Of a stretch of 64,000 nt of DNA, positions 1 through 64,000 are shown piece after piece. A model generated the notes under the pieces. The model did not search any database, had not been told where the DNA came from, and worked only from the letters and a program-made list of their open reading frames with translations. The stretch spans positions 14,508-78,507 of the forward strand of contig JAWKWN010000003.1 of the NCBI GenBank assembly GCA_041397505.1, read 5' to 3'. Position numbers and translations under genes: made by a program. The DNA comes from Nitratireductor sp. GTDB taxonomy: Bacteria > Pseudomonadota > Alphaproteobacteria > Rhizobiales > Rhizobiaceae. Position 1 is the first letter of the stretch. Every line of letters begins with the position of its first letter.

Positions 1-65
1 GGTGGCAGGAATTTCCACTAGGCCGTTGTCGCGTCTCCAATCAACCGTGAAAACGCATGCAGACC

Positions 66-986
66 TCAATGGCCCTTGATGAAACTGCCGGTATTGAGAT
101 CCCGCATTGCCTGCATCAGTTCTTCACGTGTGTTCATCACGATGGGACCATGCCAGGCGATGGGCTCGCGGATCGGTGCGCCCGATACCAGCAGGAAACG
201 CATTCCCTCGTCGCCCGCCTCAACCACTACCTCATCGCCGGAGCCGAACAGGACCATGGTACGATTGCCGCTCATGTCCCGCAGGAGGATTTCCTCACCC
301 TCGAATTCCTTCTCGCTCAACACGCCCCTCGGCGCGGAAGCATCGGCAAACCGGCCGGCACCCTCGAAGACATAGGCAAAGGCGCGACGATGGGTGTCGA
401 CCTTGAACCGTTTGCGTTTCAGCGGCGGGATGGAAATATCGAGGTAGCCAGGTTCCGCTGCAATTCCGTCAACAGGCCCGGATATGCCCTTGTATGAACC
501 GCAAATCACCCGGATTGCTGTTCCGTCATCATCGCCAATGACCGGTATCTCGCCAGATTTGACATCCTGATAACGCGGATCCGTCATTTTCAGATTGGAC
601 GGCAGATTGGCCCAGAGCTGAAATCCGTGCATCCGACCCAGCACATCTCCCTTTGGCATTTCCTGATGCAATATGCCGCTTCCAGCCGTCATCCATTGCA
701 CATCACCAGCCGCCAGATTACCACGATTGCCAAGGCTGTCGCCATGTTCGACGGTGCCGGCCAGCACATAGGTAATGGTTTCGATACCGCGATGAGGGTG
801 CCAGGGAAAACCCTTCAGGTAGTCGGCCGGCCGCTCATTGCGAAAATCATCAAACAGAAGAAACGGATCCGCCATTTCCGGCTCGCTGAAACCGAAGGCT
901 CGATGCAGGTGAACACCGGCACCTTCCATGGTTGGTTTGGCATTGAGGACACGGCTAACGGGTCTGATCGACATCACTGGCTCCAT
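66..986 (-). CDS. pirin family protein
   Basis: 307-aa ORF 66..989 with the pirin cupin motifs (FPWHPHRGIETITYVLAG, GDVQWMTAGSGILHQE). The ORF opens with TTG at 989. ATG codons at 986 and 974 are alternative starts. Confidence 0.9.
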   Translation of the reverse strand: MEPVMSIRPVSRVLNAKPTMEGAGVHLHRAFGFSEPEMADPFLLFDDFRNERPADYLKGFPWHPHRGIETITYVLAGTVEHGDSLGNRGNLAAGDVQWMTAGSGILHQEMPKGDVLGRMHGFQLWANLPSNLKMTDPRYQDVKSGEIPVIGDDDGTAIRVICGSYKGISGPVDGIAAEPGYLDISIPPLKRKRFKVDTHRRAFAYVFEGAGRFADASAPRGVLSEKEFEGEEILLRDMSGNRTMVLFGSGDEVVVEAGDEGMRFLLVSGAPIREPIAWHGPIVMNTREELMQAMRDLNTGSFIKGH

Positions 987-1000
987 CAAGGGGACTGGGT

Positions 1001-1032
1001 TCAGCGGCTGAAAGACATATCAGCGGCTGAAA
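1001..1032. repeat. two copies of TCAGCGGCTGAAA (each holding the 11-bp near-palindrome TCAGCgGCTGA), 19-bp period, upstream of pirin
   Basis: Read directly: copies at 1001-1013 and 1020-1032, separated by gacata. Confidence 0.6.
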
Positions 1033-1210
1033 CTGCTCGTTGTTCAAAGCAACATATGAGGCCGGGAACCGAAATCGCAAATAGCGGACACATCAACGCA
1101 GTGTTCACACCCGGCGACATTGAAAACGATTCAAGGGGAAAGTTGAAAGGGAAAGATGTGAGCGCCAGTCGGATTGTGACTGAAGGACCAGAATTCAAGT
1201 GATTGAAAAC

Positions 1211-1285
1211 TGGAGCGGGCGAGGCGATTCGAACGCCCGACCCCAACCTTGGCAAGGTTGTGCTCTACCCCTGAGCTACGCCCGC
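1211..1285 (-). tRNA. tRNA-Gly (anticodon GCC)
   Basis: Reverse complement is GCGGGCGTAGCTCAGGGGTAGAGCACAACCTTGCCAAGGTTGGGGTCGGGCGTTCGAATCGCCTCGCCCGCTCCA. It folds as a cloverleaf with a 7-bp acceptor stem, anticodon loop CTTGCCAA, T-loop TTCGAAT and 3' CCA. Confidence 0.92.
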
Positions 1286-1506
1286 TCACATGCAAGACCG
1301 GCTCACCGGCTTGCGCGGCTGTATGGCGCAAGCCGAAAATGATTGCAACAGGAATTTTGGCCGAATGCGATTAGATTTATCCCTGGTGAACAGCATGTCT
1401 GCAATGGCGGGAAGAGGCCGGTCAGGACCTGGAGCTGGATTTCAATTGCAATTCGGCCAATACAGCATTCATCCAGCATCGAGAAACCAGCCGGAAGCGA
1501 TATGTC

Positions 1507-1999
1507 ATGTCCGACCAACTGCCTTTGACGACACCCGCGACGCCAGAAGAGTTGTTTGCGCTTCTCGACAAGCTCGCCATCGCCCATTCCACCACACAGC
1601 ACGAGGCTGTGTTCACGGTTGAAGAGAGTGCACATATCAAGGGCATGATACCGGGTGGCCACACGAAGAACCTGTTCGTGAAGGACAAGAAGGACAATTA
1701 CTTCCTGATCGTCGCCGGGGTCGGCCCGCATTGCGATGAATCATGTCCACCCGCTGATCGGAGCACAAACAAGGGTTTCATTCGCAAATGCCGAGAAATT
1801 GATGGAGTATCTCGGGGTTCAACCCGGATCGGTTACCGCCTTTGCGCCCATGAATGATCATGCCAACCGCGTACAGGTGATCATTGACGAACCCCTGTTT
1901 GAACATGAGCTGATCAATTGCCACCTGTTGACGAACACCATGACCACCACCATTTCCAGAGAGGACCTGTTGAAGTTCCTCACCCATGTCCGGTCATGA
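1507..1999 (+). pseudogene. YbaK/ProX-type aminoacyl-tRNA editing domain protein, one frameshift near 1722
   Basis: ORFs 1507..1857 and 1736..1999 together make one YbaK/EbsC-like protein (...HTKNLFVKDKKDNYFLIVAG | ARIAMNHVHPLIGAQ...). The frame changes at gtcggccc. Confidence 0.75.
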
Positions 2000-2120
2000 G
2001 CCGAGGATAGTCCGCCTTTCAACGCCCATTGACAGTTGATAGGGTCGGGTGCCGAAAAATTGCGCATGACGACGGATTTCGGTTGATGGCAGTGGGCATC
2101 GGTCGGCAAGGAGCATTACG

Positions 2121-3150
2121 ATGAGTAACGAGAACGAAAAATCCGCCACGGAATATGGGACGAGTTTTGGCCAGTCCTATGGAGGCGGATACAATCAGGG
2201 CGGCATTTCAGCCGGATATGATCTTGGCAATGCTGCCACCCAATCCGCACAGGCCCCGGGAATGAACTACGGGGCACTGCTCCAGCTCCGGTCAAGGACA
2301 TCACGACCGCACAATTCATGCAGGAAGTGATAGAAGCATCGAAAATGCAGCCGGTTCTGGTTGATTTCTGGGCACCATGGTGCGGCCCCTGCCGGCAATT
2401 GGGACCAATGATCGAGAAGGTCGTTGCCGAAAGCCGGGGTGCTGTAGTTCTGGTCAAGATGAATATCGACGAGCATCCCGAAATTGCCGGTCGCATGAAC
2501 ATCCAGTCCATTCCTGCCGTCGTCGCGTTTGTCGACGGGCAGCCAAAGTCTGCCTTCATGGGCGCAAAGCCTGAAAGCGAGATCCGCAAGTTCATCGAGG
2601 CGCTGGCCGGACCCATCGGAGCATCGCCGGTTGATACCATGCTGGAGGAGGCAGCAATGCTTTCCCAATCCGGTGATCTGGAAGGCGCTGCCGTACTCTA
2701 CAGTTCGGTTCTTCAGCATGAACCCGACAATGCCACTGCCCTGGCGGGCGTCGGCATGCTGTATCTGGGCGACGGAAACCTGGATCAGGCAGAAGCGATA
2801 CTGAATGCCATTCCTGAAACCAAATCAGCAGAACCCGCAGTCCTGGCTTTTCGCGCGGCCCTTGATCTCGCCCTGCAGGCGGCAAGTCTTGGCGACACAG
2901 CCGAACTCGATGCAAAGGTTGCTGCCAAACCCAGGACTGGCAGGCGCGCTTCGACCTTGCAATCGCTCTGAATGCGCGGGGCCGGAAAGAAGAGGCGGCT
3001 GATCAGCTGCTCGAGATCATTCGTCGCGACCGCAAATGGAATGACGATGGTGCGCGTTCGCAATTGTTGCAATTCTTCGAGGCCTGGGGGCCGACCGACC
3101 CCGATACGCTCTCCGCCCGGCGCAAGCTTTCCTCTGCATTGTTCGCTTGA
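2121..3150 (+). pseudogene. thioredoxin-domain plus TPR protein (YbbN/CnoX-like), two frameshifts near 2272 and 2931
   Basis: Gly-rich N-terminus in frame 0. The Trx domain with WCGPC and the TPR region follow in ORF 2318..2971. The C-terminus DWQARFDLAIALNARGRKEEAADQLLEIIRRDRKWNDDGARSQLLQFFEAWG...SALFA* is in a third frame and ends at 3150. The shifts sit at a GGGG run and a CCC run. Confidence 0.8.
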
Positions 3151-3205
3151 TCAGGGTGCCTTGAGATTAATTCCTGGTGACACACATTGCAGTGACAGGA
3201 GTACG

Positions 3206-3879
3206 ATGATGAAGGCAGGAAACAAGAGCTACCTCAAGACGGCGGACATACCGACAAAAGTTCCGGTGTTTCCGCTATCGGGGCACTGCTGCTGCCCGGA
3301 GGGCAGATGCCGCTCAACATCTTCGAGCCGCGTTATCTGGCGATGATCGATGACGCTTTGTGGTGAACGGCTCATCGCCATGGTTCAACCACGCTTCGAC
3401 GCAGAGCCAACACCGGGTTCCCAAGATGCTGACCTGTGTGAAATGGGTTGCCTGGGCCGCATCACCGCCTTCCAGGAAAGCGGCGACGGGCGCTATCTCA
3501 TTACCCTTTCGGGGATTTGCCGCTACCGTATCCTGCGCGAAGTAGAGGGCAAGAACGGATACCGGCGGTGCGAGATCGCTGTTTATGGCGCTGATCTATC
3601 CGGAGAGGATGATGGCGCCGACGTCGACCGCGAGGCACTTCTTGCCACATTCCGCAAATATCTCGAGACAAACGGAATGGAGGCGGATTGGGATTCGGTA
3701 CGCAAGGCCAGCAATGAAACCCTGGTCACGGCATTGTGCATGATGAGCCCCTACGGACTGCCGAAAAACAGGCATTGCTGGAAGCTGACGATCTCAAATC
3801 TCGCGCAGACACACTTGTCGCCATTACCGAGATTGCCCTTGCAAGGCAGGATGGCAATTCCGGCAACACGCTGCAATGA
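3206..3879 (+). pseudogene. LON peptidase substrate-binding (LON N-terminal) domain protein, three frameshifts near 3281, 3355 and 3762
   Basis: MMKAGN...VPVFPLSG | ALLLPGGQMPLNIFEPRYLAMIDDAL | GERLIAMVQP...MSPYG | AEKQALLEADDLKSRADTLVAITEIALARQDGNSGNTLQ* was reassembled from three frames. Confidence 0.75.
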
Positions 3880-3892
3880 AGCATTACCGGCC

Positions 3893-4101
3893 ATGAATTC
3901 CAGGACCGTAGGCAAGCAGAAGACGGACCTGATCCGAAAATGCTGGAAATGCTCAGTTGCCCACTGACCCATACGGTACTGCATTATGATCGGGAAAAGC
4001 AGGAACTCGTTTCCCGGCCGCCCGTCTTGCTTTCCCGGTGCGTGACGGGATTCGGTCATGCTTGCCTCGAAGCGCGGCAACTCGAAGACGACGAAGATTG
4101 A
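3893..4101 (+). pseudogene. Trm112 family (UPF0434) small protein, about three frameshifts in 210 bp
   Basis: DPKMLEMLSCPLTHTVLHYDREKQELVSR, AARLAFPVRDGI and VMLASEARQLEDDED* lie in different frames. The breaks are at gacct (3928), cccgg (4016) and attcgg (4053). Confidence 0.65.
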
Positions 4102-5378
4102 TCAGATCGGCTGCCCGGCGAGCAGTTTTTGGTGCGCCTTTCTGGTTACCTGCAGCCTGGAAATGAAATACTGCTTCATGCCCGGCATCCGGTCGACCAG
4201 ACCCAATCCGACATCACGGGTGATTCTGAGCAACGGGTTATCGTTCGAAAACAGCCGGTTCAACACATCCGTGGTAACGCCCATCTGAACCGTGTCGAAG
4301 CGTCTCCACATCTGATAGCGCTCCAAACCGCCATCGAGCCATAATCCAGTCCCAACCGGTGTGCCTCGACCACGGTTTCTGCAAGTGCTGCCGCATCGTT
4401 GAAGCCGAGATTGAGCCCCGCCCGCAATCGGATGCACGCCATGGGCCGCATCGCCAGCGAGCGCAAACCTTTCGCGGACAAACTCCCTTGCAAGCGTCAG
4501 TCCAAGTGGAAATGCCCGCCTCGGTCCCTCGACCGTGATTTCGCCAAGCTTGTGACCAAAGCGCTGTTCCAGTTCCAGATCAAAGGCGAAATCATCGCAG
4601 GCCATCAGCCGCTTCGCATCTGCCGTGCGCTCGGTCCAGACAAGCGAGGAACGGTTTCCCTTCAAAGGCAAAATCGCGAACGGACCAGCGGGCGGAAATG
4701 CTCCCGCCCGGCCCTCATGTGGGCGCTCATGGGCTACCGTGACTACAATTCCCATCTGGTCATAGGGCCAGTGAACCGCCTTGATCCCTGCAGCGTCGCG
4801 CAATTTCGAACGAACACCGTCCGCTGCAATCAACAGCCTTGCCTCAAGCCGATGTCCCGATTGCATGGTGATCATGACGGATGCGGGTCCCGTTTCAAAA
4901 CCAGTCACACTGTCGCCATGGACAAGTGAAATCCCGGTCTCCAGGGCCTTTTCCCGCAGCGCTTTTACCAGCGATCGATTGGGCATCATATGCGCGAACG
5001 GCGCATCATGGTTGCCTTCGCTTGTACCATCCGCACCACGACTACCGGCAAAGGTAAGGAAGACGGGCCGAGTGGCATCCGCCAGTTGCTGTCAGTCACG
5101 ATCATTTCGCGGATCGGCTGCGCGTCCTGCGCTATCCTTTCCCAGATACCCAATTCATCCAGCATTCGGGTCGCGGCAGCTGCAATCGCCGAAGCACGGT
5201 TATCGTTCTCGACCGCCTCGGCAGGTGCCGCATCAATCACCGTGACGCCAATTGTCGGCGCTGCCGAGCGGATCGCCACTGCCGTGCAAAGTCCCACATA
5301 ACCGCCACCTGCAATCACGATCTGGTCGTGATTGGCTGACTTTTTTGCTTCGGCACTTGCTGCATCGCTGTGTTTCAT
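4102..5378 (-). pseudogene. UbiH/UbiF/COQ6-family FAD-dependent ubiquinone hydroxylase, at least three frameshifts
   Basis: N-terminal Rossmann motif DQIVIAGGGYVGL is in ORF 4986..5561, with the ATG at 5378. The frame changes near 5090. A compensated out-of-frame patch at 4325-4420 replaces the conserved GQGLNLGFNDAAALAE motif, which is readable in ORF 4260..4493. Confidence 0.8.
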
Positions 5379-5487
5379 CAGACACTTCCCTTTTGATGCC
5401 ATACTGGTTAGCACATTCATGGTCATGCTGCCATCGAACAGGGTGCCGCATGACCAGTGCAAAATTATGACCGGAAGCAGGTTTGCC

Positions 5488-6369
5488 ATGTCCAGAGCCG
5501 TTGAAACACTGATGGAAATCCTTGATCTGGAGACCCTGGAACGAAATCTGGTCCGTGGCACGTCTCCGAAATCCGGCTGGCAAAGGGTCTTTGGCGGGCA
5601 GGTTATCGGTCAGGCCTTGATTGCTGCCCAAAGGACAGTTCAAGCCGACCGCAACGTGCACTCGCTGCATTGTTATTTCATGCGACCGGGTGATCCTGAA
5701 ACACCCATCATCTATGAGGTGGACCGCATACGCGATGGCGGCTCCTTTACCACCCGCCGGGTTGTTGCCATCCAGCATGGGCATGCGATCTTTTCCCTGT
5801 CCTGTTCATTCCAGATCAGGGAGGCAGGCCTCGAGCACTATATGGAAATGGGCCAGGTGACACCGCCCGAAGAACTGCCGGGCACGGCAGAACTCGTCGA
5901 GAAATTCGGCGAACAGGTGCCTGAGAACATCCGCAATTACTGGAAGCGCGACCGCCCGGTTGAGCTTCGCCCGGTTGACCTGACGCATTATGTCTCGAAC
6001 CGCAAACTGGACCCCCGACAGCAGGTCTGGTTCCGCGCGACCGGTGAATTGCCTGACAACGACGCCATACAGGCAGCAATTCTTGCTTATGCCTCGGACA
6101 TGACGTTGCTGGATACCTCACTTTTCGCCCATGGACGCGCAGTCTTCGACCCGGCAATCCAGGTCGCAAGCCTTGACCATGCGATCTGGTTTCACCGGCC
6201 GGCCAGGATGCAGGACTGGCATCTCTACCTTCAGGATAGCCCCAACAGCTCCGGCGCAAGAGGCTTCAATCGCGGTTCTATCTATACAAGGGATGGCGTC
6301 CTCGTTGCTTCGGTCGCTCAGGAAGGCCTGATCCGCCTTCGTAGTGAGGATCTTCCCGCTGGGCACTAG
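5488..6369 (+). CDS. tesB: acyl-CoA thioesterase II
   Basis: ORF 5332..6369 is TesB-like throughout (LDLETLERNLVRG..., VHSLHCYFMRPGDP, SLDHAIWFHRP). I chose the internal Met (MSRAVETL) because the 5' extension overlaps the divergent ubiH-like start. An alternative ATG lies at 5467. Confidence 0.85.
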   Translation: MSRAVETLMEILDLETLERNLVRGTSPKSGWQRVFGGQVIGQALIAAQRTVQADRNVHSLHCYFMRPGDPETPIIYEVDRIRDGGSFTTRRVVAIQHGHAIFSLSCSFQIREAGLEHYMEMGQVTPPEELPGTAELVEKFGEQVPENIRNYWKRDRPVELRPVDLTHYVSNRKLDPRQQVWFRATGELPDNDAIQAAILAYASDMTLLDTSLFAHGRAVFDPAIQVASLDHAIWFHRPARMQDWHLYLQDSPNSSGARGFNRGSIYTRDGVLVASVAQEGLIRLRSEDLPAGH

Positions 6370-6506
6370 GGTTGATGCCAAAATAATAGGCAATCGTGCA
6401 GGAATGCCGAAATTTTAATCATTAATGAAATACTGACAGCCGGAAATTTGCCAAGAAACAAGGCAAAACACAGTCTTAACAAAGGGTTACCAATCATCCA
6501 CCGAGT

Positions 6507-6521
6507 TGGCACGGCATTTGA
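6507..6521 (+). promoter_or_regulatory. sigma-54 (-24/-12) promoter candidate for glnK-amtB
   Basis: TGGCAC-ggcat-TTGA matches the TGGCAC-N5-TTGC consensus except for the last base. It lies about 95 nt upstream of the glnK ATG. Confidence 0.55.
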
Positions 6522-6614
6522 ATGACCAGTTTCGGTCGGTCTGGAACGTGAGGTTCCGGGGCCACCCGTAACCAGGACCAATATCAGGGTCTATGCAAAC
6601 GAACGGGTGATTGA

Positions 6615-6953
<339 letters not shown>

Positions 6954-6993
6954 GGCGACAGGCCCAGCGGTGTGTAACAGGGAATTTGAAAAC

Positions 6994-8398
6994 ATGAAAA
7001 ACCAAATGCAACAGACAGGTTCGACATCGAACCTCCAAAGCGGTTTCAGCCGCGGCCTCACGGGCTCCATTGCCGCGATGCTCGCAACAGTGGTTTCCAC
7101 CACTGCGGCTCTTGCCCAGACCACGACTGATGCGGCAGCTCCTGCTGCAGAAGCCGCTGCACCGATCATGGACAAGGGTGACACGGCATGGATGATGGTT
7201 TCCACCATCCTCGTTCTTTTCATGATCCTTCCCGGTCTTGCCCTTTTCTATGGCGGCCTGGTTCGGACCAAGAACATGCTTTCCGTACTCATGCAGTGCA
7301 CGATGATCACGGCAGTCGTCATCGTTATCTGGGTACTTTACGGATATTCCTTCGCCTTTGGCGGCGGCACCAGCCCCTATTGGGGTGGTCTCGGCAAATT
7401 GTTCCTGGCTGGCGTAACCATGGATTCTGACAGCGGCGACCTTTACTGATGGCGTTGTCATTCCCGAATATGTGTTCATCTGCTTCCAGATGACATTCGC
7501 CGCCATCACGCCGGCGCTGATTGTCGGCGCGTTTGCCGAGCGCATCAAGTTTTCGGCAGTGATCGCATTCGTGGTCCTGTGGGTCACCTTCGTCTACTTC
7601 CCGATCGCACACATGGTCTGGGACGGCGCAGGCCTGATCTTCAACATGGGTGCTCTCGACTTTGCCGGTGGCACGGTTGTTCACATCAATGCCGGTATCG
7701 CAGCCCTCATAGGTTCAATCCTGATCGGCAAGCGCGCTGGTCTGGGACGCGACATCATGGCTCCGCATTCCATGACCTTGACCATGGTAGGTGCTTCCAT
7801 GCTGTGGGTCGGCTGGTTCGGCTTCAACGCCGGTTCAAATCTTGAATCAAACGGCGGTGCCACATTGGCTATGATCAACACCTTCACAGCAACCGCGGGT
7901 GCCATCATTGCCTGGGCATTGATCGAGGCAGTATCTCGCGGCAAGGCCTCCATGCTGGGCGCAGCATCCGGCCTGGTAGCGGGTCTTGTCGCCGTCACAC
8001 CGGCTGCGGGCTCGGTTGGTCCGGTTGGTGCGATTGCGCTTGGCGCCATTGCAAGTCTTGTCTGCTACTTCTTCGTGGCAGTCGTGAAGGCGAAAGCCGG
8101 ATATGATGACAGCCTCGATGTCTTCGGCATCCATGGCATTGGCGGCATCGTCGGCGCTGTTGGCACCGGTATCTTCACCAGCCCGCTGCTGGGTGGAACA
8201 GGCGCCGAGGACTTCTCCATCGCAGCCCAGACCTGGATCCAGATCCAGGCAGTAGCCATCACCATCGTATGGTGCGGTGTGATCTCCTTCGTCCTCTACA
8301 AGATCGTCGACATGATCTTCGGACTGCGCGTCAGCGCCGAGGACGAAGCAACCGGTCTCGACCTTACCTCCCATGGTGAAGCTGCCTATCACAGCTGA
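6994..8398 (+). pseudogene. amtB: ammonium transporter AmtB, one frameshift near 7425
   Basis: Signal peptide plus TM1-3 are in the frame of ORF 6802..7449 (ATG at 6994). The rest is in ORF 7472..8398. The junction reads ...LFLAGVTMD | LTAATFTDGVVIPEYVFICFQMTFAAITPAL. Confidence 0.9.
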
Positions 8399-8478
8399 TA
8401 CCGCAACCCGGCCGGGCAACCGGCCGGTTTCCAATCCCGTCGGAATGTTTCGGCATCTGCCGCGACTTTCCAACAACT

Positions 8479-8505
8479 GGGCCCGGTTTTCCGGGCCCTT
8501 TTTTT
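8479..8505 (+). terminator. intrinsic terminator after amtB
   Basis: GGGCCCGG-tttt-CCGGGCCC hairpin followed by T7. A second GC hairpin (CCGGCCGG gcaa CCGGCCGG) lies at about 8408-8432. Confidence 0.75.
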
Positions 8506-8623
8506 GTTCAATCAAATCATGCGCCAACCTTGATGGTTAACAGCCCCTTAACCTTCGCCTTCTAGGGTCAGGTCATCCTGGCGTGGTGGGACTGTTCGTC
8601 TCGCCTGATTCGCCAATGGTTCG

Positions 8624-11389
8624 ATGATTTTGGTTCGGGGTGATGGGATGCAGGTTACCGGAGCGCGCGCAAGACAGGCAGCAGCTGGACAGGACAGGAT
8701 ATCAGGCTGGCTTTCCGGACAGATCGGTATCCTGGCAGGTCTCGCCATGCTGGCGGGCGTCGCATTTGTCTTTGCCAGCCTTGCAACCTGGAGCGTCAAT
8801 GATCCGAGCTTGTCCAATGCCAACGGAAACATTCCGCAGAATGCCGGAGGTTTTGCAGGTAGTGCCATTGCCGACCTGATCATGCAATTTGTTGGCCTTG
8901 CCGGTGTGGTCGTCCTTATACCGCCTGCGGTATGGGCCTGGCTCAAGATCCTGCAAAAGCCGGTCGGGCGCTGGCGCAACCGCCTCATCATGTGGCTTCC
9001 GTCGGTTCTGCTTGCTGCCGCAGCCCTTGGTTGCCTGCCAAGGCCGCAATCCTGGCCATTGCCAACCGGATTGGGCGGCGTGAGCGGTGACCTGATCCTG
9101 CGGATTCCCGGTTTGCTGACCGGCGGCTTTCCATCCGGAATTTTTGCTGTCCTTCTGGGCCTTGTCCTTGGAATTCTGTCGCTTGCAATCCTGCTGTTCT
9201 CCTCGGGCCTCACAGGTCGGCGTGGGGTTGATGACGCAGAATTGCTTTACGACATGGAAACGGGTGAACTGCTTGATGACGCGGCCGAAGATCGCGAACC
9301 GGGAATTATTCTGGGCGCACTGACACATTGGTATTTTTCTGCTCGCGCTTGGCTGCGCCGTCATCCCTCGCGACCTGCATATTCCAGGTCGGCGAATGTC
9401 CGCATCGACCCTGACATTGAAGGCGCACGCAATCGGCAGCCGCGTCCTTCCATTGCCGCTACCGCCCTTGGCTGGGTTCGTGATACCCATGCAAGGCTTG
9501 TGACGCCGCCAGATGACGGACTGGAGAATTTTGGCAAACCGCGATCTGACCGCGGTCGCGAACCGGCATTCGGGTCTGAAGAGGTGGATTTCGAGGATGA
9601 GGGTGACTATCTCACCGCGCCGGAAATGGCTCCGGAATATGGCGAAAACACCTATGATCCGGATGGTTTGGTATTTGCTGACGACGATGATGATGACGAC
9701 TTCGTCCAGCAGCCGCTGTCACGAAGCCCGGCAAGTTCCGCATCACCGCGTGGTGGCGAACCACCGGTCCAGCGGGTTCAGCCTCGCGTACAGGCCAACC
9801 CGGTCAAACTTCAGCCAGGTTCGCGTATTGTACGGGAAGCCCAGCCATCACTGATCCGCGACGAAGACGGCTTCGAGCTTCCTGAATTGATGCTTTTGAG
9901 CGAGCCACAGAAACTGTCTGCGGAAAAGATGATCAGTGCCGACGCTCTGGAGCAGAATGCACGGCTGCTGGAAGGCGTATTGGAGGATTTCGGCGTCAAG
10001 GGCGAAATCATAAAGGTCCATCCGGGCCCGGTGGTAACGCTTTACGAACTTGAACCGGCTCCCGGCATCAAGTCATCACGCGTGATTGGTCTTGCTGACG
10101 ACATTGCCCGCTCCATGAGTGCCATTGCCTGCCGCGTGGCAGTGGTTCCAGGTCGCAATGCGATCGGTATCGAGCTTCCCAATTCAAGCCGCGAAACCGT
10201 TTATCTTCGCGAGCTTCTGGCAAGTCGCGACTATGACAATAACAAGGGCCGTCTCCCACTGGTTCTGGGCAAGACCATTGGCGGGGAACCGGTCATTGCC
10301 GATCTGGCAAAGATGCCGCACCTGCTGGTGGCCGGCACTACCGGCTCCGGCAAGTCCGTGGCCATCAACACCATGATCCTGTCGGTTCTTTACCGGCTGT
10401 CACCCGAGCAGGTACGCATGATCATGATTGACCCGAAAATGCTGGAGCTTTCGATTTATGACGGCATTCCGCATCTCCTCACGCCTGTCGTGACGGATCC
10501 GAAAAAGGCAGTTGTCGCGCTCAAATGGACCGTCCGCGAGATGGAAGAACGCTACAAGAAGATGTCCAAGGTCGGTGTTCGCAATATCGACGGCTTCAAC
10601 ACCCGAATCGAGCAGGCGAAAAAGAAGGGCGAATCCATTTCGCGCACTGTTCAGACCGGCTATGACCGCGAGACCGGCGAGGCAATCTACGAGACCGAGG
10701 ATCTCGAACTCGAAGCAATGCCATATATCGTGGTCATCATCGACGAAATGGCCGACCTGATGATGGTTGCCGGAAAGGACATCGAAGGAGCGATCCAGCG
10801 CCTTGCACAGATGGCTCGTGCCGCCGGTATTCACGTCATCATGGCAACCCAGCGGCCATCGGTCGATGTCATCACCGGCACGATCAAGGCGAATTTCCCG
10901 ACACGCATTTCGTTCCAGGTCACATCGAAGATCGATTCGCGCACCATTCTCGGTGAACAGGGTGCCGAACAGCTCCTTGGCATGGGCGACATGCTGTACA
11001 TGGCCGGTGGCGGCCGGATCCAGCGTGTACACGGTCCGTTCGTTTCGGATGATGAAGTCGAGAAGGTGGTCAATCACCTCAAGACCCAGGGCGTTCCACA
11101 ATATCTTGAATCGGTTACCAGCGAGGATGACGAAGGTGGATATGAAGGCGGCGAAGGCCCGGCGGGAACAGACGCGCTGGCCGGCTCCAATGATCTTTAT
11201 GATCAGGCGGTTGCCGTCGTTCTGCGCGACCGCAAGGTTTCCACCAGCTATATCCAGCGTCGCCTCGGCATTGGCTATAATCGTGCTGCCTCACTCATAG
11301 AACGCATGGAACAGGAAGGCCTTATCGGCGCTGCCAACCATGCCGGCAAGCGGGAGATACTTGTTCCGGGCGAGAATGAAACAATTTGA
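8624..11389 (+). CDS. ftsK: DNA translocase FtsK
   Basis: 921-aa intact ORF with N-terminal TM segments, an acidic/Pro-rich linker (DDDDDDD), the motor domain with Walker A GTTGSGKS, and a gamma winged-helix C-terminus ([21 protein letters not shown]). Confidence 0.95.
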
Positions 11390-11531
11390 CGGTCACTTCA
11401 CATCTTGCAGCAACGCAAGACAGACAATGACCTCGACATGGCCATGATTGGTCACCACTGCAGGGCATTCGTCTTGCAATTATTGAGATTCATGAGACTG
11501 CAGCACCCATGGCTGCTACCGGAGAATAACG

Positions 11532-12232
11532 ATGAAATCGTTGAGAAACGGCAGGCAAATGACAGAACCCAGAAGCAGCAAGCCGCGCTTGGTGGCAAAG
11601 CTCGCCACGCTTTCGCGCAAGGCTGCGCCAGTTTTTGTCATGGCGCTCGTCCTCGGCACGGCCGGTCTCGAGGAAGCGGCTGCAACCTCGCCAGAGGAAA
11701 CGGTCAGCGCCTTGAGTGATCATTTCGCCGCAGTGCCAACCATGACTGGCGGGAATTCGCAGTTCAATCCTGATGGACAGCAGACTGGCGGAACCTTTTA
11801 TCTCGAGCGTCCGGGCAGGATCCGTTTCAACTATGAAAGCCGAACCCGGTCGAGGTGATTCGAACGGCAAGACCGTTGCTGTTCACAATCGCAAGCTCAA
11901 GACCTGGATTTCTACCCCTCGACAAGACGCCGCTGAAGCTGCTGCTGGCGGACAAGATTGAGTTTTCGCCCAAAACGGTGCGCTCGGTTACCAACGATAC
12001 CGACATGACCACCATTGTGATGGGTGACGACAAGATTTTCGGCGATTCCGAAATCACCTTGATGTTCGACCCGAATGATTTCGATCTGCGGCAATGGACA
12101 ATCAAGGATGCAAAGGGCGCCGAAACCTCGGTCATGGTGTTCAATGTACAGAAGAACGTCACGATACCGGAAAAGCTTTTCAAGTTTGACGAGCGCCATC
12201 CAGATGCGGCGACTGCAAGGCAATGCCAATAA
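11532..12232 (+). pseudogene. lolA: outer-membrane lipoprotein carrier LolA, four frameshifts within 11836-11918
   Basis: The protein reads IRFNYE | KPNPVEVI | SNGKTVAVHNRKLKTW | DFYP | LDKTPLKLLLADKIEF... only by changing frame at an AAA run, a TT run, a GG run and a CCCC run. Confidence 0.8.
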
Positions 12233-12357
12233 CTGAAATCGTGCAATAGGTGGAATTTGACCCGATCGCACGGACTTGCCTTGTGCAGCCGTGTCATGAC
12301 GGGCAGGTTGCAATCCGGTTTGTCGTCACTGGTCTGGATTGTTAATGGCTCTTTCAA

Positions 12358-13146
12358 TTGCCACCGAACATCAATTCTGTGCGGCTGCGCCAGAATATCG
12401 TGCTCTCCTTCCTTGAAGACAAGCAGCCCGATATCCTGTGTCTGCAGGAGATCAAATGCCAGAATGACCAGTTTCCCGGAAAGGTGTTCCGCAAGCTTGG
12501 TTACGAATATCAGGCGGTGCACGGCCAGAAGGGCTATCATGGCGTCGCGATACTGTCGAAAAGACCAATTGCCGAGACCGAAAGCCGGGACTTTTGCGGC
12601 ATGGGCGACAGCCGCCATGTGAGCGTGACATTTCAGGCGTCAGGCCAGAAGGTCAGGATCCACAATTTCTATGTGCCCGCTGGTGGCGACGAACCCGACG
12701 TCACGATCAATCCGAAATTTGACCACAAGCTGCGTTTCATCGACGAGATGAAATCGGTGCTGGCAAACGAAGGCGGCATTCCTTCGGTGCTGGTCGGGGA
12801 CCTCAATATAGCGCCGCTTGAAAATGATGTCTGGTCGCACAAGCAGATGCTGAAGATCGTTTCGCATACGCCGGTTGAAACAGAAGGCCTGACCGCAGCC
12901 ATGACTGCGGGGGGTTGGCATGATCTCATGCGTCAATTCGTTCCCGCCGACCAGAAACTCTATACTTGGTGGAGCTATCGCGCGCGTGACTGGGAAGTCA
13001 GTGACCGTGGCCGACGGCTCGACCATGTCTGGGCTGCGCCCGAATTGTCGCGGGAATTGAAGGATGTGGAAATCCTGCGCGAGGCGCGAGGCTGGGAAAA
13101 GCCGTCAGACCATGTTCCCGTCATTGCAAGGCTTGATCTCGACTGA
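12358..13146 (+). CDS. xthA: exodeoxyribonuclease III
   Basis: 262-aa ORF (TTG start) with ExoIII/AP-endonuclease motifs (DILCLQEIK, GDLNIAP, SDHVPV). The canonical N-terminus MALSIAT(W)NINS begins at the ATG at 12345 in another frame, so a 5' indel near 12366 is likely. Confidence 0.85.
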   Translation: MPPNINSVRLRQNIVLSFLEDKQPDILCLQEIKCQNDQFPGKVFRKLGYEYQAVHGQKGYHGVAILSKRPIAETESRDFCGMGDSRHVSVTFQASGQKVRIHNFYVPAGGDEPDVTINPKFDHKLRFIDEMKSVLANEGGIPSVLVGDLNIAPLENDVWSHKQMLKIVSHTPVETEGLTAAMTAGGWHDLMRQFVPADQKLYTWWSYRARDWEVSDRGRRLDHVWAAPELSRELKDVEILREARGWEKPSDHVPVIARLDLD

Positions 13147-13151
13147 TCGGC

Positions 13152-13671
13152 CTACCCGGCATCCTCGCCGGATTTCGGGATTGCAAAGCCCTCCAGCTCG
13201 ATGCATCGGCTGAATTTCAAGCCTGGGAATTTCCCCAAGCTTGCCATGGACGCGCGCCACCTGCTCCATGGTTCGTGAAACCGATTGCGAAAGCCGACGA
13301 CATGAGCGCGGCTGTTTCGGGATATTCATTCAACATGCGATGGAACAGGCGCCTGGGTATGCAGTACTTCGCTTTCAACACTGGCAACCGCATTCGAAAT
13401 CCGTCGATTGGCCGTAACGAGCCAACTCGCCCAATAGCGATGCTTCGAGACAGCTGTCGAGGATTATCTCCCTGCCTTCCGCGATAGCATCAGGTCTATT
13501 TGTCCACGCACGACCACATATCCGCCATCGGCTTCTCCTGTCGTGATACAGGACCTGTCCTTGTGAACGCGTTCGCGCTCCGCACCAAAGGCAACCAGCC
13601 GCAACCGCTCGGGCTGAAACCTGGAACAGGTCTACCCGCATCAGCAATTCGATATCACTTTCAAGCCGCAT
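13152..13671 (-). pseudogene. cyclic nucleotide-binding domain protein (Crp-like effector domain only), multiple frameshifts
   Basis: MRLESDIELLMRVDLFQ... FSPERLRLVAFGAERERVHKDRSCITTGEAADGGYVVVRGQIDL... REIILDSCLEASLLGELA... RRLFHRMLNEYPETAA can be read across three frames. The end point at TAG 13152 is inferred. Confidence 0.5.
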
Positions 13672-13694
13672 TGCCGGGCCGGATCATCTGCGTT

Positions 13695-14380
13695 TCACGG
13701 AACAAGCTTGCATCCCCCACCCTCACGGTAACAAGCAGTCTTGCATTGGAAGGGTCTTTTTCGATTTTCTGGCGAAGCCGGTAGATATGGGTTTCGAGCG
13801 TATGCGTGGTGACGCCGGAATTATAGCCCCAGACCTGTTCCAGCAATTCATCGCGCCCGATGACCTTCTGCTCGGCGCGATAAAGATATTTGACGATCGC
13901 GGTTTCCTTTTCGGTCAGGCGGACCTTGGCACCATTCCCCTCGATCAACATTTTCTGTGCAGGCTTGAACGTATAGTGCCCAACTGAAAATACCGCATCT
14001 CGCTTTGTTCATGGGTTCGCAATTGCGGGGCAGTGTATTCTGGCCAGAAGCACCGGCAAAACGGAACGGTCGCGGACATAGTCATTGGCGCCTGCTTCAA
14101 GGCCGAGGATTGTATCCGAATTTGGTGTCGTGACCGGTCAGCATGATGATCGGTGCCCAGTTACCCTTGCGAAGCAGTTTCACCGCCTCGCGTCCGTCCA
14201 TATCCGGCAATCCGACATCCATGATCAGGATATCGACATGCCCATTGCGCGCAGCCTGTACCGCCTTGGCTGCGCTTGCCTCACAATGAATTTCGAATTT
14301 CATAGAGCGAAAGCTGTTCGGTTCAGGGCCTCGCGCAAATCATTGTCATCATCAACGAGCAGAATATGGCGTGCAGTCAT
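13695..14380 (-). pseudogene. OmpR-family response regulator (receiver plus winged helix), at least six frameshifts
   Basis: MTARHILLVDDDNDLREAL | TEQLSLYE | FEIHCEASAAKAVQAARNGHVDILIMDVGLPDMDGREAVKLLRK...IIMLTGHD | DTILGLEAGANDYV | RPFRFA | VLLARI | QLRTHEQSE | DAVFSVGHYTFKPAQKMLIEG...THIYRLRQKIEKDPSNARLLVTV. All pieces are colinear on the minus strand. Confidence 0.8.
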
Positions 14381-14513
14381 GGAAACTCCGGTCAAATATT
14401 CGGTCTGATTCGCAATACGGGCTTTATCAGTCCGCAATATAGGCTATTCAGCAAGTTGCGCAAAGGACAGGCTTTGCTTCGCGCGTAACAGCAGGGTTAC
14501 CGGCTTCGCTATC

Positions 14514-15134
14514 GTGATCACGGTAATTTCAACACACATCAAGTCAGGATCTGTCGTGAAACAGGCAGGATTTGGTTTACCAGGATCGATCAAGGGAAGC
14601 CACAAAGGCCGCAAAAGGCCACCGGAGATCTGGTCACTACGCCGCGCACCCGGTAAGATATGCCATCATGCGATCCTTCTCATTGGCGGCAAGGGAACAT
14701 TCGTGCCCTGCGCTGCGTGATCGGGCGAAGCGGGATAACGGTTTTCACGCGAAGGTGACGGAGCAACACTGGCAGCACAATTGGGTCTCTTGTACATATA
14801 TGAGGCGAGCCTGGCCGGTCCGCAACCGCGAGCTCGGCAATTACCCCGGGCCAAAGTTATGTGATGCACAACTCATTCCTGTTACAACCGCCCGGTCAGA
14901 TTGCCGTTTTCTGCAAGCCATGAAACGCTTCATCGTCCGGATGGACTCTACGATATCTGCCTTGTCCTTGACTGGAATATCGCGCCGAGGCAACGCTATC
15001 GCGGCAGCGCCATCTTTTTCCATCTGGCACGCCAAGGCAGCGAGCCCACCGAGGGCCGTATTGCGGTATCACGCAGGCAAATGGATTTGATCCCGCGCAG
15101 ATTGGCCACCAATACCGTGATCCGCGTCGCGTAA
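14514..15134 (+). pseudogene. small L,D-transpeptidase (YkuD-fold) family protein, multiple frameshifts
   Basis: The C-terminal piece in ORF 14901..15134 (RPDGLYDICLVLDWNIAPRQRYRGSAIFFHLARQGSEPTEGRIAVSRRQMDLIPRL) resembles the short Rhizobiales Ldt-like family. Upstream fragments (TFVPCAL, KREGDG-like) are in other frames. The start position is uncertain. Confidence 0.5.
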
Positions 15135-15138
15135 ACAG

Positions 15139-15800
15139 TTATCGCGTACCGAATATCGCGCTTCCCACCTGAACATGTGTAGCACCAAGAGCCGCTGCAA
15201 TCTCGAAATCGCCGGACATCCCCATCGACAGAATATCCAGCCCGGCCTGACCGGCCAGCTTTGCCAAAAGCGCAAAACGTGGTCCGGGATTTTCATCTGC
15301 TGGTGGAATGCACATCAATCCCGAAATCTCGAGACCGTGCCTGGTTCGGCAGGTCTCGACGAAAGCCACCGCGTCTTTCGGCGATATCCCGGCCCCTTTT
15401 GCGGTTCATCACCGGTATTGACCTGCACAAGCAGTTTGGGATGGCGAATGGCTTGCGCATTTCTGTGGGTAAAGCGCGGTAGCGATCTTCTCGCGATCAA
15501 CCGTCTCGATCACGTCGACAACGCCACGGCTTCCGCCGTCTTGTTGCGCTTGCAATGGCCCGGATCAGGCAATTCGATACGGAAACGCTTCGACGCAGAC
15601 CCGGCCATTTCGATCGTGCCTCCCGGATCGGGCGATTTTCGCCGAATATCCGCTGCCCTGCTCGAGAACCGGCAGGATTTCATCGGCCCCAAAAAGTCTT
15701 GGTCACAGCAACCAGTCGCGTCTTGCCCGTCTGCTGGCCAGCTTCTTTGCAGCCACGTCGATACGGCGAGAATGGAAATGCAGATTTACGACACAGCCAT
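15139..15800 (-). pseudogene. yggS: YggS family pyridoxal-phosphate homeostasis protein, at least five frameshifts
   Basis: Colinear fragments on the minus strand: RIDVAAKEAGQQTGKTRLVAVTKTF, ADEILPVLEQG, IGPLQSNKTAEAVALFDVIETVDREKIA, HPKLLVQVNTGDEPQK, and VAFVETCRTRHGLEISGLMCIPPADENPGPRFALLAKLAGQAGLDILSMGMSGDFEIAAALGATHVQVGSAIFGTR*. Confidence 0.75.
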
Positions 15801-15957
15801 GCATGAAGCATCCGTCCTGTCATTGTCAGGGCGGATCTGATCTCCGCCGGGGTTGTTACGGGCGCTGATGGTGACTTGTGCTGTTGACCCGTGGCAACAA
15901 TTTCTGGTTTGCCTCCCGAACCCGCAAAACGCAACCTTTTTCCCGAAGAACGGCACC

Positions 15958-18537
15958 ATGGCAAGCGAACGCTATAATGCACGAGAAGTTGAACCGCGCT
16001 GGCAGGAATACTGGAGTGCGCAGAAGCTGTTCGAGACACCGGCTGGCCCAGGCGACGGAAGACCGAATTACTACGTGCTTGAGATGTTCCCCTATCCATC
16101 GGGGCGAATTCACATGGGGCATGTTCGCAACTACACGATGGGCGATGTAGTCGCGCGTTACCGCAGGGCAAAGGGCTATAATGTTCTTCATCCCATGGGT
16201 TGGGATGCCTTTGGCATGCCGGCAGAAAATGCCGCGCGCGACAACAAGGTTCATCCCAAGGCCTGGACCTATGAAAACATCGCGACCATGCGCAAGCAGT
16301 TGAAGTCGATGGGCCTTTCGCTGGATTGGTCCCGCGAATTCGCGACCTGTGACGTGGATTACTACCACCGCCAGCAGATGCTGTTCGTCGATTTTCTGGA
16401 AAAGGGCCTTGTCTATCGCAAGAAGTCCAAGGTCAATTGGGATCCCGTCGATCATACTGTCCTTGCCAATGAGCAGGTCATCGATGGTCGTGGCTGGCGC
16501 TCCGGGGCCCTGGTCGAGCAGCGTGAACTCACGCAGTGGTTCTTCCGAATTACCGAGCACAGCCAGGACCTGCTCGATTCTCTCGACAGGCTGGACCAGT
16601 GGCCTGAAAAGGTCCGCACCATGCAGAAGAACTGGATCGGCCGGTCCGAAGGTCTCTTGTTGCGTTGGCAGGTGGTCGGGGCCGATCAGGCACTCGAAGT
16701 CTATACCACGCGGCCGGACACGATTTTCGGTGCCTCCTTCATGGCAATTTCCGCTGACCACCCAATGGCATTGCAGGCAGCAGCTTCCAATCCGGAATTG
16801 GCGGCATTTTGCGAGGAATGTCGTCGCTCTGGCACGTCACTGGCAGCGCTCGAAACGGCGGAGAAAAAAGGCTTCGACACTGGTGTCAGGGTTTGTCATC
16901 CTTTTGACCCGGATTGGACCTTGCCGGTCTATGTCGCCAATTTCGTCTTGATGGATTATGGCACAGGCGCAATCTTCGGCTGCCCTTCGGGCGACCAGCG
17001 GGATCTGGATTTCGCCAACAAATATGGACTTCCGGTAATTCCGGTTGTCGTGCCGCAGGGAGAAGACGCTGCGAGTTTCACCATCACCGAGACGGCCTAT
17101 GAAGGCGATGGGGTGATGATCAATTCCCGTTTTCTCGACGGCATGAAGCCACAGGATGCCTTTGACGAGGTTGCGAACCGCTTGTCAGCGATCAATCTGG
17201 GCAACGCGCCACAGGCCGAACGCAAGGTTCAGTTCCGTTTGCGCGACTGGGGAATATCACGCCAACGCTATTGGGGCTGTCCGATCCCGGTTATTCATTG
17301 CGATAGTTGTGGCGTGGTGCCCGAGAAAAAGGAAAACCTCCCGGTAGTCCTGCCAGATGACGTAGAATTCGACCGTCCGGGCAATCCGCTTGATCGTCAC
17401 CCGACATGGCGCCATGTCAATTGCCCCAAATGCGGGGGCAAGGCGCTGCGCGAAACCGACACGATGGATACCTTTGTCGATTCGTCATGGTATTTCGCCC
17501 GTTTCACCGCGCCCAACGCCTCGACCCCTACCGATCCCGATACCGTGAACGCCTGGTTGCCGGTTGACCAGTATATTGGCGGTATCGAGCACGCGATCCT
17601 GCATCTGTTGTATTCGCGCTTCTTTACCCGGGCCATGCGGGCGACCGGTCACTTGTCGCTGGACGAACCCTTCAAGGGCTTGTTCACACAGGGAATGGTC
17701 GTGCACGAAACCTACAAGGGCAAGAATGGATGGGTCACGCCGGCGGAGATCCGTTTTGAAGGTGAAGGAACAGGCCGCAAGGCCTATCTGACTGTCGATG
17801 GCAGTGAGGTCGCGATCGGTTCCATCGAAAAGATGTCCAAGTCAAAGCGCAATGTCGTTGATCCCGATGACATCATTGCAAGCTATGGTGCTGACACGGC
17901 CCGCTGGTTCATGTTGTCCGATTCACCGCCGGATCGCGACGTCATCTGGACGGAAGCTGGCGTAGAGGGCGCACACCGGTTCGTGCAACGCGTTTGGCGA
18001 CTGGTGAACGATGTCAGTGAAAACACGGAAGCCTCTTCCGGCAGCGGCGATGATATCCTGCGCGCCGCACATCGTGCGCTGGACAAGGTTGATGCCATGA
18101 TTGCCGATTTGCGCTTCAATACCGCCGTGGCGCAGCTTTACACACTGGTCAATACGCTGGAGGACGCCGCCCGCAAGGTTAAGGCAGGTACAGCGCAGCC
18201 GGGACTTTCAACAGCGGTATCCATGCTGGTTCAGATGTTCGCGCCCATGATGCCGCATCTGGCAGAGGAGTGCTGGAAACTGCTGGGTCATGACGGCAGC
18301 GTTGCAGAATCTGCCTGGCCTGTTGCCGATGCTGCACTGGTTGCCGAAAATGAAATCACACTTCCCGTCCAGATCAATGGCAAGAAACGCGCCGATCTGG
18401 TTGTGCCAGCCAATGCATCCCAGGAAGCAATCGTGACTGCCACGCTCGAACTGGATGTGATAAGAAATGCCCTGGCGGGTGCAGCACCCAAGAGGGTCAT
18501 TGTTGTGCCAGGAAGAATCGTCAACGTGGTAGTGTGA
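15958..18537 (+). CDS. leuS: leucine--tRNA ligase
   Basis: Intact ORF. I chose the ATG at 15958 ([19 protein letters not shown]). HIGH-type motif [15 protein letters not shown] and KMSKS are present. Confidence 0.97.
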
Positions 18538-18577
18538 ATTTGACACACTCCATCAAGCGAAGAAGATCGGAAATGTC

Positions 18578-19084
18578 ATGCGAAGCCGGATAGTTGCAAT
18601 TGCCGCAGTCTCAGCAGCTCTGACACTGCAAGCCTGCGTGTTCCAGCCGCTTTACGGCCCATCAGCAGATGGCAGACCGGACATCGCATCGACGCTTTCG
18701 GCAATTACGGTGCCCGAGGTTGACAGCCGCGTGGGCCAACAGGTGCGCAATCGGCTGTTGTTCCTGTTTCAGGGCGGGCGTGGTTCGGCAGCTCCCCAAT
18801 ATGAATTGCGCATCAGGGCTGCAGACGCCAACCGCCAGATCGCCGCTTCACAGCAGGCGCGCACAACGACTGCCGGTACAGTCAGTGTCACGGTTTCCTA
18901 TGACCTGATTGACCTTTCGAACAATACCCGCATCGATGGCGGTAGCCGTGTTGGCAATGCCGCCTATGACCGAACTGCGCAAAGCTTTGCCAATCTTCGC
19001 GCCATTCGCGATGCGGAAAACCGCGCTGCAGTCGAAGTTGCCGAACAGATAAGGCTTGCAGTGGCGGCCAGATTGAGCCGATAG
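18578..19084 (+). CDS. lptE: LPS-assembly lipoprotein LptE
   Basis: 168-aa ORF with a lipoprotein signal (LTLQAC). It has the conserved position between leuS and holA. Confidence 0.8.
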   Translation: MRSRIVAIAAVSAALTLQACVFQPLYGPSADGRPDIASTLSAITVPEVDSRVGQQVRNRLLFLFQGGRGSAAPQYELRIRAADANRQIAASQQARTTTAGTVSVTVSYDLIDLSNNTRIDGGSRVGNAAYDRTAQSFANLRAIRDAENRAAVEVAEQIRLAVAARLSR

Positions 19085-19089
19085 CAGCA

Positions 19090-20124
19090 ATGGCCGAAAT
19101 CAAGGCAGGTCAGGCCGAGCAGTTTGTTTCGAAACCGGACACCAGATTTCGTACTTTCCTGGTCTACGGACCTGACAGCGGAATGGTCAGTGAGCGGGCC
19201 GACATCCTTGCCAAGGGTTTCGGCATCGACCTTGATGATCCCTTCTCGCTCGTGCGGATGGATGCCGACAACGCAGCCGCTGACAAGGCCAGCATTGCCG
19301 ACGAGGCACATACAATTGGCATGTTTGGTGGCTCCAGGCTGATCAGGATATCCGGGACAACGAGGAGAAACCTGACCGACGCGCTGCAGGCGGTGCTCGA
19401 TCACCCGCCAAGTGACTGCTGGATCATTCTCGAGGCTGGCGATCTGAAACGCGAGGCAGCGCTTCGCAAGGCAGTGGAAAAATCATCGAGCGGTGTCGCG
19501 ATTCCCTGCTATGCCGACAATGATGCTGCACTCGACAGGCTGATCAAGAACGAACTCGCTGCCCATGACCTGAAGATTGACAATGATGCGCGGCTCGCTT
19601 TGCGCTCCCAACTGGGCGCAGACCGGATGGCATCGCGCAATGAAATCACCAAGCTCGCGCTCTATTGCCATGGGCAGCAGACAGTGCGGTTGGAAGACGT
19701 CATGGCGGTGGTCGGGGATGTGGCGGCGTTCCAGGGCGACGACCTGATAGACGCGGCCGCGACCGGCAATCTGGCAAGGCTTGAAGAATTGCTGCGCCGG
19801 CTGCCAGATGCAGGCCTGGCACCGGACATGCTGATACTGGCCTGCCTGCGGCACTTCCAGACGCTGCAATTCATTCGTCACCAGATGGACAACCAGAAAA
19901 AACCGATTCAGGCGGTCCTCGGCTCCATACGCCCACCGCTGCATTTTTCCCGCAAGGATGCGATGTCTTCGGCTTTGGCAAAATGGAGCGGGGAGCGGAT
20001 ACAGCGGGCGATCACAAGGCTCGACCAGGCGCAATTCCAGTGCCGTGCCAATGCCGAGCTGGGCCTCTCACTCGCCGGGACAGCCCTTCTGGCACTGGCG
20101 CTGGAAGCAAGTCGCCGTCGCTGA
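19090..20124 (+). CDS. holA: DNA polymerase III subunit delta
   Basis: 344-aa intact ORF with the HolA-like N-terminus (FLVYGPDSGMVSERA) and leuS-lptE-holA synteny. Confidence 0.85.
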   Translation: MAEIKAGQAEQFVSKPDTRFRTFLVYGPDSGMVSERADILAKGFGIDLDDPFSLVRMDADNAAADKASIADEAHTIGMFGGSRLIRISGTTRRNLTDALQAVLDHPPSDCWIILEAGDLKREAALRKAVEKSSSGVAIPCYADNDAALDRLIKNELAAHDLKIDNDARLALRSQLGADRMASRNEITKLALYCHGQQTVRLEDVMAVVGDVAAFQGDDLIDAAATGNLARLEELLRRLPDAGLAPDMLILACLRHFQTLQFIRHQMDNQKKPIQAVLGSIRPPLHFSRKDAMSSALAKWSGERIQRAITRLDQAQFQCRANAELGLSLAGTALLALALEASRRR

Positions 20125-20184
20125 AAACATATAACCCTATTGAATTAATTGAGGTAATTCAGACAACCAACTGGAAAGGGCGCG

Positions 20185-21089
20185 TCAGATACCGCTTTCA
20201 GCTTGCGGCAGACCGAGATCCAGTTGCTCCAGGGTGCGATAGCCGAATCTTCAGATCACCACCGCCCTTGCCATTGTCGGATATGCTGATCTTCCAGCCC
20301 CAGAATATCACCCAGCCTCCGTTCCAGCGCTTCAATATCGGCGTCCCGGACCGCTGCCTTGGAACCGGCACGGCTTGCACCGGGCTTTTCCCCATCCTGC
20401 TGGGCAAGTGCTTCTGCCTGCCGGACCGAAAGGCCGTCAGGACGATTTTCTGAGCCAGTTGCTCGGGAGCATCCGCAGTGACCAGTGTTCTGGCATGGCC
20501 AGCCGAAAGGACACCTTCCGACACCTGTTGCGCACGCTTTCCGGCGAATTTCATCAAACGCAGCGTATTGGCGACATGGCTTCGCTCTTGCCAATGACGG
20601 TTTGCTGGTCATTCTGGCTGTAGTCATATTCGTATCGATCAGCTGCTGATAGCCTTGCGCTTCTTCGATCGCATTGAGATCGGAGCGTTGAACATTCTCG
20701 ATGATGGCAAGTTCCAGCGCCTGCTTGTCTTCGACATCCCGCAGGATGACCGGAACCTCGTGCAAACCTGCGCGTTGCGCAGCGCGCCAGCGCCGTTCAC
20801 CGGCAATGATCTCGAATTTTGCCCCACCCAGATCACCGCCCTTGACGGGACGCACCAGGATCGGCTGCACAATTCCATGTTCTGAAATCGAACGTGTCAG
20901 ATCCGCAAGTTCATCCTCGTTGAAATGGCGACGCGGATTGGAAGGGTTTGCGCGGATATGTTCTATCGGAATCCGCCGGTCTGAGCGTGTATCAACCACT
21001 TCCCGGCTTGCCGGTGCAGGCTGGTCGAGTTCACCGATAAGTGCGGCAAGTCCGCGGCCCAGTCGCTTTTTCGAATTATCTTCGGCCAT
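20185..21089 (-). pseudogene. parB: chromosome partitioning protein ParB, about five frameshifts
   Basis: MAEDNSKKRLGRGLAALIG...IIAGERRWRAAQRAGLHEVPVI...GYQQLID | YEYDYSQNDQQTVIGKS | RSHVANTLRLMKFAG...SAGHARTLV...QKIVL | DGLSVRQAEAL... | KISISDNGKGGGDLKIR | YRTLEQLD. The exact stop is uncertain (20140-20200). Confidence 0.85.
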
Positions 21090-21148
21090 CAAAACGGCTC
21101 TCCGCATTCATCAAATTTGTTTCGCAGGCGAATCGCCCGGTTGTTTCA

Positions 21149-21952
21149 CTACGCAGCAATCAGCTTGCGCTCGCGCTTGATCACTTCCGAGGCAAGCTTG
21201 AGATAGGCCTGGCTGCCGGGGCATTTCAGGTCATACAGGATTGCAGGTTTTCCATAGGAAGGTGCCTCCGATATCCGGACATTGCGCGGAATGATGGTCT
21301 GGTAAACCTTGTCACCCATGAAGGAACGAACATCCTCGACAACCTGCGAGGCAAGATTGTTGCGGCTGTCGAACATGGTCAGGACAATGCCATGCAGTTC
21401 AAGTTCAGGATTGATGGTCGCACGCACTTCATTGAAGGTCTGCAACAACTGGCTCAAGCCTTCCAGCGCAAAGAATTCGCATTGCAACGGCACGAGCAGT
21501 GAATTGGCCGCTGCCATGGCGTTTGACCGTCAGGAGGTTCAGTGACGGCGGACAATCGATCAGGACATAATCGAAATGGCTTCCGGAGGCGTCATACTCT
21601 TCGATCGACTTGCAGATCCGGAATGCCCGATCGCCAAGCCCGGCGATTTCCATTTCCACTCAAGAAGGTCAAGCGTGGAAGGCGCGACAAAAAGCCTTGG
21701 TACCGCCGTCGGCGTGACAGCCTCGGCAAGCGTTGCGTTTCCGGTCAGCAGGTCATAGGTCGATACAGGACGGTTGTTCTTGTCGATCCCCAAACCGGTG
21801 GAAGCGTTTCCCTGTGGGTCAAGGTCAATGATCAATGCAGTCTTGCCCACTGCAGCCAATGCTGTCGCCAGATTGATGGCGGTTGTGGTCTTTCCCACAC
21901 CACCTTTCTGGTTTGCAATCGTGATGACGCGAGACTTTGTCTTGCTTCCCAT
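21149..21952 (-). pseudogene. parA: chromosome partitioning ATPase ParA, two frameshifts near 21520 and 21655
   Basis: Three colinear ORFs (21560..21952, 21429..21659, 21149..21517). Walker [24 protein letters not shown] and LVPLQCEFFALEGLSQLL are all present. Confidence 0.9.
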
Positions 21953-21966
21953 GGTTCAGGCCATAC

Positions 21967-22659
21967 TCAACTTGCTTCGTCGGTGCGTGAGCCAACGCCA
22001 GACTTGGCGGGACCCTTGGCAACCGGATTTCTGATTTCCAGGAGCACCGAACCACTCTCGATCCGGCTCTCATGTATTACCAGATCGAACCCCCACAGAC
22101 CACGGCAATATTCGAGTTCGGTCCGGAATTCACGACCTTTGTGGAAGACGGCAACAGTTTCGCCATTCATCATCGGAGCAGCAAGATCGAGCAATTTGGC
22201 GAGCGGTGCGAGGGCTCTTGCGGTAATGACCTGAAACTCTCCTGCTTGTATTTGTTTCGTGGCCGACTCGATACGATCATTGATCACGACAATCGGCGTC
22301 CCGGTTTTTCTGGCCGCCTCCCTGAGAAAAGCGCACTTTTTGTGATTGGATTCGACTAGAACATGTCGTCCAAACGTTTCGGGGGAGTCACAAGCGCGCT
22401 TGATTGCAATCGGCAGGGCGGGAAATCCGCCGCCGCTGCCCAGATCAATCCAGTTCTTGGCATTTGGTGTAATTGCCAAACATTGCAGACTGTCCGCCAC
22501 ATGCCTGGTCCAAAAGGCATTCAGGGTAGCCGGTGAGACAAGATTGGTCTTGGCTTGCCACTGACGTAGCAGGGTTTCATATTCCTGCAATCGCGAAAAT
22601 GTTTCACGTGAAACAGGATAAATCCTGTTCAGCGCCGATAATGTCTGTTCAACCTGCAT
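21967..22659 (-). CDS. rsmG: 16S rRNA (guanine527-N7)-methyltransferase RsmG
   Basis: 230-aa intact ORF with the VSRET N-terminal motif and the SAM-binding DLGSGGGFP. It lies between parA and mnmG. Confidence 0.9.
   Translation of the reverse strand: MQVEQTLSALNRIYPVSRETFSRLQEYETLLRQWQAKTNLVSPATLNAFWTRHVADSLQCLAITPNAKNWIDLGSGGGFPALPIAIKRACDSPETFGRHVLVESNHKKCAFLREAARKTGTPIVVINDRIESATKQIQAGEFQVITARALAPLAKLLDLAAPMMNGETVAVFHKGREFRTELEYCRGLWGFDLVIHESRIESGSVLLEIRNPVAKGPAKSGVGSRTDEAS
22600..22615. repeat. perfect 16-bp palindrome TGTTTCACGTGAAACA inside the 5' end of rsmG
   Basis: Read directly. It encodes P-V-S-R-E-T-F of RsmG using the codons GTT TCA CGT GAA ACA. Confidence 0.9.
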
Positions 22660-22662
22660 TGT

Positions 22663-24573
22663 TCAGGACGCCTGCCTTGCAGAGCCATCACCTGACGCCG
22701 GCAGATTCCCACCATGACCGCGCTGACTGTTCAGCCGTTTCACATGTGCCAGAACAAGCGTAACCGCTGCAGGGGTCATTCCTTCGATTCGCAACGCCTG
22801 GCCAATATTTTCGGGTCGCACCTTTTCCAGCTTGGAGATCAGTTCGTTGGAAAGCCCAGACATCGAGCGGTAGTCAATGCCTTCGGGTATTGCCAGTGAC
22901 TCATCACGACGCATGGACGCAATATCACTATCCTGTCGGTCGAGGTAAACGGAATAGCCGGCTTCGATTTCCAACTGTTCGACAATATCCGGATTGACGC
23001 TCGCAAGATCCGGCCAGATGCGGGTCAGGTCCGAAAACTCTATTCCCGGATAAGCAAGCAGATCCCATCCACTGCGCCTCACACCATCCTGGTTGACCTT
23101 CAGCCCGTATGTGGCCGCTACATTCGGGCTTAGCATCCATGTCTTCAGCTGATCCCGCCAGGTTTCGATCTCTTTGAGCTTTGCAGAGAAGGCAGCAGCG
23201 CGCGCTGCGCCCACACATCCGATTTCCATCCCGAAGCGTGTCAGGCGCTGATCGGCATTGTCTGACCGCAGCGACAGGCGATATTCCGCGCGCGATGTGA
23301 ACATACGATAGGGTTCAGACACACCCCTGGTAATCAGATCGTCGATCATCACACCGATATAGCTGTTGGTTCGACTGAAAGTGACTGCGTCGGAGCCCCC
23401 GGCCTTCCGGGCGGCATTCATGCCCGCCACAAGGCCTTGCGCCGCGGCCTCTTCATAGCCCGTCGTGCCGTTGATCTGGCCCGCAAGGAAAAAGCCGTCA
23501 ACGAGGCGAAGTTCCAGTGATGCTGTCAATTCCACTGGATCGACATGATCATATTCGATGGCATAGCCGGGTTGCAGGATAGTCACCGCCTCCAGCCCCG
23601 GTATGGTGCGAATGAAAGCCTCCTGAACATCTTCGGGGAGCGATGTTGAAATTCCATTCGGGTAAACTGTGTGATCATCAAGACCTTCCGGCTCGAGGAA
23701 AATCTGGTGCCCGTCCCTTTCACCAAACCGGACAATCTTGTCTTCGATTGACGGGCAATAGCGCGGACCGGTACCCGCTATCTGGCCGGAATACATGGCA
23801 GACCTGCCAATATTCTGCTCTATGATCCTATGCGTTTCTGGCGTGGTGCGCGTAATACCGCATTCGATTTGCGGATTCGTGATCTGCCTGGTCATGGTCG
23901 AAAATGGAACAGGGTCCGGATCTGCCGCCTGCATGGCAAGGGATTGCCAGTTTATGGTTCTGCCATCCAGCCTCGCGGGAGTACCTGTTTTCAGTCTGCC
24001 GAGGCGCAATCCTGTCCGCTCAAGCGTTGCCGACAATCCTTGTGCCGGCGCTTCACCGACCCGACCTGCAGGAATTTTCTTGTCACCAATATGAATAAGC
24101 CCCCGCAGGAAGGTCCCCGTCGTCAATACGGCACAGCGGCAGTCAATTACGTTTCCATCCGCCAGAACCACCCCATTCAGCACACCATCGCGAATGACAA
24201 CATCTTCGACAGCAGCTTCAATAACCTGAAGTCCTTGTGTGTTGCTGATCTCGGCCTGCATGGCAATGCGATAGAGCTTGCGGTCTGCCTGGGTCCTGGG
24301 ACCGCGAACAGCTGGTCCCTTGCGCCGGTTCAGCATTCTGAACTGAATCCCGGCAGCATCAGCAACCCTGCCCATCAGGCCATCCAGCGCATCGACCTCG
24401 CGGACAAGCTGCCCCTTGCCCAGGCCGCCAATGGCCGGATTGCAGGACATGACGCCGATCGTATCCGCGATGCGTTACCAATGCGGTCTGGCACCCATGC
24501 GCGCAGATATGGCTGCCGCCTCGCAGCCGGCATGGCCACCGCCAATCACCACAACATCAAACTGCATGCTCAT
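22663..24573 (-). pseudogene. mnmG: tRNA uridine 5-carboxymethylaminomethyl modification enzyme MnmG, two frameshifts near 24466 and 24486
   Basis: The 595-aa ORF 22663..24450 lacks the FAD-binding N-terminus. [29 protein letters not shown] (ATG at 24573) is upstream in another frame. A short middle piece TALVTHR is in a third frame. Confidence 0.9.
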
Positions 24574-24707
24574 CTTCTGTATCCTGTCCGACTCCAGCCA
24601 GCGCCTAGCCAGATGTCTTTTGCTTATTAGGCCGAATGCCATTCCACGTCAAAGAGACGTCCGTCAGAACTTCGTCCGCTCAAGCGAGAACTTCGCAAGG
24701 CCTGTTT

Positions 24708-24723
24708 TGTTTCACGTGAAACA
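24708..24723. repeat. perfect 16-bp palindrome TGTTTCACGTGAAACA in the mnmE-mnmG intergenic region
   Basis: Read directly. A 15/16 copy TGTTTCACGTGAATCA at 24752-24767 overlaps the mnmE stop codon. Confidence 0.9.
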
Positions 24724-24764
24724 TGCATTCAGGATGTACCAGACATCATATTGTTTCACGTGAA

Positions 24765-26072
24765 TCATTTGCCAATGCAAAACTCGGAAAATATAACATC
24801 CAACAGATCATCGACATCAACCCGCCCTGTTACCTTGCCGATCTCATCGCAGGCCATCCGCAGCATTTCACTACGCAGTTCCGAACCGAGATATTGGGCA
24901 TCAGCGGCCTCGGCACAATAACTCCGACACTTTGCTATCGCCGCCCGGTGCCGTTCCCTCGTCACAACCGCCGGAGCCGCTACATCATGTATTTCCGCGA
25001 GAAACGCCCTGATCGAACTGAACAACGGCTCCAAACCATTCTCCCTGTTCACCGAAATCCCATTATCGCCCGCCAATCGAGCATCATCCTTGGACTTGAA
25101 ACGCAGCATTCTGACAGTTGCCAACTCTGGCAAGTCTGTATCGATGCCCACAGTCATCGCATCAACGGGTTCCAGATAGACCACAAGATCGGCCATTGAA
25201 GCTCTTTCCCGCGCGCGCCGAATTCCTTCCCGCTCGACAAGCCCGTCGGTTTCCCTAAACCCGGCTGTATCGACTACGGTCACAGCAAAACCGTCAATAT
25301 CGAGCTGCACCTCCAGCAGATCCCGCGTGGTACCTTCTTCCGGTGTCACAATTGCGATATCACGCCTCGCAAGAGCATTGATAAGGCTCGATTTGCCCGC
25401 ATTGGGTGGGCCAAGAATAACGATCTGATAACCATCTCGAATGATTTCGCCGCGTCTCGAATCATCCAGCACCGCACCCAATTCCCGCGCCAGCTTCCGG
25501 GCATCCTCCCAAACGCCATCGGCAACGCTTCCAGGGACATCTTCCTCATCCGCGAAATCAAAGTCTGCCTCGAGCAAGGCACGCATCCGCACAAGCCTGC
25601 TCCGCCATTCTTCCATTTGCTTGCGCAATCCGCCGCTTGCCTGAGCAAGTGCCTGGCGACGCTGTGTCTCGGTCTGGGCCTGTATGAGGTCTGAAAGGCC
25701 CTCGATCTCCGTAAGGTCAAGCCTGCCATTCTCAAAGGCGCGCCGTGAGAACTCACCTGGTTCAGCCAGTCGCAAGCCGTCGAAGGCACTCAGCTCCTCA
25801 AGCAGCGCCGAAACGACTGCCCTGCCACCCTGCACCTGAAACTCGCAGCAATCCTCGCCAGTAAAGCTCTTGGGCCCTGGGAACCAAAGCACCACGCCCT
25901 CGTCCAGCAACATCCCCGCAGATGACCACAATTTGCGGAGACTGGCCCGCCGTGGTTTCGGCACCTTCCGGCAAAATGTTTCGACAACGAATCGAGTCCG
26001 GGGGCCGGAAATCCTGATGACAGCAACACCACTTGGAATGGAACCGCTGGAAAGCGCAAAGATAGTGTCCAT
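24765..26072 (-). CDS. mnmE: tRNA modification GTPase MnmE
   Basis: Intact ORF. I chose the start MDTIFALSSG. G-domain GPPNAGKSSLINAL and DTAG are present, with the C-terminal CIGK. Confidence 0.92.
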   Translation of the reverse strand: MDTIFALSSGSIPSGVAVIRISGPRTRFVVETFCRKVPKPRRASLRKLWSSAGMLLDEGVVLWFPGPKSFTGEDCCEFQVQGGRAVVSALLEELSAFDGLRLAEPGEFSRRAFENGRLDLTEIEGLSDLIQAQTETQRRQALAQASGGLRKQMEEWRSRLVRMRALLEADFDFADEEDVPGSVADGVWEDARKLARELGAVLDDSRRGEIIRDGYQIVILGPPNAGKSSLINALARRDIAIVTPEEGTTRDLLEVQLDIDGFAVTVVDTAGFRETDGLVEREGIRRARERASMADLVVYLEPVDAMTVGIDTDLPELATVRMLRFKSKDDARLAGDNGISVNRENGLEPLFSSIRAFLAEIHDVAAPAVVTRERHRAAIAKCRSYCAEAADAQYLGSELRSEMLRMACDEIGKVTGRVDVDDLLDVIFSEFCIGK

Positions 26073-26192
26073 CACCCTACTGAATCCTGGCCAAGGAGAG
26101 ACTTGGCTGACCACGAATTGTTCCACACCCGAATCGGAAGACCGGGTCTGTCATCAAAGCTCGCGCAACCTTCAGGTGGTAGCCGGTCGCCC

Positions 26193-27457
26193 TCAGGTGT
26201 TCATCGTGTCGAAAAATTCGCTGTTCGTCTTCGTTTGCTTCAGCTTGTCGATCAGGAATTCTATGGCATCCGTCGTGCCCATCGATGACAGGATCCGGCG
26301 CAGCACGAATACCTTCTGCAGATCAGCCCGCGGTACCAGGAGGTCCTCTTTCCGGGTACCGGACTTGAGAATATCCATTGACGGATAAACCCGCTTGTCT
26401 GCCACCTTGCGATCAAGAACAATTTCAGAGTTACCCGTACCCTTGAATTCCTCGAAGATCACTTCATCCATGCGCGATCCGGTATCGATAAGCGCAGTCG
26501 CAATGATCGTAAGCGAACCGCCTTCCTCGATATTTCGTGCAGCACCAAAAAAGCGCTTCGGCCGCTGAAGTGCATTGGCGTCCACGCCACCGGTCAATAC
26601 CTTGCCGGATGAAGGGACAACGGTGTTATAGGCACGGCCGAGGCGTGTGATCGAATCGAGCAGGATGACAACATCCCTTCCATGCTCGACCAGACGCTTG
26701 GCCTTTTCGATAACCATTTCGGCAACCTGAACATGGCGCGCCGCAGGTTCATCGAACGTGGACGATACCACTTCGCCTTTGACCGAACGCTGCATGTCGG
26801 TAACTTCCTCAGGCCGTTCGTCGATCAGCAGCACGATCAGGTAGCTCTCTGGATGATTCGCCGTGATCGAATGGGCTATGTTTTGCAGCAATACCGTTTT
26901 ACCGGTACGCGGCGGTGCCACAATAAGCGCACGCTGCCCCTTGCCGAGCGGTGCCACAAGGTCGATTACCCGCGCTGACAAATCCTTCGTCGTCGGATTG
27001 TCGACTTCCATCCTGTAGCGTTCATCGGGATAGAGCGGTGTCAGATTGTCAAAATGCACCTTGTGGCGGATCTTCTCCGGATCCTCGAAATTGATTGTAT
27101 TGACCTTGAGCAACGCAAAATAGCGCTCCCCTTCCTTTGGTCCGCGGATCGGCCCTTCGACAGTGTCACCGGTCTTCAGGGAGAAGCGCCGGATCTGCGA
27201 TGGCGAGATGTAGATATCATCCGGACACGGCGAGATGATGGCACTGGCCGAGCGAAGAAAGCCGAACCCGTCCTGCAGGATTTCAACAACGCCTTCGCCG
27301 ATGATCTCGACTTCCTGCTCTGCAAGGTTCTTCAGGATCGCAAACATCAGCTCCTGCTTGCGCATGGTGCTGGCATTCTCGACCTCAAGCCCTTCTGCAA
27401 AGGAAACAAGATCAGTGGGTGTTTGGCTTTGAGTTCCTGAAGCTTCATCTGCTGCAT
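26193..27457 (-). pseudogene. rho: transcription termination factor Rho, apparent frameshift at codon ~12 (near 27423)
   Basis: The body is intact (RNA-binding domain, Walker A PPRTGKT, 427-aa ORF 26193..27476 with a TTG start). The canonical N-terminus [12 protein letters not shown] is in another frame and joins at [16 protein letters not shown] through a one-base shortfall in an A run. Confidence 0.88.
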
Positions 27458-27647
27458 GAAGGCGATATCCGATCAAGAGAAATGGGAGAATTGGGATATG
27501 GTTGGCACAGCAGACCTTTTGGTCGATACCGTGGCACTGAGAAGGCCTCGAGCCATGATCCCTTTGGAAGGTAGGCCAAGGATAGACAACCGCGTTGATT
27601 CCCTCAAGCGAAATCTTGCAGCAGTTATCAAAGGCACAAAACGCCGT

Positions 27648-28192
27648 TCAAAACGGACGAACAATCACCATGACTACAATCACGATCATCAGCACAGTGG
27701 GTATCTCGTTGATCATCCGCCACTGGCGCGCAGTATAGGGATTGCGATCCTCGCCGAACAACCGCACGCCCTTTGCCAGCAGACCATGGGCGCCCGACAT
27801 TGCCAACACGCCTGCAAACTTCACGACAAACCAGCCATCGCTCCACAGATCGCTTTCCACGCCATCCAGACACCGAGAACCCAGGCGATGGTCATCGCCG
27901 GGTTCATGATGATGCGCAGCAAGCGTTGCTCCATGACCTTGAAGGTCTCCGACTGGACTGACCCGGCTTCGGCGTCGCAATGATAGATAAACAATCGCGG
28001 CAGGTAAAACATCCCGGCCATCCAGGAGATGACCGCCATGATGTGTACGGCCTTGACCCAAAGATAAAATCTCGACGGGTCAAGCCAGAACACCAGGCCG
28101 GCGAGCAACACGAAGATCGCCAGCGCCACAAAGGCACGCTTGGCTGCCTTTGCACCGCTACCGCCTCCAGATCGGTTGTCGATACTAGCCAC
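27648..28192 (-). pseudogene. hemJ: HemJ-type protoporphyrinogen oxidase (UPF0093 membrane protein), one frameshift near 27850
   Basis: ORF 27821..28225 (…LWVKAVHIMAVISWMAGMFYLPRLFIYH…AWVLGVWMAW) continues in ORF 27648..28061 (SDLWSDGWFVVKFAGVLAMSGAHG…). The start is uncertain: GTG at 28192, or ATG at 28219/28225 overlapping the hemE 3' end. Confidence 0.7.
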
Positions 28193-29261
28193 GAACGCGT
28201 GCCACCATCTGTTCGACATGCGCAATCGGTGTGTCGGGCGTTATCCCGTGTCCCAGATTGAATACCAGTGAGCCAGCACCAAGCTCCTCGATTATCCTGT
28301 CAACGCCTGCATCAAGCGCTGCACCGCCTGCAATCAGACGCATCGGATCAAGATTACCCTGCACCGTACACTCCCGCTGCAACTGTTTTGCCTGCGAGAA
28401 AGGCACTGACCAGTCGAGACCAAGCGCATTGACACCCGTTGCTGCGCGGTATCCTGAATATTGCGAACCCGCACCTTTCGGAAAACCGATCACGATCGCA
28501 TCGGGTTTCTGCCTACGCAGCCGCTCGACCATCCGTTTAACGGGTGCCACACACCATCTGTTGAAATCATCCTCGCCCAGAACCCCGGACCATGAATCGA
28601 AAATCTGCACAGCATCAGCACCAGCATCAATCTGGCTCGCCAGATAGTCAGCAGACACGTCCGCCAGCAAATTCAGCAATTTCTCGAATGCATCAGGATG
28701 CCGGTACGAAAACAACCTTGCCGGTGCCTGGTCCGGTGTACCGTGTCCGGCAATCATGTATGTGGCTACCGTCCAGGGCGCACCGCAAAATCCCAACAAG
28801 GTTGTCTCGTGCGGCAGAGACGACCGTATCAGTGAAACCGCTTCCATTACCGGCTTCAATCGCTGGGACCAGTTACCAGCTTCCAGAGCCATGATTTCAT
28901 CGACACTGATTGGTTCCAGCAGAGGGCCACGTCCCTCCTCGAAGCGAACATTGCGGCCAAGTGCATCAGGAACAACAAGAATATCCGAAAACAGGATTGC
29001 CGCATCAAACCCGAAACGCCTGATTGGCTGCAATGTCACTTCACAAGCCAGCTCGGGGTTGTAACAAAGATCCAGAAATCCACCCGCCTGTTTGCGTGTT
29101 TCACGATATTCAGGAAGATAACGTCCAGCCTGTCGCATCATCCAGATGGGTGGCCGATCCATCCTGGATCCCTTCAGAACCTGCAAAACCTTGCGACTTT
29201 CAACCTTGTCCACATTTGTCTCCAAATAAGAAATTTCGATCTTGTTTAGATTTTGATTCAT
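28185..29261 (-). CDS. hemE: uroporphyrinogen decarboxylase
   Basis: Intact ORF with [17 protein letters not shown] preferred the ATG at 29261 (MNQNLNK...) to the 388-aa maximal ORF, whose extra N-terminus has no HemE counterpart. Confidence 0.9.
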
Positions 29262-29626
29262 AGAGTCTGTGAATAGCGGTAACTGCAATCCGTTGCCGAT
29301 CCATTCACAGCCATCCTCCACGAACCAGCTGGAAACAAAATCCCCAACCAATCTGTGAACAGTGGTGATAAGTTAAAAAACCATTACAAATCAGATAGTT
29401 AAATCAGACCGTAGTTCCCTTTTCCGGTGAATAACCCGAAAATGAACGTGGTTTTCCAATCTCTCCACACAATTCACATCCTGTGAAGAATATCCTTTAC
29501 AAGCAGACGCCTGTGAAAGCAAAACGGGACAGCGGGCATAATTCCACATCCGTGTCTCCGCATCAGGCAGTTATCCACATCTGTCAACAGATGCCGCCGA
29601 CCCGGTGGCATTGCAATGGACTGGCC
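29262..29626. other. candidate chromosomal replication origin (hemE-linked oriC)
   Basis: The gap holds a perfect DnaA box TTATCCACA at 29571-29579. TCCACA-core variants lie at 29461-29469 and 29540-29548. TGTGAA/TTCACA half-box variants lie at 29268, 29304, 29354, 29473, 29482 and 29512. An AT-rich stretch at 29370-29405 contains TTAA-N7-TTAC (29373-29387). GANTC sites lie at 29255 and 29263. The eight genes to the left are all on the minus strand and the four to the right are all on the plus strand. Confidence 0.55.
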
Positions 29627-30471
29627 ATGACCGAAAGATTTTTCCACCTGCACCTGATTTCCGATGCGACCGGTGAGACGCTGATGGCAACAAGCCGGGC
29701 AGTGACATCCCAATACAAGCAGACCCAGGCAATCGAGCATGTCTATCCGCTTGTCAGGAGCAGGAAGCAGATGGATACCGTGATTGATGCGATTGATCGC
29801 GAGCCGGGCATGGTACTCTACACCATTACCGACACCGAACTCGGTAGCCATCTCGAAGAGCGTTGCCGCTCGATGGGAATTCCCTGCGTTTCCGTCCTCG
29901 AACCGATCTTTCAGGCATTTCAGTCCTATCTGGGAATGCCATCGCTGCGAAGGTCGGGGCCCAGCATGAGCTCAATGCGGAATATTTCTCCCGGATTGAT
30001 GCACTCAACTTCACCATGATGCACGACGATGGTGCATTGCCCGAAAATATCGAGGATGCTGACGTAATCCTCATCGGCATTTCCCGCACGTCGAAAACCC
30101 CAACCAGCATCTACCTCGCCAATCGCGGTATCAAGACAGCGAATGTTCCTCTGGTTCCTGGCATAGAGCCGCCAGCAGCACTACTTTCAGCCAAAAGACC
30201 TTTGGTGGTAGCCCTTATTGCCTCAACCGACCGAATCTTCCAGGTCCGCCAAAACCGGATATTGGGATTGGCAAGCCAGAATCCAAGCCCGGGTTACATC
30301 GACCGGGCCAGCATCGCGGAGGAATTGGCACAAACCCGGAAATTGTGTGCACGCAATGGTTGGCCTATGATTGATGTTTCGCGCAAATCCATTGAGGAGA
30401 CCGCGGCGGCAATCATCGCACTCAAGAGCCGTCACGCGACGGAGACTTCCAACGAGGACTACAGCAAATGA
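29627..30471 (+). pseudogene. DUF299 kinase/pyrophosphorylase (pyruvate phosphate/water dikinase regulatory protein), one frameshift near 29933
   Basis: MTERFFHLHLISDATGETL...SYLG | [33 protein letters not shown]...[21 protein letters not shown]. The shift is at a GGG run. Confidence 0.8.
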
Positions 30472-31117
30472 ACAATGCTGAGAGCAACCGGGCAAGGAAT
30501 GATGCGATGGGGCATCAGCCAGCTCCGGATCTGGTGCTGGCATCAGGATCGCGATTTCGCGCAACATTATTGAGCAATGCAGGCATTTCGTTCCGCGCTG
30601 ATCCTGCCAGAATATCCGAACGCGATGTCGAGGCGCCGCTGGCCGGTTCGGGGCTGGACGGTGGTGAAATCGCGATCGTGCTGGCGCTTGCCAAGGCGGA
30701 AGAGGTTGCGCTGCGAAATCCCGGTTCCTGGGTGATAGGTTGCGACCAGACATTGAGCCTTGATGGCGAACTGCTGCACAAACCTGCCAATCTGGACGAA
30801 GCCAGACGAAGGCTGTTGCAATTGTCCGGTCGTGAACATCACCTCAACAGCGCGATCTGCCTGCAACGCGATGATGAGACCCTGTGGCAACATGTCGAGA
30901 CCTGCACCATCCGGTTTCGCGACCTGGATCCCGGTTTTGTCGGCAGGCACATCTCGCGCGTCGGCGATGTGGTCCTGTCGAGCGTCGGCGCCTATCAGAT
31001 CGAGGGTGAGGGGGTGCAGCTATTCGACAACATCCGGGAGATTATTTTTCCATCATGGGTTTGCCATTGCTACAACTTCTGGCAAAGCTCCGGGAACTGG
31101 AGCTGATTGACAGATGA
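30468..31117 (+). pseudogene. maf: Maf family nucleotide pyrophosphatase, one frameshift near 31035
   Basis: LVLASGSRFR...AYQIEGEGVQLFDNIR | GDYFSIMGLPLLQLLAKLRELELIDR*. The shift is at cggg-ag. The restored stop overlaps the coaE ATG (ATGA at 31114-31117). Confidence 0.85.
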
Positions 31118-31753
31118 GCAGCGCAGAACGGCCTGAACCGGCAAAAATGACCATACTCGGCCTGACCGGCTCCATCGGCATGGGCAAGTCAACGACCGCA
31201 CAGATGTTTCGGGATCAGGGCATCCCGGTTCATGATGCCGATGCAACAGTCCATGCGCTCTATTCCGGCAAGGCCGGCCCGTTGATCGAGGCCAGATTTC
31301 CCGGAACCCTGAAAAACGGTACCGTGGACAGGGTGGAACTGGCAAAACAGGCGCTGGGTGATCCCCAGTCTTTGCAAGACACGGAATCCATCATTCATCC
31401 ACTTATTCGCGAAGATGAGCTTGAATTTCTGGAGCTGAACCGCCAAAATGGCTGTGACCTTGTGATCCTCGACAATCCGCTTCTGTTTGAAACAGGCAGC
31501 GCCGGGCGGGCTGACCTTGTCGTCGTTGTCACCGCCAGTTCAGAGGAACAGAAACGCCGTGTCATGGCGCGACCCGGAATGACCGAGGAAAAATTCGACA
31601 AACTGCTTGCCCGCCAGATGCCCGATTCCGAGAAACGCCGCCGTGCCGATTTCATCATAGATACAGGCCACGGCCTTGATGCCCGCGCGCGCAAGGGTCG
31701 GGGAAATAATCGACACCATCCGGTCCGGCGATCTCCGCAGCAAAAAGCCGTGA
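31114..31753 (+). pseudogene. coaE: dephospho-CoA kinase, one frameshift near 31686 affecting the last ~22 codons
   Basis: ILGLTGSIGMGKST Walker A is present. The C-terminus is restored as ...GLDAARARVGEIIDTIRSGDLRSKKP* in the +1 frame, at a CCC run. Confidence 0.85.
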
Positions 31754-31776
31754 ACTGAACCAGAGAGCCTGAAAAC

Positions 31777-32484
31777 ATGCGTGAAATCGTTTTCGACACG
31801 GAAACCACTGGTCTCAAACCCGAAGATGGTGAGCGGGTCATCGAAATTGGTGCAGTGGAACTGGAAAACCGGTTTCCCACCGGTCGCAGTTTCCATGTCT
31901 ATATCAACCCGCAGGGCCGCGAGGTTCACCCGGAGGCTTTGCGTGTACACGGGATCGAAAACAGTTTTCTGATCGACAAACCGCCATTTCAGGACATCAT
32001 CGAAGATTTTCTCGAATTCATTGGCGATGGCGTTCTGGTCGCTCACAATGCCACTTTTGACATGAAATTCATCAATTCGGAGCTGGCCCGGCTTGGCATG
32101 CCGGCATTCCCCGAGGACCGGGTGATCGACACCTTGATGCTGGCACGTCGCAAGCATCCCATGGGCCCCAACTCCCTGGACGCATTGTGCTCGCGCTACA
32201 ATGTGGACAATACCCACCGCACCAGACACGGCGCGCTCCTCGACAGTGAATTGCTGGCCGAGGTCTATATCGAAATGAATGGCGGCAGGCAGGCTACGCT
32301 ACTGCTTGATTCTGACCAGAAGGAAACGGGCAATACCGATGACGAGCCGGTCATCAGCTTTGAACGCCGCCAGCGATCAAAGCCGTTGCCATCGCGTTTG
32401 ACCATCGACGAAATCGAGCGCCACAAGCAATTTCTTGCCACCATCGGCGACAAGGCAATCTGGAAAGACTGGTTGCAGGATTGA
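31777..32484 (+). CDS. dnaQ: DNA polymerase III subunit epsilon
   Basis: 235-aa intact ORF with Exo motifs FDTETTG, VAHNATFD and HGALLDSELLAEVY. Confidence 0.95.
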   Translation: MREIVFDTETTGLKPEDGERVIEIGAVELENRFPTGRSFHVYINPQGREVHPEALRVHGIENSFLIDKPPFQDIIEDFLEFIGDGVLVAHNATFDMKFINSELARLGMPAFPEDRVIDTLMLARRKHPMGPNSLDALCSRYNVDNTHRTRHGALLDSELLAEVYIEMNGGRQATLLLDSDQKETGNTDDEPVISFERRQRSKPLPSRLTIDEIERHKQFLATIGDKAIWKDWLQD

Positions 32485-32532
32485 GGCAAACCTGGCTGCA
32501 GGTGCCGCCTGACCGGAGACACCTGCTTCGGT

Positions 32533-33045
32533 TCAGTTGGTCTGGCGACCAGCCTGGTTTTCAGCAAGCCTCGACTGATACAGGCGTGCAAAATCGACGG
32601 GATCGATCATCAGCGGCGGGAAACCGCCATTGCGCGTGGCATCGGATACGATCTGGCGCGCAAACGGGAACAGGAGGCGCGGGCATTCAATCAGCAATGC
32701 CGGTTGCATGGCTTCCTGCGGCAGGCCCTGAAGCCTGAAAATGCCGCCATAGGTCAATTCGACGTTGAAGAGAATCTCTTCCCCATCCTGCGCCTTGGCT
32801 TCGAGTTTCAGGATCACTTCGAAATCGGTCTGCGACAGGCCATTGGCACCGACATTGATATTGATGCTGATTTCGGGCGAAGACTGCACGGGGCGCAATG
32901 AATTGGGCGAACCCGGATTCTCGAACGAAAAATCCTTGATATACTGCGCCATGACGCTCAGCATCGGGCCGCTGGCCTCCTTGCCTGCGCCATTGTCTTC
33001 ATTGCCATTGGTTGCCTTGGGGCTTTCCTTGGGAGCCTTGGTCAT
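32533..33045 (-). CDS. secB: protein-export chaperone SecB
   Basis: 170-aa intact ORF ([10 protein letters not shown]..., [29 protein letters not shown]). Confidence 0.95.
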
Positions 33046-33177
33046 CTTTTCGATCCCGTCTGAACTGTTGGCAGATGTCCCGGTCGCCTGACCGCAAATA
33101 TCGGCCTTGTTGGTAAAGGTTGCGTGTGGCTAGCACGCAAACAGCCTATTCACAAGCTTTGAGCGTAGCGGCAAAGC

Positions 33178-33716
33178 TCACGAATCATCATTGCGCCGGT
33201 CGTGCAATGCGGGCCCTGGCTTCCTGCCACCGTCTTCGGAAAAACCATCTCCTGCCTGCTCGCTGAATTCGTCGGGATCGAGATCAACAGCCTTGCCGCG
33301 CCGATATCCAGGATCGGAGCCTCCCAGCCCGGGAAATCCGCCTTGATAGCCGGTGAACTCGACATTGATGCGCGATGCGATGAATTTTCGGATCATGCTG
33401 CGGATTTGTGGCACGAACAGCAGAAATCCGATGCTGTCGGTGAAAAACCCCGGTGTCAGCAACAACAGGCCGGCAATGACGATCATGGCGCCATTGGCCA
33501 ACTCGCTGCCCGGCATCCGCCCGGCATTGACCTCGCGCTGGATTGCCATCAGGGTTGAAATTCCTGGTAGCGCAGCAACACGCTGCCAATCACTGCAGTG
33601 ACGAGGACAATCGCAACGGTTGGCAAAATCCCGATCGATTTGCCAATCACGATGAACAGGCTGATTTCGATAATTGGTACAGCAAGCAGAAAAAAGGGTA
33701 TCAATGCAAAAGGCAT
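33178..33716 (-). pseudogene. fxsA: FxsA family membrane protein, one frameshift near 33553
   Basis: MPFALIPFFLLAVPIIEISLFIVIGKSIGILPTVAIVLVTAVIGSVLLRYQ | GISTLMAIQREVNAGRMPGSELANGAMIVIAGLLLLTPGFFTDSIGFLLFVP.... The second part is the 3' third of the artefactual 424-aa ORF 33178..34452. Confidence 0.8.
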
Positions 33717-33807
33717 GGGTTCGGACGGTTTCCTGAGGCGTTGTCACCTGGTCTGCTTCTGGTTCACCTCGCCAGATCACCCTGCCAGGCGCTTTCGCAG
33801 ATGCGAT

Positions 33808-33831
33808 CCCAAATGCTTTCCCAAATGCTTT
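33808..33831. repeat. 12-bp tandem duplication CCCAAATGCTTT x2 in the fxsA/Tim44-like divergent intergenic region
   Basis: Read directly: units at 33808-33819 and 33820-33831. Confidence 0.8.
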
Positions 33832-33895
33832 CTTTGAAACTCTGCAAGAAAGATTATATCCAATTCGAATGTAGGAAGTTTTCCCGGCGTATCCA

Positions 33896-34626
33896 ATGAA
33901 CATTTTCAATGACCCGACCACAATCGTAATGCTCGTAATCGCAGTCTTCATTCTGGTGAAGCTGCGCTCGGTGCTTGGCAAACGCACCGGAAACGAGCGG
34001 CCGCCCTTTGATCCGTCCCGGTTTGAACGACGTGATGGCGTCGAGGTTGATGATTCAAGCAGCGGCAATGTTGTCACGATCAACCGTCGCGCTGCTGGTA
34101 ACCAGTCACGTCCGACCGGATCACCTTCCTCGCAGGCCGACCTTGCGATTGATGCGCTTGCAAAACCCGGCACGAAACTGAATGGCGCACTCAAGAAATT
34201 GCGGCTGCTGATCCCGGTTTTGAACCCGGGAGTTTTCTTGAAGGCGCCAAAATGGCCTATGAGATGATTGTTACCGCCTTTGCCGACGGCGATCGCAAGA
34301 CGCTCAAGAACTTGTTGTCGCGGGAGGTCTATGACGGCTTTTCGAATGCGCTCTCCGAGCGTGAGGCAAACGGCCATCATGTGCGGGCGAGCTTTGTCGG
34401 CATCGATTCGGCTGCTATAACCGCAGCCGAATTCCTGAAACCGGATATCCATGTCACAACCCGCTTTGTCAGCCAGATCATCTCCGCAACCTATGACAAG
34501 GACGAGAAGCTGATCGATGGCGACCCGGAACAGGTTGCCGAAGTCACCGACATCTGGACATTCTCGCGTGATTCGCGGTCGCGTGATCCAAACTGGAAAC
34601 TCGTGGCTACCGAATCGGAAAGCTGA
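33896..34626 (+). pseudogene. Tim44-like domain protein, one frameshift near 34197
   Basis: N-terminal TM segment (IVMLVIAVFILVKL) and linker are in ORF 33896..34267. The Tim44-like domain is in ORF 34252..34626. The junction ...LKK | IAAADPGFEPGSFLEGAKMAYEMIVTAF is at an AAA run. Confidence 0.8.
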
Positions 34627-34647
34627 ACCGGACGAAGGCGGCGTGGC

Positions 34648-35851
34648 ATGGCATCGCGAAATCCGGAACCATTACCGGCATCCCCGTATCCCGCTTCCAG
34701 TGCCGATTTCCACCGCCTGTCTTTTTCTGATCTGACCGGTTGGCAGCAGGACGACCATCTTGCTGCCTTGCATTGCTTTGCCGTTTCCGCAAGGCGAATG
34801 GAGCACCACCCGCATTCCACAAAGGCCTTGGGAACAGATGCAGCTGAACTGCGAAATGCAGGCCTGAAGGCGCTTGAGTTTCTGCGATCGCCGTCTTGCG
34901 ATGGCGAAACGGCCAGAAAATTCTTCGAAACCGAATTTGTTCCGATGCGGGCAGGAGATGCCCCGCTGTCAGGGTTCGTGACCGGATATTTCGAGCCTGA
35001 AGTTGAAGCCTCGCTGGTCAGAACAGACCGGTTCTCGGCCACTTTTGCGCAGGCCCGATGATCTTGTCGATCTTGACCGTGATCCGCATGACAAGGCTGC
35101 TGCCGAAGCCTTGCCGGCCGGGATGCGGTTCGCCCGAAATACCGGCGAAACCCTGGTCGAATATTGGGACCGGGGCGAGATCGAATCGGGAGCCCTGGCT
35201 GACAGGGGACTCGAGCTTGCATGGATCGAAAGCCCCGTGGATGCGTTTTTCATCCATATCCAGGGTTCGGCCCGGTTGAGCCTGCCGGGCGGCAAGGTAT
35301 TACGCGTCTCCTATGCCGGCAAATCCGGCCATGCTTACACCTCCATTGGCAAGGTTCTCGCCGATGAAGGCATCCTGCCGCGTGAAACGATCACCATGCA
35401 GGTCTTGCGCCAATGGCTGCTCGACAACCGCGAGGCTGGTAGGGAACTGATGCGGCGCAACCGATCCTACATCTTCTTCGCCGAGACAGCAGCCGATGAT
35501 CATGCTGTTGGCGCAGCCACCGGTCCGGTTGCTGCTGCGGGCGTGGCCCTGACGCCGGGGCGCAGCCTGGCGGTTGACCACCATCTGCACAGTTTTGCCA
35601 CGCCTGTATGGCTTTCGCTCGCCGAAAATGTCCCGGGCCTTGGCGGCAATTCACAGGGCCGGTTTCAGCGACTGATGATCGCCCAGGATACCGGTTCGGC
35701 AATTATCGGCCCTTCTCGCGGTGACATCTTTACCGGGTCCGGCCATGCAGCAGGAGAGATTGCGGGCATCATTCGTCACAAGACCGATTTCATTTTTCTG
35801 GTTCCCCGGGAAAAATCGGGCAACGTCCCGCATGGATATCGCTCGTCATGA
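34648..35851 (+). pseudogene. mltA: murein transglycosylase A, one frameshift near 35030
   Basis: ORFs 34648..35061 and 35003..35851 are colinear (…GYFEPEVEASLVRTDRFS | PLLRRPDDLV…FFIHIQGSARL…DTGSAI.G..RGDIF.G). The stop overlaps the smr ATG. Confidence 0.85.
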
Positions 35852-36451
35852 GCTCGAAGCATCGCATGCGCAGGAATTTGTCGGCGGAGGAACGTGCGCT
35901 CTGGGACAATGTGCGGCGTACGGTGGCACCTTTGCGAAACTCGGTCGCGAGTTCTGTTGCCGAACCGGCTGAGGAAACTTTCGAGGAAATATTCGGCAAG
36001 CCGAAAGCAGGCGCTGAACTTCCTGCACGCGGGCCTGTCCTTCGAAGCCGGTTCCCGTTCGCCCCTTCCTGCCCCCTATCAGGCGAGGCCAAAACCCGCG
36101 GTTTCGTCAGGTCCAGGCCGCATTGACGACACGACCGCCCGCAAGCTTCGCAAGGGAAGACTGGAAATCGACGGCCGGATCGACCTGCACGGCATGAATG
36201 AATTCGAGGCGCATGAGCGGCTCTATCGTTTCCTGCTCAATGAGAAGGCAAGCGGCAGCAGGCTGGTGCTGGTCATTACCGGTAAGGGTGCCCGCTCGGG
36301 CGGCATATTGCGCAACGCTGTTCCGCGCTGGTTGGGAGAGGCGAATTTCCGACCACTCGTGAATGGCTGCCGTCAGGCGCATCTTTCGCATGGCGGAGAG
36401 GGTGCGCTTTATGTCCGCATTCGCCGAACGCGACCGGGAGAAGCGCGGTGA
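35848..36451 (+). pseudogene. Smr/MutS2 C-terminal domain protein, at least one frameshift between 35950 and 36070
   Basis: The N-terminus MSSKHRMRRNLSAEERALWDNVRRTVAPL is in ORF 35848..36126. The Smr domain (IDLHGMNEFEAHERLYRFL...LVITGKG) is in ORF 35894..36451. Confidence 0.75.
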
Positions 36452-36834
36452 CACCCTTCGGTTCCAGGGTCCGGGAATTGCGCCGCCAGAAAGGTGTCAC
36501 GCAAAAGCAGATGGCAGCCAGCCTTGGCGTTTCACCTGCATGGCTGTCAGCACTGGAGAAGGGAACAAGGGGTCGTCCGTCCTGGGAATTCGTCCAGCGC
36601 GTGATCGGCTATTTCAACGTCATCTGGGACGATGCCGATGAATTGCAGGAACTGGCTCGCATATCGCATCCCCGCATTGTGGTGGACACGTCGCGACTGG
36701 TTCCCGAAGCCACCGAATTTGCCAATCTCGTTGCCGAGCACATTACCCATCTTGGCCGGGATGATCTGGCAGAACTCATCCATCAGGTAAAGCTGCGGTC
36801 AGGTCGCAATATCCGCAAGACCGGCAAGGGCTAG
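36448..36834 (+). CDS. XRE-family helix-turn-helix transcriptional regulator
   Basis: 128-aa ORF with the HTH LRRQKGVTQKQMAASLGVSPAWLSALEKG. Its GTG start overlaps the smr stop (GTGA). Confidence 0.7.
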   Translation: MTPFGSRVRELRRQKGVTQKQMAASLGVSPAWLSALEKGTRGRPSWEFVQRVIGYFNVIWDDADELQELARISHPRIVVDTSRLVPEATEFANLVAEHITHLGRDDLAELIHQVKLRSGRNIRKTGKG

Positions 36835-36875
36835 CGTGCTGGGGCAATGACAAGCCGCGCCACGCCAATCTGATC

Positions 36876-37847
36876 CTAGTGAACCAGCGGCGCCAGTTCC
36901 GATAATTTGGTGTTCACGAGCCAGCCATAATAGTTTTCTTCCGGCATTGCCGGTTTGGCGCGACCGGCATTCTTGCGGGCCAGTGCCTGCGCGCGCTGGC
37001 GCACATCACCGAGATTGTAGAGTGTGGCGGTAATGCCCGGATTACCTGAAATATCAAGCCCGGCAATATTGGCATAGGCATCAATCGAAGTGCGGATGAC
37101 AGCTGCCATATATTGCAGCGTGCTGTCAGGATCCATGATCGATTTGTAGATCTCCGGCGCGCGATCGGGATCAAGCTTTCGATAACCGCTCGTTCTGGAA
37201 ACCATGTCTGTCACCTGCAGGGCAGTAAGCGGGTTCAATTGCCCGAGCCCGAAGGTCTGGCCCGCATAAAGCGGTTGGAAGAACACCCTTCCAAACCGGT
37301 CATTGGGCCAGGATTTCCCATCGACATTCTTGCCGCGAAACCTGGAATTCCAGATGTCCTCGCGGCAAGACCACAGGTCATAGCTGTCCTTCAGATTGCT
37401 GCATTCGGCAAATTCCGGCCGCTGGACGAATTGCGAAACCTTCTCGCCATCATGGGCAAAGGTCAGGTCCGAACCGAGATAGGAAGCAGCCTTCACCAGA
37501 TAGGTTTGCAGCCGGTCGAGCGCATCGACATTGTAGGTATGTTCACCAACCAGCGCGCCGACAATATGGACAGGGTCAATACGATAGCGGGCAGCGGCGG
37601 CCTTGATCTTTGCCTGCAATTGGCGATCGCGGGCGATCATGTCGCGAATCTTTTCGTATTTCGCCTGAAAGCTACCATCCGTCGAACGGGTCCGTGAAAC
37701 CGAACCTGCAGGAATGGGCGGTTGCGACGCGTTGCGATTACCCGCCGGTACTACCACCAATGCTGCATCGGCTTGCAATGAGGCTCCGGGAAACAGTCCG
37801 ACGACGATCACCAGAATGGCAATCAACCTGGTTGTTGCAAAACGCAT
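36876..37847 (-). CDS. DUF1402 family protein (secreted)
   Basis: Intact ORF. I chose the Met at 37847 (MRFATTRLIAILVIVVGLFPGASLQA, signal peptide). The family assignment is from recollection of the conserved IDPVHIVGALVGEHTYNVD block. Confidence 0.65.
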   Translation of the reverse strand: MRFATTRLIAILVIVVGLFPGASLQADAALVVVPAGNRNASQPPIPAGSVSRTRSTDGSFQAKYEKIRDMIARDRQLQAKIKAAAARYRIDPVHIVGALVGEHTYNVDALDRLQTYLVKAASYLGSDLTFAHDGEKVSQFVQRPEFAECSNLKDSYDLWSCREDIWNSRFRGKNVDGKSWPNDRFGRVFFQPLYAGQTFGLGQLNPLTALQVTDMVSRTSGYRKLDPDRAPEIYKSIMDPDSTLQYMAAVIRTSIDAYANIAGLDISGNPGITATLYNLGDVRQRAQALARKNAGRAKPAMPEENYYGWLVNTKLSELAPLVH

Positions 37848-37928
37848 ATTCCGACCCCGATCAATTCGGTCTTTCCCCATGAGCCCGACTACCATGCCGC
37901 AATCACGATTGTGAGTCGAGATCACCGC

Positions 37929-39236
37929 TTACAGGATGAAACGGCTCAAATCGGTATTTTTCGCCAACTCACTGATATGCGCACGCACATATTCGGCATC
38001 GATCTCGATTGATTCGCCCGACTTGTCGGGCGCGCTGAAGGATATTTCATCAAGGATACGCTCCATGACGGTCTGCAGCCGCCTTGCACCGATATTCTCG
38101 ATTGTGGAATTGAGATCAACCGCGACATCGGCAATTGCGTCAATCGCGTCGGAGGTGAAATCCAGGGTTAAATCCTCGGTGCCCATCAGTGCGATATATT
38201 GCTTGATGAGGCTTGCTTCGGTCTCTGTCAGGATCCGGCGGAAGTCATCCCGTGTCAGCGCCTGCAATTCAACCCGGATCGGAAGCCTGCCCTGCAGTTC
38301 CGGCAGGAGGTCGGAGGGCTTCGAGACGTGAAATGCGCCTGATGCGATGAAGAGAATATGATCTGTCTTGACCGCGCCATGCTTGGTGGCAACGGTTGTG
38401 CCCTCTACCAGTGGCAGCAGATCACGCTGAACGCCTTCGCGCGATACACTCCCGCCAACCGCGCCGTCGCGCACGGCAATCTTGTCGATCTCGTCGAGGA
38501 AGACGATGCCGTTGTTTTCCACCGCCGAAATGGCCTCGGTAACAATCTGCTCCGTGTCGAGCAGCTTGTCCGATTCATCACCGATCAGCAGGTCATGGGA
38601 TTCGCGCACCGTGGTCTTGCGCTTTTTCGTGCGCTGGCCGAACGCCTTTCCCAGCATGTCATTGATGTTCATGACGCCGATCGAGGCACCCGGCATGCCG
38701 GGAACCTCGAAACCACCCATCGGGTTGCCGCTGTCCGCCACCTCGACTTCGATTTCCTTGTCATCAAGCTCGCCCGAGCGCAATTTCTTGCGGAAGGATT
38801 CGCGTGTCGCCGGGCTGGCACTGGAACCAACCAGCGCGTCGAGAACCCGTTCTTCGGCAGCCAGATGCGCCTTGGCCTTCACCTGTTCGCGCTTCTGCTC
38901 GCGAACCAGCTGGATGCCGATCTCAACGAGATCGCGGATGATCTGTTCGACATCGCGACCGACATAGCCGACTTCGGTGAACTTTGTCGCTTCGATCTTG
39001 ATGAAGGGGGCGCCGGCCAGTTTGGCCAATCTGCGCGATATTTCAGTCTTGCCAACGCCTGTTGGCCCGATCATCAGGATATTCTTCGGCAACACCTCTT
39101 CACGCATCGCTCCTTCGAGCTGCAGCCTGCGCCAGCGATTGCGCAAGGCGATGGCGACCGCACGCTTGGCGTCATTCTGTCCAATGATGAAGCGGTCCAG
39201 TTCGGAAACGATTTCACGTGGCGAAAAATTGGTCAT
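37929..39236 (-). CDS. hslU: ATP-dependent protease ATPase subunit HslU
   Basis: Intact. The start is [20 protein letters not shown]. Walker [11 protein letters not shown] is present. Confidence 0.97.
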
Positions 39237-39261
39237 TGGCGGGTTACTTTGCCCTTCGGGT

Positions 39262-39825
39262 TCATGATTTCGAATTCGTATCGAGGCTCTCGATGACAAA
39301 ATTATTGTTGGTATAGACACAGATCTCGGAAGCAATCGTCATTGCCTTGAGCGCGATTTCCTCGGCACTCTTGTCGGTGTCGATCAGCGCCCGCGCCGCG
39401 GCAAGCGCGTAATTGCCTCCCGAACCGATGGCCATCACGCCCTGTTCCGGTTCCAGCACATCGCCATTTCCGGTGATGGCAAGGCTCACATCCTTGTCCG
39501 CGACCAGCATCATCGCTTCGAGGCGACGCAAATACCGGTCGGTGCGCCAATCCTTGGCAAGTTCGACACAGGCCCGGGTCAATTGTCCGGGATATTGTTC
39601 AAGTTTGGCTTCCAGCCGCTCAAGCAGCGTGAAGGCGTCTGCCGTTGCTCCGGCAAAACCTGCAATCACATCGCCCTTTCCAAGACGGCGAACCTTGCGG
39701 GCATTGCCCTTCATCACCGTTTGTCCGAGGCTTACTTGTCCGTCGCCCGCAATCACCACCTTTCCGTCCTTGCGGACGGTCACAATCGTGGTTGCATGCA
39801 TGGATATTTCGCTTGCGTTTGTCAT
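39262..39825 (-). CDS. hslV: ATP-dependent protease subunit HslV
   Basis: Intact, with [23 protein letters not shown] (the N-terminal Thr nucleophile region). Confidence 0.95.
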
Positions 39826-39995
39826 GGCGTCCGTGGTGCAGGGTCCGGAGATCGGGTTGGGGTTGGCAGTTTCGAGCCGCTTATCTAGGTGTTTTTTGCG
39901 GCAATGCAAACCAAAGCCTGTTGCCGGGCATGGTACGGTTATGGCTTTTTCAACTTCCTGCTGCTAAGAGCGGCGGCAATCGCGGAGTGAAGACC

Positions 39996-40604
39996 ATGGC
40001 ATCAAAAGCTGTTCGAACAGCCCAAATCAGCCGGACGACGAAGGAAACCGCCATCGAGGTTACGGTCAATCTCGACGGCACCGGGAAATATGACATTTCC
40101 ACGGGGATCGGCTTTCTCGACCATATGCTGGAACAGCTGTCGCGCCATTCGCTGATCGACATGACGATACGCGCCAATGGCGATTTGCATATCGATGATC
40201 ATCACACGACGGAAGACACCGGCATTGCGCTGGGACAGGCCATAACGCGTGCACTCGGTCAGCGGACCGGCATCATGCGCTATGCATCCATAGACCTGGC
40301 AATGGACGAAACCCTGACACGCGCCGCGGTGGATGTTTCCGGCAGGCCGTACCTGATCTGGCAGGTGGTGTTCAGCCAGGGCAAGATCGGCAGCTTCGAC
40401 ACAGAATTGTTCCGCGAATTCTTCCAGGCTCTGGCACAGAATGCCGGTATCACCCTGCATGTCTGCAACCATTATGGTGAAAACAATCACCACATTGCCG
40501 AAACCTGTTTCAAGGCGGTAGCTCGCGCCTTGCGCGCTGCAATCGAGCCCGATCTCCGCCAGCCCGATGCCATTCCCTCAACCAAGGGTACACTGAGCGC
40601 ATAG
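39996..40604 (+). CDS. hisB: imidazoleglycerol-phosphate dehydratase
   Basis: 202 aa from the ATG at 39996, with GIGFLDHML and [10 protein letters not shown] motifs. Confidence 0.95.
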
Positions 40605-40663
40605 AGGCGGCGAAACCGAAGCTCATTCTTGTGCAATGCGGCATCCATCGCTATGACGGTTGC

Positions 40664-41143
40664 ATGGCAACATACACGATACATATGCCACCCGATGCAA
40701 GGGAGGGCGAAAGGGACCGCTTCATCAGGGATGGAGTGGCCCTCCTGGCATTGTTGATCCCGGCAATATGGCTGCTTTGGCACCGGCTATGGTTTGCCTT
40801 CATCGCATATATGCTGATCGTCGCCTCGATCGCGACCTATGGCGTCATCGCTTCCGACCCGTCTTCAACCGTTCTGTCTGCCATTCCCGGAATTTTCCTG
40901 TTTCTCGAAGGCAATCAATTGCGCCGTCGCAAACTGGAACAGGCTGGTTGGAACGAAGTTGGCCTTGTTGAGGCAGATAGTCTGGAAGATGCGGAACTGC
41001 GCTGGTATGGCAGGGATGGACTTGCGAACGAGCCTTTGATGACAAGTGAAATTGTCAGCCAGCAATGGACCAGGACTTCATCGGGCACAGTTCAGGGCGC
41101 GGGGCCGGTAATTGGAATATTCGGGGACGAGCCTGCCAGATGA
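40664..41143 (+). CDS. DUF2628 domain membrane protein
   Basis: [11 protein letters not shown]...[24 protein letters not shown]. It sits between hisB and hisH, and its stop overlaps the hisH start. Confidence 0.6.
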
Positions 41144-41793
41144 TGCGAGTTTCAATTGTCGACTACGGATCGGGAAACCTGCATTCGGCCTTGAAGGCAT
41201 TTGAAAGGGCAGCGCGCGAATCTGCCCTTGTCGCCGATATAGCACTGACCAGCGATCCTGATCGTGTGGCAAAGTCTGACCGGATTGTATTACCGGGCGT
41301 TGGAGCATTCGCCGACTGTCGCACCGGACTTGATTCGGTGCCGGGCATGGTTGACGCCATTCAAGATAGTGTTGGTGCAAGGGCGCGCCCTTTTCTGGGT
41401 ATTTGCGTCGGCCAGCAATTGATGGCCAGCCGTGGGCTGGAAAAGACCGTTACGCCCGGTCTCGGCTGGATTGCCGGCGACGTCGTCGAGATTTCACCTG
41501 CCGATTCGAACCTCAAGATTCCCCAGATAGGCTGGAACACGCTGGAAGTCTTGAACCGGCATCCCTTGCTTGACGGAATCCCCACAGGGCTGGAAGGCTG
41601 GCACGCCTATTTCGTGCATTCCTACCATATTGCCGTTGAAAAACCGCAAGAGCGAATTGCCGTCACGGATTATGGTGGCCAGGTCACGGCCATAGTCGGG
41701 CGTGACAACATGGTTGGCACCCAGTTCCACCCGGAAAAGAGCCAGAAGCTTGGCCTGGCCCTGATCGGCAATTTCCTCAAATGGAAGCCCTGA
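41140..41793 (+). CDS. hisH: imidazole glycerol phosphate synthase, glutamine amidotransferase subunit
   Basis: [18 protein letters not shown] (catalytic Cys) and FHPEKS are present. Confidence 0.95.
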
Positions 41794-41797
41794 CCCG

Positions 41798-42529
41798 ATG
41801 ATCCTTTTCCCCGCGATTGACCTCAAGGATGGCAAATGCGTGCGCCTGAAACTGGGCGAGATGGATTCTGCCACCATCTACAATGAAAGCCCCTCCAGGC
41901 AGGCACTTGCCTTTGAAAGACAGGGATTTTCCTGGCTACATGTGGTCGACCTCAATGGTGCTTTCGAGGGACAGTCGGTCAATGGCGCTGCCGTTGAGGC
42001 AATCCTCGAAACCACCAGTAACCCGGTACAATTGGGAGGCGGCATCCGCACCCTCGCCCATATTGAAAGCTGGCTGGAAAAGGGTCTGGCACGCGTCATT
42101 CTGGGAACGGTTGCGGTTCGCGATCCCGATCTGGTGAAGGAGGCTTGCAGGCGTTTCCCCGGAAAGATCGCCGTTGGCATTGATGCAAGGGGCGGAAGGG
42201 TCGCCGTCGAAGGCTGGGCCGAGGCCTCGCAACTGGGTGTGGTAGAACTGGCACAGCGCTTCGAGGGTGCAGGCGTGGCTGCCATCATCTACACCGATAT
42301 TGATCGTGACGGCGTTTTGGCCGGGATCAACTGGGCTTCGACCATTGCACTGGCCGAGGCGGTATCGATCCCGGTAATTGCATCGGGGGGTCTCGCCTCG
42401 ATGGAGGATATCCACCGCATGACAATGCCTGATGCAGCCAAGCTGGAAGGCGCGATATCCGGCCGTGCGCTCTATGACGGGCGAATAGACCCGGTGGCAG
42501 CATTGGCCGTTCTGAAGGGGGTTTCATGA
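41798..42529 (+). CDS. hisA: ProFAR isomerase
   Basis: 243 aa intact. [16 protein letters not shown] and TDIDRDG are present. Confidence 0.95.
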
Positions 42530-43302
42530 GCCTGAAAGCCCGCGTGATTCCCTGCCTCGATGTGAAGGATGGCCGCGTCGTCAAGGGTGTTTCCTTTGTC
42601 GACCTGATTGACGCCGGTGACCCGGTCGAGGCAGCCAAGGCCTATGACGCCGCTGGTGCCGATGAACTGACCTTTCTCGACATTACCGCGTCGTCAGACA
42701 ATCGCTCGATCATTCTTGATGTCGTCACCCAGACTGCAGAACACTGTTTCATGCCGGTTACGGTGGGTGGCGGTGTGCGCGAGGTTGCCGATATCCGCAG
42801 GCTTTTGCAGGCAGGTGCCGACAAGGTTTCGATCAATACCGCAGCAGTCAGGCGGCCGGAATTCGTGGCCGAAGCAGCGGACAAGTTTGGCAATCAGTGC
42901 ATTGTTGTTGCGATCGATGCGAAGAGGGTTTCTGGCAAAGGCGAAGCCGGGCGTTGGGAAATTTTTACCCATGGCGGTCGCACTCCCACGGGCATTGACG
43001 CCATTGAGTTTGCAATTCGTGTCACCGAACTCGGCGCTGGTGAGATATTGCTGACCTCGATGGACCAGGATGGGCGCAAGTCCGGCTATGACATTGCCCT
43101 GACACGGGCCATTGCCGATGCCGTGCGGGTGCCGGTTATCGCCTCCGGCGGGGTCGGTACGCTCGATCATCTGGTGGAGGGCATTCGCGACGGCCATGCC
43201 AGCGCAGTATTGGCCGCCTCGATCTTTCATTTCGGCGAGTTCACCATCGGACAGGCCAAGCAGCATATGCAGATGGCAGGAATTCCGGTAAGACTGGATT
43301 GA
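42526..43302 (+). CDS. hisF: imidazole glycerol phosphate synthase cyclase subunit
   Basis: 258 aa intact with [16 protein letters not shown]. The start overlaps hisA by ATGA. Confidence 0.97.
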
Positions 43303-43336
43303 AACTTGTTTCAGGCTGACAGGAGCAGGGCATTCC

Positions 43337-43663
43337 TTGATGTTCACCCTCACCGATCTTGATGAAACGATTGCCCGGCGCGCCTCCGTTGCCGATGGCT
43401 CGTCCTATACGGCCAGCTTGATTGGCAGGGGCGTCAACAAATGCGCGCAGAAACTGGGTGAGGAAGCTGTCGAGGCAGCGATTGCAGCAGCAAGCGGTGA
43501 CCGTGGCGAACTGACCAAGGAGGCTGCCGACGTTCTGTATCATCTTCTCGTTCTGCTTCGTGCCAGCAACGTATCATTGTCAGATGTAATGGCCGAGCTT
43601 GAAAGCCGCACTGCCCAATCCGGACTTGCCGAAAAGGCTGCACGTCCCGGAAACAAGACCTAG
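43337..43663 (+). CDS. hisE: phosphoribosyl-ATP pyrophosphatase
   Basis: 108 aa with KKLGEEAVE...[13 protein letters not shown]. Confidence 0.9.
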
Positions 43664-43678
43664 GACCGGGGTGAAGTC

Positions 43679-44695
43679 TTGGATCAGGGCGTGGAACAGT
43701 CAGCCAATCTCGATCTTGGTGAATTCTGGGAAATGGATGCGCCTGGCCGCACCGGCAAGCGCAATCTCTCGCCCTACCGGTTTTTCACCGCAGCCGAATG
43801 GGCGGAGTTTCGGGCCGATACACCGCTCACCCTGAGCGAGGACGAGGTCAAGCGCCTGCGCTCGCTAAACGATCCGGTATCCCTGGAAGAGGTACGCCAT
43901 ATCTACCTTTCCATGTCCCGCCTGCTTTCCGCCCATGTCGAGGCAAGCCAGGAATTGTTTCGCCAGCGCAGCCGGTTTCTCAATGTTAAAGGTGCCAAGA
44001 CCCCGTTCATCATCGGAATTGCCGGTTCGGTTGCTGTGGGCAAATCGACCACGGCTCGCATTCTCAAGGAACTTCTGGGCCGCTGGCCGTCCAGCCCGCG
44101 TGTTGCACTTGTAACTACCGATGGTTTCCTGCACCCGAATGCAGTTCTGCGCGAACGCAATCTGATGAACCGCAAGGGATTTCCTGAAAGTTATGATGTC
44201 GGGGCCATCCTGCGCTTCCTTTCCGACATCAAGGCAGGCGCCGGCAGGGTTGAGGCGCCGCTCTATTCCCATTTGACCTATGACGTTCTGCCTGGTGAAT
44301 TCGAGGTGATCGACAGCCCCGACATTCTGATTTTCGAAGGCATCAACGTGCTCCAGTCACGCGAATTGCCAAAGGAAGGAAAAGCGATACCCGTGGTATC
44401 GGACTTCTTCGACTTCTCGATCTATATCGATTCGGAGGAGAAGCTGATCGAGCGCTGGTATATTTCCCGTTTCATGCGGCTGCGAGAAACGGCCTTCACG
44501 AATCCATTGTCATTCTTCCATCGCTATTCGCAATTGTCGGAAGATGCGGCGCTATCCATTGCGCAGGAGCTTTGGACCAATATCAACCTCGTCAACCTGC
44601 ACGACAACATCCTGCCGACGAGACCGCGCGCTGATCTCGTCTTGCGCAAGGGCGCTGATCACCTGATCGAGCATGTCGCGCTACGCAAGCTGTAG
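43679..44695 (+). CDS. coaA: type I pantothenate kinase
   Basis: Intact with [16 protein letters not shown]. The start is uncertain: TTG at 43679 or ATG at 43733. Confidence 0.9.
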
Positions 44696-44730
44696 GCAGG
44701 GGCGCTGACCGCTCTTCCACGCGCCAAACA

Positions 44731-45357
44731 TCATTCCACCACACGCATTGTCAAATTGATGCGGCCACCGTTTTTCAGCAGCGCCGAGCTGTCGGGATAA
44801 ATCCGGTCTACCCCGTGAAAGGCGAGCCGCGAGGGGCCGGAAAGGATCACGGCATCGCCACTCGACAGACGAAATGATGTTGTGCGGCCGGATCGCGTGG
44901 TTTCCCCGACGCGGAAAAGGCAGGTGTCGCCCAGCGAGATCGATATGACCGGTGCAGAAAGATCGCGTTCGTCGCGGTCCTGGTGCAAACCCATCTTCGC
45001 GTTTTCATCATAGAAATTGACGAGGCAGGCCTGGGCCGGCTTCGGAAAGGATGCCAATTCTGTCCAGATTCGTGTCAGGCTTTGCGGCATGGTTGGCCAG
45101 GGCTTCCCCGTATGTGGATGGGTTGGCTGATAGCGATAGCCGCGGGCCTTGTCGGTTACCCATCCAAGCTGGCCGCAATTGGTCATGCGCACGCTCATCG
45201 GTTTGCCGGTTCCAGGCATTGCCGGAACAAAGAGCGGTGCCTGGCGAACCACCTCGCGAATGTCATCGAGCAATGCACGCTGCGCTTCGATGTCGAGATA
45301 ACCCGGTATCCAGTGAACCCCGTTTGGCAATACCTGCATGTCGTGTCTGTCCGGCAT
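44731..45357 (-). CDS. alkB: alpha-ketoglutarate-dependent dioxygenase AlkB
   Basis: 208 aa intact with the HQDRDE iron-binding motif and the HG..R C-terminal motif. Confidence 0.85.
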   Translation of the reverse strand: MPDRHDMQVLPNGVHWIPGYLDIEAQRALLDDIREVVRQAPLFVPAMPGTGKPMSVRMTNCGQLGWVTDKARGYRYQPTHPHTGKPWPTMPQSLTRIWTELASFPKPAQACLVNFYDENAKMGLHQDRDERDLSAPVISISLGDTCLFRVGETTRSGRTTSFRLSSGDAVILSGPSRLAFHGVDRIYPDSSALLKNGGRINLTMRVVE

Positions 45358-45513
45358 GGTCTCGGCTTGATTCGGTCTGATGAATGCCTATTTGCATCGC
45401 CAGGGTGGCAATTCAAGCAGCGCTCAGCTTGATAAATTTGGCAAGAATCGTTTCTTTGTCCATAAGAACAGCCAGACTCTGCAACATCCTGCAGTGATTC
45501 GCCATTTGGCAAT

Positions 45514-45542
45514 CTTGCAGCATTGATGTGACCTTCTTATAT
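45514..45542 (+). promoter_or_regulatory. RpoH (sigma-32)-type heat-shock promoter candidate for dnaKJ
   Basis: CTTG-N18-CTTATAT fits the alphaproteobacterial CTTG-N17/18-CYTATNT pattern. It lies about 110 nt upstream of the dnaK ATG. Confidence 0.45.
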
Positions 45543-45649
45543 ACGCGGCAACGCAATTGTCCCGTGCAGTTGCCAATCATCCACAAGGAGCGGCCAAGGG
45601 GAATGCCTCAACAGGGTCCCGGTCGTTTGCTAGCAAGGAGCATATAGAA

Positions 45650-47560
45650 ATGGCAAAGGTTATTGGTATCGACCTTGGAACCACCAATTCATGCGTTGCC
45701 GTCATGGACGGCAAGGAACCCAAGGTAATCGAAAATTCCGAAGGCGCGCGCACAACGCCTTCCATGGTGGCATTTACCGATGATGGCGAACGCCTCGTTG
45801 GCCAGCCGGCAAAACGGCAGGCAGTCACCAATCCTGAAAACACCCTGTTTGCCGTAAAGCGCCTGATTGGCCGCCGTTACGACGACAAGATCATCGCCAA
45901 GGACAAGGATCTTGTGTCCTACCAGATCGTCAAGGGCGACAATGGCGATGCATGGGTCGAAGCCGGTGGCCAGAAATCCTCGCCGTCGCAGATTTCCGCA
46001 ATGATCCTCCAGAAAATGAAGGAAACCGCGGAAGCCTATCTCGGCGAAAAGGTCGAACAGGCCGTCATTACGGTTCCCGCCTATTTCAACGACGCCCAGC
46101 GCCAGGCAACCAAGGATGCAGGCAAGATTGCCGGCCTTGACGTATTGCGCATCATCAACGAGCCGACTGCTGCTGCCCTTGCCTATGGTCTCGACAAGAC
46201 CGAGGGCAAGACCATTGCGGTCTATGACCTTGGTGGCGGTACATTCGATATCTCGATCCTGGAAATCGGCGATGGCGTCTTCGAGGTGAAGTCGACCAAT
46301 GGCGACACATTCCTCGGCGGTGAAGACTTCGACATGCTGCTCGTGGACTACCTCGCCGAAGAGTTCAAGAAAGAGCAGGGCATCAACCTCAAGACCGACA
46401 AGATGGCGTTGCAGCGCCTGAAGGAAGCAGCCGAAAAGGCCAAGATCGAACTGTCATCCGGTTCGCAGACCGAAATCAACCTGCCCTTCATCACCGCTGA
46501 CAAGTCTGGTCCCAAGCACCTGACGATGAAGCTGACCCGTGCAAAGTTCGAATCGCTCGTCGAGGCACTGGTCAAGCGTACCATCGAGCCGTGCAAGGCA
46601 GCGCTCAAGGATGCCGGTCTGAAGGCCGCGGAAATCGACGAAGTCGTTCTGGTCGGCGGCATGACACGCATGCCGAAAATCCAGCAGGTAGTGAAGGACT
46701 TCTTCGGCAAGGAACCGCACAAGGGCGTCAATCCTGATGAAGTCGTTGCGATGGGTGCCGCCATTCAGGCCGGTGTTCTGCAGGGCGACGTCAAGGACGT
46801 GCTGCTGCTGGATGTCACCCCGCTCTCGCTCGGCATTGAAACGCTGGGCGGTGTGTTCACCCGCCTCATCGATCGCAATACCACGATCCCGACCAAGAAG
46901 AGCCAGGTCTTCTCGACTGCCGATGACAATCAGGCAGCGGTTACCATCCGGGTCTTCCAGGGCGAGCGTGAAATGGCGGCTGACAACAAGATGCTCGGCC
47001 AGTTTGACCTGATGGGTATTCCACCGGCACCGCGCGGCATGCCGCAGATCGAAGTCACTTTCGACATCGACGCCAACGGCATCGTCAATGTTTCTGCCCG
47101 CGACAAGGGAACCGGCAAGGAACAGCAGATCTCGATCAAGGCGTCGGGCGGTCTGTCCGATGAGGACATCGAGAAGATGGTCAAGGATGCCGAGGCACAT
47201 GCCGAGGAAGACAAGAAGAAGCGCGACGCAGTAGAGGCGAAGAACCAGGCCGAATCGCTGCTGCATTCTTCGGAAAAGTCGTTGTCCGAGCACGGCGACA
47301 AGGTATCTGCCGACGTCAAGCAGGAGATCGAGACGGCAATCGCCGATCTGCGCACCTCCATTGAAGGCGGCGATGCCGAGGACATCAAGGCCAAGTCGGA
47401 AAGCCTGGCCACTGCGTCGATGAAGCTCGGCCAGGCCATCTACGAGGCAAGCCAGAAGGAGGCGGCTGAATCAGACGCAGCCTCCGACGCATCAAAGGAC
47501 GAAGATGTCGTTGACGCCGATTTCGAGGAAATCGACGACGACGAAAAGAAATCGGCCTGA
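45650..47560 (+). CDS. dnaK: molecular chaperone DnaK
   Basis: 636 aa intact from [14 protein letters not shown]. Confidence 0.98.
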
Positions 47561-47577
47561 CGATTCCATGCAAGCAA

Positions 47578-47620
47578 CACCCCTGAAAGCGTCGAAAAGC
47601 GCCTTCAGGGGTGCTTTTGT
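47578..47620 (+). terminator. hairpin plus T-tract between dnaK and dnaJ (partial terminator/attenuator)
   Basis: CACCCCTGAAAGCG-loop-CGCCTTCAGGGGTG (one mismatch), followed by CTTTTGTG. Confidence 0.55.
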
Positions 47621-47670
47621 GTCCACATTCGGGATGACCGAACGGAAAGATCCTGGGAGCGCAATGCGGA

Positions 47671-48807
47671 ATGGCCAAGTCTGATTATTACGAGACATTG
47701 GGCGTCGAACGTGGCGTCGACGAAAAGGCGCTGAAGAGCGCGTTTCGAAAGAAGGCGATGCAATTTCACCCCGACCGAAATCCGGGTGATGCAACGGCCG
47801 AGGCCAAGTTCAAGGAATTGAACGAAGCCTATGAGGTCCTGAAGGACCCACAAAAGCGTTCGGCCTATGACCGTTTTGGCCATGCAGCCTTCGAACAGGG
47901 CAATGGCGGCATGGGCGGTGGTTTTGGCGGCGGTGGTGCCAGCGCCTTTTCCGACATTTTCGAGGACATTTTCGGCGAGATGATGGGCGGTCGCGGTCGC
48001 GCGCGTTCGGGCGGTCGTGAGCGTGGCGCTGACCTGCGCTACAACATGGAAGTCACGCTCGAAGAGGCGTGGGCCGGGAAGAATGCCGAAATTTCGGTGC
48101 CGACCGCGATCACCTGCGAAACCTGTTCTGGCTCCGGTTCAAAACCCGGCTCGTCGCCGAAGACCTGCGCGACCTGTTCAGGCTCTGGCAGGGTAAGGGC
48201 TGCATCCGGCTTTTTCTCGATCGAGCGCACCTGCCCGACCTGTCAGGGGCGGGGCGAGGTGATTTCCGACCCCTGTGGCAAATGCCATGGCCAGGGCAGG
48301 GTAACGCGGGAACGTACGCTGTCGGTGAACATTCCGGCGGGCATCGAGGATGGCGTGCGTATTCGCCTCGCTGGTGAGGGTGAAGCGGGCGCACGCGGTG
48401 GACCGGCGGGTGATCTCTATATATTTCTTTCGGTCAGGCCGCATGAATTCTTTCAGCGTGATGGTGCCGATCTGTTCTGCCGCATACCTGTGTCGATGAC
48501 GACAGCAGCACTGGGTGGCCAGTTCGAGGTTACCACGCTTGATGGTGCCAAGACGCGGGTGAAGGTTCCTGAAGCCACGCAGACCGGCAAGCAGTTCCGG
48601 CTGAAGGGCAAGGGAATGCCGGTCATGCGTACCAGCAATCATGGTGATCTCTATATCCAGGTCGCGGTTGAAACCCCGCAAAACCTGACACGCCGCCAGC
48701 GCGAATTGCTGGAGGAGTTCAACAAGATTTCGTCGGAAAACAACAATCCCGAATCAAGCGGTTTCTTTTCAAAGATGAAGAATTTCCTCGACGGGCTGGC
48801 AGATTGA
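47671..48807 (+). CDS. dnaJ: molecular chaperone DnaJ
   Basis: 378 aa intact, with a J domain (HPDRNPGD), a G/F region and four CxxCxGxG zinc motifs. Confidence 0.97.
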
Positions 48808-48832
48808 GCAGCTCCGCACCAACCGGATATTT

Positions 48833-49423
48833 TTGATGAAAACTCCCAGGATACTGGTTCTTCCAGGTTCGAACAGATCCGGCTCCCACAATGTGCGATT
48901 GGCCGCAACGCTGACCAAGCATCTATCGCTGCTTGAATGTGATGTGACACGCATATCGCTGGCCGATTACCCGTTACCGATTTACGATGCCGATCTTGAG
49001 ACGCAAAAGGGTCAGCCTGAAAATGCCCGCAAACTGGCGCGGCTGTTTCATGAGCATGACGGTGTTGTTCTCGTCTCGCCAGAATACAATACCTCTGTGA
49101 CGCCATTGATGAAGAACACCATCGACTGGATCAGCCGTGTCGGCTCTGATCAGCATGGAAAACTGGTTCCCTATCGCGGCAAGATCTTTGCCATCGCATC
49201 GGCTTCACCGGGTGCCTATGGCGGTATTCGTGGCCTCAACCATTTGCGCGCCATCCTCGTCAATGTAGGTGCACTGGTTCTGACCGAGCAGCTTGCGGTG
49301 GCAAACGCAGAAAATGCCTTTGACGACATGGATGAATTGACCGACAAGCGTGCATCAGGCTTTCTTGATGCCTTGGCGCGTTCGGTAGCCGAAAAGTCCG
49401 CCGCCTTTTCCGCGCGTGGCTGA
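48833..49423 (+). CDS. NADPH-dependent FMN reductase family oxidoreductase
   Basis: 196 aa with ILVLPGSNRSGSHN and LVSPEYNTSVTPLMKNTIDW. Confidence 0.8.
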   Translation: MMKTPRILVLPGSNRSGSHNVRLAATLTKHLSLLECDVTRISLADYPLPIYDADLETQKGQPENARKLARLFHEHDGVVLVSPEYNTSVTPLMKNTIDWISRVGSDQHGKLVPYRGKIFAIASASPGAYGGIRGLNHLRAILVNVGALVLTEQLAVANAENAFDDMDELTDKRASGFLDALARSVAEKSAAFSARG

Positions 49424-49454
49424 TCCGCGGCAGTGATTCGAACAGGAGCAGGGT

Positions 49455-50165
49455 ATGGCGATCAAGGAAGATGTTTTTCGTGACCGGCTGATTGTGGCGC
49501 TCGACCTGCCGTCTGTGGATGAAGCCCGCGACATGGTTCGCAGGATTGCCGGGGCCGCGACCAATTACAAGATCGGCTACCAGCTGGCACTTGCAGGTGG
49601 CATCGAGCTTGCCCGCGAACTGAAGGCTGAAGGTCACAAGGTCTTTCTCGACATGAAGCTGCTGGATATCGACAACACGGTGGCAAAGGCGGTGGAAAGC
49701 GCGGTTGCGCTTGGTGTCGACATGCTGACCCTGCATGCCTATCCCGAGGCCATGAAGGCAGCCGTTTCGGCGGCGAAGGGCAGCAATCTGTGCCTTCTGG
49801 GCGTCACCGTCCTGACTTCCATGGACGATGCGGACATCGCTGATGCAGGTTATTCCGGTAGCGTAACAGACCTTGTTGGCAAGCGCGCAATGCAGGCACG
49901 CGAAGCGGGAATGGGCGGAATTGTCTGCTCTCCACAGGAAGCCATGGCGATGCGCACGATACTGGGACCATCCATGGCGCTGGTTACCCCCGGTGTCCGG
50001 CCTGCAGGTAGCGATCATGGCGACCAGAAGCGCGTGGCCACACCATCCCAGGCAATGGCTGCTGGTGCCTCGCATCTTGTGGTGGGCCGTCCCGTTACCG
50101 GCGCGGCTGATCCTCGCCTGGCAGCACAGCAGATTGTCGATGAAATCGTATCAACGATAAACTGA
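49455..50165 (+). CDS. pyrF: orotidine-5'-phosphate decarboxylase
   Basis: 236 aa intact with [14 protein letters not shown] and GADHLVVGRP-like motifs. Confidence 0.95.
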
Positions 50166-50242
50166 CAGAAGAGCGCCGACCTCGCTCGCGCCCTGATTTC
50201 TGCTCCCCGTCTTTCCAGCTTTGTCTCGATTAGACTCATTTC

Positions 50243-50291
50243 GCACTTGCACAATCGAGTGCAGTGCAAAATAATGCACCGCCGAAGGTGC
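50243..50291. repeat. cluster of six GCAC/GTGC tetramers forming nested inverted repeats upstream of phaZ
   Basis: tcGCACtTGCACaatcgaGTGCaGTGCaaaataaTGCACcgccgaagGTGCgg, read directly. It lies 50-95 nt upstream of the phaZ ATG. Confidence 0.6.
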
Positions 50292-50338
50292 GGACCGGTT
50301 TCACTGGAAATCCGCACCAATAATGAAAGCAGGCGACG

Positions 50339-51619
50339 ATGTATTACATGCTTTATGAAATGTCCCACGCAGTGCTTGGTCCCTGGCGCGCTGCAGCAGA
50401 CGCAACGCGTCTGTTCTACTCCAATCCGGTCAATCCGGCCTCCCACACCAATTTCGGCAAACAGATGGCTGCTTCGGCGGAGGTCTTCGAGCGCGTAACC
50501 CGCCGCTATGGAAAACCGGAATTCGGCATTACCGAAACCAAAGTCAACGGAATGGCCGTTCCCGTTACCGAGAAGATTGTCTGGAAGCGGCCTTTTTGCA
50601 ACCTCATCCATTTTCAGCGCGCCCTGCCCGAAGGCAAGAGCGCAGGTCCGAGAATCCTTATCGTCGCGCCCATGTCCGGCCACTATGCCACCTTGCTGCG
50701 CGGCACCGTCGAGGAAATGGTCCAGCATGGTGATGTCTACATAACCGACTGGATTGATGCCCGCATGGTTCCGGTAACCGATGGCAGTTTCGATCTGGAC
50801 GATTACATCGACTATGTGATGTCGATCCTGCATTTCCTCGGTTCGAACACCCATGTCATGGCAGTTTGCCAGCCATCCGTTCCGGTTCTGGCCGCGGTAG
50901 CGCTCATGGAAGCGCGCAAGGATCAGCACGCACCAGCTTCAATGACCCTCATGGGTGGTCCCATTGACACCCGCGAGAACCCGACTGCGGTCAACAAGCT
51001 CGCGGAAGACAAGGGCATCGACTGGTTCCGCGACAATGTCATCATGAATGTGCCATTTCCCCATCCTGGCTTCATGCGCGACGTCTATCCCGGCTTTCTC
51101 CAGCTTTCTGGCTTCATGTCGATGAACCTGGATCGCCATATCGTGGCACATCAGGAATTCTTCGCGCATCTGGTTCGCGATGACGGCGATTCAGCCGAAA
51201 AGCACCGCGAATTCTATGACGAATATCTCGCAGTCATGGACCTGGATGCCGCATTCTACCTCCAAACGGTCGATGCTGTATTTGTCCGGCATGCGCTGCC
51301 GAAAGGTGAATTGATGCACCGCGGCACCCGCGTCGATTGTTCGGCCATTACCACGACCGCACTGATGACAGTGGAAGGCGAGAATGACGACATTTCCGGT
51401 CTGGGCCAGACAAGGGCGGCACACAAATTGTGCCTGAACCTGCCAGAGGAAAAGCGTGTTCACTACATGCAGCCAAAAGTCGGTCATTACGGCGTCTTCA
51501 ACGGCTCGCGGTTCCGCGCGGAAATTTCACCACGCATTCGTGACTTCATGCTGTCGAATGACCAGTCGATGCAGGCCCGCAAGAAACCCGCCTCAACCCG
51601 GAAGTCGATCAAGGCCTGA
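50339..51619 (+). CDS. phaZ: intracellular polyhydroxyalkanoate (PHB) depolymerase
   Basis: 426 aa intact. MYYMLYEMSHA...LLIVAPMSGHYATLLRGTV is typical of the PhaZ family. Confidence 0.85.
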   Translation: MYYMLYEMSHAVLGPWRAAADATRLFYSNPVNPASHTNFGKQMAASAEVFERVTRRYGKPEFGITETKVNGMAVPVTEKIVWKRPFCNLIHFQRALPEGKSAGPRILIVAPMSGHYATLLRGTVEEMVQHGDVYITDWIDARMVPVTDGSFDLDDYIDYVMSILHFLGSNTHVMAVCQPSVPVLAAVALMEARKDQHAPASMTLMGGPIDTRENPTAVNKLAEDKGIDWFRDNVIMNVPFPHPGFMRDVYPGFLQLSGFMSMNLDRHIVAHQEFFAHLVRDDGDSAEKHREFYDEYLAVMDLDAAFYLQTVDAVFVRHALPKGELMHRGTRVDCSAITTTALMTVEGENDDISGLGQTRAAHKLCLNLPEEKRVHYMQPKVGHYGVFNGSRFRAEISPRIRDFMLSNDQSMQARKKPASTRKSIKA

Positions 51620-51821
51620 TGGACAATTCCCTGTAGCATTTCCCGTTTCGCCAGAAGCGGGATATGCGGGCATAGCATGATTGTGAGCCGGCTCTGATTG
51701 TATGGTGGCAATCCGGGGTCAGGAGAAAATTCCCTAACGTAACTTGATTCACGACGATTTGATCCCCAACTGAAACGGGAAGGCAATACCGCCTTCGTTC
51801 AGAAGAAGGGGTGATCATTTC

Positions 51822-52298
51822 ATGACACACACCGCATTTGTCCGTCCGGCATGGACCCCGGTAACCATCGCGATGATGATTATCGGCTTCATGGTGTTCT
51901 GGCCACTTGGTCTTGCCATGCTTGCCTATATCCTTTGGGGCGACCGGCTTGAGGAATTCAAGTCGAATGTCAATCGCGCCACAGACAGGGCAGGTCAGTC
52001 ATTCTCCGGCTCCTGGGGTCGCGGTTGCGGCCACAAGCGTAACGGCTTCAGCGCCCGTACCGGCAATGTAGCCTTTGATGAATGGCGTGATGGCGAACTG
52101 GAGCGCCTCGAAGAAGAGCGTCGCAAGCTTGATGAGATGCGCGCCGAATTCGACGAATATCTTCGTGAACTGCGCCGTGCGCGCGATTCGGAAGAGTTCG
52201 AAGCGTTCCGCAAGGCTCACAATGCCCGGAAATCGTCTGATACATCCGATGATGGTCCTGCTGGTCCAAAGGGCCGCCGCAGCGTACCGGAAGTCTGA
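51822..52298 (+). CDS. DUF2852 domain protein
   Basis: 158 aa with an N-terminal TM segment (IAMMIIGFMVFWPLGLAMLAYILWG) and a charged coiled C-terminus (FDEWRDGELERLEEERRKLDEMRAEF). Confidence 0.6.
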   Translation: MTHTAFVRPAWTPVTIAMMIIGFMVFWPLGLAMLAYILWGDRLEEFKSNVNRATDRAGQSFSGSWGRGCGHKRNGFSARTGNVAFDEWRDGELERLEEERRKLDEMRAEFDEYLRELRRARDSEEFEAFRKAHNARKSSDTSDDGPAGPKGRRSVPEV

Positions 52299-52408
52299 GT
52301 TCAGGCATAATCAGCAAGATACGGGGCCCACGGGTCCCGTTTTGCGTCTTCGGGTTCGGCGAATCGGCTATACTGCGCCTTCTGCCAAATCCAGTTTGCC
52401 AGGAACCG

Positions 52409-53152
52409 ATGCGCTTCTTTTCTGCAAGACCACCCTCCAAGAGACAGGCCCGTGAAGTGGTGGCTGATGGTGCCGTCCTGCCGGTCAGCGTTGTCGAAAG
52501 CGCGCGTGCAACGCGGTTGACATTGCGCATCGTACCAGGCGGCAAGGCGCTGAAGGTTACCATTCCTCCGCATGTCAGCGACAAGCAGGTCGACCAGTTC
52601 ATTGCCCGCAATCAGAACTGGATTGCCACGCGCATCGCCCGTATCCCGCAACCTGTCGAGGCAGATAGCGGAGCATTGGTGCCCTATCTCGGCATTGACC
52701 ACCGCATCATTCATCTTGATCGCCTGCGCGGGGTCGTCGAGGCGCGCGAGGTGGCTGGAGAACCGGCATTGCTGGTGCCGGGCGAACCATCCCGGGTGGC
52801 AGGAAAGCTGGCTGCCTTCCTCAAGGCACGTGCGCGCGAACAACTCAACCTTGCAGTGGACCGGCATTGCCGGTCGCTGGGGGTGCGCGCCAGGACCATC
52901 CGTATCACCGACACTACCAGCCGTTGGGGATCATGCTCGACAACCAGGACGCTTTCCTTTTCCTGGCGTATCATAATGGCACCGCCCGAAGTGCTGGACT
53001 ACCTCGCAGCCCATGAAGTCGCCCATCTTCGCGAGATGAACCACAGCCAGGCATTCTGGGACCTTGTGCGCGACATCTGTCCGCAGATGGAGCGGCACAA
53101 ATCCTGGTTGCGTCGCAATGGCGCAAAACTTCATTCGATAAGGCTCGACTGA
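52409..53152 (+). CDS. M48/YgjP-like (DUF45) metal-dependent hydrolase
   Basis: 247 aa with TSRWGSCS and the HEVAHLREMNH (HExxH) motif. Confidence 0.75.
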   Translation: MRFFSARPPSKRQAREVVADGAVLPVSVVESARATRLTLRIVPGGKALKVTIPPHVSDKQVDQFIARNQNWIATRIARIPQPVEADSGALVPYLGIDHRIIHLDRLRGVVEAREVAGEPALLVPGEPSRVAGKLAAFLKARAREQLNLAVDRHCRSLGVRARTIRITDTTSRWGSCSTTRTLSFSWRIIMAPPEVLDYLAAHEVAHLREMNHSQAFWDLVRDICPQMERHKSWLRRNGAKLHSIRLD

Positions 53153-53153
53153 C

Positions 53154-54166
53154 ATGGATCAGCCGGAAAACTTCACACAGGGTTCGCCTTTCACTTTGAC
53201 GGCAAGGGCGGTGGGGTGGAAATTCCGCCATCGCTGGCGATTGAGCATTTCGCATCGGCCGACCAGCCACAGCGTGGAAAACGCAAACCCGGTGGTTTTG
53301 TCTGGCTGCATTGCCAGCGCGACAGCGAACCGGCTACCGCCTTGACGGCCAGTGGCACGGTGGATGCGCTCGTCCTGGACACGCTGTTTGCCGATGAAAC
53401 CCGGCCGCGCACCAGCATGCAGGGCGAAGACGGAATCCTGCTCAACCTTCGTGGCGTCAATCTCAATCCCGGTTCCGAGCCGGAAGACATGATTTCGGTT
53501 CGGTTCTGGATGACGGCCAATACCGTTCTCGGCATCTGGGTCAGGCCGCTGGTGGCAACGCGTGAACTGGTGAGCGCCATCCGCAAGGGCCATTGCCCCT
53601 CGACACCGGGCGAACTGATTGCGCGTCTTGCCCTGCGTATTGCCGACAACATGGAACCCGTCATTGCCGATCTGAGCGAGCGCATCGACGCGCTGGAGCT
53701 TGTAAGCGTCAATGGCAGCACCGTTCCCCACCGCCGCGAACTTGCCGAACTGCGCCGCAGCTCGATCGCGCTGCGCCGCTTCATGTCACCGCAACGCGAT
53801 GCCCTGACGACCCTCGAGATCGAGGATCTGACATGGATGCAGGAACGCGATCGCAGCCGCTTGCGCGAGGCTTCTGATCGCATCTTGCGGATGAATGAAG
53901 AACTTGAAATGGTCCGCGAGCGCGCATCGGTGGTGCATGACGAGATCATGGATGCGCGGGCCGAACGGATGAACCGCCAGATGGTCGTCCTGTCCGTGGT
54001 CGCCGCAGTCTTTCTTCCGTTGTCCCTGCTGGCTGGCATGCTAGGCATGAATGTCGGTGGTATTCCGGGCATCAACGACCCGCATGCGTTTCTGGTGATT
54101 TCGATATCCATGCTCGTCATCGCCGCCCTGCTCGGACTGGCCTTTCGTTGGTTTCGCGTTATCTGA
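53154..54166 (+). pseudogene. zntB: CorA-family zinc transporter ZntB, one frameshift near 53186
   Basis: The ATG at 53154 (MDQPENFTQG) joins FAFHFDGKGGGVEIPPSL... of ORF 53216..54166 after a one-base shortfall in a T run. GMNVGG and two C-terminal TM segments are present. Confidence 0.8.
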
Positions 54167-54271
54167 TGATTGGTCGGGCGGCGGAATTGGCCTCGCATAT
54201 GGACTCGCAGTGCCATTTCTGGCACGTGAAACCGTCGCATGGCAGTATGACGGTTGAGGATGATGGGCAGC

Positions 54272-54927
54272 ATGGACATCAAGATTTGCGGACTTTCCAC
54301 GGCTGAGGCTCTTGACGCTGTCATTGACGGCGGCGCTTCGCATGCCGGCTTCATCTTCTTTGAAAAAAGCCCGCGCAATGTCACCCCTGTTCAGGCTGCA
54401 ACCCTGGCTGAGCGCGCGCGCGGGCGCGTGCTGACCGTTGCAGTTACCGTCGACGAAAGCGATGACGCGATGGATGCAATCGTGTCGATCATGCAGCCGG
54501 ACATGCTGCAGTTTCACGGCAGGGAGACGCCACAGCGGATCGCGGCCTTGAAGGCGAAATACGCACTTCCCGCAATCAAGGCATTTTCCATACGCTCAGC
54601 TGACGACCTGAAGGCATTTGCGCCCTATCTCGGAATTGCCGATTGCTTTCTTTTCGATGCAAAACCGCCAAAGGGATCGGATCTGCCCGGGGGCAATGGT
54701 GTATCCTTCGATTGGTCGCTGATGGACGGGCTTGACCCGGACCTGCCATACATGCTTTCGGGTGGGATTGGACCGGAAAATCTGGAAAAGGCGATTGCCG
54801 GGTCAGGCCGCCCGGCATTGATATCTCGTCAGGGGTCGAATCCTCGCCCGGCAGGAAGGACCCTGACAAAATTAGCAGTTTGCTTGCGCAAGCCCGGAAA
54901 ATGGATGCAATTGCAAATGGCCGTTGA
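54272..54927 (+). pseudogene. trpF: phosphoribosylanthranilate isomerase, one frameshift near 54805
   Basis: MDIKICGL...LSGGIGPENLEKAIAGSG | APGIDISSGVESSPGRKDPDKISSLLAQARKMDAIANGR* (stop at 54925-54927). Confidence 0.85.
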
Positions 54928-54984
54928 AAAAAGCCGGGTGGCATATCAAGCCACCATGCAGGATGAAACAGGAGCAGGCATAGC

Positions 54985-56205
54985 GTGACAAAACCAGTCG
55001 AACCCAATTCGTTCCGCACAGGACCCGACGAGAGCGGCCATTTCGGAATTTTCGGCGGACGCTATGTTGCCGAAACACTGATGCCGCTCATCCTCGAACT
55101 CGAGCAGGCCTATCGCGATGCCAAGAATGACCCGGCCTTTCATGCAGAGCTCGAAAACCTGAACAAGCATTATACGGGCCGCCCCTCGCCGCTGTATTTT
55201 GCCGAAAGGCTGACCCAGCATCTTGGCGGTGCAAAAATCTACTTCAAGCGCGACGAGCTGAACCACACCGGAAGCCACAAGATCAACAATTGCCTTGGTC
55301 AGATCCTGCTTGCCCGGCGAATGGGAAAGACCCGCATCATTGCCGAGACGGGGGCTGGGCAGCACGGCGTGGCATCTGCCACGGTTTCAGCGCGGTTCGG
55401 CTATCCCTGTGTGGTGTACATGGGCAAGACCGATGTCGAGCGCCAGTCGCCCAACGTGTTTCGCATGAAGCTCCTGGGTGCCGAGGTCATGCCGGTCACC
55501 TCCGGCGCCGGTACGCTCAAGGATGCGATGAATGAAGCCCTTCGCGACTGGGTTACCAATGTTCGCGACACCTATTACATCATCGGCACCGCAGCAGGCC
55601 CGCATCCCTATCCGGAGCTGGTTCGCGATTTCCAGTCGGTCATCGGCAAGGAATTGCGTGGCCAGATGCTGGAAGCCGAAGGACGCCTGCCGGACATGCT
55701 GATTGCCGCGGTAGGCGGTGGCTCCAACGCCATCGGTCTGTTTCATCCTTTCCTCGATGACAAGGAAATCGAGATCATTGGCGTGGAAGCGGGCGGTCAT
55801 GGCCTTGACGGTGATGAGCACTGTGCCTCGATTACCGCTGGTACTCCCGGTGTTCTCCATGGCAACCGTACCTTCCTGCTTCAGGACGCTGACGGCCAGA
55901 TCAAGGAAGGCCATTCCATATCCGCTGGTCTGGACTATCCCGGTATCGGCCCCGAGCATTCCTGGCTCAAGGATACGGGTCGCGTCGAATATGTCCCGAT
56001 CATGGATACCGAGGCATTGGAGGCGTTTCAGCTGCTTTGTCGGCTGGAGGGCATCATTCCGGCTCTGGAACCTTCCCACGCACTGGCTGAGGTCATCAAG
56101 CGCGCCCCCGGGATGCGAAAGGACCAGATTATCGTCATGAATCTCTGTGGCCGTGGCGACAAGGATGTCTTCACCGTCAGCAAGCATCTCGGCTTTGAAC
56201 TCTGA
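54985..56205 (+). CDS. trpB: tryptophan synthase beta chain
   Basis: 406 aa intact with a GTG start behind [14 protein letters not shown] holds the PLP lysine. Confidence 0.97.
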
Positions 56206-56221
56206 AATCTGGACCAGGCGC

Positions 56222-57063
56222 ATGACCACACGCATTGATACCCGTTTTGCTGCCCTCAAGGCAGAAGGCCGCCCCGCGCTTGTCACTTTTGTCACGGCGG
56301 GCGATCCCGATTACGATACATCGCTTGAAATCATCCGCGGCCTTCCCGGCGCCGGCGCTGATCTGATCGAGCTTGGCATGCCGTTTTCAGATCCGATGGC
56401 GGATGGTCCGGCAGTGCAGCTCGCCGGACGCCGTGCGTTGATGGCTGGACAGAACATGGTCAAGACGCTGAAAATGGTGAAGGAATTTCGCCAGGGCGAT
56501 CCTGATACACCCGTTATCCTGATGGGTTATTACAATCCAATCTACATTTACGGCAGTGAACGGTTTCTCGCCGACGCCAAGGCTGCCGGTGTTGATGGCT
56601 TGATCATCGTCGATCTTCCACCGGAAGAAGACAGTGAGCTTTGTGTTCCCACACTCGCAGCCGGGCTCAATTTCATTCGCCTCGCCACACCTACAACCGA
56701 TGCAAAGCGGCTGGAGCGGGTTTTGAAAAACACGTCCGGTTTCGTCTATTATGTTTCGATTACCGGCATCACCGGGTCTGCCGCGCCGACACGGCCGAGG
56801 TTGCCGCTTCGGTTGCCCATATAAAGGCGAAGACCGATCTTCCCGTTGCAGTGGGCTTTGGTGTCAGGACCCCCGAACAGGCTCGGGCGATTGGCGCTGG
56901 TGCGGACGGCGTTGTCGTGGGATCCGCAATTGTTGGAGCAATCGGTGACAGCCTTGACGGCAAAGGCAAGGCAACGCCAGGAACTGTTGGCGCTGTGCTT
57001 GAACTGGTGCGCGAACTGGCTGCGGGCGTGCGGGCCTCGCGAAAGCCTGTCACTCCAGCCTGA
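56222..57063 (+). pseudogene. trpA: tryptophan synthase alpha chain, one frameshift near 56785
   Basis: [17 protein letters not shown]...[13 protein letters not shown] | [33 protein letters not shown]... Confidence 0.9.
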
Positions 57064-57206
57064 CGGTTTTGCAAGCAGGGTCGACCGATGCTAACCAAAT
57101 TGGCTTTTTCACCCCATGGCGGGGCGAAATTTCGCCGCACTGCATGTATACAGGGTCAGATGATGCTGCCGGACTGGCAGAGTGTCCCGAAAGGAAATCT
57201 AAAGCG

Positions 57207-58139
57207 ATGAACTGGATAGCCAGCTTTGTACGCCCCAAGATCAACAGCCTGCTTCAACGCAAGCAGATGCCGGAAAATCTTTGGGTGAAATGTCCTGTCA
57301 CTGGTGAGATGGTTTTCCACAAGGACCTCGAAGCCAATATGGGTGTTATCCCGGGTTCGGGCTATCACATGCGCATCTCGGCCCAGGCACGTCTGGAATA
57401 TTTCTTCGACAATGCCGAATTCGAGATGATCAACCCGCCAGCGGTTACCCAGGATCCGCTGAAATTCCGTGACAAGACGCGCTATGCCGACAAGCTCAAG
57501 GAGCATCGTCGCAATACAGGCATGGATGATTCGGTGCTGGCTGCGCGCGGCAAGGTTGATGGAATTGAAATGGTAGCCGTTGTCCACGACATGCGCTTTA
57601 TCGGCGGATCACTGGGCATGGCGGCAGGTGAGACCATCGTCAAGGCGATGATGGCAGCCGCCAAAACCACTACCCCTCTGGTATTGTTTGCAGCCTCGGG
57701 CGGTGCGCGCATGCAGGAAGGCATTCTCTCCCTCATGCAATTGCCGCGCACCACTGTCGCTGTCGAAATGCTCAAGGAAGCTGGCGCGCCCTATATTGTC
57801 GTGCTTACCAACCCGACAACCGGTGGCGTTTCCGCATCTTATGCCATGCTGGGTGATATCCAGATCGCCGAACCGGGCGCAGTGATTGGTTTTGCCGGTC
57901 GCAGGGTCATCGAGCAGACCATTCGCGAAAAGCTGCCGGACAATTTCCAGACAGCGGAATATCTCGAGGAACATGGCATGATTGACATGGTGGTCAATCG
58001 CAAGGACCTCAAAGCCACGATTGCCCGCATTGTCGGGATTCTCGTCAAGCGCAAGCCGGAACCCATCCTGCTCGGCTATGACGGGCATGATGCTGCGTCG
58101 GGTGAGGCAGTTTCCGGCGAAGTTCCCCAACAGGCCTGA
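57207..58139 (+). CDS. accD: acetyl-CoA carboxylase carboxyltransferase beta subunit
   Basis: 310 aa from [24 protein letters not shown] and [10 protein letters not shown] are present. Confidence 0.95.
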
Positions 58140-58178
58140 GCCAACCGGCAAGTCTCACGCAAACAATGCGGAAACCGA

Positions 58179-59495
58179 ATGAGCGTCGAATCACTGATTG
58201 CCGGTCTGTCGGCGATTCATCCCAAGGGGTTTGACCTTTCGCTGGACCGGATCACACGGCTCCTGGCACGACTGGACAACCCGCATTTGCGTATTCCGCC
58301 AGCCATTCACGTGGCGGGCACCAATGGCAAGGGTTCGACAACCGCTTTTTGTCGCGCAATTCTGGAAGCGCATGGCAAGACAGTGCATGTCCATACTTCT
58401 CCCCATCTCGTCAATTGGCATGAGCGCTACCGACTTGGTTCACCGCAGGGCGGAAAACTTGTAAGCGAAGCCCTGCTGGAAGATGCGATTTCGCGCGTCG
58501 CGAAGGCCAACAATGGTGAGGCGATCACCGTTTTCGAGATTCTTTCTGCAGTGATGTTTGTGTTGTTTGCCGAGAATCCGGCTGATTACAGCGTCATAGA
58601 AGTAGGTCTCGGCGGAAGATTTGATGCAACCAATGTCATTGCCAATCCGCTGGTTTCGGTAATTACGAATATTGCGCTCGATCACCAGGCCTGGCTTGGC
58701 GACACGGTAGCCGCCATCGCGATGGAAAAGGCCGGTATCATCAAGCCGGGCCGTCCCGTCGCCATTGGGCGACAACAGGAAGGCATTGACGATCTCCTTG
58801 CCGACACCGCCGAAGCGCGCAACTCGCCATCGATGGTTTGCGGGCGCGACTACGGATTTTACGAGCAGGCCGGACGCTTCGTCTACCAGGATGACATGGG
58901 CCTGCTTGACCTGCCGCTGCCGGTTCTGGCTGGCGAGCATCAGCTGGCCAATGCCGCAACCGCGATCGCTGCCATGCGGATCTCCGGGCTTGCAATCCCC
59001 GACGAAGCCTTTGAGCGCGCAATGACCTCGGTCGTCTGGCCCGGGCGAATGGAGCGCCTGAAACCGGGCAATCTGCTCTCCCGCTTTCCGCAGGGTACCG
59101 AGGTCTGGGTCGACGGTGGCCACAACCCGTCCGCAGGTGCTGTCATCGCTGCCTGTCTGGCCGATCTGGACGAAAAGCGGCCGCTTCCGGTCTATATGCT
59201 GTGCGGCATGATCAACACCAAGGACCCGTCCGGGTTCCTCGAAGCCTTCAGGGGTCTTGTACGCAAGGTCGTCACCGTTCCGGTCGCCGAAAGCGATTCC
59301 TCGATTTCCGCTTTCGATCTCGCATCCATCGCAACCCAAAGCGGGCTCGACGCGATATCAACAGCTTCGCTGAATGAGGGAATCTCGGAACTGGTCAGGC
59401 AATTGTCGGCATCAGGGCCATGCAGGGTCATGGTCTGCGGTTCGCTTTACCTCATTGGCGAGGTTCTGCGCGAAAATGGCACTCCGCCGCAATGA
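58179..59495 (+). CDS. folC: bifunctional folylpolyglutamate synthase/dihydrofolate synthase
   Basis: 438 aa intact with HVAGTNGKGST. accD-folC synteny holds. Confidence 0.9.
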   Translation: MSVESLIAGLSAIHPKGFDLSLDRITRLLARLDNPHLRIPPAIHVAGTNGKGSTTAFCRAILEAHGKTVHVHTSPHLVNWHERYRLGSPQGGKLVSEALLEDAISRVAKANNGEAITVFEILSAVMFVLFAENPADYSVIEVGLGGRFDATNVIANPLVSVITNIALDHQAWLGDTVAAIAMEKAGIIKPGRPVAIGRQQEGIDDLLADTAEARNSPSMVCGRDYGFYEQAGRFVYQDDMGLLDLPLPVLAGEHQLANAATAIAAMRISGLAIPDEAFERAMTSVVWPGRMERLKPGNLLSRFPQGTEVWVDGGHNPSAGAVIAACLADLDEKRPLPVYMLCGMINTKDPSGFLEAFRGLVRKVVTVPVAESDSSISAFDLASIATQSGLDAISTASLNEGISELVRQLSASGPCRVMVCGSLYLIGEVLRENGTPPQ

Positions 59496-59564
59496 GTTTT
59501 CCCCGTGCCGATTCCATGGAAACGACACGAGGCTTGATCCTGTCCAATTTGTTTGAAAAGCGCT

Positions 59565-59885
59565 TTAGCTTGCGCTCTTGATCCAGTCGGCCAGTGCCGA
59601 CTTCGGCCGGGCACCAACCTGCATGGATGCTGGTTCGCCGCCCTTGAACAATACCAGCGTCGGGATTGAGCGCACGCCATACTGGGCCGCCAGATCCGGA
59701 TTTTCGTCAATATTGAGCTTGGTGATCTTCACCTTGCCCGCCATCTCGGTCGAGATTTCCTCGAGGCTGGGTGCAATCATCTTGCACGGACCGCACCATT
59801 CGGCCCAGAAGTCCACCACGACCGGAACATCGCTGTTCAGCACGTCGCTCTGGAAATTGCTCTTGTCGACCTTTACCGTTGCCAT
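59565..59885 (-). CDS. trxA: thioredoxin
   Basis: 106 aa from MATVKVDK, with the WCGPC active site. Confidence 0.95.
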
Positions 59886-60044
59886 TTTCAACTCCTTCAT
59901 GCCAGACGCCGTTTTTCGGCTTCCGGCCGTTATATTAGTGAAATCGAATATTTCACTTTCCAGATGGGAATTCAGCACCCCGCTTCAAGTGCCGCTTCCA
60001 TTCGCCAGTTCAGCCATATGCATGAACCGATGGCGTGATACCGG

Positions 60045-63000
60045 TCAATGCCTGGTCGAGCAGCAATCGTCCGGCTCGCTCACTTTTCCGTTTTCTACCC
60101 AAATCAGTCGGCAGACAATTTGTTTTCCAGGAAATACCTGTTTCAGTAGCGCCCGATACAACGCCAACTGCAACAGATAGGCAGGATCAATCTGCGCATC
60201 ATCGTCAGGGACCTTCCGGTTGGTCTTGTAATCACAGACAATGACTGCCTTCTCGCTGATCGCAATGCGGTCGACCTGGCCGGAAACCGGCAATTCAACC
60301 CCACCAATGGTAATGGTGCCTGCTATTCCAGCCTCCGCCTTGCTCCCCGGTCCGAATATTTCGCCATTGCCGGGGGCATCGAGAATTGCTGTAACCTGCG
60401 AAATCATGCGTTCTCCCATCTCCACCGGCCATTCCGGCAGGTTGAGCGCAAGCCAAGCGCGCGCAGCCGAAACCCGGTCGCCAGCATCAAGGTCCGGCAG
60501 ATATTGCAGCAACTTGTGAGCAGCATTGCCGCGTTCCAGCGCCCTGCGCCGCAAGGTCGGGTCGGTTGGCTGAACGGCAGCATCCGCCGCTGCGCCTTCT
60601 TCGCCAGTGTCATCGGCCCTCCGGCCAAGCGCAAGTCCCGCAAGCGAAGGGTTCAGCGGCTTGGGCAGTGGAAGTTCCGGCTTGAGCGGCCCGGGAAAGA
60701 CGAGGTCTGGCAGAGGTGCCTCCTGCCCGCCGTCATCAGACGCAACAGGGCCAATTGCAGGCTTTGACGGTTCAGTTTCCGCCGACCTTGTATCTTGCGG
60801 ATGAGTTGATTGCCGCCAGATGAATTCGCTGCAATTGCCCTCCGCATCCATGACCTGCTGCGCACTCCCGCCAAGCGCACGCATGACCATCGAATGCCAA
60901 TGATGTTCCGGTGGCGGACGCAGCCCGTGATAGCCGCATACGATCAGCCGGTCGGCAGCGCGGGTCATTGCGACATAGAGCAATCGCCGATACTCGGCCT
61001 CAGCGTCTTCCGCGATCTCCTCCATTCTGGCGTCAAGCGCGTTTGCGGCTCCAGACTGCCTCCACAAATAGCCAGCCATCGCGTCGTCCTTGGACAATGC
61101 CACGACATTCGCTGCGTGTTGCTTGATATGGCCGGGCGAACAGGGATCCACCAGGAACACGACCGGCGCCTCCAGGCCCTTGGCCGAATGCGCGGTGATG
61201 ACCCTGATCTCGTCCTTTTTCATGTCGATTTCACGCTTGATCTGCGGCGGATTGCGGGAGAGCGAAGCAAGAAAGCTTTCAAGCCCTCCGTCACCGGCAC
61301 TCTCATGGGCAAGCGCTGCCTGCTCGAACGCATCAATGACATCTTCCGCCTCGGTTCCGAAGCGGGAAAGAAGTGCGGCCCTGCATCCCACCGCACCCAA
61401 GGCATGGGAGTAGAAACGATGTACGCTGGAACGTGCAGAAACCTTGCGCAGTTCATCGAGCAGCCTGAGGCAGTCTGCAATCTTCTTGACCGGCAAACCG
61501 GCCTGGTCTGATGTGCGAATTTCAACCAGCCGCTCAATCAGTGGCTGGCCTTTCCTGTTGCTGGCAATTGCGATCAATTCGTCATCGTCGAAACCGCAGA
61601 TCGGTGACTTCAACAGGGCGGCAAGCGCCAGATCATCTTCTGGAAGACAGATCACGCGACCCAGAGCCATGAGGTCTTCAACGGCAATATGGTCTGTCAA
61701 ATGCAGGCGGTCAGCCCCGGCAATTGCCATTCCTCGCCTTTTCAATTCACGGATTATTGCGGGAACGAAACGGTCTCGCTTTCGAACCAGGATCAAGATG
61801 TCTCCATAGCGCAACGGTCGGTCCCGACCCGGAAGGATCTCACCATTGCCAATCCACTCCTTGATGGTTGCCGCAATGCGATTGGCAAGGCGGATAGCGG
61901 GATCGTGGGCAATTGGCGCGTCTATTGGTGCGAGCCAATCGGTTTGCTTTGCCGGCTTTTCACTTGCGAAGAGGGGCCAGATCCGCACTTCGCCAGCATC
62001 CTTCTCGCGAATGGCGGAATGTATGCTTGCCTCGCCTGATGCTGATAGCCCGCGTGCATTTTCCTCAATCGCGAATACTGCATCCACGGCGGCGAGGACA
62101 TCGGGAGTGGAACGGAAGGAAAGATTGAGCGGCACGGATTCAAATATCTGCCTGGCAGATCTTGCACGCTCGCTGACGCTCCTGCGTTGCCGGGAAAATC
62201 CGGCCGGATCGGCACCCTGGAAGGAATAGATCGACTGCTTCTCGTCGCCAACCGCAAATACGGTTCTTGTCGCCTCGCTGGCACCACGACCGGAATGGAA
62301 ATCCTCAATGATCGCATTGATGATCTCCCACTGGCGCGGACTGGTGTCCTGGGCCTCGTCAATCAACACATGATCGATGCCGCGATCAAGTTTGTATTGC
62401 ACCCATTCACGAACATCCGAACGTGCCAGCAAGTTCGCTGCCGCCCCGATCATGTCGCCAAAATCGACAAAACCGCGATTACGCTTGAGCGTTTCGTAGC
62501 GCTCCAGGATCTCGTTGGCGACCACGAACAGGGATTGCGAAGCTTCGATCATTTCAAGATTGGCAATTCGCGCCAGACTGGCGGCAAGCCGCGCAGCCTC
62601 CTTTTCGCAAAGCTCGACAAGATCGGGATGGCTCGACACAACGGGCTTCGTCACCAGCCTTTTCCGCGGTTCCAAATCTTTGTTGAGAAAGAGCTTCGTC
62701 CGCAAATGCAATGAGGCAACCGCGTCGGTCTCTTCGCCGATATCGCCAACAAGTCCGGCAAACCGCTTATTGCTGCTTCCCCCGATGGCCGCAGCCGTTT
62801 CTGCGAGCCGGGCAAGGTCGGCCATGAAAATCAGCGAGTTCGACAATTCCTCCGTGATCACCGAGATCCGGGTTGCGTCAGGCGCAAATCCCAAACGCTG
62901 CCGCACTGCTGCCATGGCCTGGCCAACATCGCCGTCAGCCCATTTGAGAAAGGCTTCACGGTCGGCAAGGACCTCTCGAATGGCGCTGTTGATCTGGGTA

Positions 63001-63590
63001 TCAGAAGCAATGGCAAGCAGATGCGCGAATGCCTGGTTGAGATCGCTGTCCGAGCGCCGAGCCTGTTGCATGCGCACCAGCACCGAATGGCGTGCCTCTT
63101 CCACAAGTGCATCCTGCGCCATCGCTTCCAGCACCTCGAAATGGCCGGAAACATTGGCCTCCAGGGGAAACTGGTGCAGCAATGCTTCGCAGAATGCGTG
63201 GATGGTCTGTATCTTCAATCCGCCGGGCGTATCCAGCGACAGGGCAAACAGGGTTCTCGCCCGGTGCAACTGATAGCCTTCCGGGGCGTGGCCGAGAACG
63301 TCTTCAAGCGCGTCGTGCAACCTTGCTTCGTCAAAGCCTGCCCATTGCCCGAGCGTTTCGAAAATGCGGTTCGACATTTCGGCCGCCGCGGCCTTGGTAT
63401 AGGTCAGACAAAGAATCTTGCCGGGTGCAACGCCATTCAGCAATAGCCGGATTACCCGGCGCGCCAGCACGAAGGTCTTGCCCGATCCAGCGTTGGCCGA
63501 CACCCATGCGGATATTTCGGGATTGCTGGCAAGGGCTTGTGCCTGCCGGGTTTCCAGCGGTATCAAGCGCTGCTCAGCCATTGTCATCAT
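60045..63590 (-). CDS. addA: double-strand break repair helicase AddA
   Basis: 1181 aa intact. UvrD-type Walker A ANAGSGKTF, DEAQDTSP and a C-terminal RecB-like nuclease (DRIAI...VCDYKT) are present. Confidence 0.9.
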   Translation of the reverse strand: MMTMAEQRLIPLETRQAQALASNPEISAWVSANAGSGKTFVLARRVIRLLLNGVAPGKILCLTYTKAAAAEMSNRIFETLGQWAGFDEARLHDALEDVLGHAPEGYQLHRARTLFALSLDTPGGLKIQTIHAFCEALLHQFPLEANVSGHFEVLEAMAQDALVEEARHSVLVRMQQARRSDSDLNQAFAHLLAIASDTQINSAIREVLADREAFLKWADGDVGQAMAAVRQRLGFAPDATRISVITEELSNSLIFMADLARLAETAAAIGGSSNKRFAGLVGDIGEETDAVASLHLRTKLFLNKDLEPRKRLVTKPVVSSHPDLVELCEKEAARLAASLARIANLEMIEASQSLFVVANEILERYETLKRNRGFVDFGDMIGAAANLLARSDVREWVQYKLDRGIDHVLIDEAQDTSPRQWEIINAIIEDFHSGRGASEATRTVFAVGDEKQSIYSFQGADPAGFSRQRRSVSERARSARQIFESVPLNLSFRSTPDVLAAVDAVFAIEENARGLSASGEASIHSAIREKDAGEVRIWPLFASEKPAKQTDWLAPIDAPIAHDPAIRLANRIAATIKEWIGNGEILPGRDRPLRYGDILILVRKRDRFVPAIIRELKRRGMAIAGADRLHLTDHIAVEDLMALGRVICLPEDDLALAALLKSPICGFDDDELIAIASNRKGQPLIERLVEIRTSDQAGLPVKKIADCLRLLDELRKVSARSSVHRFYSHALGAVGCRAALLSRFGTEAEDVIDAFEQAALAHESAGDGGLESFLASLSRNPPQIKREIDMKKDEIRVITAHSAKGLEAPVVFLVDPCSPGHIKQHAANVVALSKDDAMAGYLWRQSGAANALDARMEEIAEDAEAEYRRLLYVAMTRAADRLIVCGYHGLRPPPEHHWHSMVMRALGGSAQQVMDAEGNCSEFIWRQSTHPQDTRSAETEPSKPAIGPVASDDGGQEAPLPDLVFPGPLKPELPLPKPLNPSLAGLALGRRADDTGEEGAAADAAVQPTDPTLRRRALERGNAAHKLLQYLPDLDAGDRVSAARAWLALNLPEWPVEMGERMISQVTAILDAPGNGEIFGPGSKAEAGIAGTITIGGVELPVSGQVDRIAISEKAVIVCDYKTNRKVPDDDAQIDPAYLLQLALYRALLKQVFPGKQIVCRLIWVENGKVSEPDDCCSTRH

Positions 63591-64000
63591 CCCCGCCTAT
63601 CGACCATTCACGGACCCGGGCCAGATGGTCATAGTCGCCATCCATCGCGTTCTGCCGCTGTGGTGCATAGCGTGAGAGATAGCCCTGGCTTTCCTCTCGA
63701 TACGCTGCAACAAGCGCCTGCAGCTGAGCCCAGGCATTGGCCATCTGTTCGCTGAGCTGCGGAACATCGGTTCCTTTCGTCAGCGAATCGATTTTCAGGC
63801 TTTCAGCCCTTCGCAATCGGACAAATGCCAGTTCGTCGACCTTTCGTCCCGCCTCAAGCCCGAAACACCCAAGTTCCGCCATGCGTCCTTCAAGCGCCAT
63901 TTGTGGTGAGAGTGTCCTTGCCTGCTCGAGCGAGGGCGACAGGCCAGTCTTGTAGTCGAAAATCGCCAGGCTGCCGTCCTTGAGGATATCGATTCGGTCT
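63574..64000 (-). CDS. addB: double-strand break repair protein AddB (3' end only; gene continues beyond the window)
   Basis: The C-terminal PD-(D/E)xK region DGSLAIFDYKTG...PQMALEGRM is open to the window edge. The stop overlaps the addA start. Confidence 0.8.
   Translation of the reverse strand, partial: DRIDILKDGSLAIFDYKTGLSPSLEQARTLSPQMALEGRMAELGCFGLEAGRKVDELAFVRLRRAESLKIDSLTKGTDVPQLSEQMANAWAQLQALVAAYREESQGYLSRYAPQRQNAMDGDYDHLARVREWSIGGDDDNG

Follow-up and report, generated by a model that had tools for sequence, protein, structure and literature searches.

Patchy small-indel consensus errors as the probable origin of frameshifted housekeeping genes in a Nitratireductor sp. MAG contig

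Number, size and sequence context of the frameshifts

Many conserved genes in the window, the 64,000-bp stretch of Nitratireductor sp. DNA analyzed here, can be read only by hopping between frames, which raises the question of whether these genes have decayed, are decoded in an unusual manner, or are intact in the organism and broken only in its sequence. Pfam profiles confirmed the frame hopping, because they continue across frames: positions 1–181 of the TrpA profile lay in the ORF at 56147–56824 and positions 182–242 in the ORF at 56641–57063, and the LolA profile was split into positions 3–46 and then 74–165. The window was compared with up to 10 independent assemblies whose sequences were 95–97% identical to it (MEGAHIT and scaffold assemblies from ENA, covering >10 samples, together with GCA_020441795.1 and GCA_041397545.1); the nearest relative found reached about 97%.

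The comparison yielded 111 private indel sites in the window, corresponding to 139 elementary indels, namely 98 deletions and 41 insertions (~2.4 to 1). Most elementary indels were of 1 bp (73%) or 2 bp (22%), the latter comprising 24 deletions and 7 insertions, and a few were of 3 bases. The net change was not a multiple of three at 83 of the 93 coding sites and was a multiple of three at only 10. About 83–87 of the events shifted the frame of coding sequence, spread over 28 genes; the shifts included −2, +2, −5, and +4, with up to 10 in a single gene. Essential genes carried repeated or single lesions (lolA four, parB nine, rho and coaE). The original prediction, made from the sequence alone, had listed about 27 broken genes, and its gene list agrees with ours, whereas its count of 55–60 frameshifts, all of a single base, was too low and overlooked the longer events. 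Its quoted positions were off by a few bases at most: 11836 (loss of A from AAAA), 11915 (loss of C from CCCCC), 31036 (loss of G from GGGG), 34195, 53180, 2934, and 2268.

The breaks had also been described as lying usually in or beside runs of 2–5 identical bases. Run length at the indel sites ranged from 1 to 5, and the homopolymer-enrichment test proposed with that description showed that 20 of the 69 1-bp deletions fell in runs of at least three bases (13.9% expected, p = 9e-4). This part of the claim stands, but 30 of the 69 (43%) removed non-repeated bases, and the pattern of runs of 2–5 is otherwise mostly at chance level because 47% of all window bases sit in runs of two or more. The homopolymer bias of the indels is weak.

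Conservation of the protein sequence on either side of each break would also be expected if the breaks were bridged by programmed ribosomal frameshifting, transcriptional slippage or other recoding. Programmed frameshifts, as in prfB, dnaX, and IS3-family transposases, likewise give one protein from two overlapping frames, but their sites occur singly, depend on a motif, and are shared by relatives; the window has up to 10 shifts per gene, of the several sizes given above, and not one relative was frameshifted at its sites. Poly(A)-tract frameshifts in insect endosymbionts are reportedly rescued by transcriptional slippage, as Tamas and colleagues are said to have described in 2008. Such slippage-rescued genes and phase-variable contingency loci resemble the window in being frameshifted with conserved flanking sequence, but they rely on long homopolymer or simple-repeat tracts, whereas the longest run involved here was five bases and non-repeated bases were often hit. 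The shift sites shared no common slippery motif, no long poly(A) or poly(T) tract, and no enriched motif. Decoding of this kind is refuted because the shift sites are not conserved, and we regard its probability as negligible.

Distribution of the indels along the window

The indels were strongly clustered, as originally proposed. Their per-kb variance/mean ratio was 5.5 compared with a maximum of 2.1 in 20,000 simulations, and the longest indel-free run (17,108 bp) exceeded the longest run in the same number of simulations (8,158 bp). The dirty patches were sharply bounded, with 10–22 indels per kb, and adjoined error-free blocks.

The first segment (59–7428) contained moderate errors, with ~26 private indel sites (~3.5 per kb) that broke a proX/ybaK-like gene, a Trx-TPR gene, a LON-domain gene, trm112 (four times), ubiH, and amtB; ubiH had 5–7 lesions, a count that varies with the merging of neighboring indels. 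This segment was aligned to contig 47 of GCA_041397545.1 and, beyond 3.7 kb, to 3–4 more assemblies; at 59–3354 a single relative was available, and the polarity of the indels there was taken from the intact gene calls of that relative. Positions 7429–11403, comprising the 3′ part of amtB and ftsK, contained 0 private indels.

The densest errors were found at 11404–15893, with ~45 private indel sites (61 elementary indels, ~13.6 per kb). The broken genes were lolA (four frameshifts, as predicted), xth, a gene for a cNMP-binding protein (9), an OmpR-type response regulator gene (8), a ykuD-like gene (6), and yggS (10). Indels in both directions, many of them of 2 bp, occurred in random-looking context, and the window was contradicted at each site by all 8–10 independent relatives. 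The xth lesion, at 12366, had not been listed before. The next block (15894–20127; leuS, lptE, and holA) was clean, the sole difference being an in-frame 6-bp deletion at 16682.

In the segment at 20128–21661, 11 sites were packed into 505 bp (20128–20632), 10 in parB and 1 in the holA-parB spacer, and a +1/−1 pair lay in parA at 21522 and 21661; 7/7 and 6/6 relatives spoke against the window. Short lesion groups followed. On the minus strand, mnmG had lost two bases and one base at 24467–24488, the frame being regained after 21 nt (6/6 relatives against the window), and the interval 27232–27857 held −1 shifts in the N-terminal part of rho (27422) and in hemJ (27857) together with two net-zero sites (5/5). 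The rho lesion, correctly predicted at the N terminus, is 35 nt past the start, and the remaining ORF contains complete Rho domains. On the plus strand, the interval 29950–31746 included lesions in the DUF299 kinase gene (29950), maf (31036), and coaE (31682, +1; 31742, −1), contradicted by every one of the 8–9 relatives.

Sparser errors were found at 33318–36077 (fxsA, the Tim44-like gene, mltA, and smr), where the 7 sites were deletions only, were homopolymer-biased, and were contradicted by 8–10 of 8–10 relatives. The longest clean run, 36078–53179, extends over an HTH gene, hslUV, the his operon, dnaKJ, and phaZ to ygjP; as the original prediction had claimed for 36.1–53.1 kb, it contained no private indels, and its sole gapped block was a divergent intergenic stretch at 49417–49455. 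Sparse errors resumed at 53180–60065, in zntB (53180), trpF (54800), trpA (56785), and the 3′ end of addA (60065), and at intergenic positions 54929, 57070, 57084, and 59974; all 2–7 independent assemblies contradicted the window. The 1-bp deletion at 60065 alters the end of addA, a gene that had been scored as intact.

Deposited record, relatives and signs of decay

The window reproduces, without alteration, part of a 115,184-bp contig from a MAG deposited in GenBank as "Nitratireductor sp." (locus tags R3D29_); FolC and SecB from the window are 100% identical to proteins of this contig. Four truncated GenBank products of the contig correspond exactly to broken window ORFs: ZntB MEZ5799527.1 (316 aa rather than 337; 53216–54163), FxsA MEZ5799503.1 (123 aa; 33181–33549, minus strand), the 3D-domain protein MEZ5799505.1 (133 aa; 35450–35848, plus strand), and the hypothetical protein MEZ5799493.1 (77 aa; 14901–15131, within the densest segment). 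The indels are present in the deposited sequence itself. A copy of a clean record that was corrupted or deliberately altered after deposition is accordingly hardly credible: these products match the broken ORFs, and the source-contig proteins expected from eight heavily broken genes (LolA, Xth, the cNMP-binding protein, the response regulator, YggS, ParB, ParA, and Rho) are absent from the 90%-identity clusters of the relatives.

That the lesions sit in the deposited record would also suit real indels, that is, very recent massive pseudogenisation, for example in a hypermutator lacking mismatch repair or in a population newly restricted to a host. Mass pseudogenisation is known in host-restricted Mycobacterium leprae, Sodalis glossinidius, and Shigella, where, as in the window, small indels interrupt many housekeeping-type genes with a deletion bias. 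The excess of deletions over insertions, similar to natural deletional bias, and some enrichment at runs of at least three bases agree with this explanation. In real decay, however, frameshifts occur beside nonsense mutations and larger deletions, dN/dS rises, IS elements expand, related strains have lesions in common, and essential genes are spared; none of these accompanying signs was seen in the window, in which essential genes carry multiple lesions.

The comparison with relatives, which had been proposed together with a tabulation of the indels, spoke against real pseudogenisation. At all 99 indel sites covered by at least two relatives, each covering assembly (2–10) disagreed with the window; the relatives' versions of the window-broken genes were called intact, and no window frameshift was common to any of up to 10 relatives compared. 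Among the relatives themselves, 0 indels were found against 925 substitutions in total: relatives 1.3–3% apart had 0 indels over 10.9, 4.1, 13.0, and 10.9 kb, with 143, 79, 373, and 330 substitutions, respectively. By contrast, the cNMP-binding, response regulator, and parB genes together had 33 elementary indels and about 30 private substitutions in the window, a ratio near 1. The indels are thus in excess without a matching excess of substitutions, which fits an assembly or consensus artefact.

The broken genes also lacked the marks of relaxed selection. After frame correction, there were no in-frame stops in any of the 28 broken genes, as had been predicted, and no larger deletions within genes were found. 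Broken genes matched intact ones in dS (0.138 vs 0.133), and dN/dS, the third comparison proposed, was low in both groups (0.089 vs 0.063); between 68 and 79% of the private substitutions were third-position changes when read in the disrupted frame, and the density of private substitutions did not track indel density. No selection on the indels was detected, in that coding DNA was not depleted of frameshifts (84% of indel sites vs 89% of bases in dirty spans, p = 0.10) and indels of 3n bases were not enriched. In the densest genes, non-synonymous and codon-position 1 + 2 differences were slightly in excess, which could be substitution error or misalignment and formally could also be relaxed constraint. 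The frequent loss of non-repeated bases is a further argument against decay, as is a sister assembly that has a similar patch at a locus also present as a clean copy. Real pseudogenisation is therefore largely refuted and very improbable, and the earlier preference for an artefact is upheld. Even less probable is that a free-living Nitratireductor-like lineage has very recently undergone a real burst of small indels, for example through a hypermutator sweep or as genome decay set in, and was sampled while substitutions and stops had yet to accumulate and essential genes were somehow still expressed.

The sister assembly is GCA_041397545.1, a MAG of the same submission with adjacent locus-tag and accession series. 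On its contig 6, a 4.1-kb region contains 54 private indels, and the assembly includes this region a second time as the clean contig 47; further private indels break its mnmE, and the remainder of contig 6 showed 0 indels against Illumina assemblies. Its dirty patches are private and lie at positions other than those of the window. The suggestion of sharp changes in consensus quality along the contig is thus borne out here and by an equally patchy sister MAG.

These data sets clearly contain several closely related strains side by side, and one locus is present in the sister bin in two versions that are 2.8% apart, mostly at third codon positions. Reads of two or more co-occurring strains might have been merged, with the consensus caller producing indels where the strains differ. 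However, indels near polymorphic or private-substitution sites were barely more frequent than after local randomization (33 vs 28.3 ± 4.1; 18 vs 14.0 ± 3.2), and the densest patches were not the most divergent ones. We consider such a collapse of strains unlikely.

Probable source of the errors and affected records

The indels are private to the deposit, come without stops or accompanying substitutions, are blind to coding status, and are patchy. These results suggest that the frameshifts are small-indel consensus errors scattered in patches through the MAG, of technical origin and not gene decay, a reading to which we give a probability of about 0.93. The MAG consensus would be accurate in some blocks and retain uncorrected small indel errors in others, and the clustering would follow from this block-wise variation in quality. 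Long reads are probably the source of the errors: 1–2-bp indels with a deletion excess and a weak homopolymer bias are what a single-molecule long-read consensus yields when depth is low or polishing ineffective. As for the platform and the assembly or polishing step that failed, we infer long-read sequence that short reads left unpolished in places or, alternatively, long-read-derived filler between blocks of short-read quality. In the organism itself, lolA, rho, parAB, coaE, and the other affected genes most likely remain intact and functional.

Long-read consensus indels, which fragment ORFs in genome and metagenome assemblies, are a known failure mode (proovframe preprint 10.1101/2021.08.23.457338; PMC9262707; PMC8812927). 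The residual indels of nanopore or PacBio CLR assemblies resemble those of the window in being private to one assembly, splitting conserved genes, showing a deletion excess and some homopolymer enrichment, persisting where polishing fails, and carrying no substitution load; the window differs from the usual residual errors in its weaker homopolymer bias and frequent 2-bp events. A textbook well-covered nanopore consensus would not leave so weak a bias or so many 2-bp deletions, and very low depth fits better. The sharp patches, unlike uniform residual error, point to block-wise differences in data support. The homopolymer-prone artefact originally favored was right as to artefact and overstated as to homopolymers, given that the densest patches contain context-independent 1–2-bp errors in both directions.

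The broken genes are almost certainly not a real biological feature and instead a database-quality problem. In a public MAG, and in at least one sister MAG from its submission, patches of kilobase scale with 1–2% indel error adjoin clean sequence, and genome-averaged completeness and quality scores mask these patches. Annotation loses or truncates about 28 genes in 64 kb, and a pseudogene census, pangenome or metabolic reconstruction based on these MAGs would be misled. The truncated products MEZ5799527.1, MEZ5799503.1, MEZ5799505.1, and MEZ5799493.1 are now in protein databases. The window also showed an intergenic difference of ~305 bp at 59562–59565.

Private indels in conserved genes of the window

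The window is alphaproteobacterial DNA with a GC content of 56-57% and one tRNA-Gly gene, and no further Rfam match was found in it. The gene order runs from pirin, proX/ybaK, ubiH, glnK-amtB-ftsK, lolA, and leuS through parBA-gidB-mnmG-mnmE-rho-hemJ-hemE, secB, and hslUV to the his operon, dnaKJ, trpFBA-accD-folC, and addAB. FolC and SecB were 100% identical to MEZ5799530.1 and MEZ5799502.1 of a Nitratireductor sp. MAG (R3D29_ tags). Relatives were gathered through exact-protein look-ups and comprised GCA_020441795.1, a sister MAG (GCA_041397545.1) whose accession and locus-tag series (R3D34_) neighbor those of the window MAG, and more than 20 ENA contigs from at least 10 different samples. 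The MEGAHIT-style "k141_" and "WANG18-1 ... scaffold" names of the latter suggest short-read assemblies. Over kilobases, all relatives shared 93-97% identity with the window; 2-10 independent assemblies covered 3.7-43 kb and 52-64 kb, and the sister MAG was the sole comparison at 1-3.7 kb and 43-52 kb. A genome-collection scan with LeuS gave, among the matches listed, identities of at most 72% at the amino acid level (Phyllobacterium, Aureimonas, and others), which made these relatives useless for nucleotide comparison, and a metagenome scan with LolA gave none closer than 74%. The glnK-amtB-ftsK adjacency (6994-11389) was also present in two ENA contigs, L113 and L119.

All pairwise alignments were parsed into window coordinates, and sites at which the length of the window differed from that of every covering relative were listed as private indels. 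There were 111 such sites, 99 of them under at least two independent assemblies, with no dissenters. Deletions (n = 98) outnumbered insertions (n = 41) among the 139 elementary indels, which had sizes of -1 (n = 70), -2 (n = 24), +1 (n = 32), +2 (n = 7), and ±3 or -6 (n = 6). Ninety-three sites were in genes, and the net change was not a multiple of 3 at 83 (87 by a slightly different merging rule). In total, 28 genes were broken, with the number of frameshifts in parentheses: proX-like (2), Trx-TPR (2), LON-domain (3), trm112 (4), ubiH (5-7), amtB (1), lolA (4), xth (1), cNMP-binding (9), OmpR-type regulator (8), ykuD-like (6), yggS (10), parB (9), parA (2), mnmG (2), rho (1), hemJ (1), DUF299 kinase (1), maf (1), coaE (2), fxsA (1), Tim44-like (1), mltA (1), smr (2), zntB (1), trpF (1), trpA (1), and addA (1). 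Pfam profiles revealed broken frames without recourse to any relative: TrpA was split (1-181 and 182-242) between two overlapping ORFs in different frames, and LolA was split likewise (3-46 and 74-165).

The frameshifts described in the original prediction are therefore real in the sequence, and its gene list and example positions were essentially right, but its count of about 55-60 was too low, and about a quarter of the events were not "single-base" as stated. It had also called addA intact; this gene carries a -1 at 60065 that shifts the last ~18 codons (product of 1181 aa versus 1192). This site and an intergenic 1-bp deletion at 59974 lie beyond the range that it named. In leuS, an in-frame 6-bp deletion (CCGAAT) at 16682, relative to all seven relatives, lies inside an otherwise clean block and might be a true polymorphism and not an error.

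Clustering and sequence context of the indels

The density of private indels ranged from 0 to 13 per kb. The variance/mean ratio of the counts was 5.5, a value that reached at most 2.1 when uniform placement was simulated 20,000 times, and the longest run without a private indel (36078-53179; 17,108 bp) exceeded the simulated maximum of 8,158 bp, confirming the sharp clustering noticed earlier. Three density regimes were seen. Indels were dense at 11.4-15.9 kb (13.6 elementary indels/kb) and 20.13-20.63 kb (11 sites within 505 bp) and of moderate or low density at 0-7.4, 24.4-36.1, and 53.2-60.1 kb; clean blocks made up the third regime.

At 69 one-base deletions, the relatives had the lost base in a run of length 1 (n = 30), 2 (n = 19), 3 (n = 11), 4 (n = 7), or 5 (n = 2). 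Deletions were enriched about twofold at runs ≥3 (p = 9e-4); the enrichment at runs ≥2 was not significant (p = 0.065), as such runs already contain 47% of all bases. The homopolymer bias lay in the sparse regions, where 16 of 41 deletions were at runs ≥3. In the dense patches, the share was 4 of 28 and the context looked random; many events there were of 2 bp, and insertions nearly equaled deletions in number. The emphasis of the original prediction on a homopolymer-prone process was overstated. No enrichment of methylation or restriction-type motifs (GANTC, GATC, CCWGG, and GCGC) was found near the indels.

Sequence errors versus real mutations

Between strains 1.3-3% apart, short-read-type assemblies showed 0 indels over 10.9, 4.1, 13.0, and 10.9 kb, with 143, 79, 373, and 330 substitutions, respectively. 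The cNMP-binding, response regulator, and parB genes of the window together held 33 elementary indels and only ~30 private substitutions. In spontaneous bacterial mutation, substitutions are several-fold commoner than indels; therefore, this many real indels would be accompanied by a large excess of substitutions. The dS values of broken and intact genes were 0.138 and 0.133, and the dN/dS values were 0.089 and 0.063. The density of private substitutions did not track that of indels along the window, and kb 13 and kb 20, among the most indel-rich, were also among the least substituted.

Codon position 3 accounted for 68-79% of private substitutions in the disrupted frames, and once the frames were corrected, none of the 28 genes contained an in-frame stop. 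The disrupted frames still bear the mark of purifying selection. A substitution-error signature was sought in the dense patches and was rejected, the shift toward codon positions 1+2 being weak (32% versus 23%, p ≈ 0.05). The indels themselves carry no sign of selection: 84% of them were coding compared with 89% of the bases in the indel-laden spans, indels of 3n were not enriched, and essential genes were hit repeatedly. Recent real pseudogenization, the alternative offered in the original prediction, fails every test proposed there that was run, given the low dN/dS, the equal dS, and the lack of stops. Programmed frameshifting or slippage rescue also fails, because no site is kept in any relative and a slippery motif is absent.

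The sister MAG effectively served as an internal replicate. Its contig 6 had no called genes in the 4.1 kb upstream of ftsK (L112 16584-20684; window equivalent ~3740-7600), a stretch with 54 private indels. The ubiH-glnK-amtB locus was present twice, in this indel-ridden form and at the clean end of contig 47 (L091 1-4096), which had 0 indels relative to the ENA contigs. The two copies were 2.8% divergent, chiefly at third codon positions, and thus probably represent two strains binned together. Furthermore, mnmE was broken by private indels on contig 6 (parts L002/L102; equivalents of window 24976-26109), and the adjoining 13 kb had 0 indels relative to the ENA contigs. This replicate shows that the assemblies of the submission have a mosaic structure, with clean blocks beside error-laden ones. 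Contig 47 stops inside amtB (window 7823), near the change from indel-laden to clean sequence on contig 6 (~7600).

Five lines, namely the indel baseline, the substitutions, purifying selection, the lack of any sign of selection on the indels, and the sister MAG, agree in pointing to errors and not mutations. The indels are not a biological feature, and the artifact with sharply varying consensus quality favored in the original prediction is supported by the baseline, dS, dN/dS, coding share, and sister MAG.

Truncated GenBank products, proposed source, and other loci

Four truncated GenBank products of the R3D29_ contig matched broken ORFs of the window residue for residue: ZntB (MEZ5799527.1; 316 aa versus 337; window 53216-54163), FxsA (MEZ5799503.1; 123 aa versus 180; 33181-33549), a "3D domain" fragment of the 401-aa MltA (MEZ5799505.1; 133 aa; 35450-35848), and a fragment of the YkuD-like protein (MEZ5799493.1; 77 aa; 14901-15131). 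No product of the window's contig was found in the relatives' 90%-identity clusters of LolA, Xth, the cNMP-binding protein, the response regulator, YggS, ParB, ParA, or Rho; intact HslV was common to this contig and the sister MAG. Since truncated products match exactly and expected ones are absent, the frameshifts are in the public deposit, and later corruption of the sequence is excluded. The accession-gap count, tried as a proxy for pseudogenes, at first seemed to speak against frameshifts (28 versus 29 proteins from SecB to FolC); the discrepancy arose because the annotation pipeline released fragments as proteins. All four are ordinary GenBank proteins without a frameshifted-pseudogene flag, and the artifact has therefore spread into protein databases. 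The finding has value solely as a caution about two publicly deposited MAGs and about truncated proteins that they have seeded into databases.

The indels fit uncorrected consensus error of single-molecule long reads. Published work documents such error well as a source of frameshifted ORFs in long-read (meta)genomes and describes that short-read polishing can miss errors where read alignment is unreliable (10.1101/2021.08.23.457338, PMC9262707, PMC8812927). Data support would differ block by block along the contig, as the patchiness implies, either because long-read depth was low and short-read polishing failed or was absent in some stretches, or because long-read filler lies between blocks of short-read quality. 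Strain collapse as the error source is weakly disfavored: its signature, co-localization of indels with strain-polymorphic sites, was only ~1.2 SD above the local null. A literature search with JAWKWK, JAGRLM, and SAMN0838917x gave no match; we infer the long-read platform, since neither metadata nor a paper was found.

Divergence from the sister MAG was strongly mosaic, with 0.1% in hisF (42526-43302), 3-6 mismatches per kb at 38.5-43.5 kb, and up to 13% in the flavodoxin_2-like gene (48836-49419) and adjoining intergenic sequence (49417-49455). The contrast between hisF and the flavodoxin-like gene suggests possible recombination between strains. In the folC/trxA spacer (59562-59565), the window lacks ~305 bp present in all seven relatives (L092, a relative's contig, 3828-4131), and a short GCTT-like repeat is shared at the junction; the difference could reflect a deletion in nature or a collapse during assembly, or else a small insertion element. 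Within the hemE/DUF299-kinase spacer (29214-29626), positions 29571-29579 match the DnaA box perfectly (TTATCCACA), and a second box with one mismatch lies at 29206-29214; the total of such boxes in the window was not above chance. Alphaproteobacterial origins usually adjoin hemE, and because DnaA boxes occur at this site, the spacer is a likely oriC candidate.
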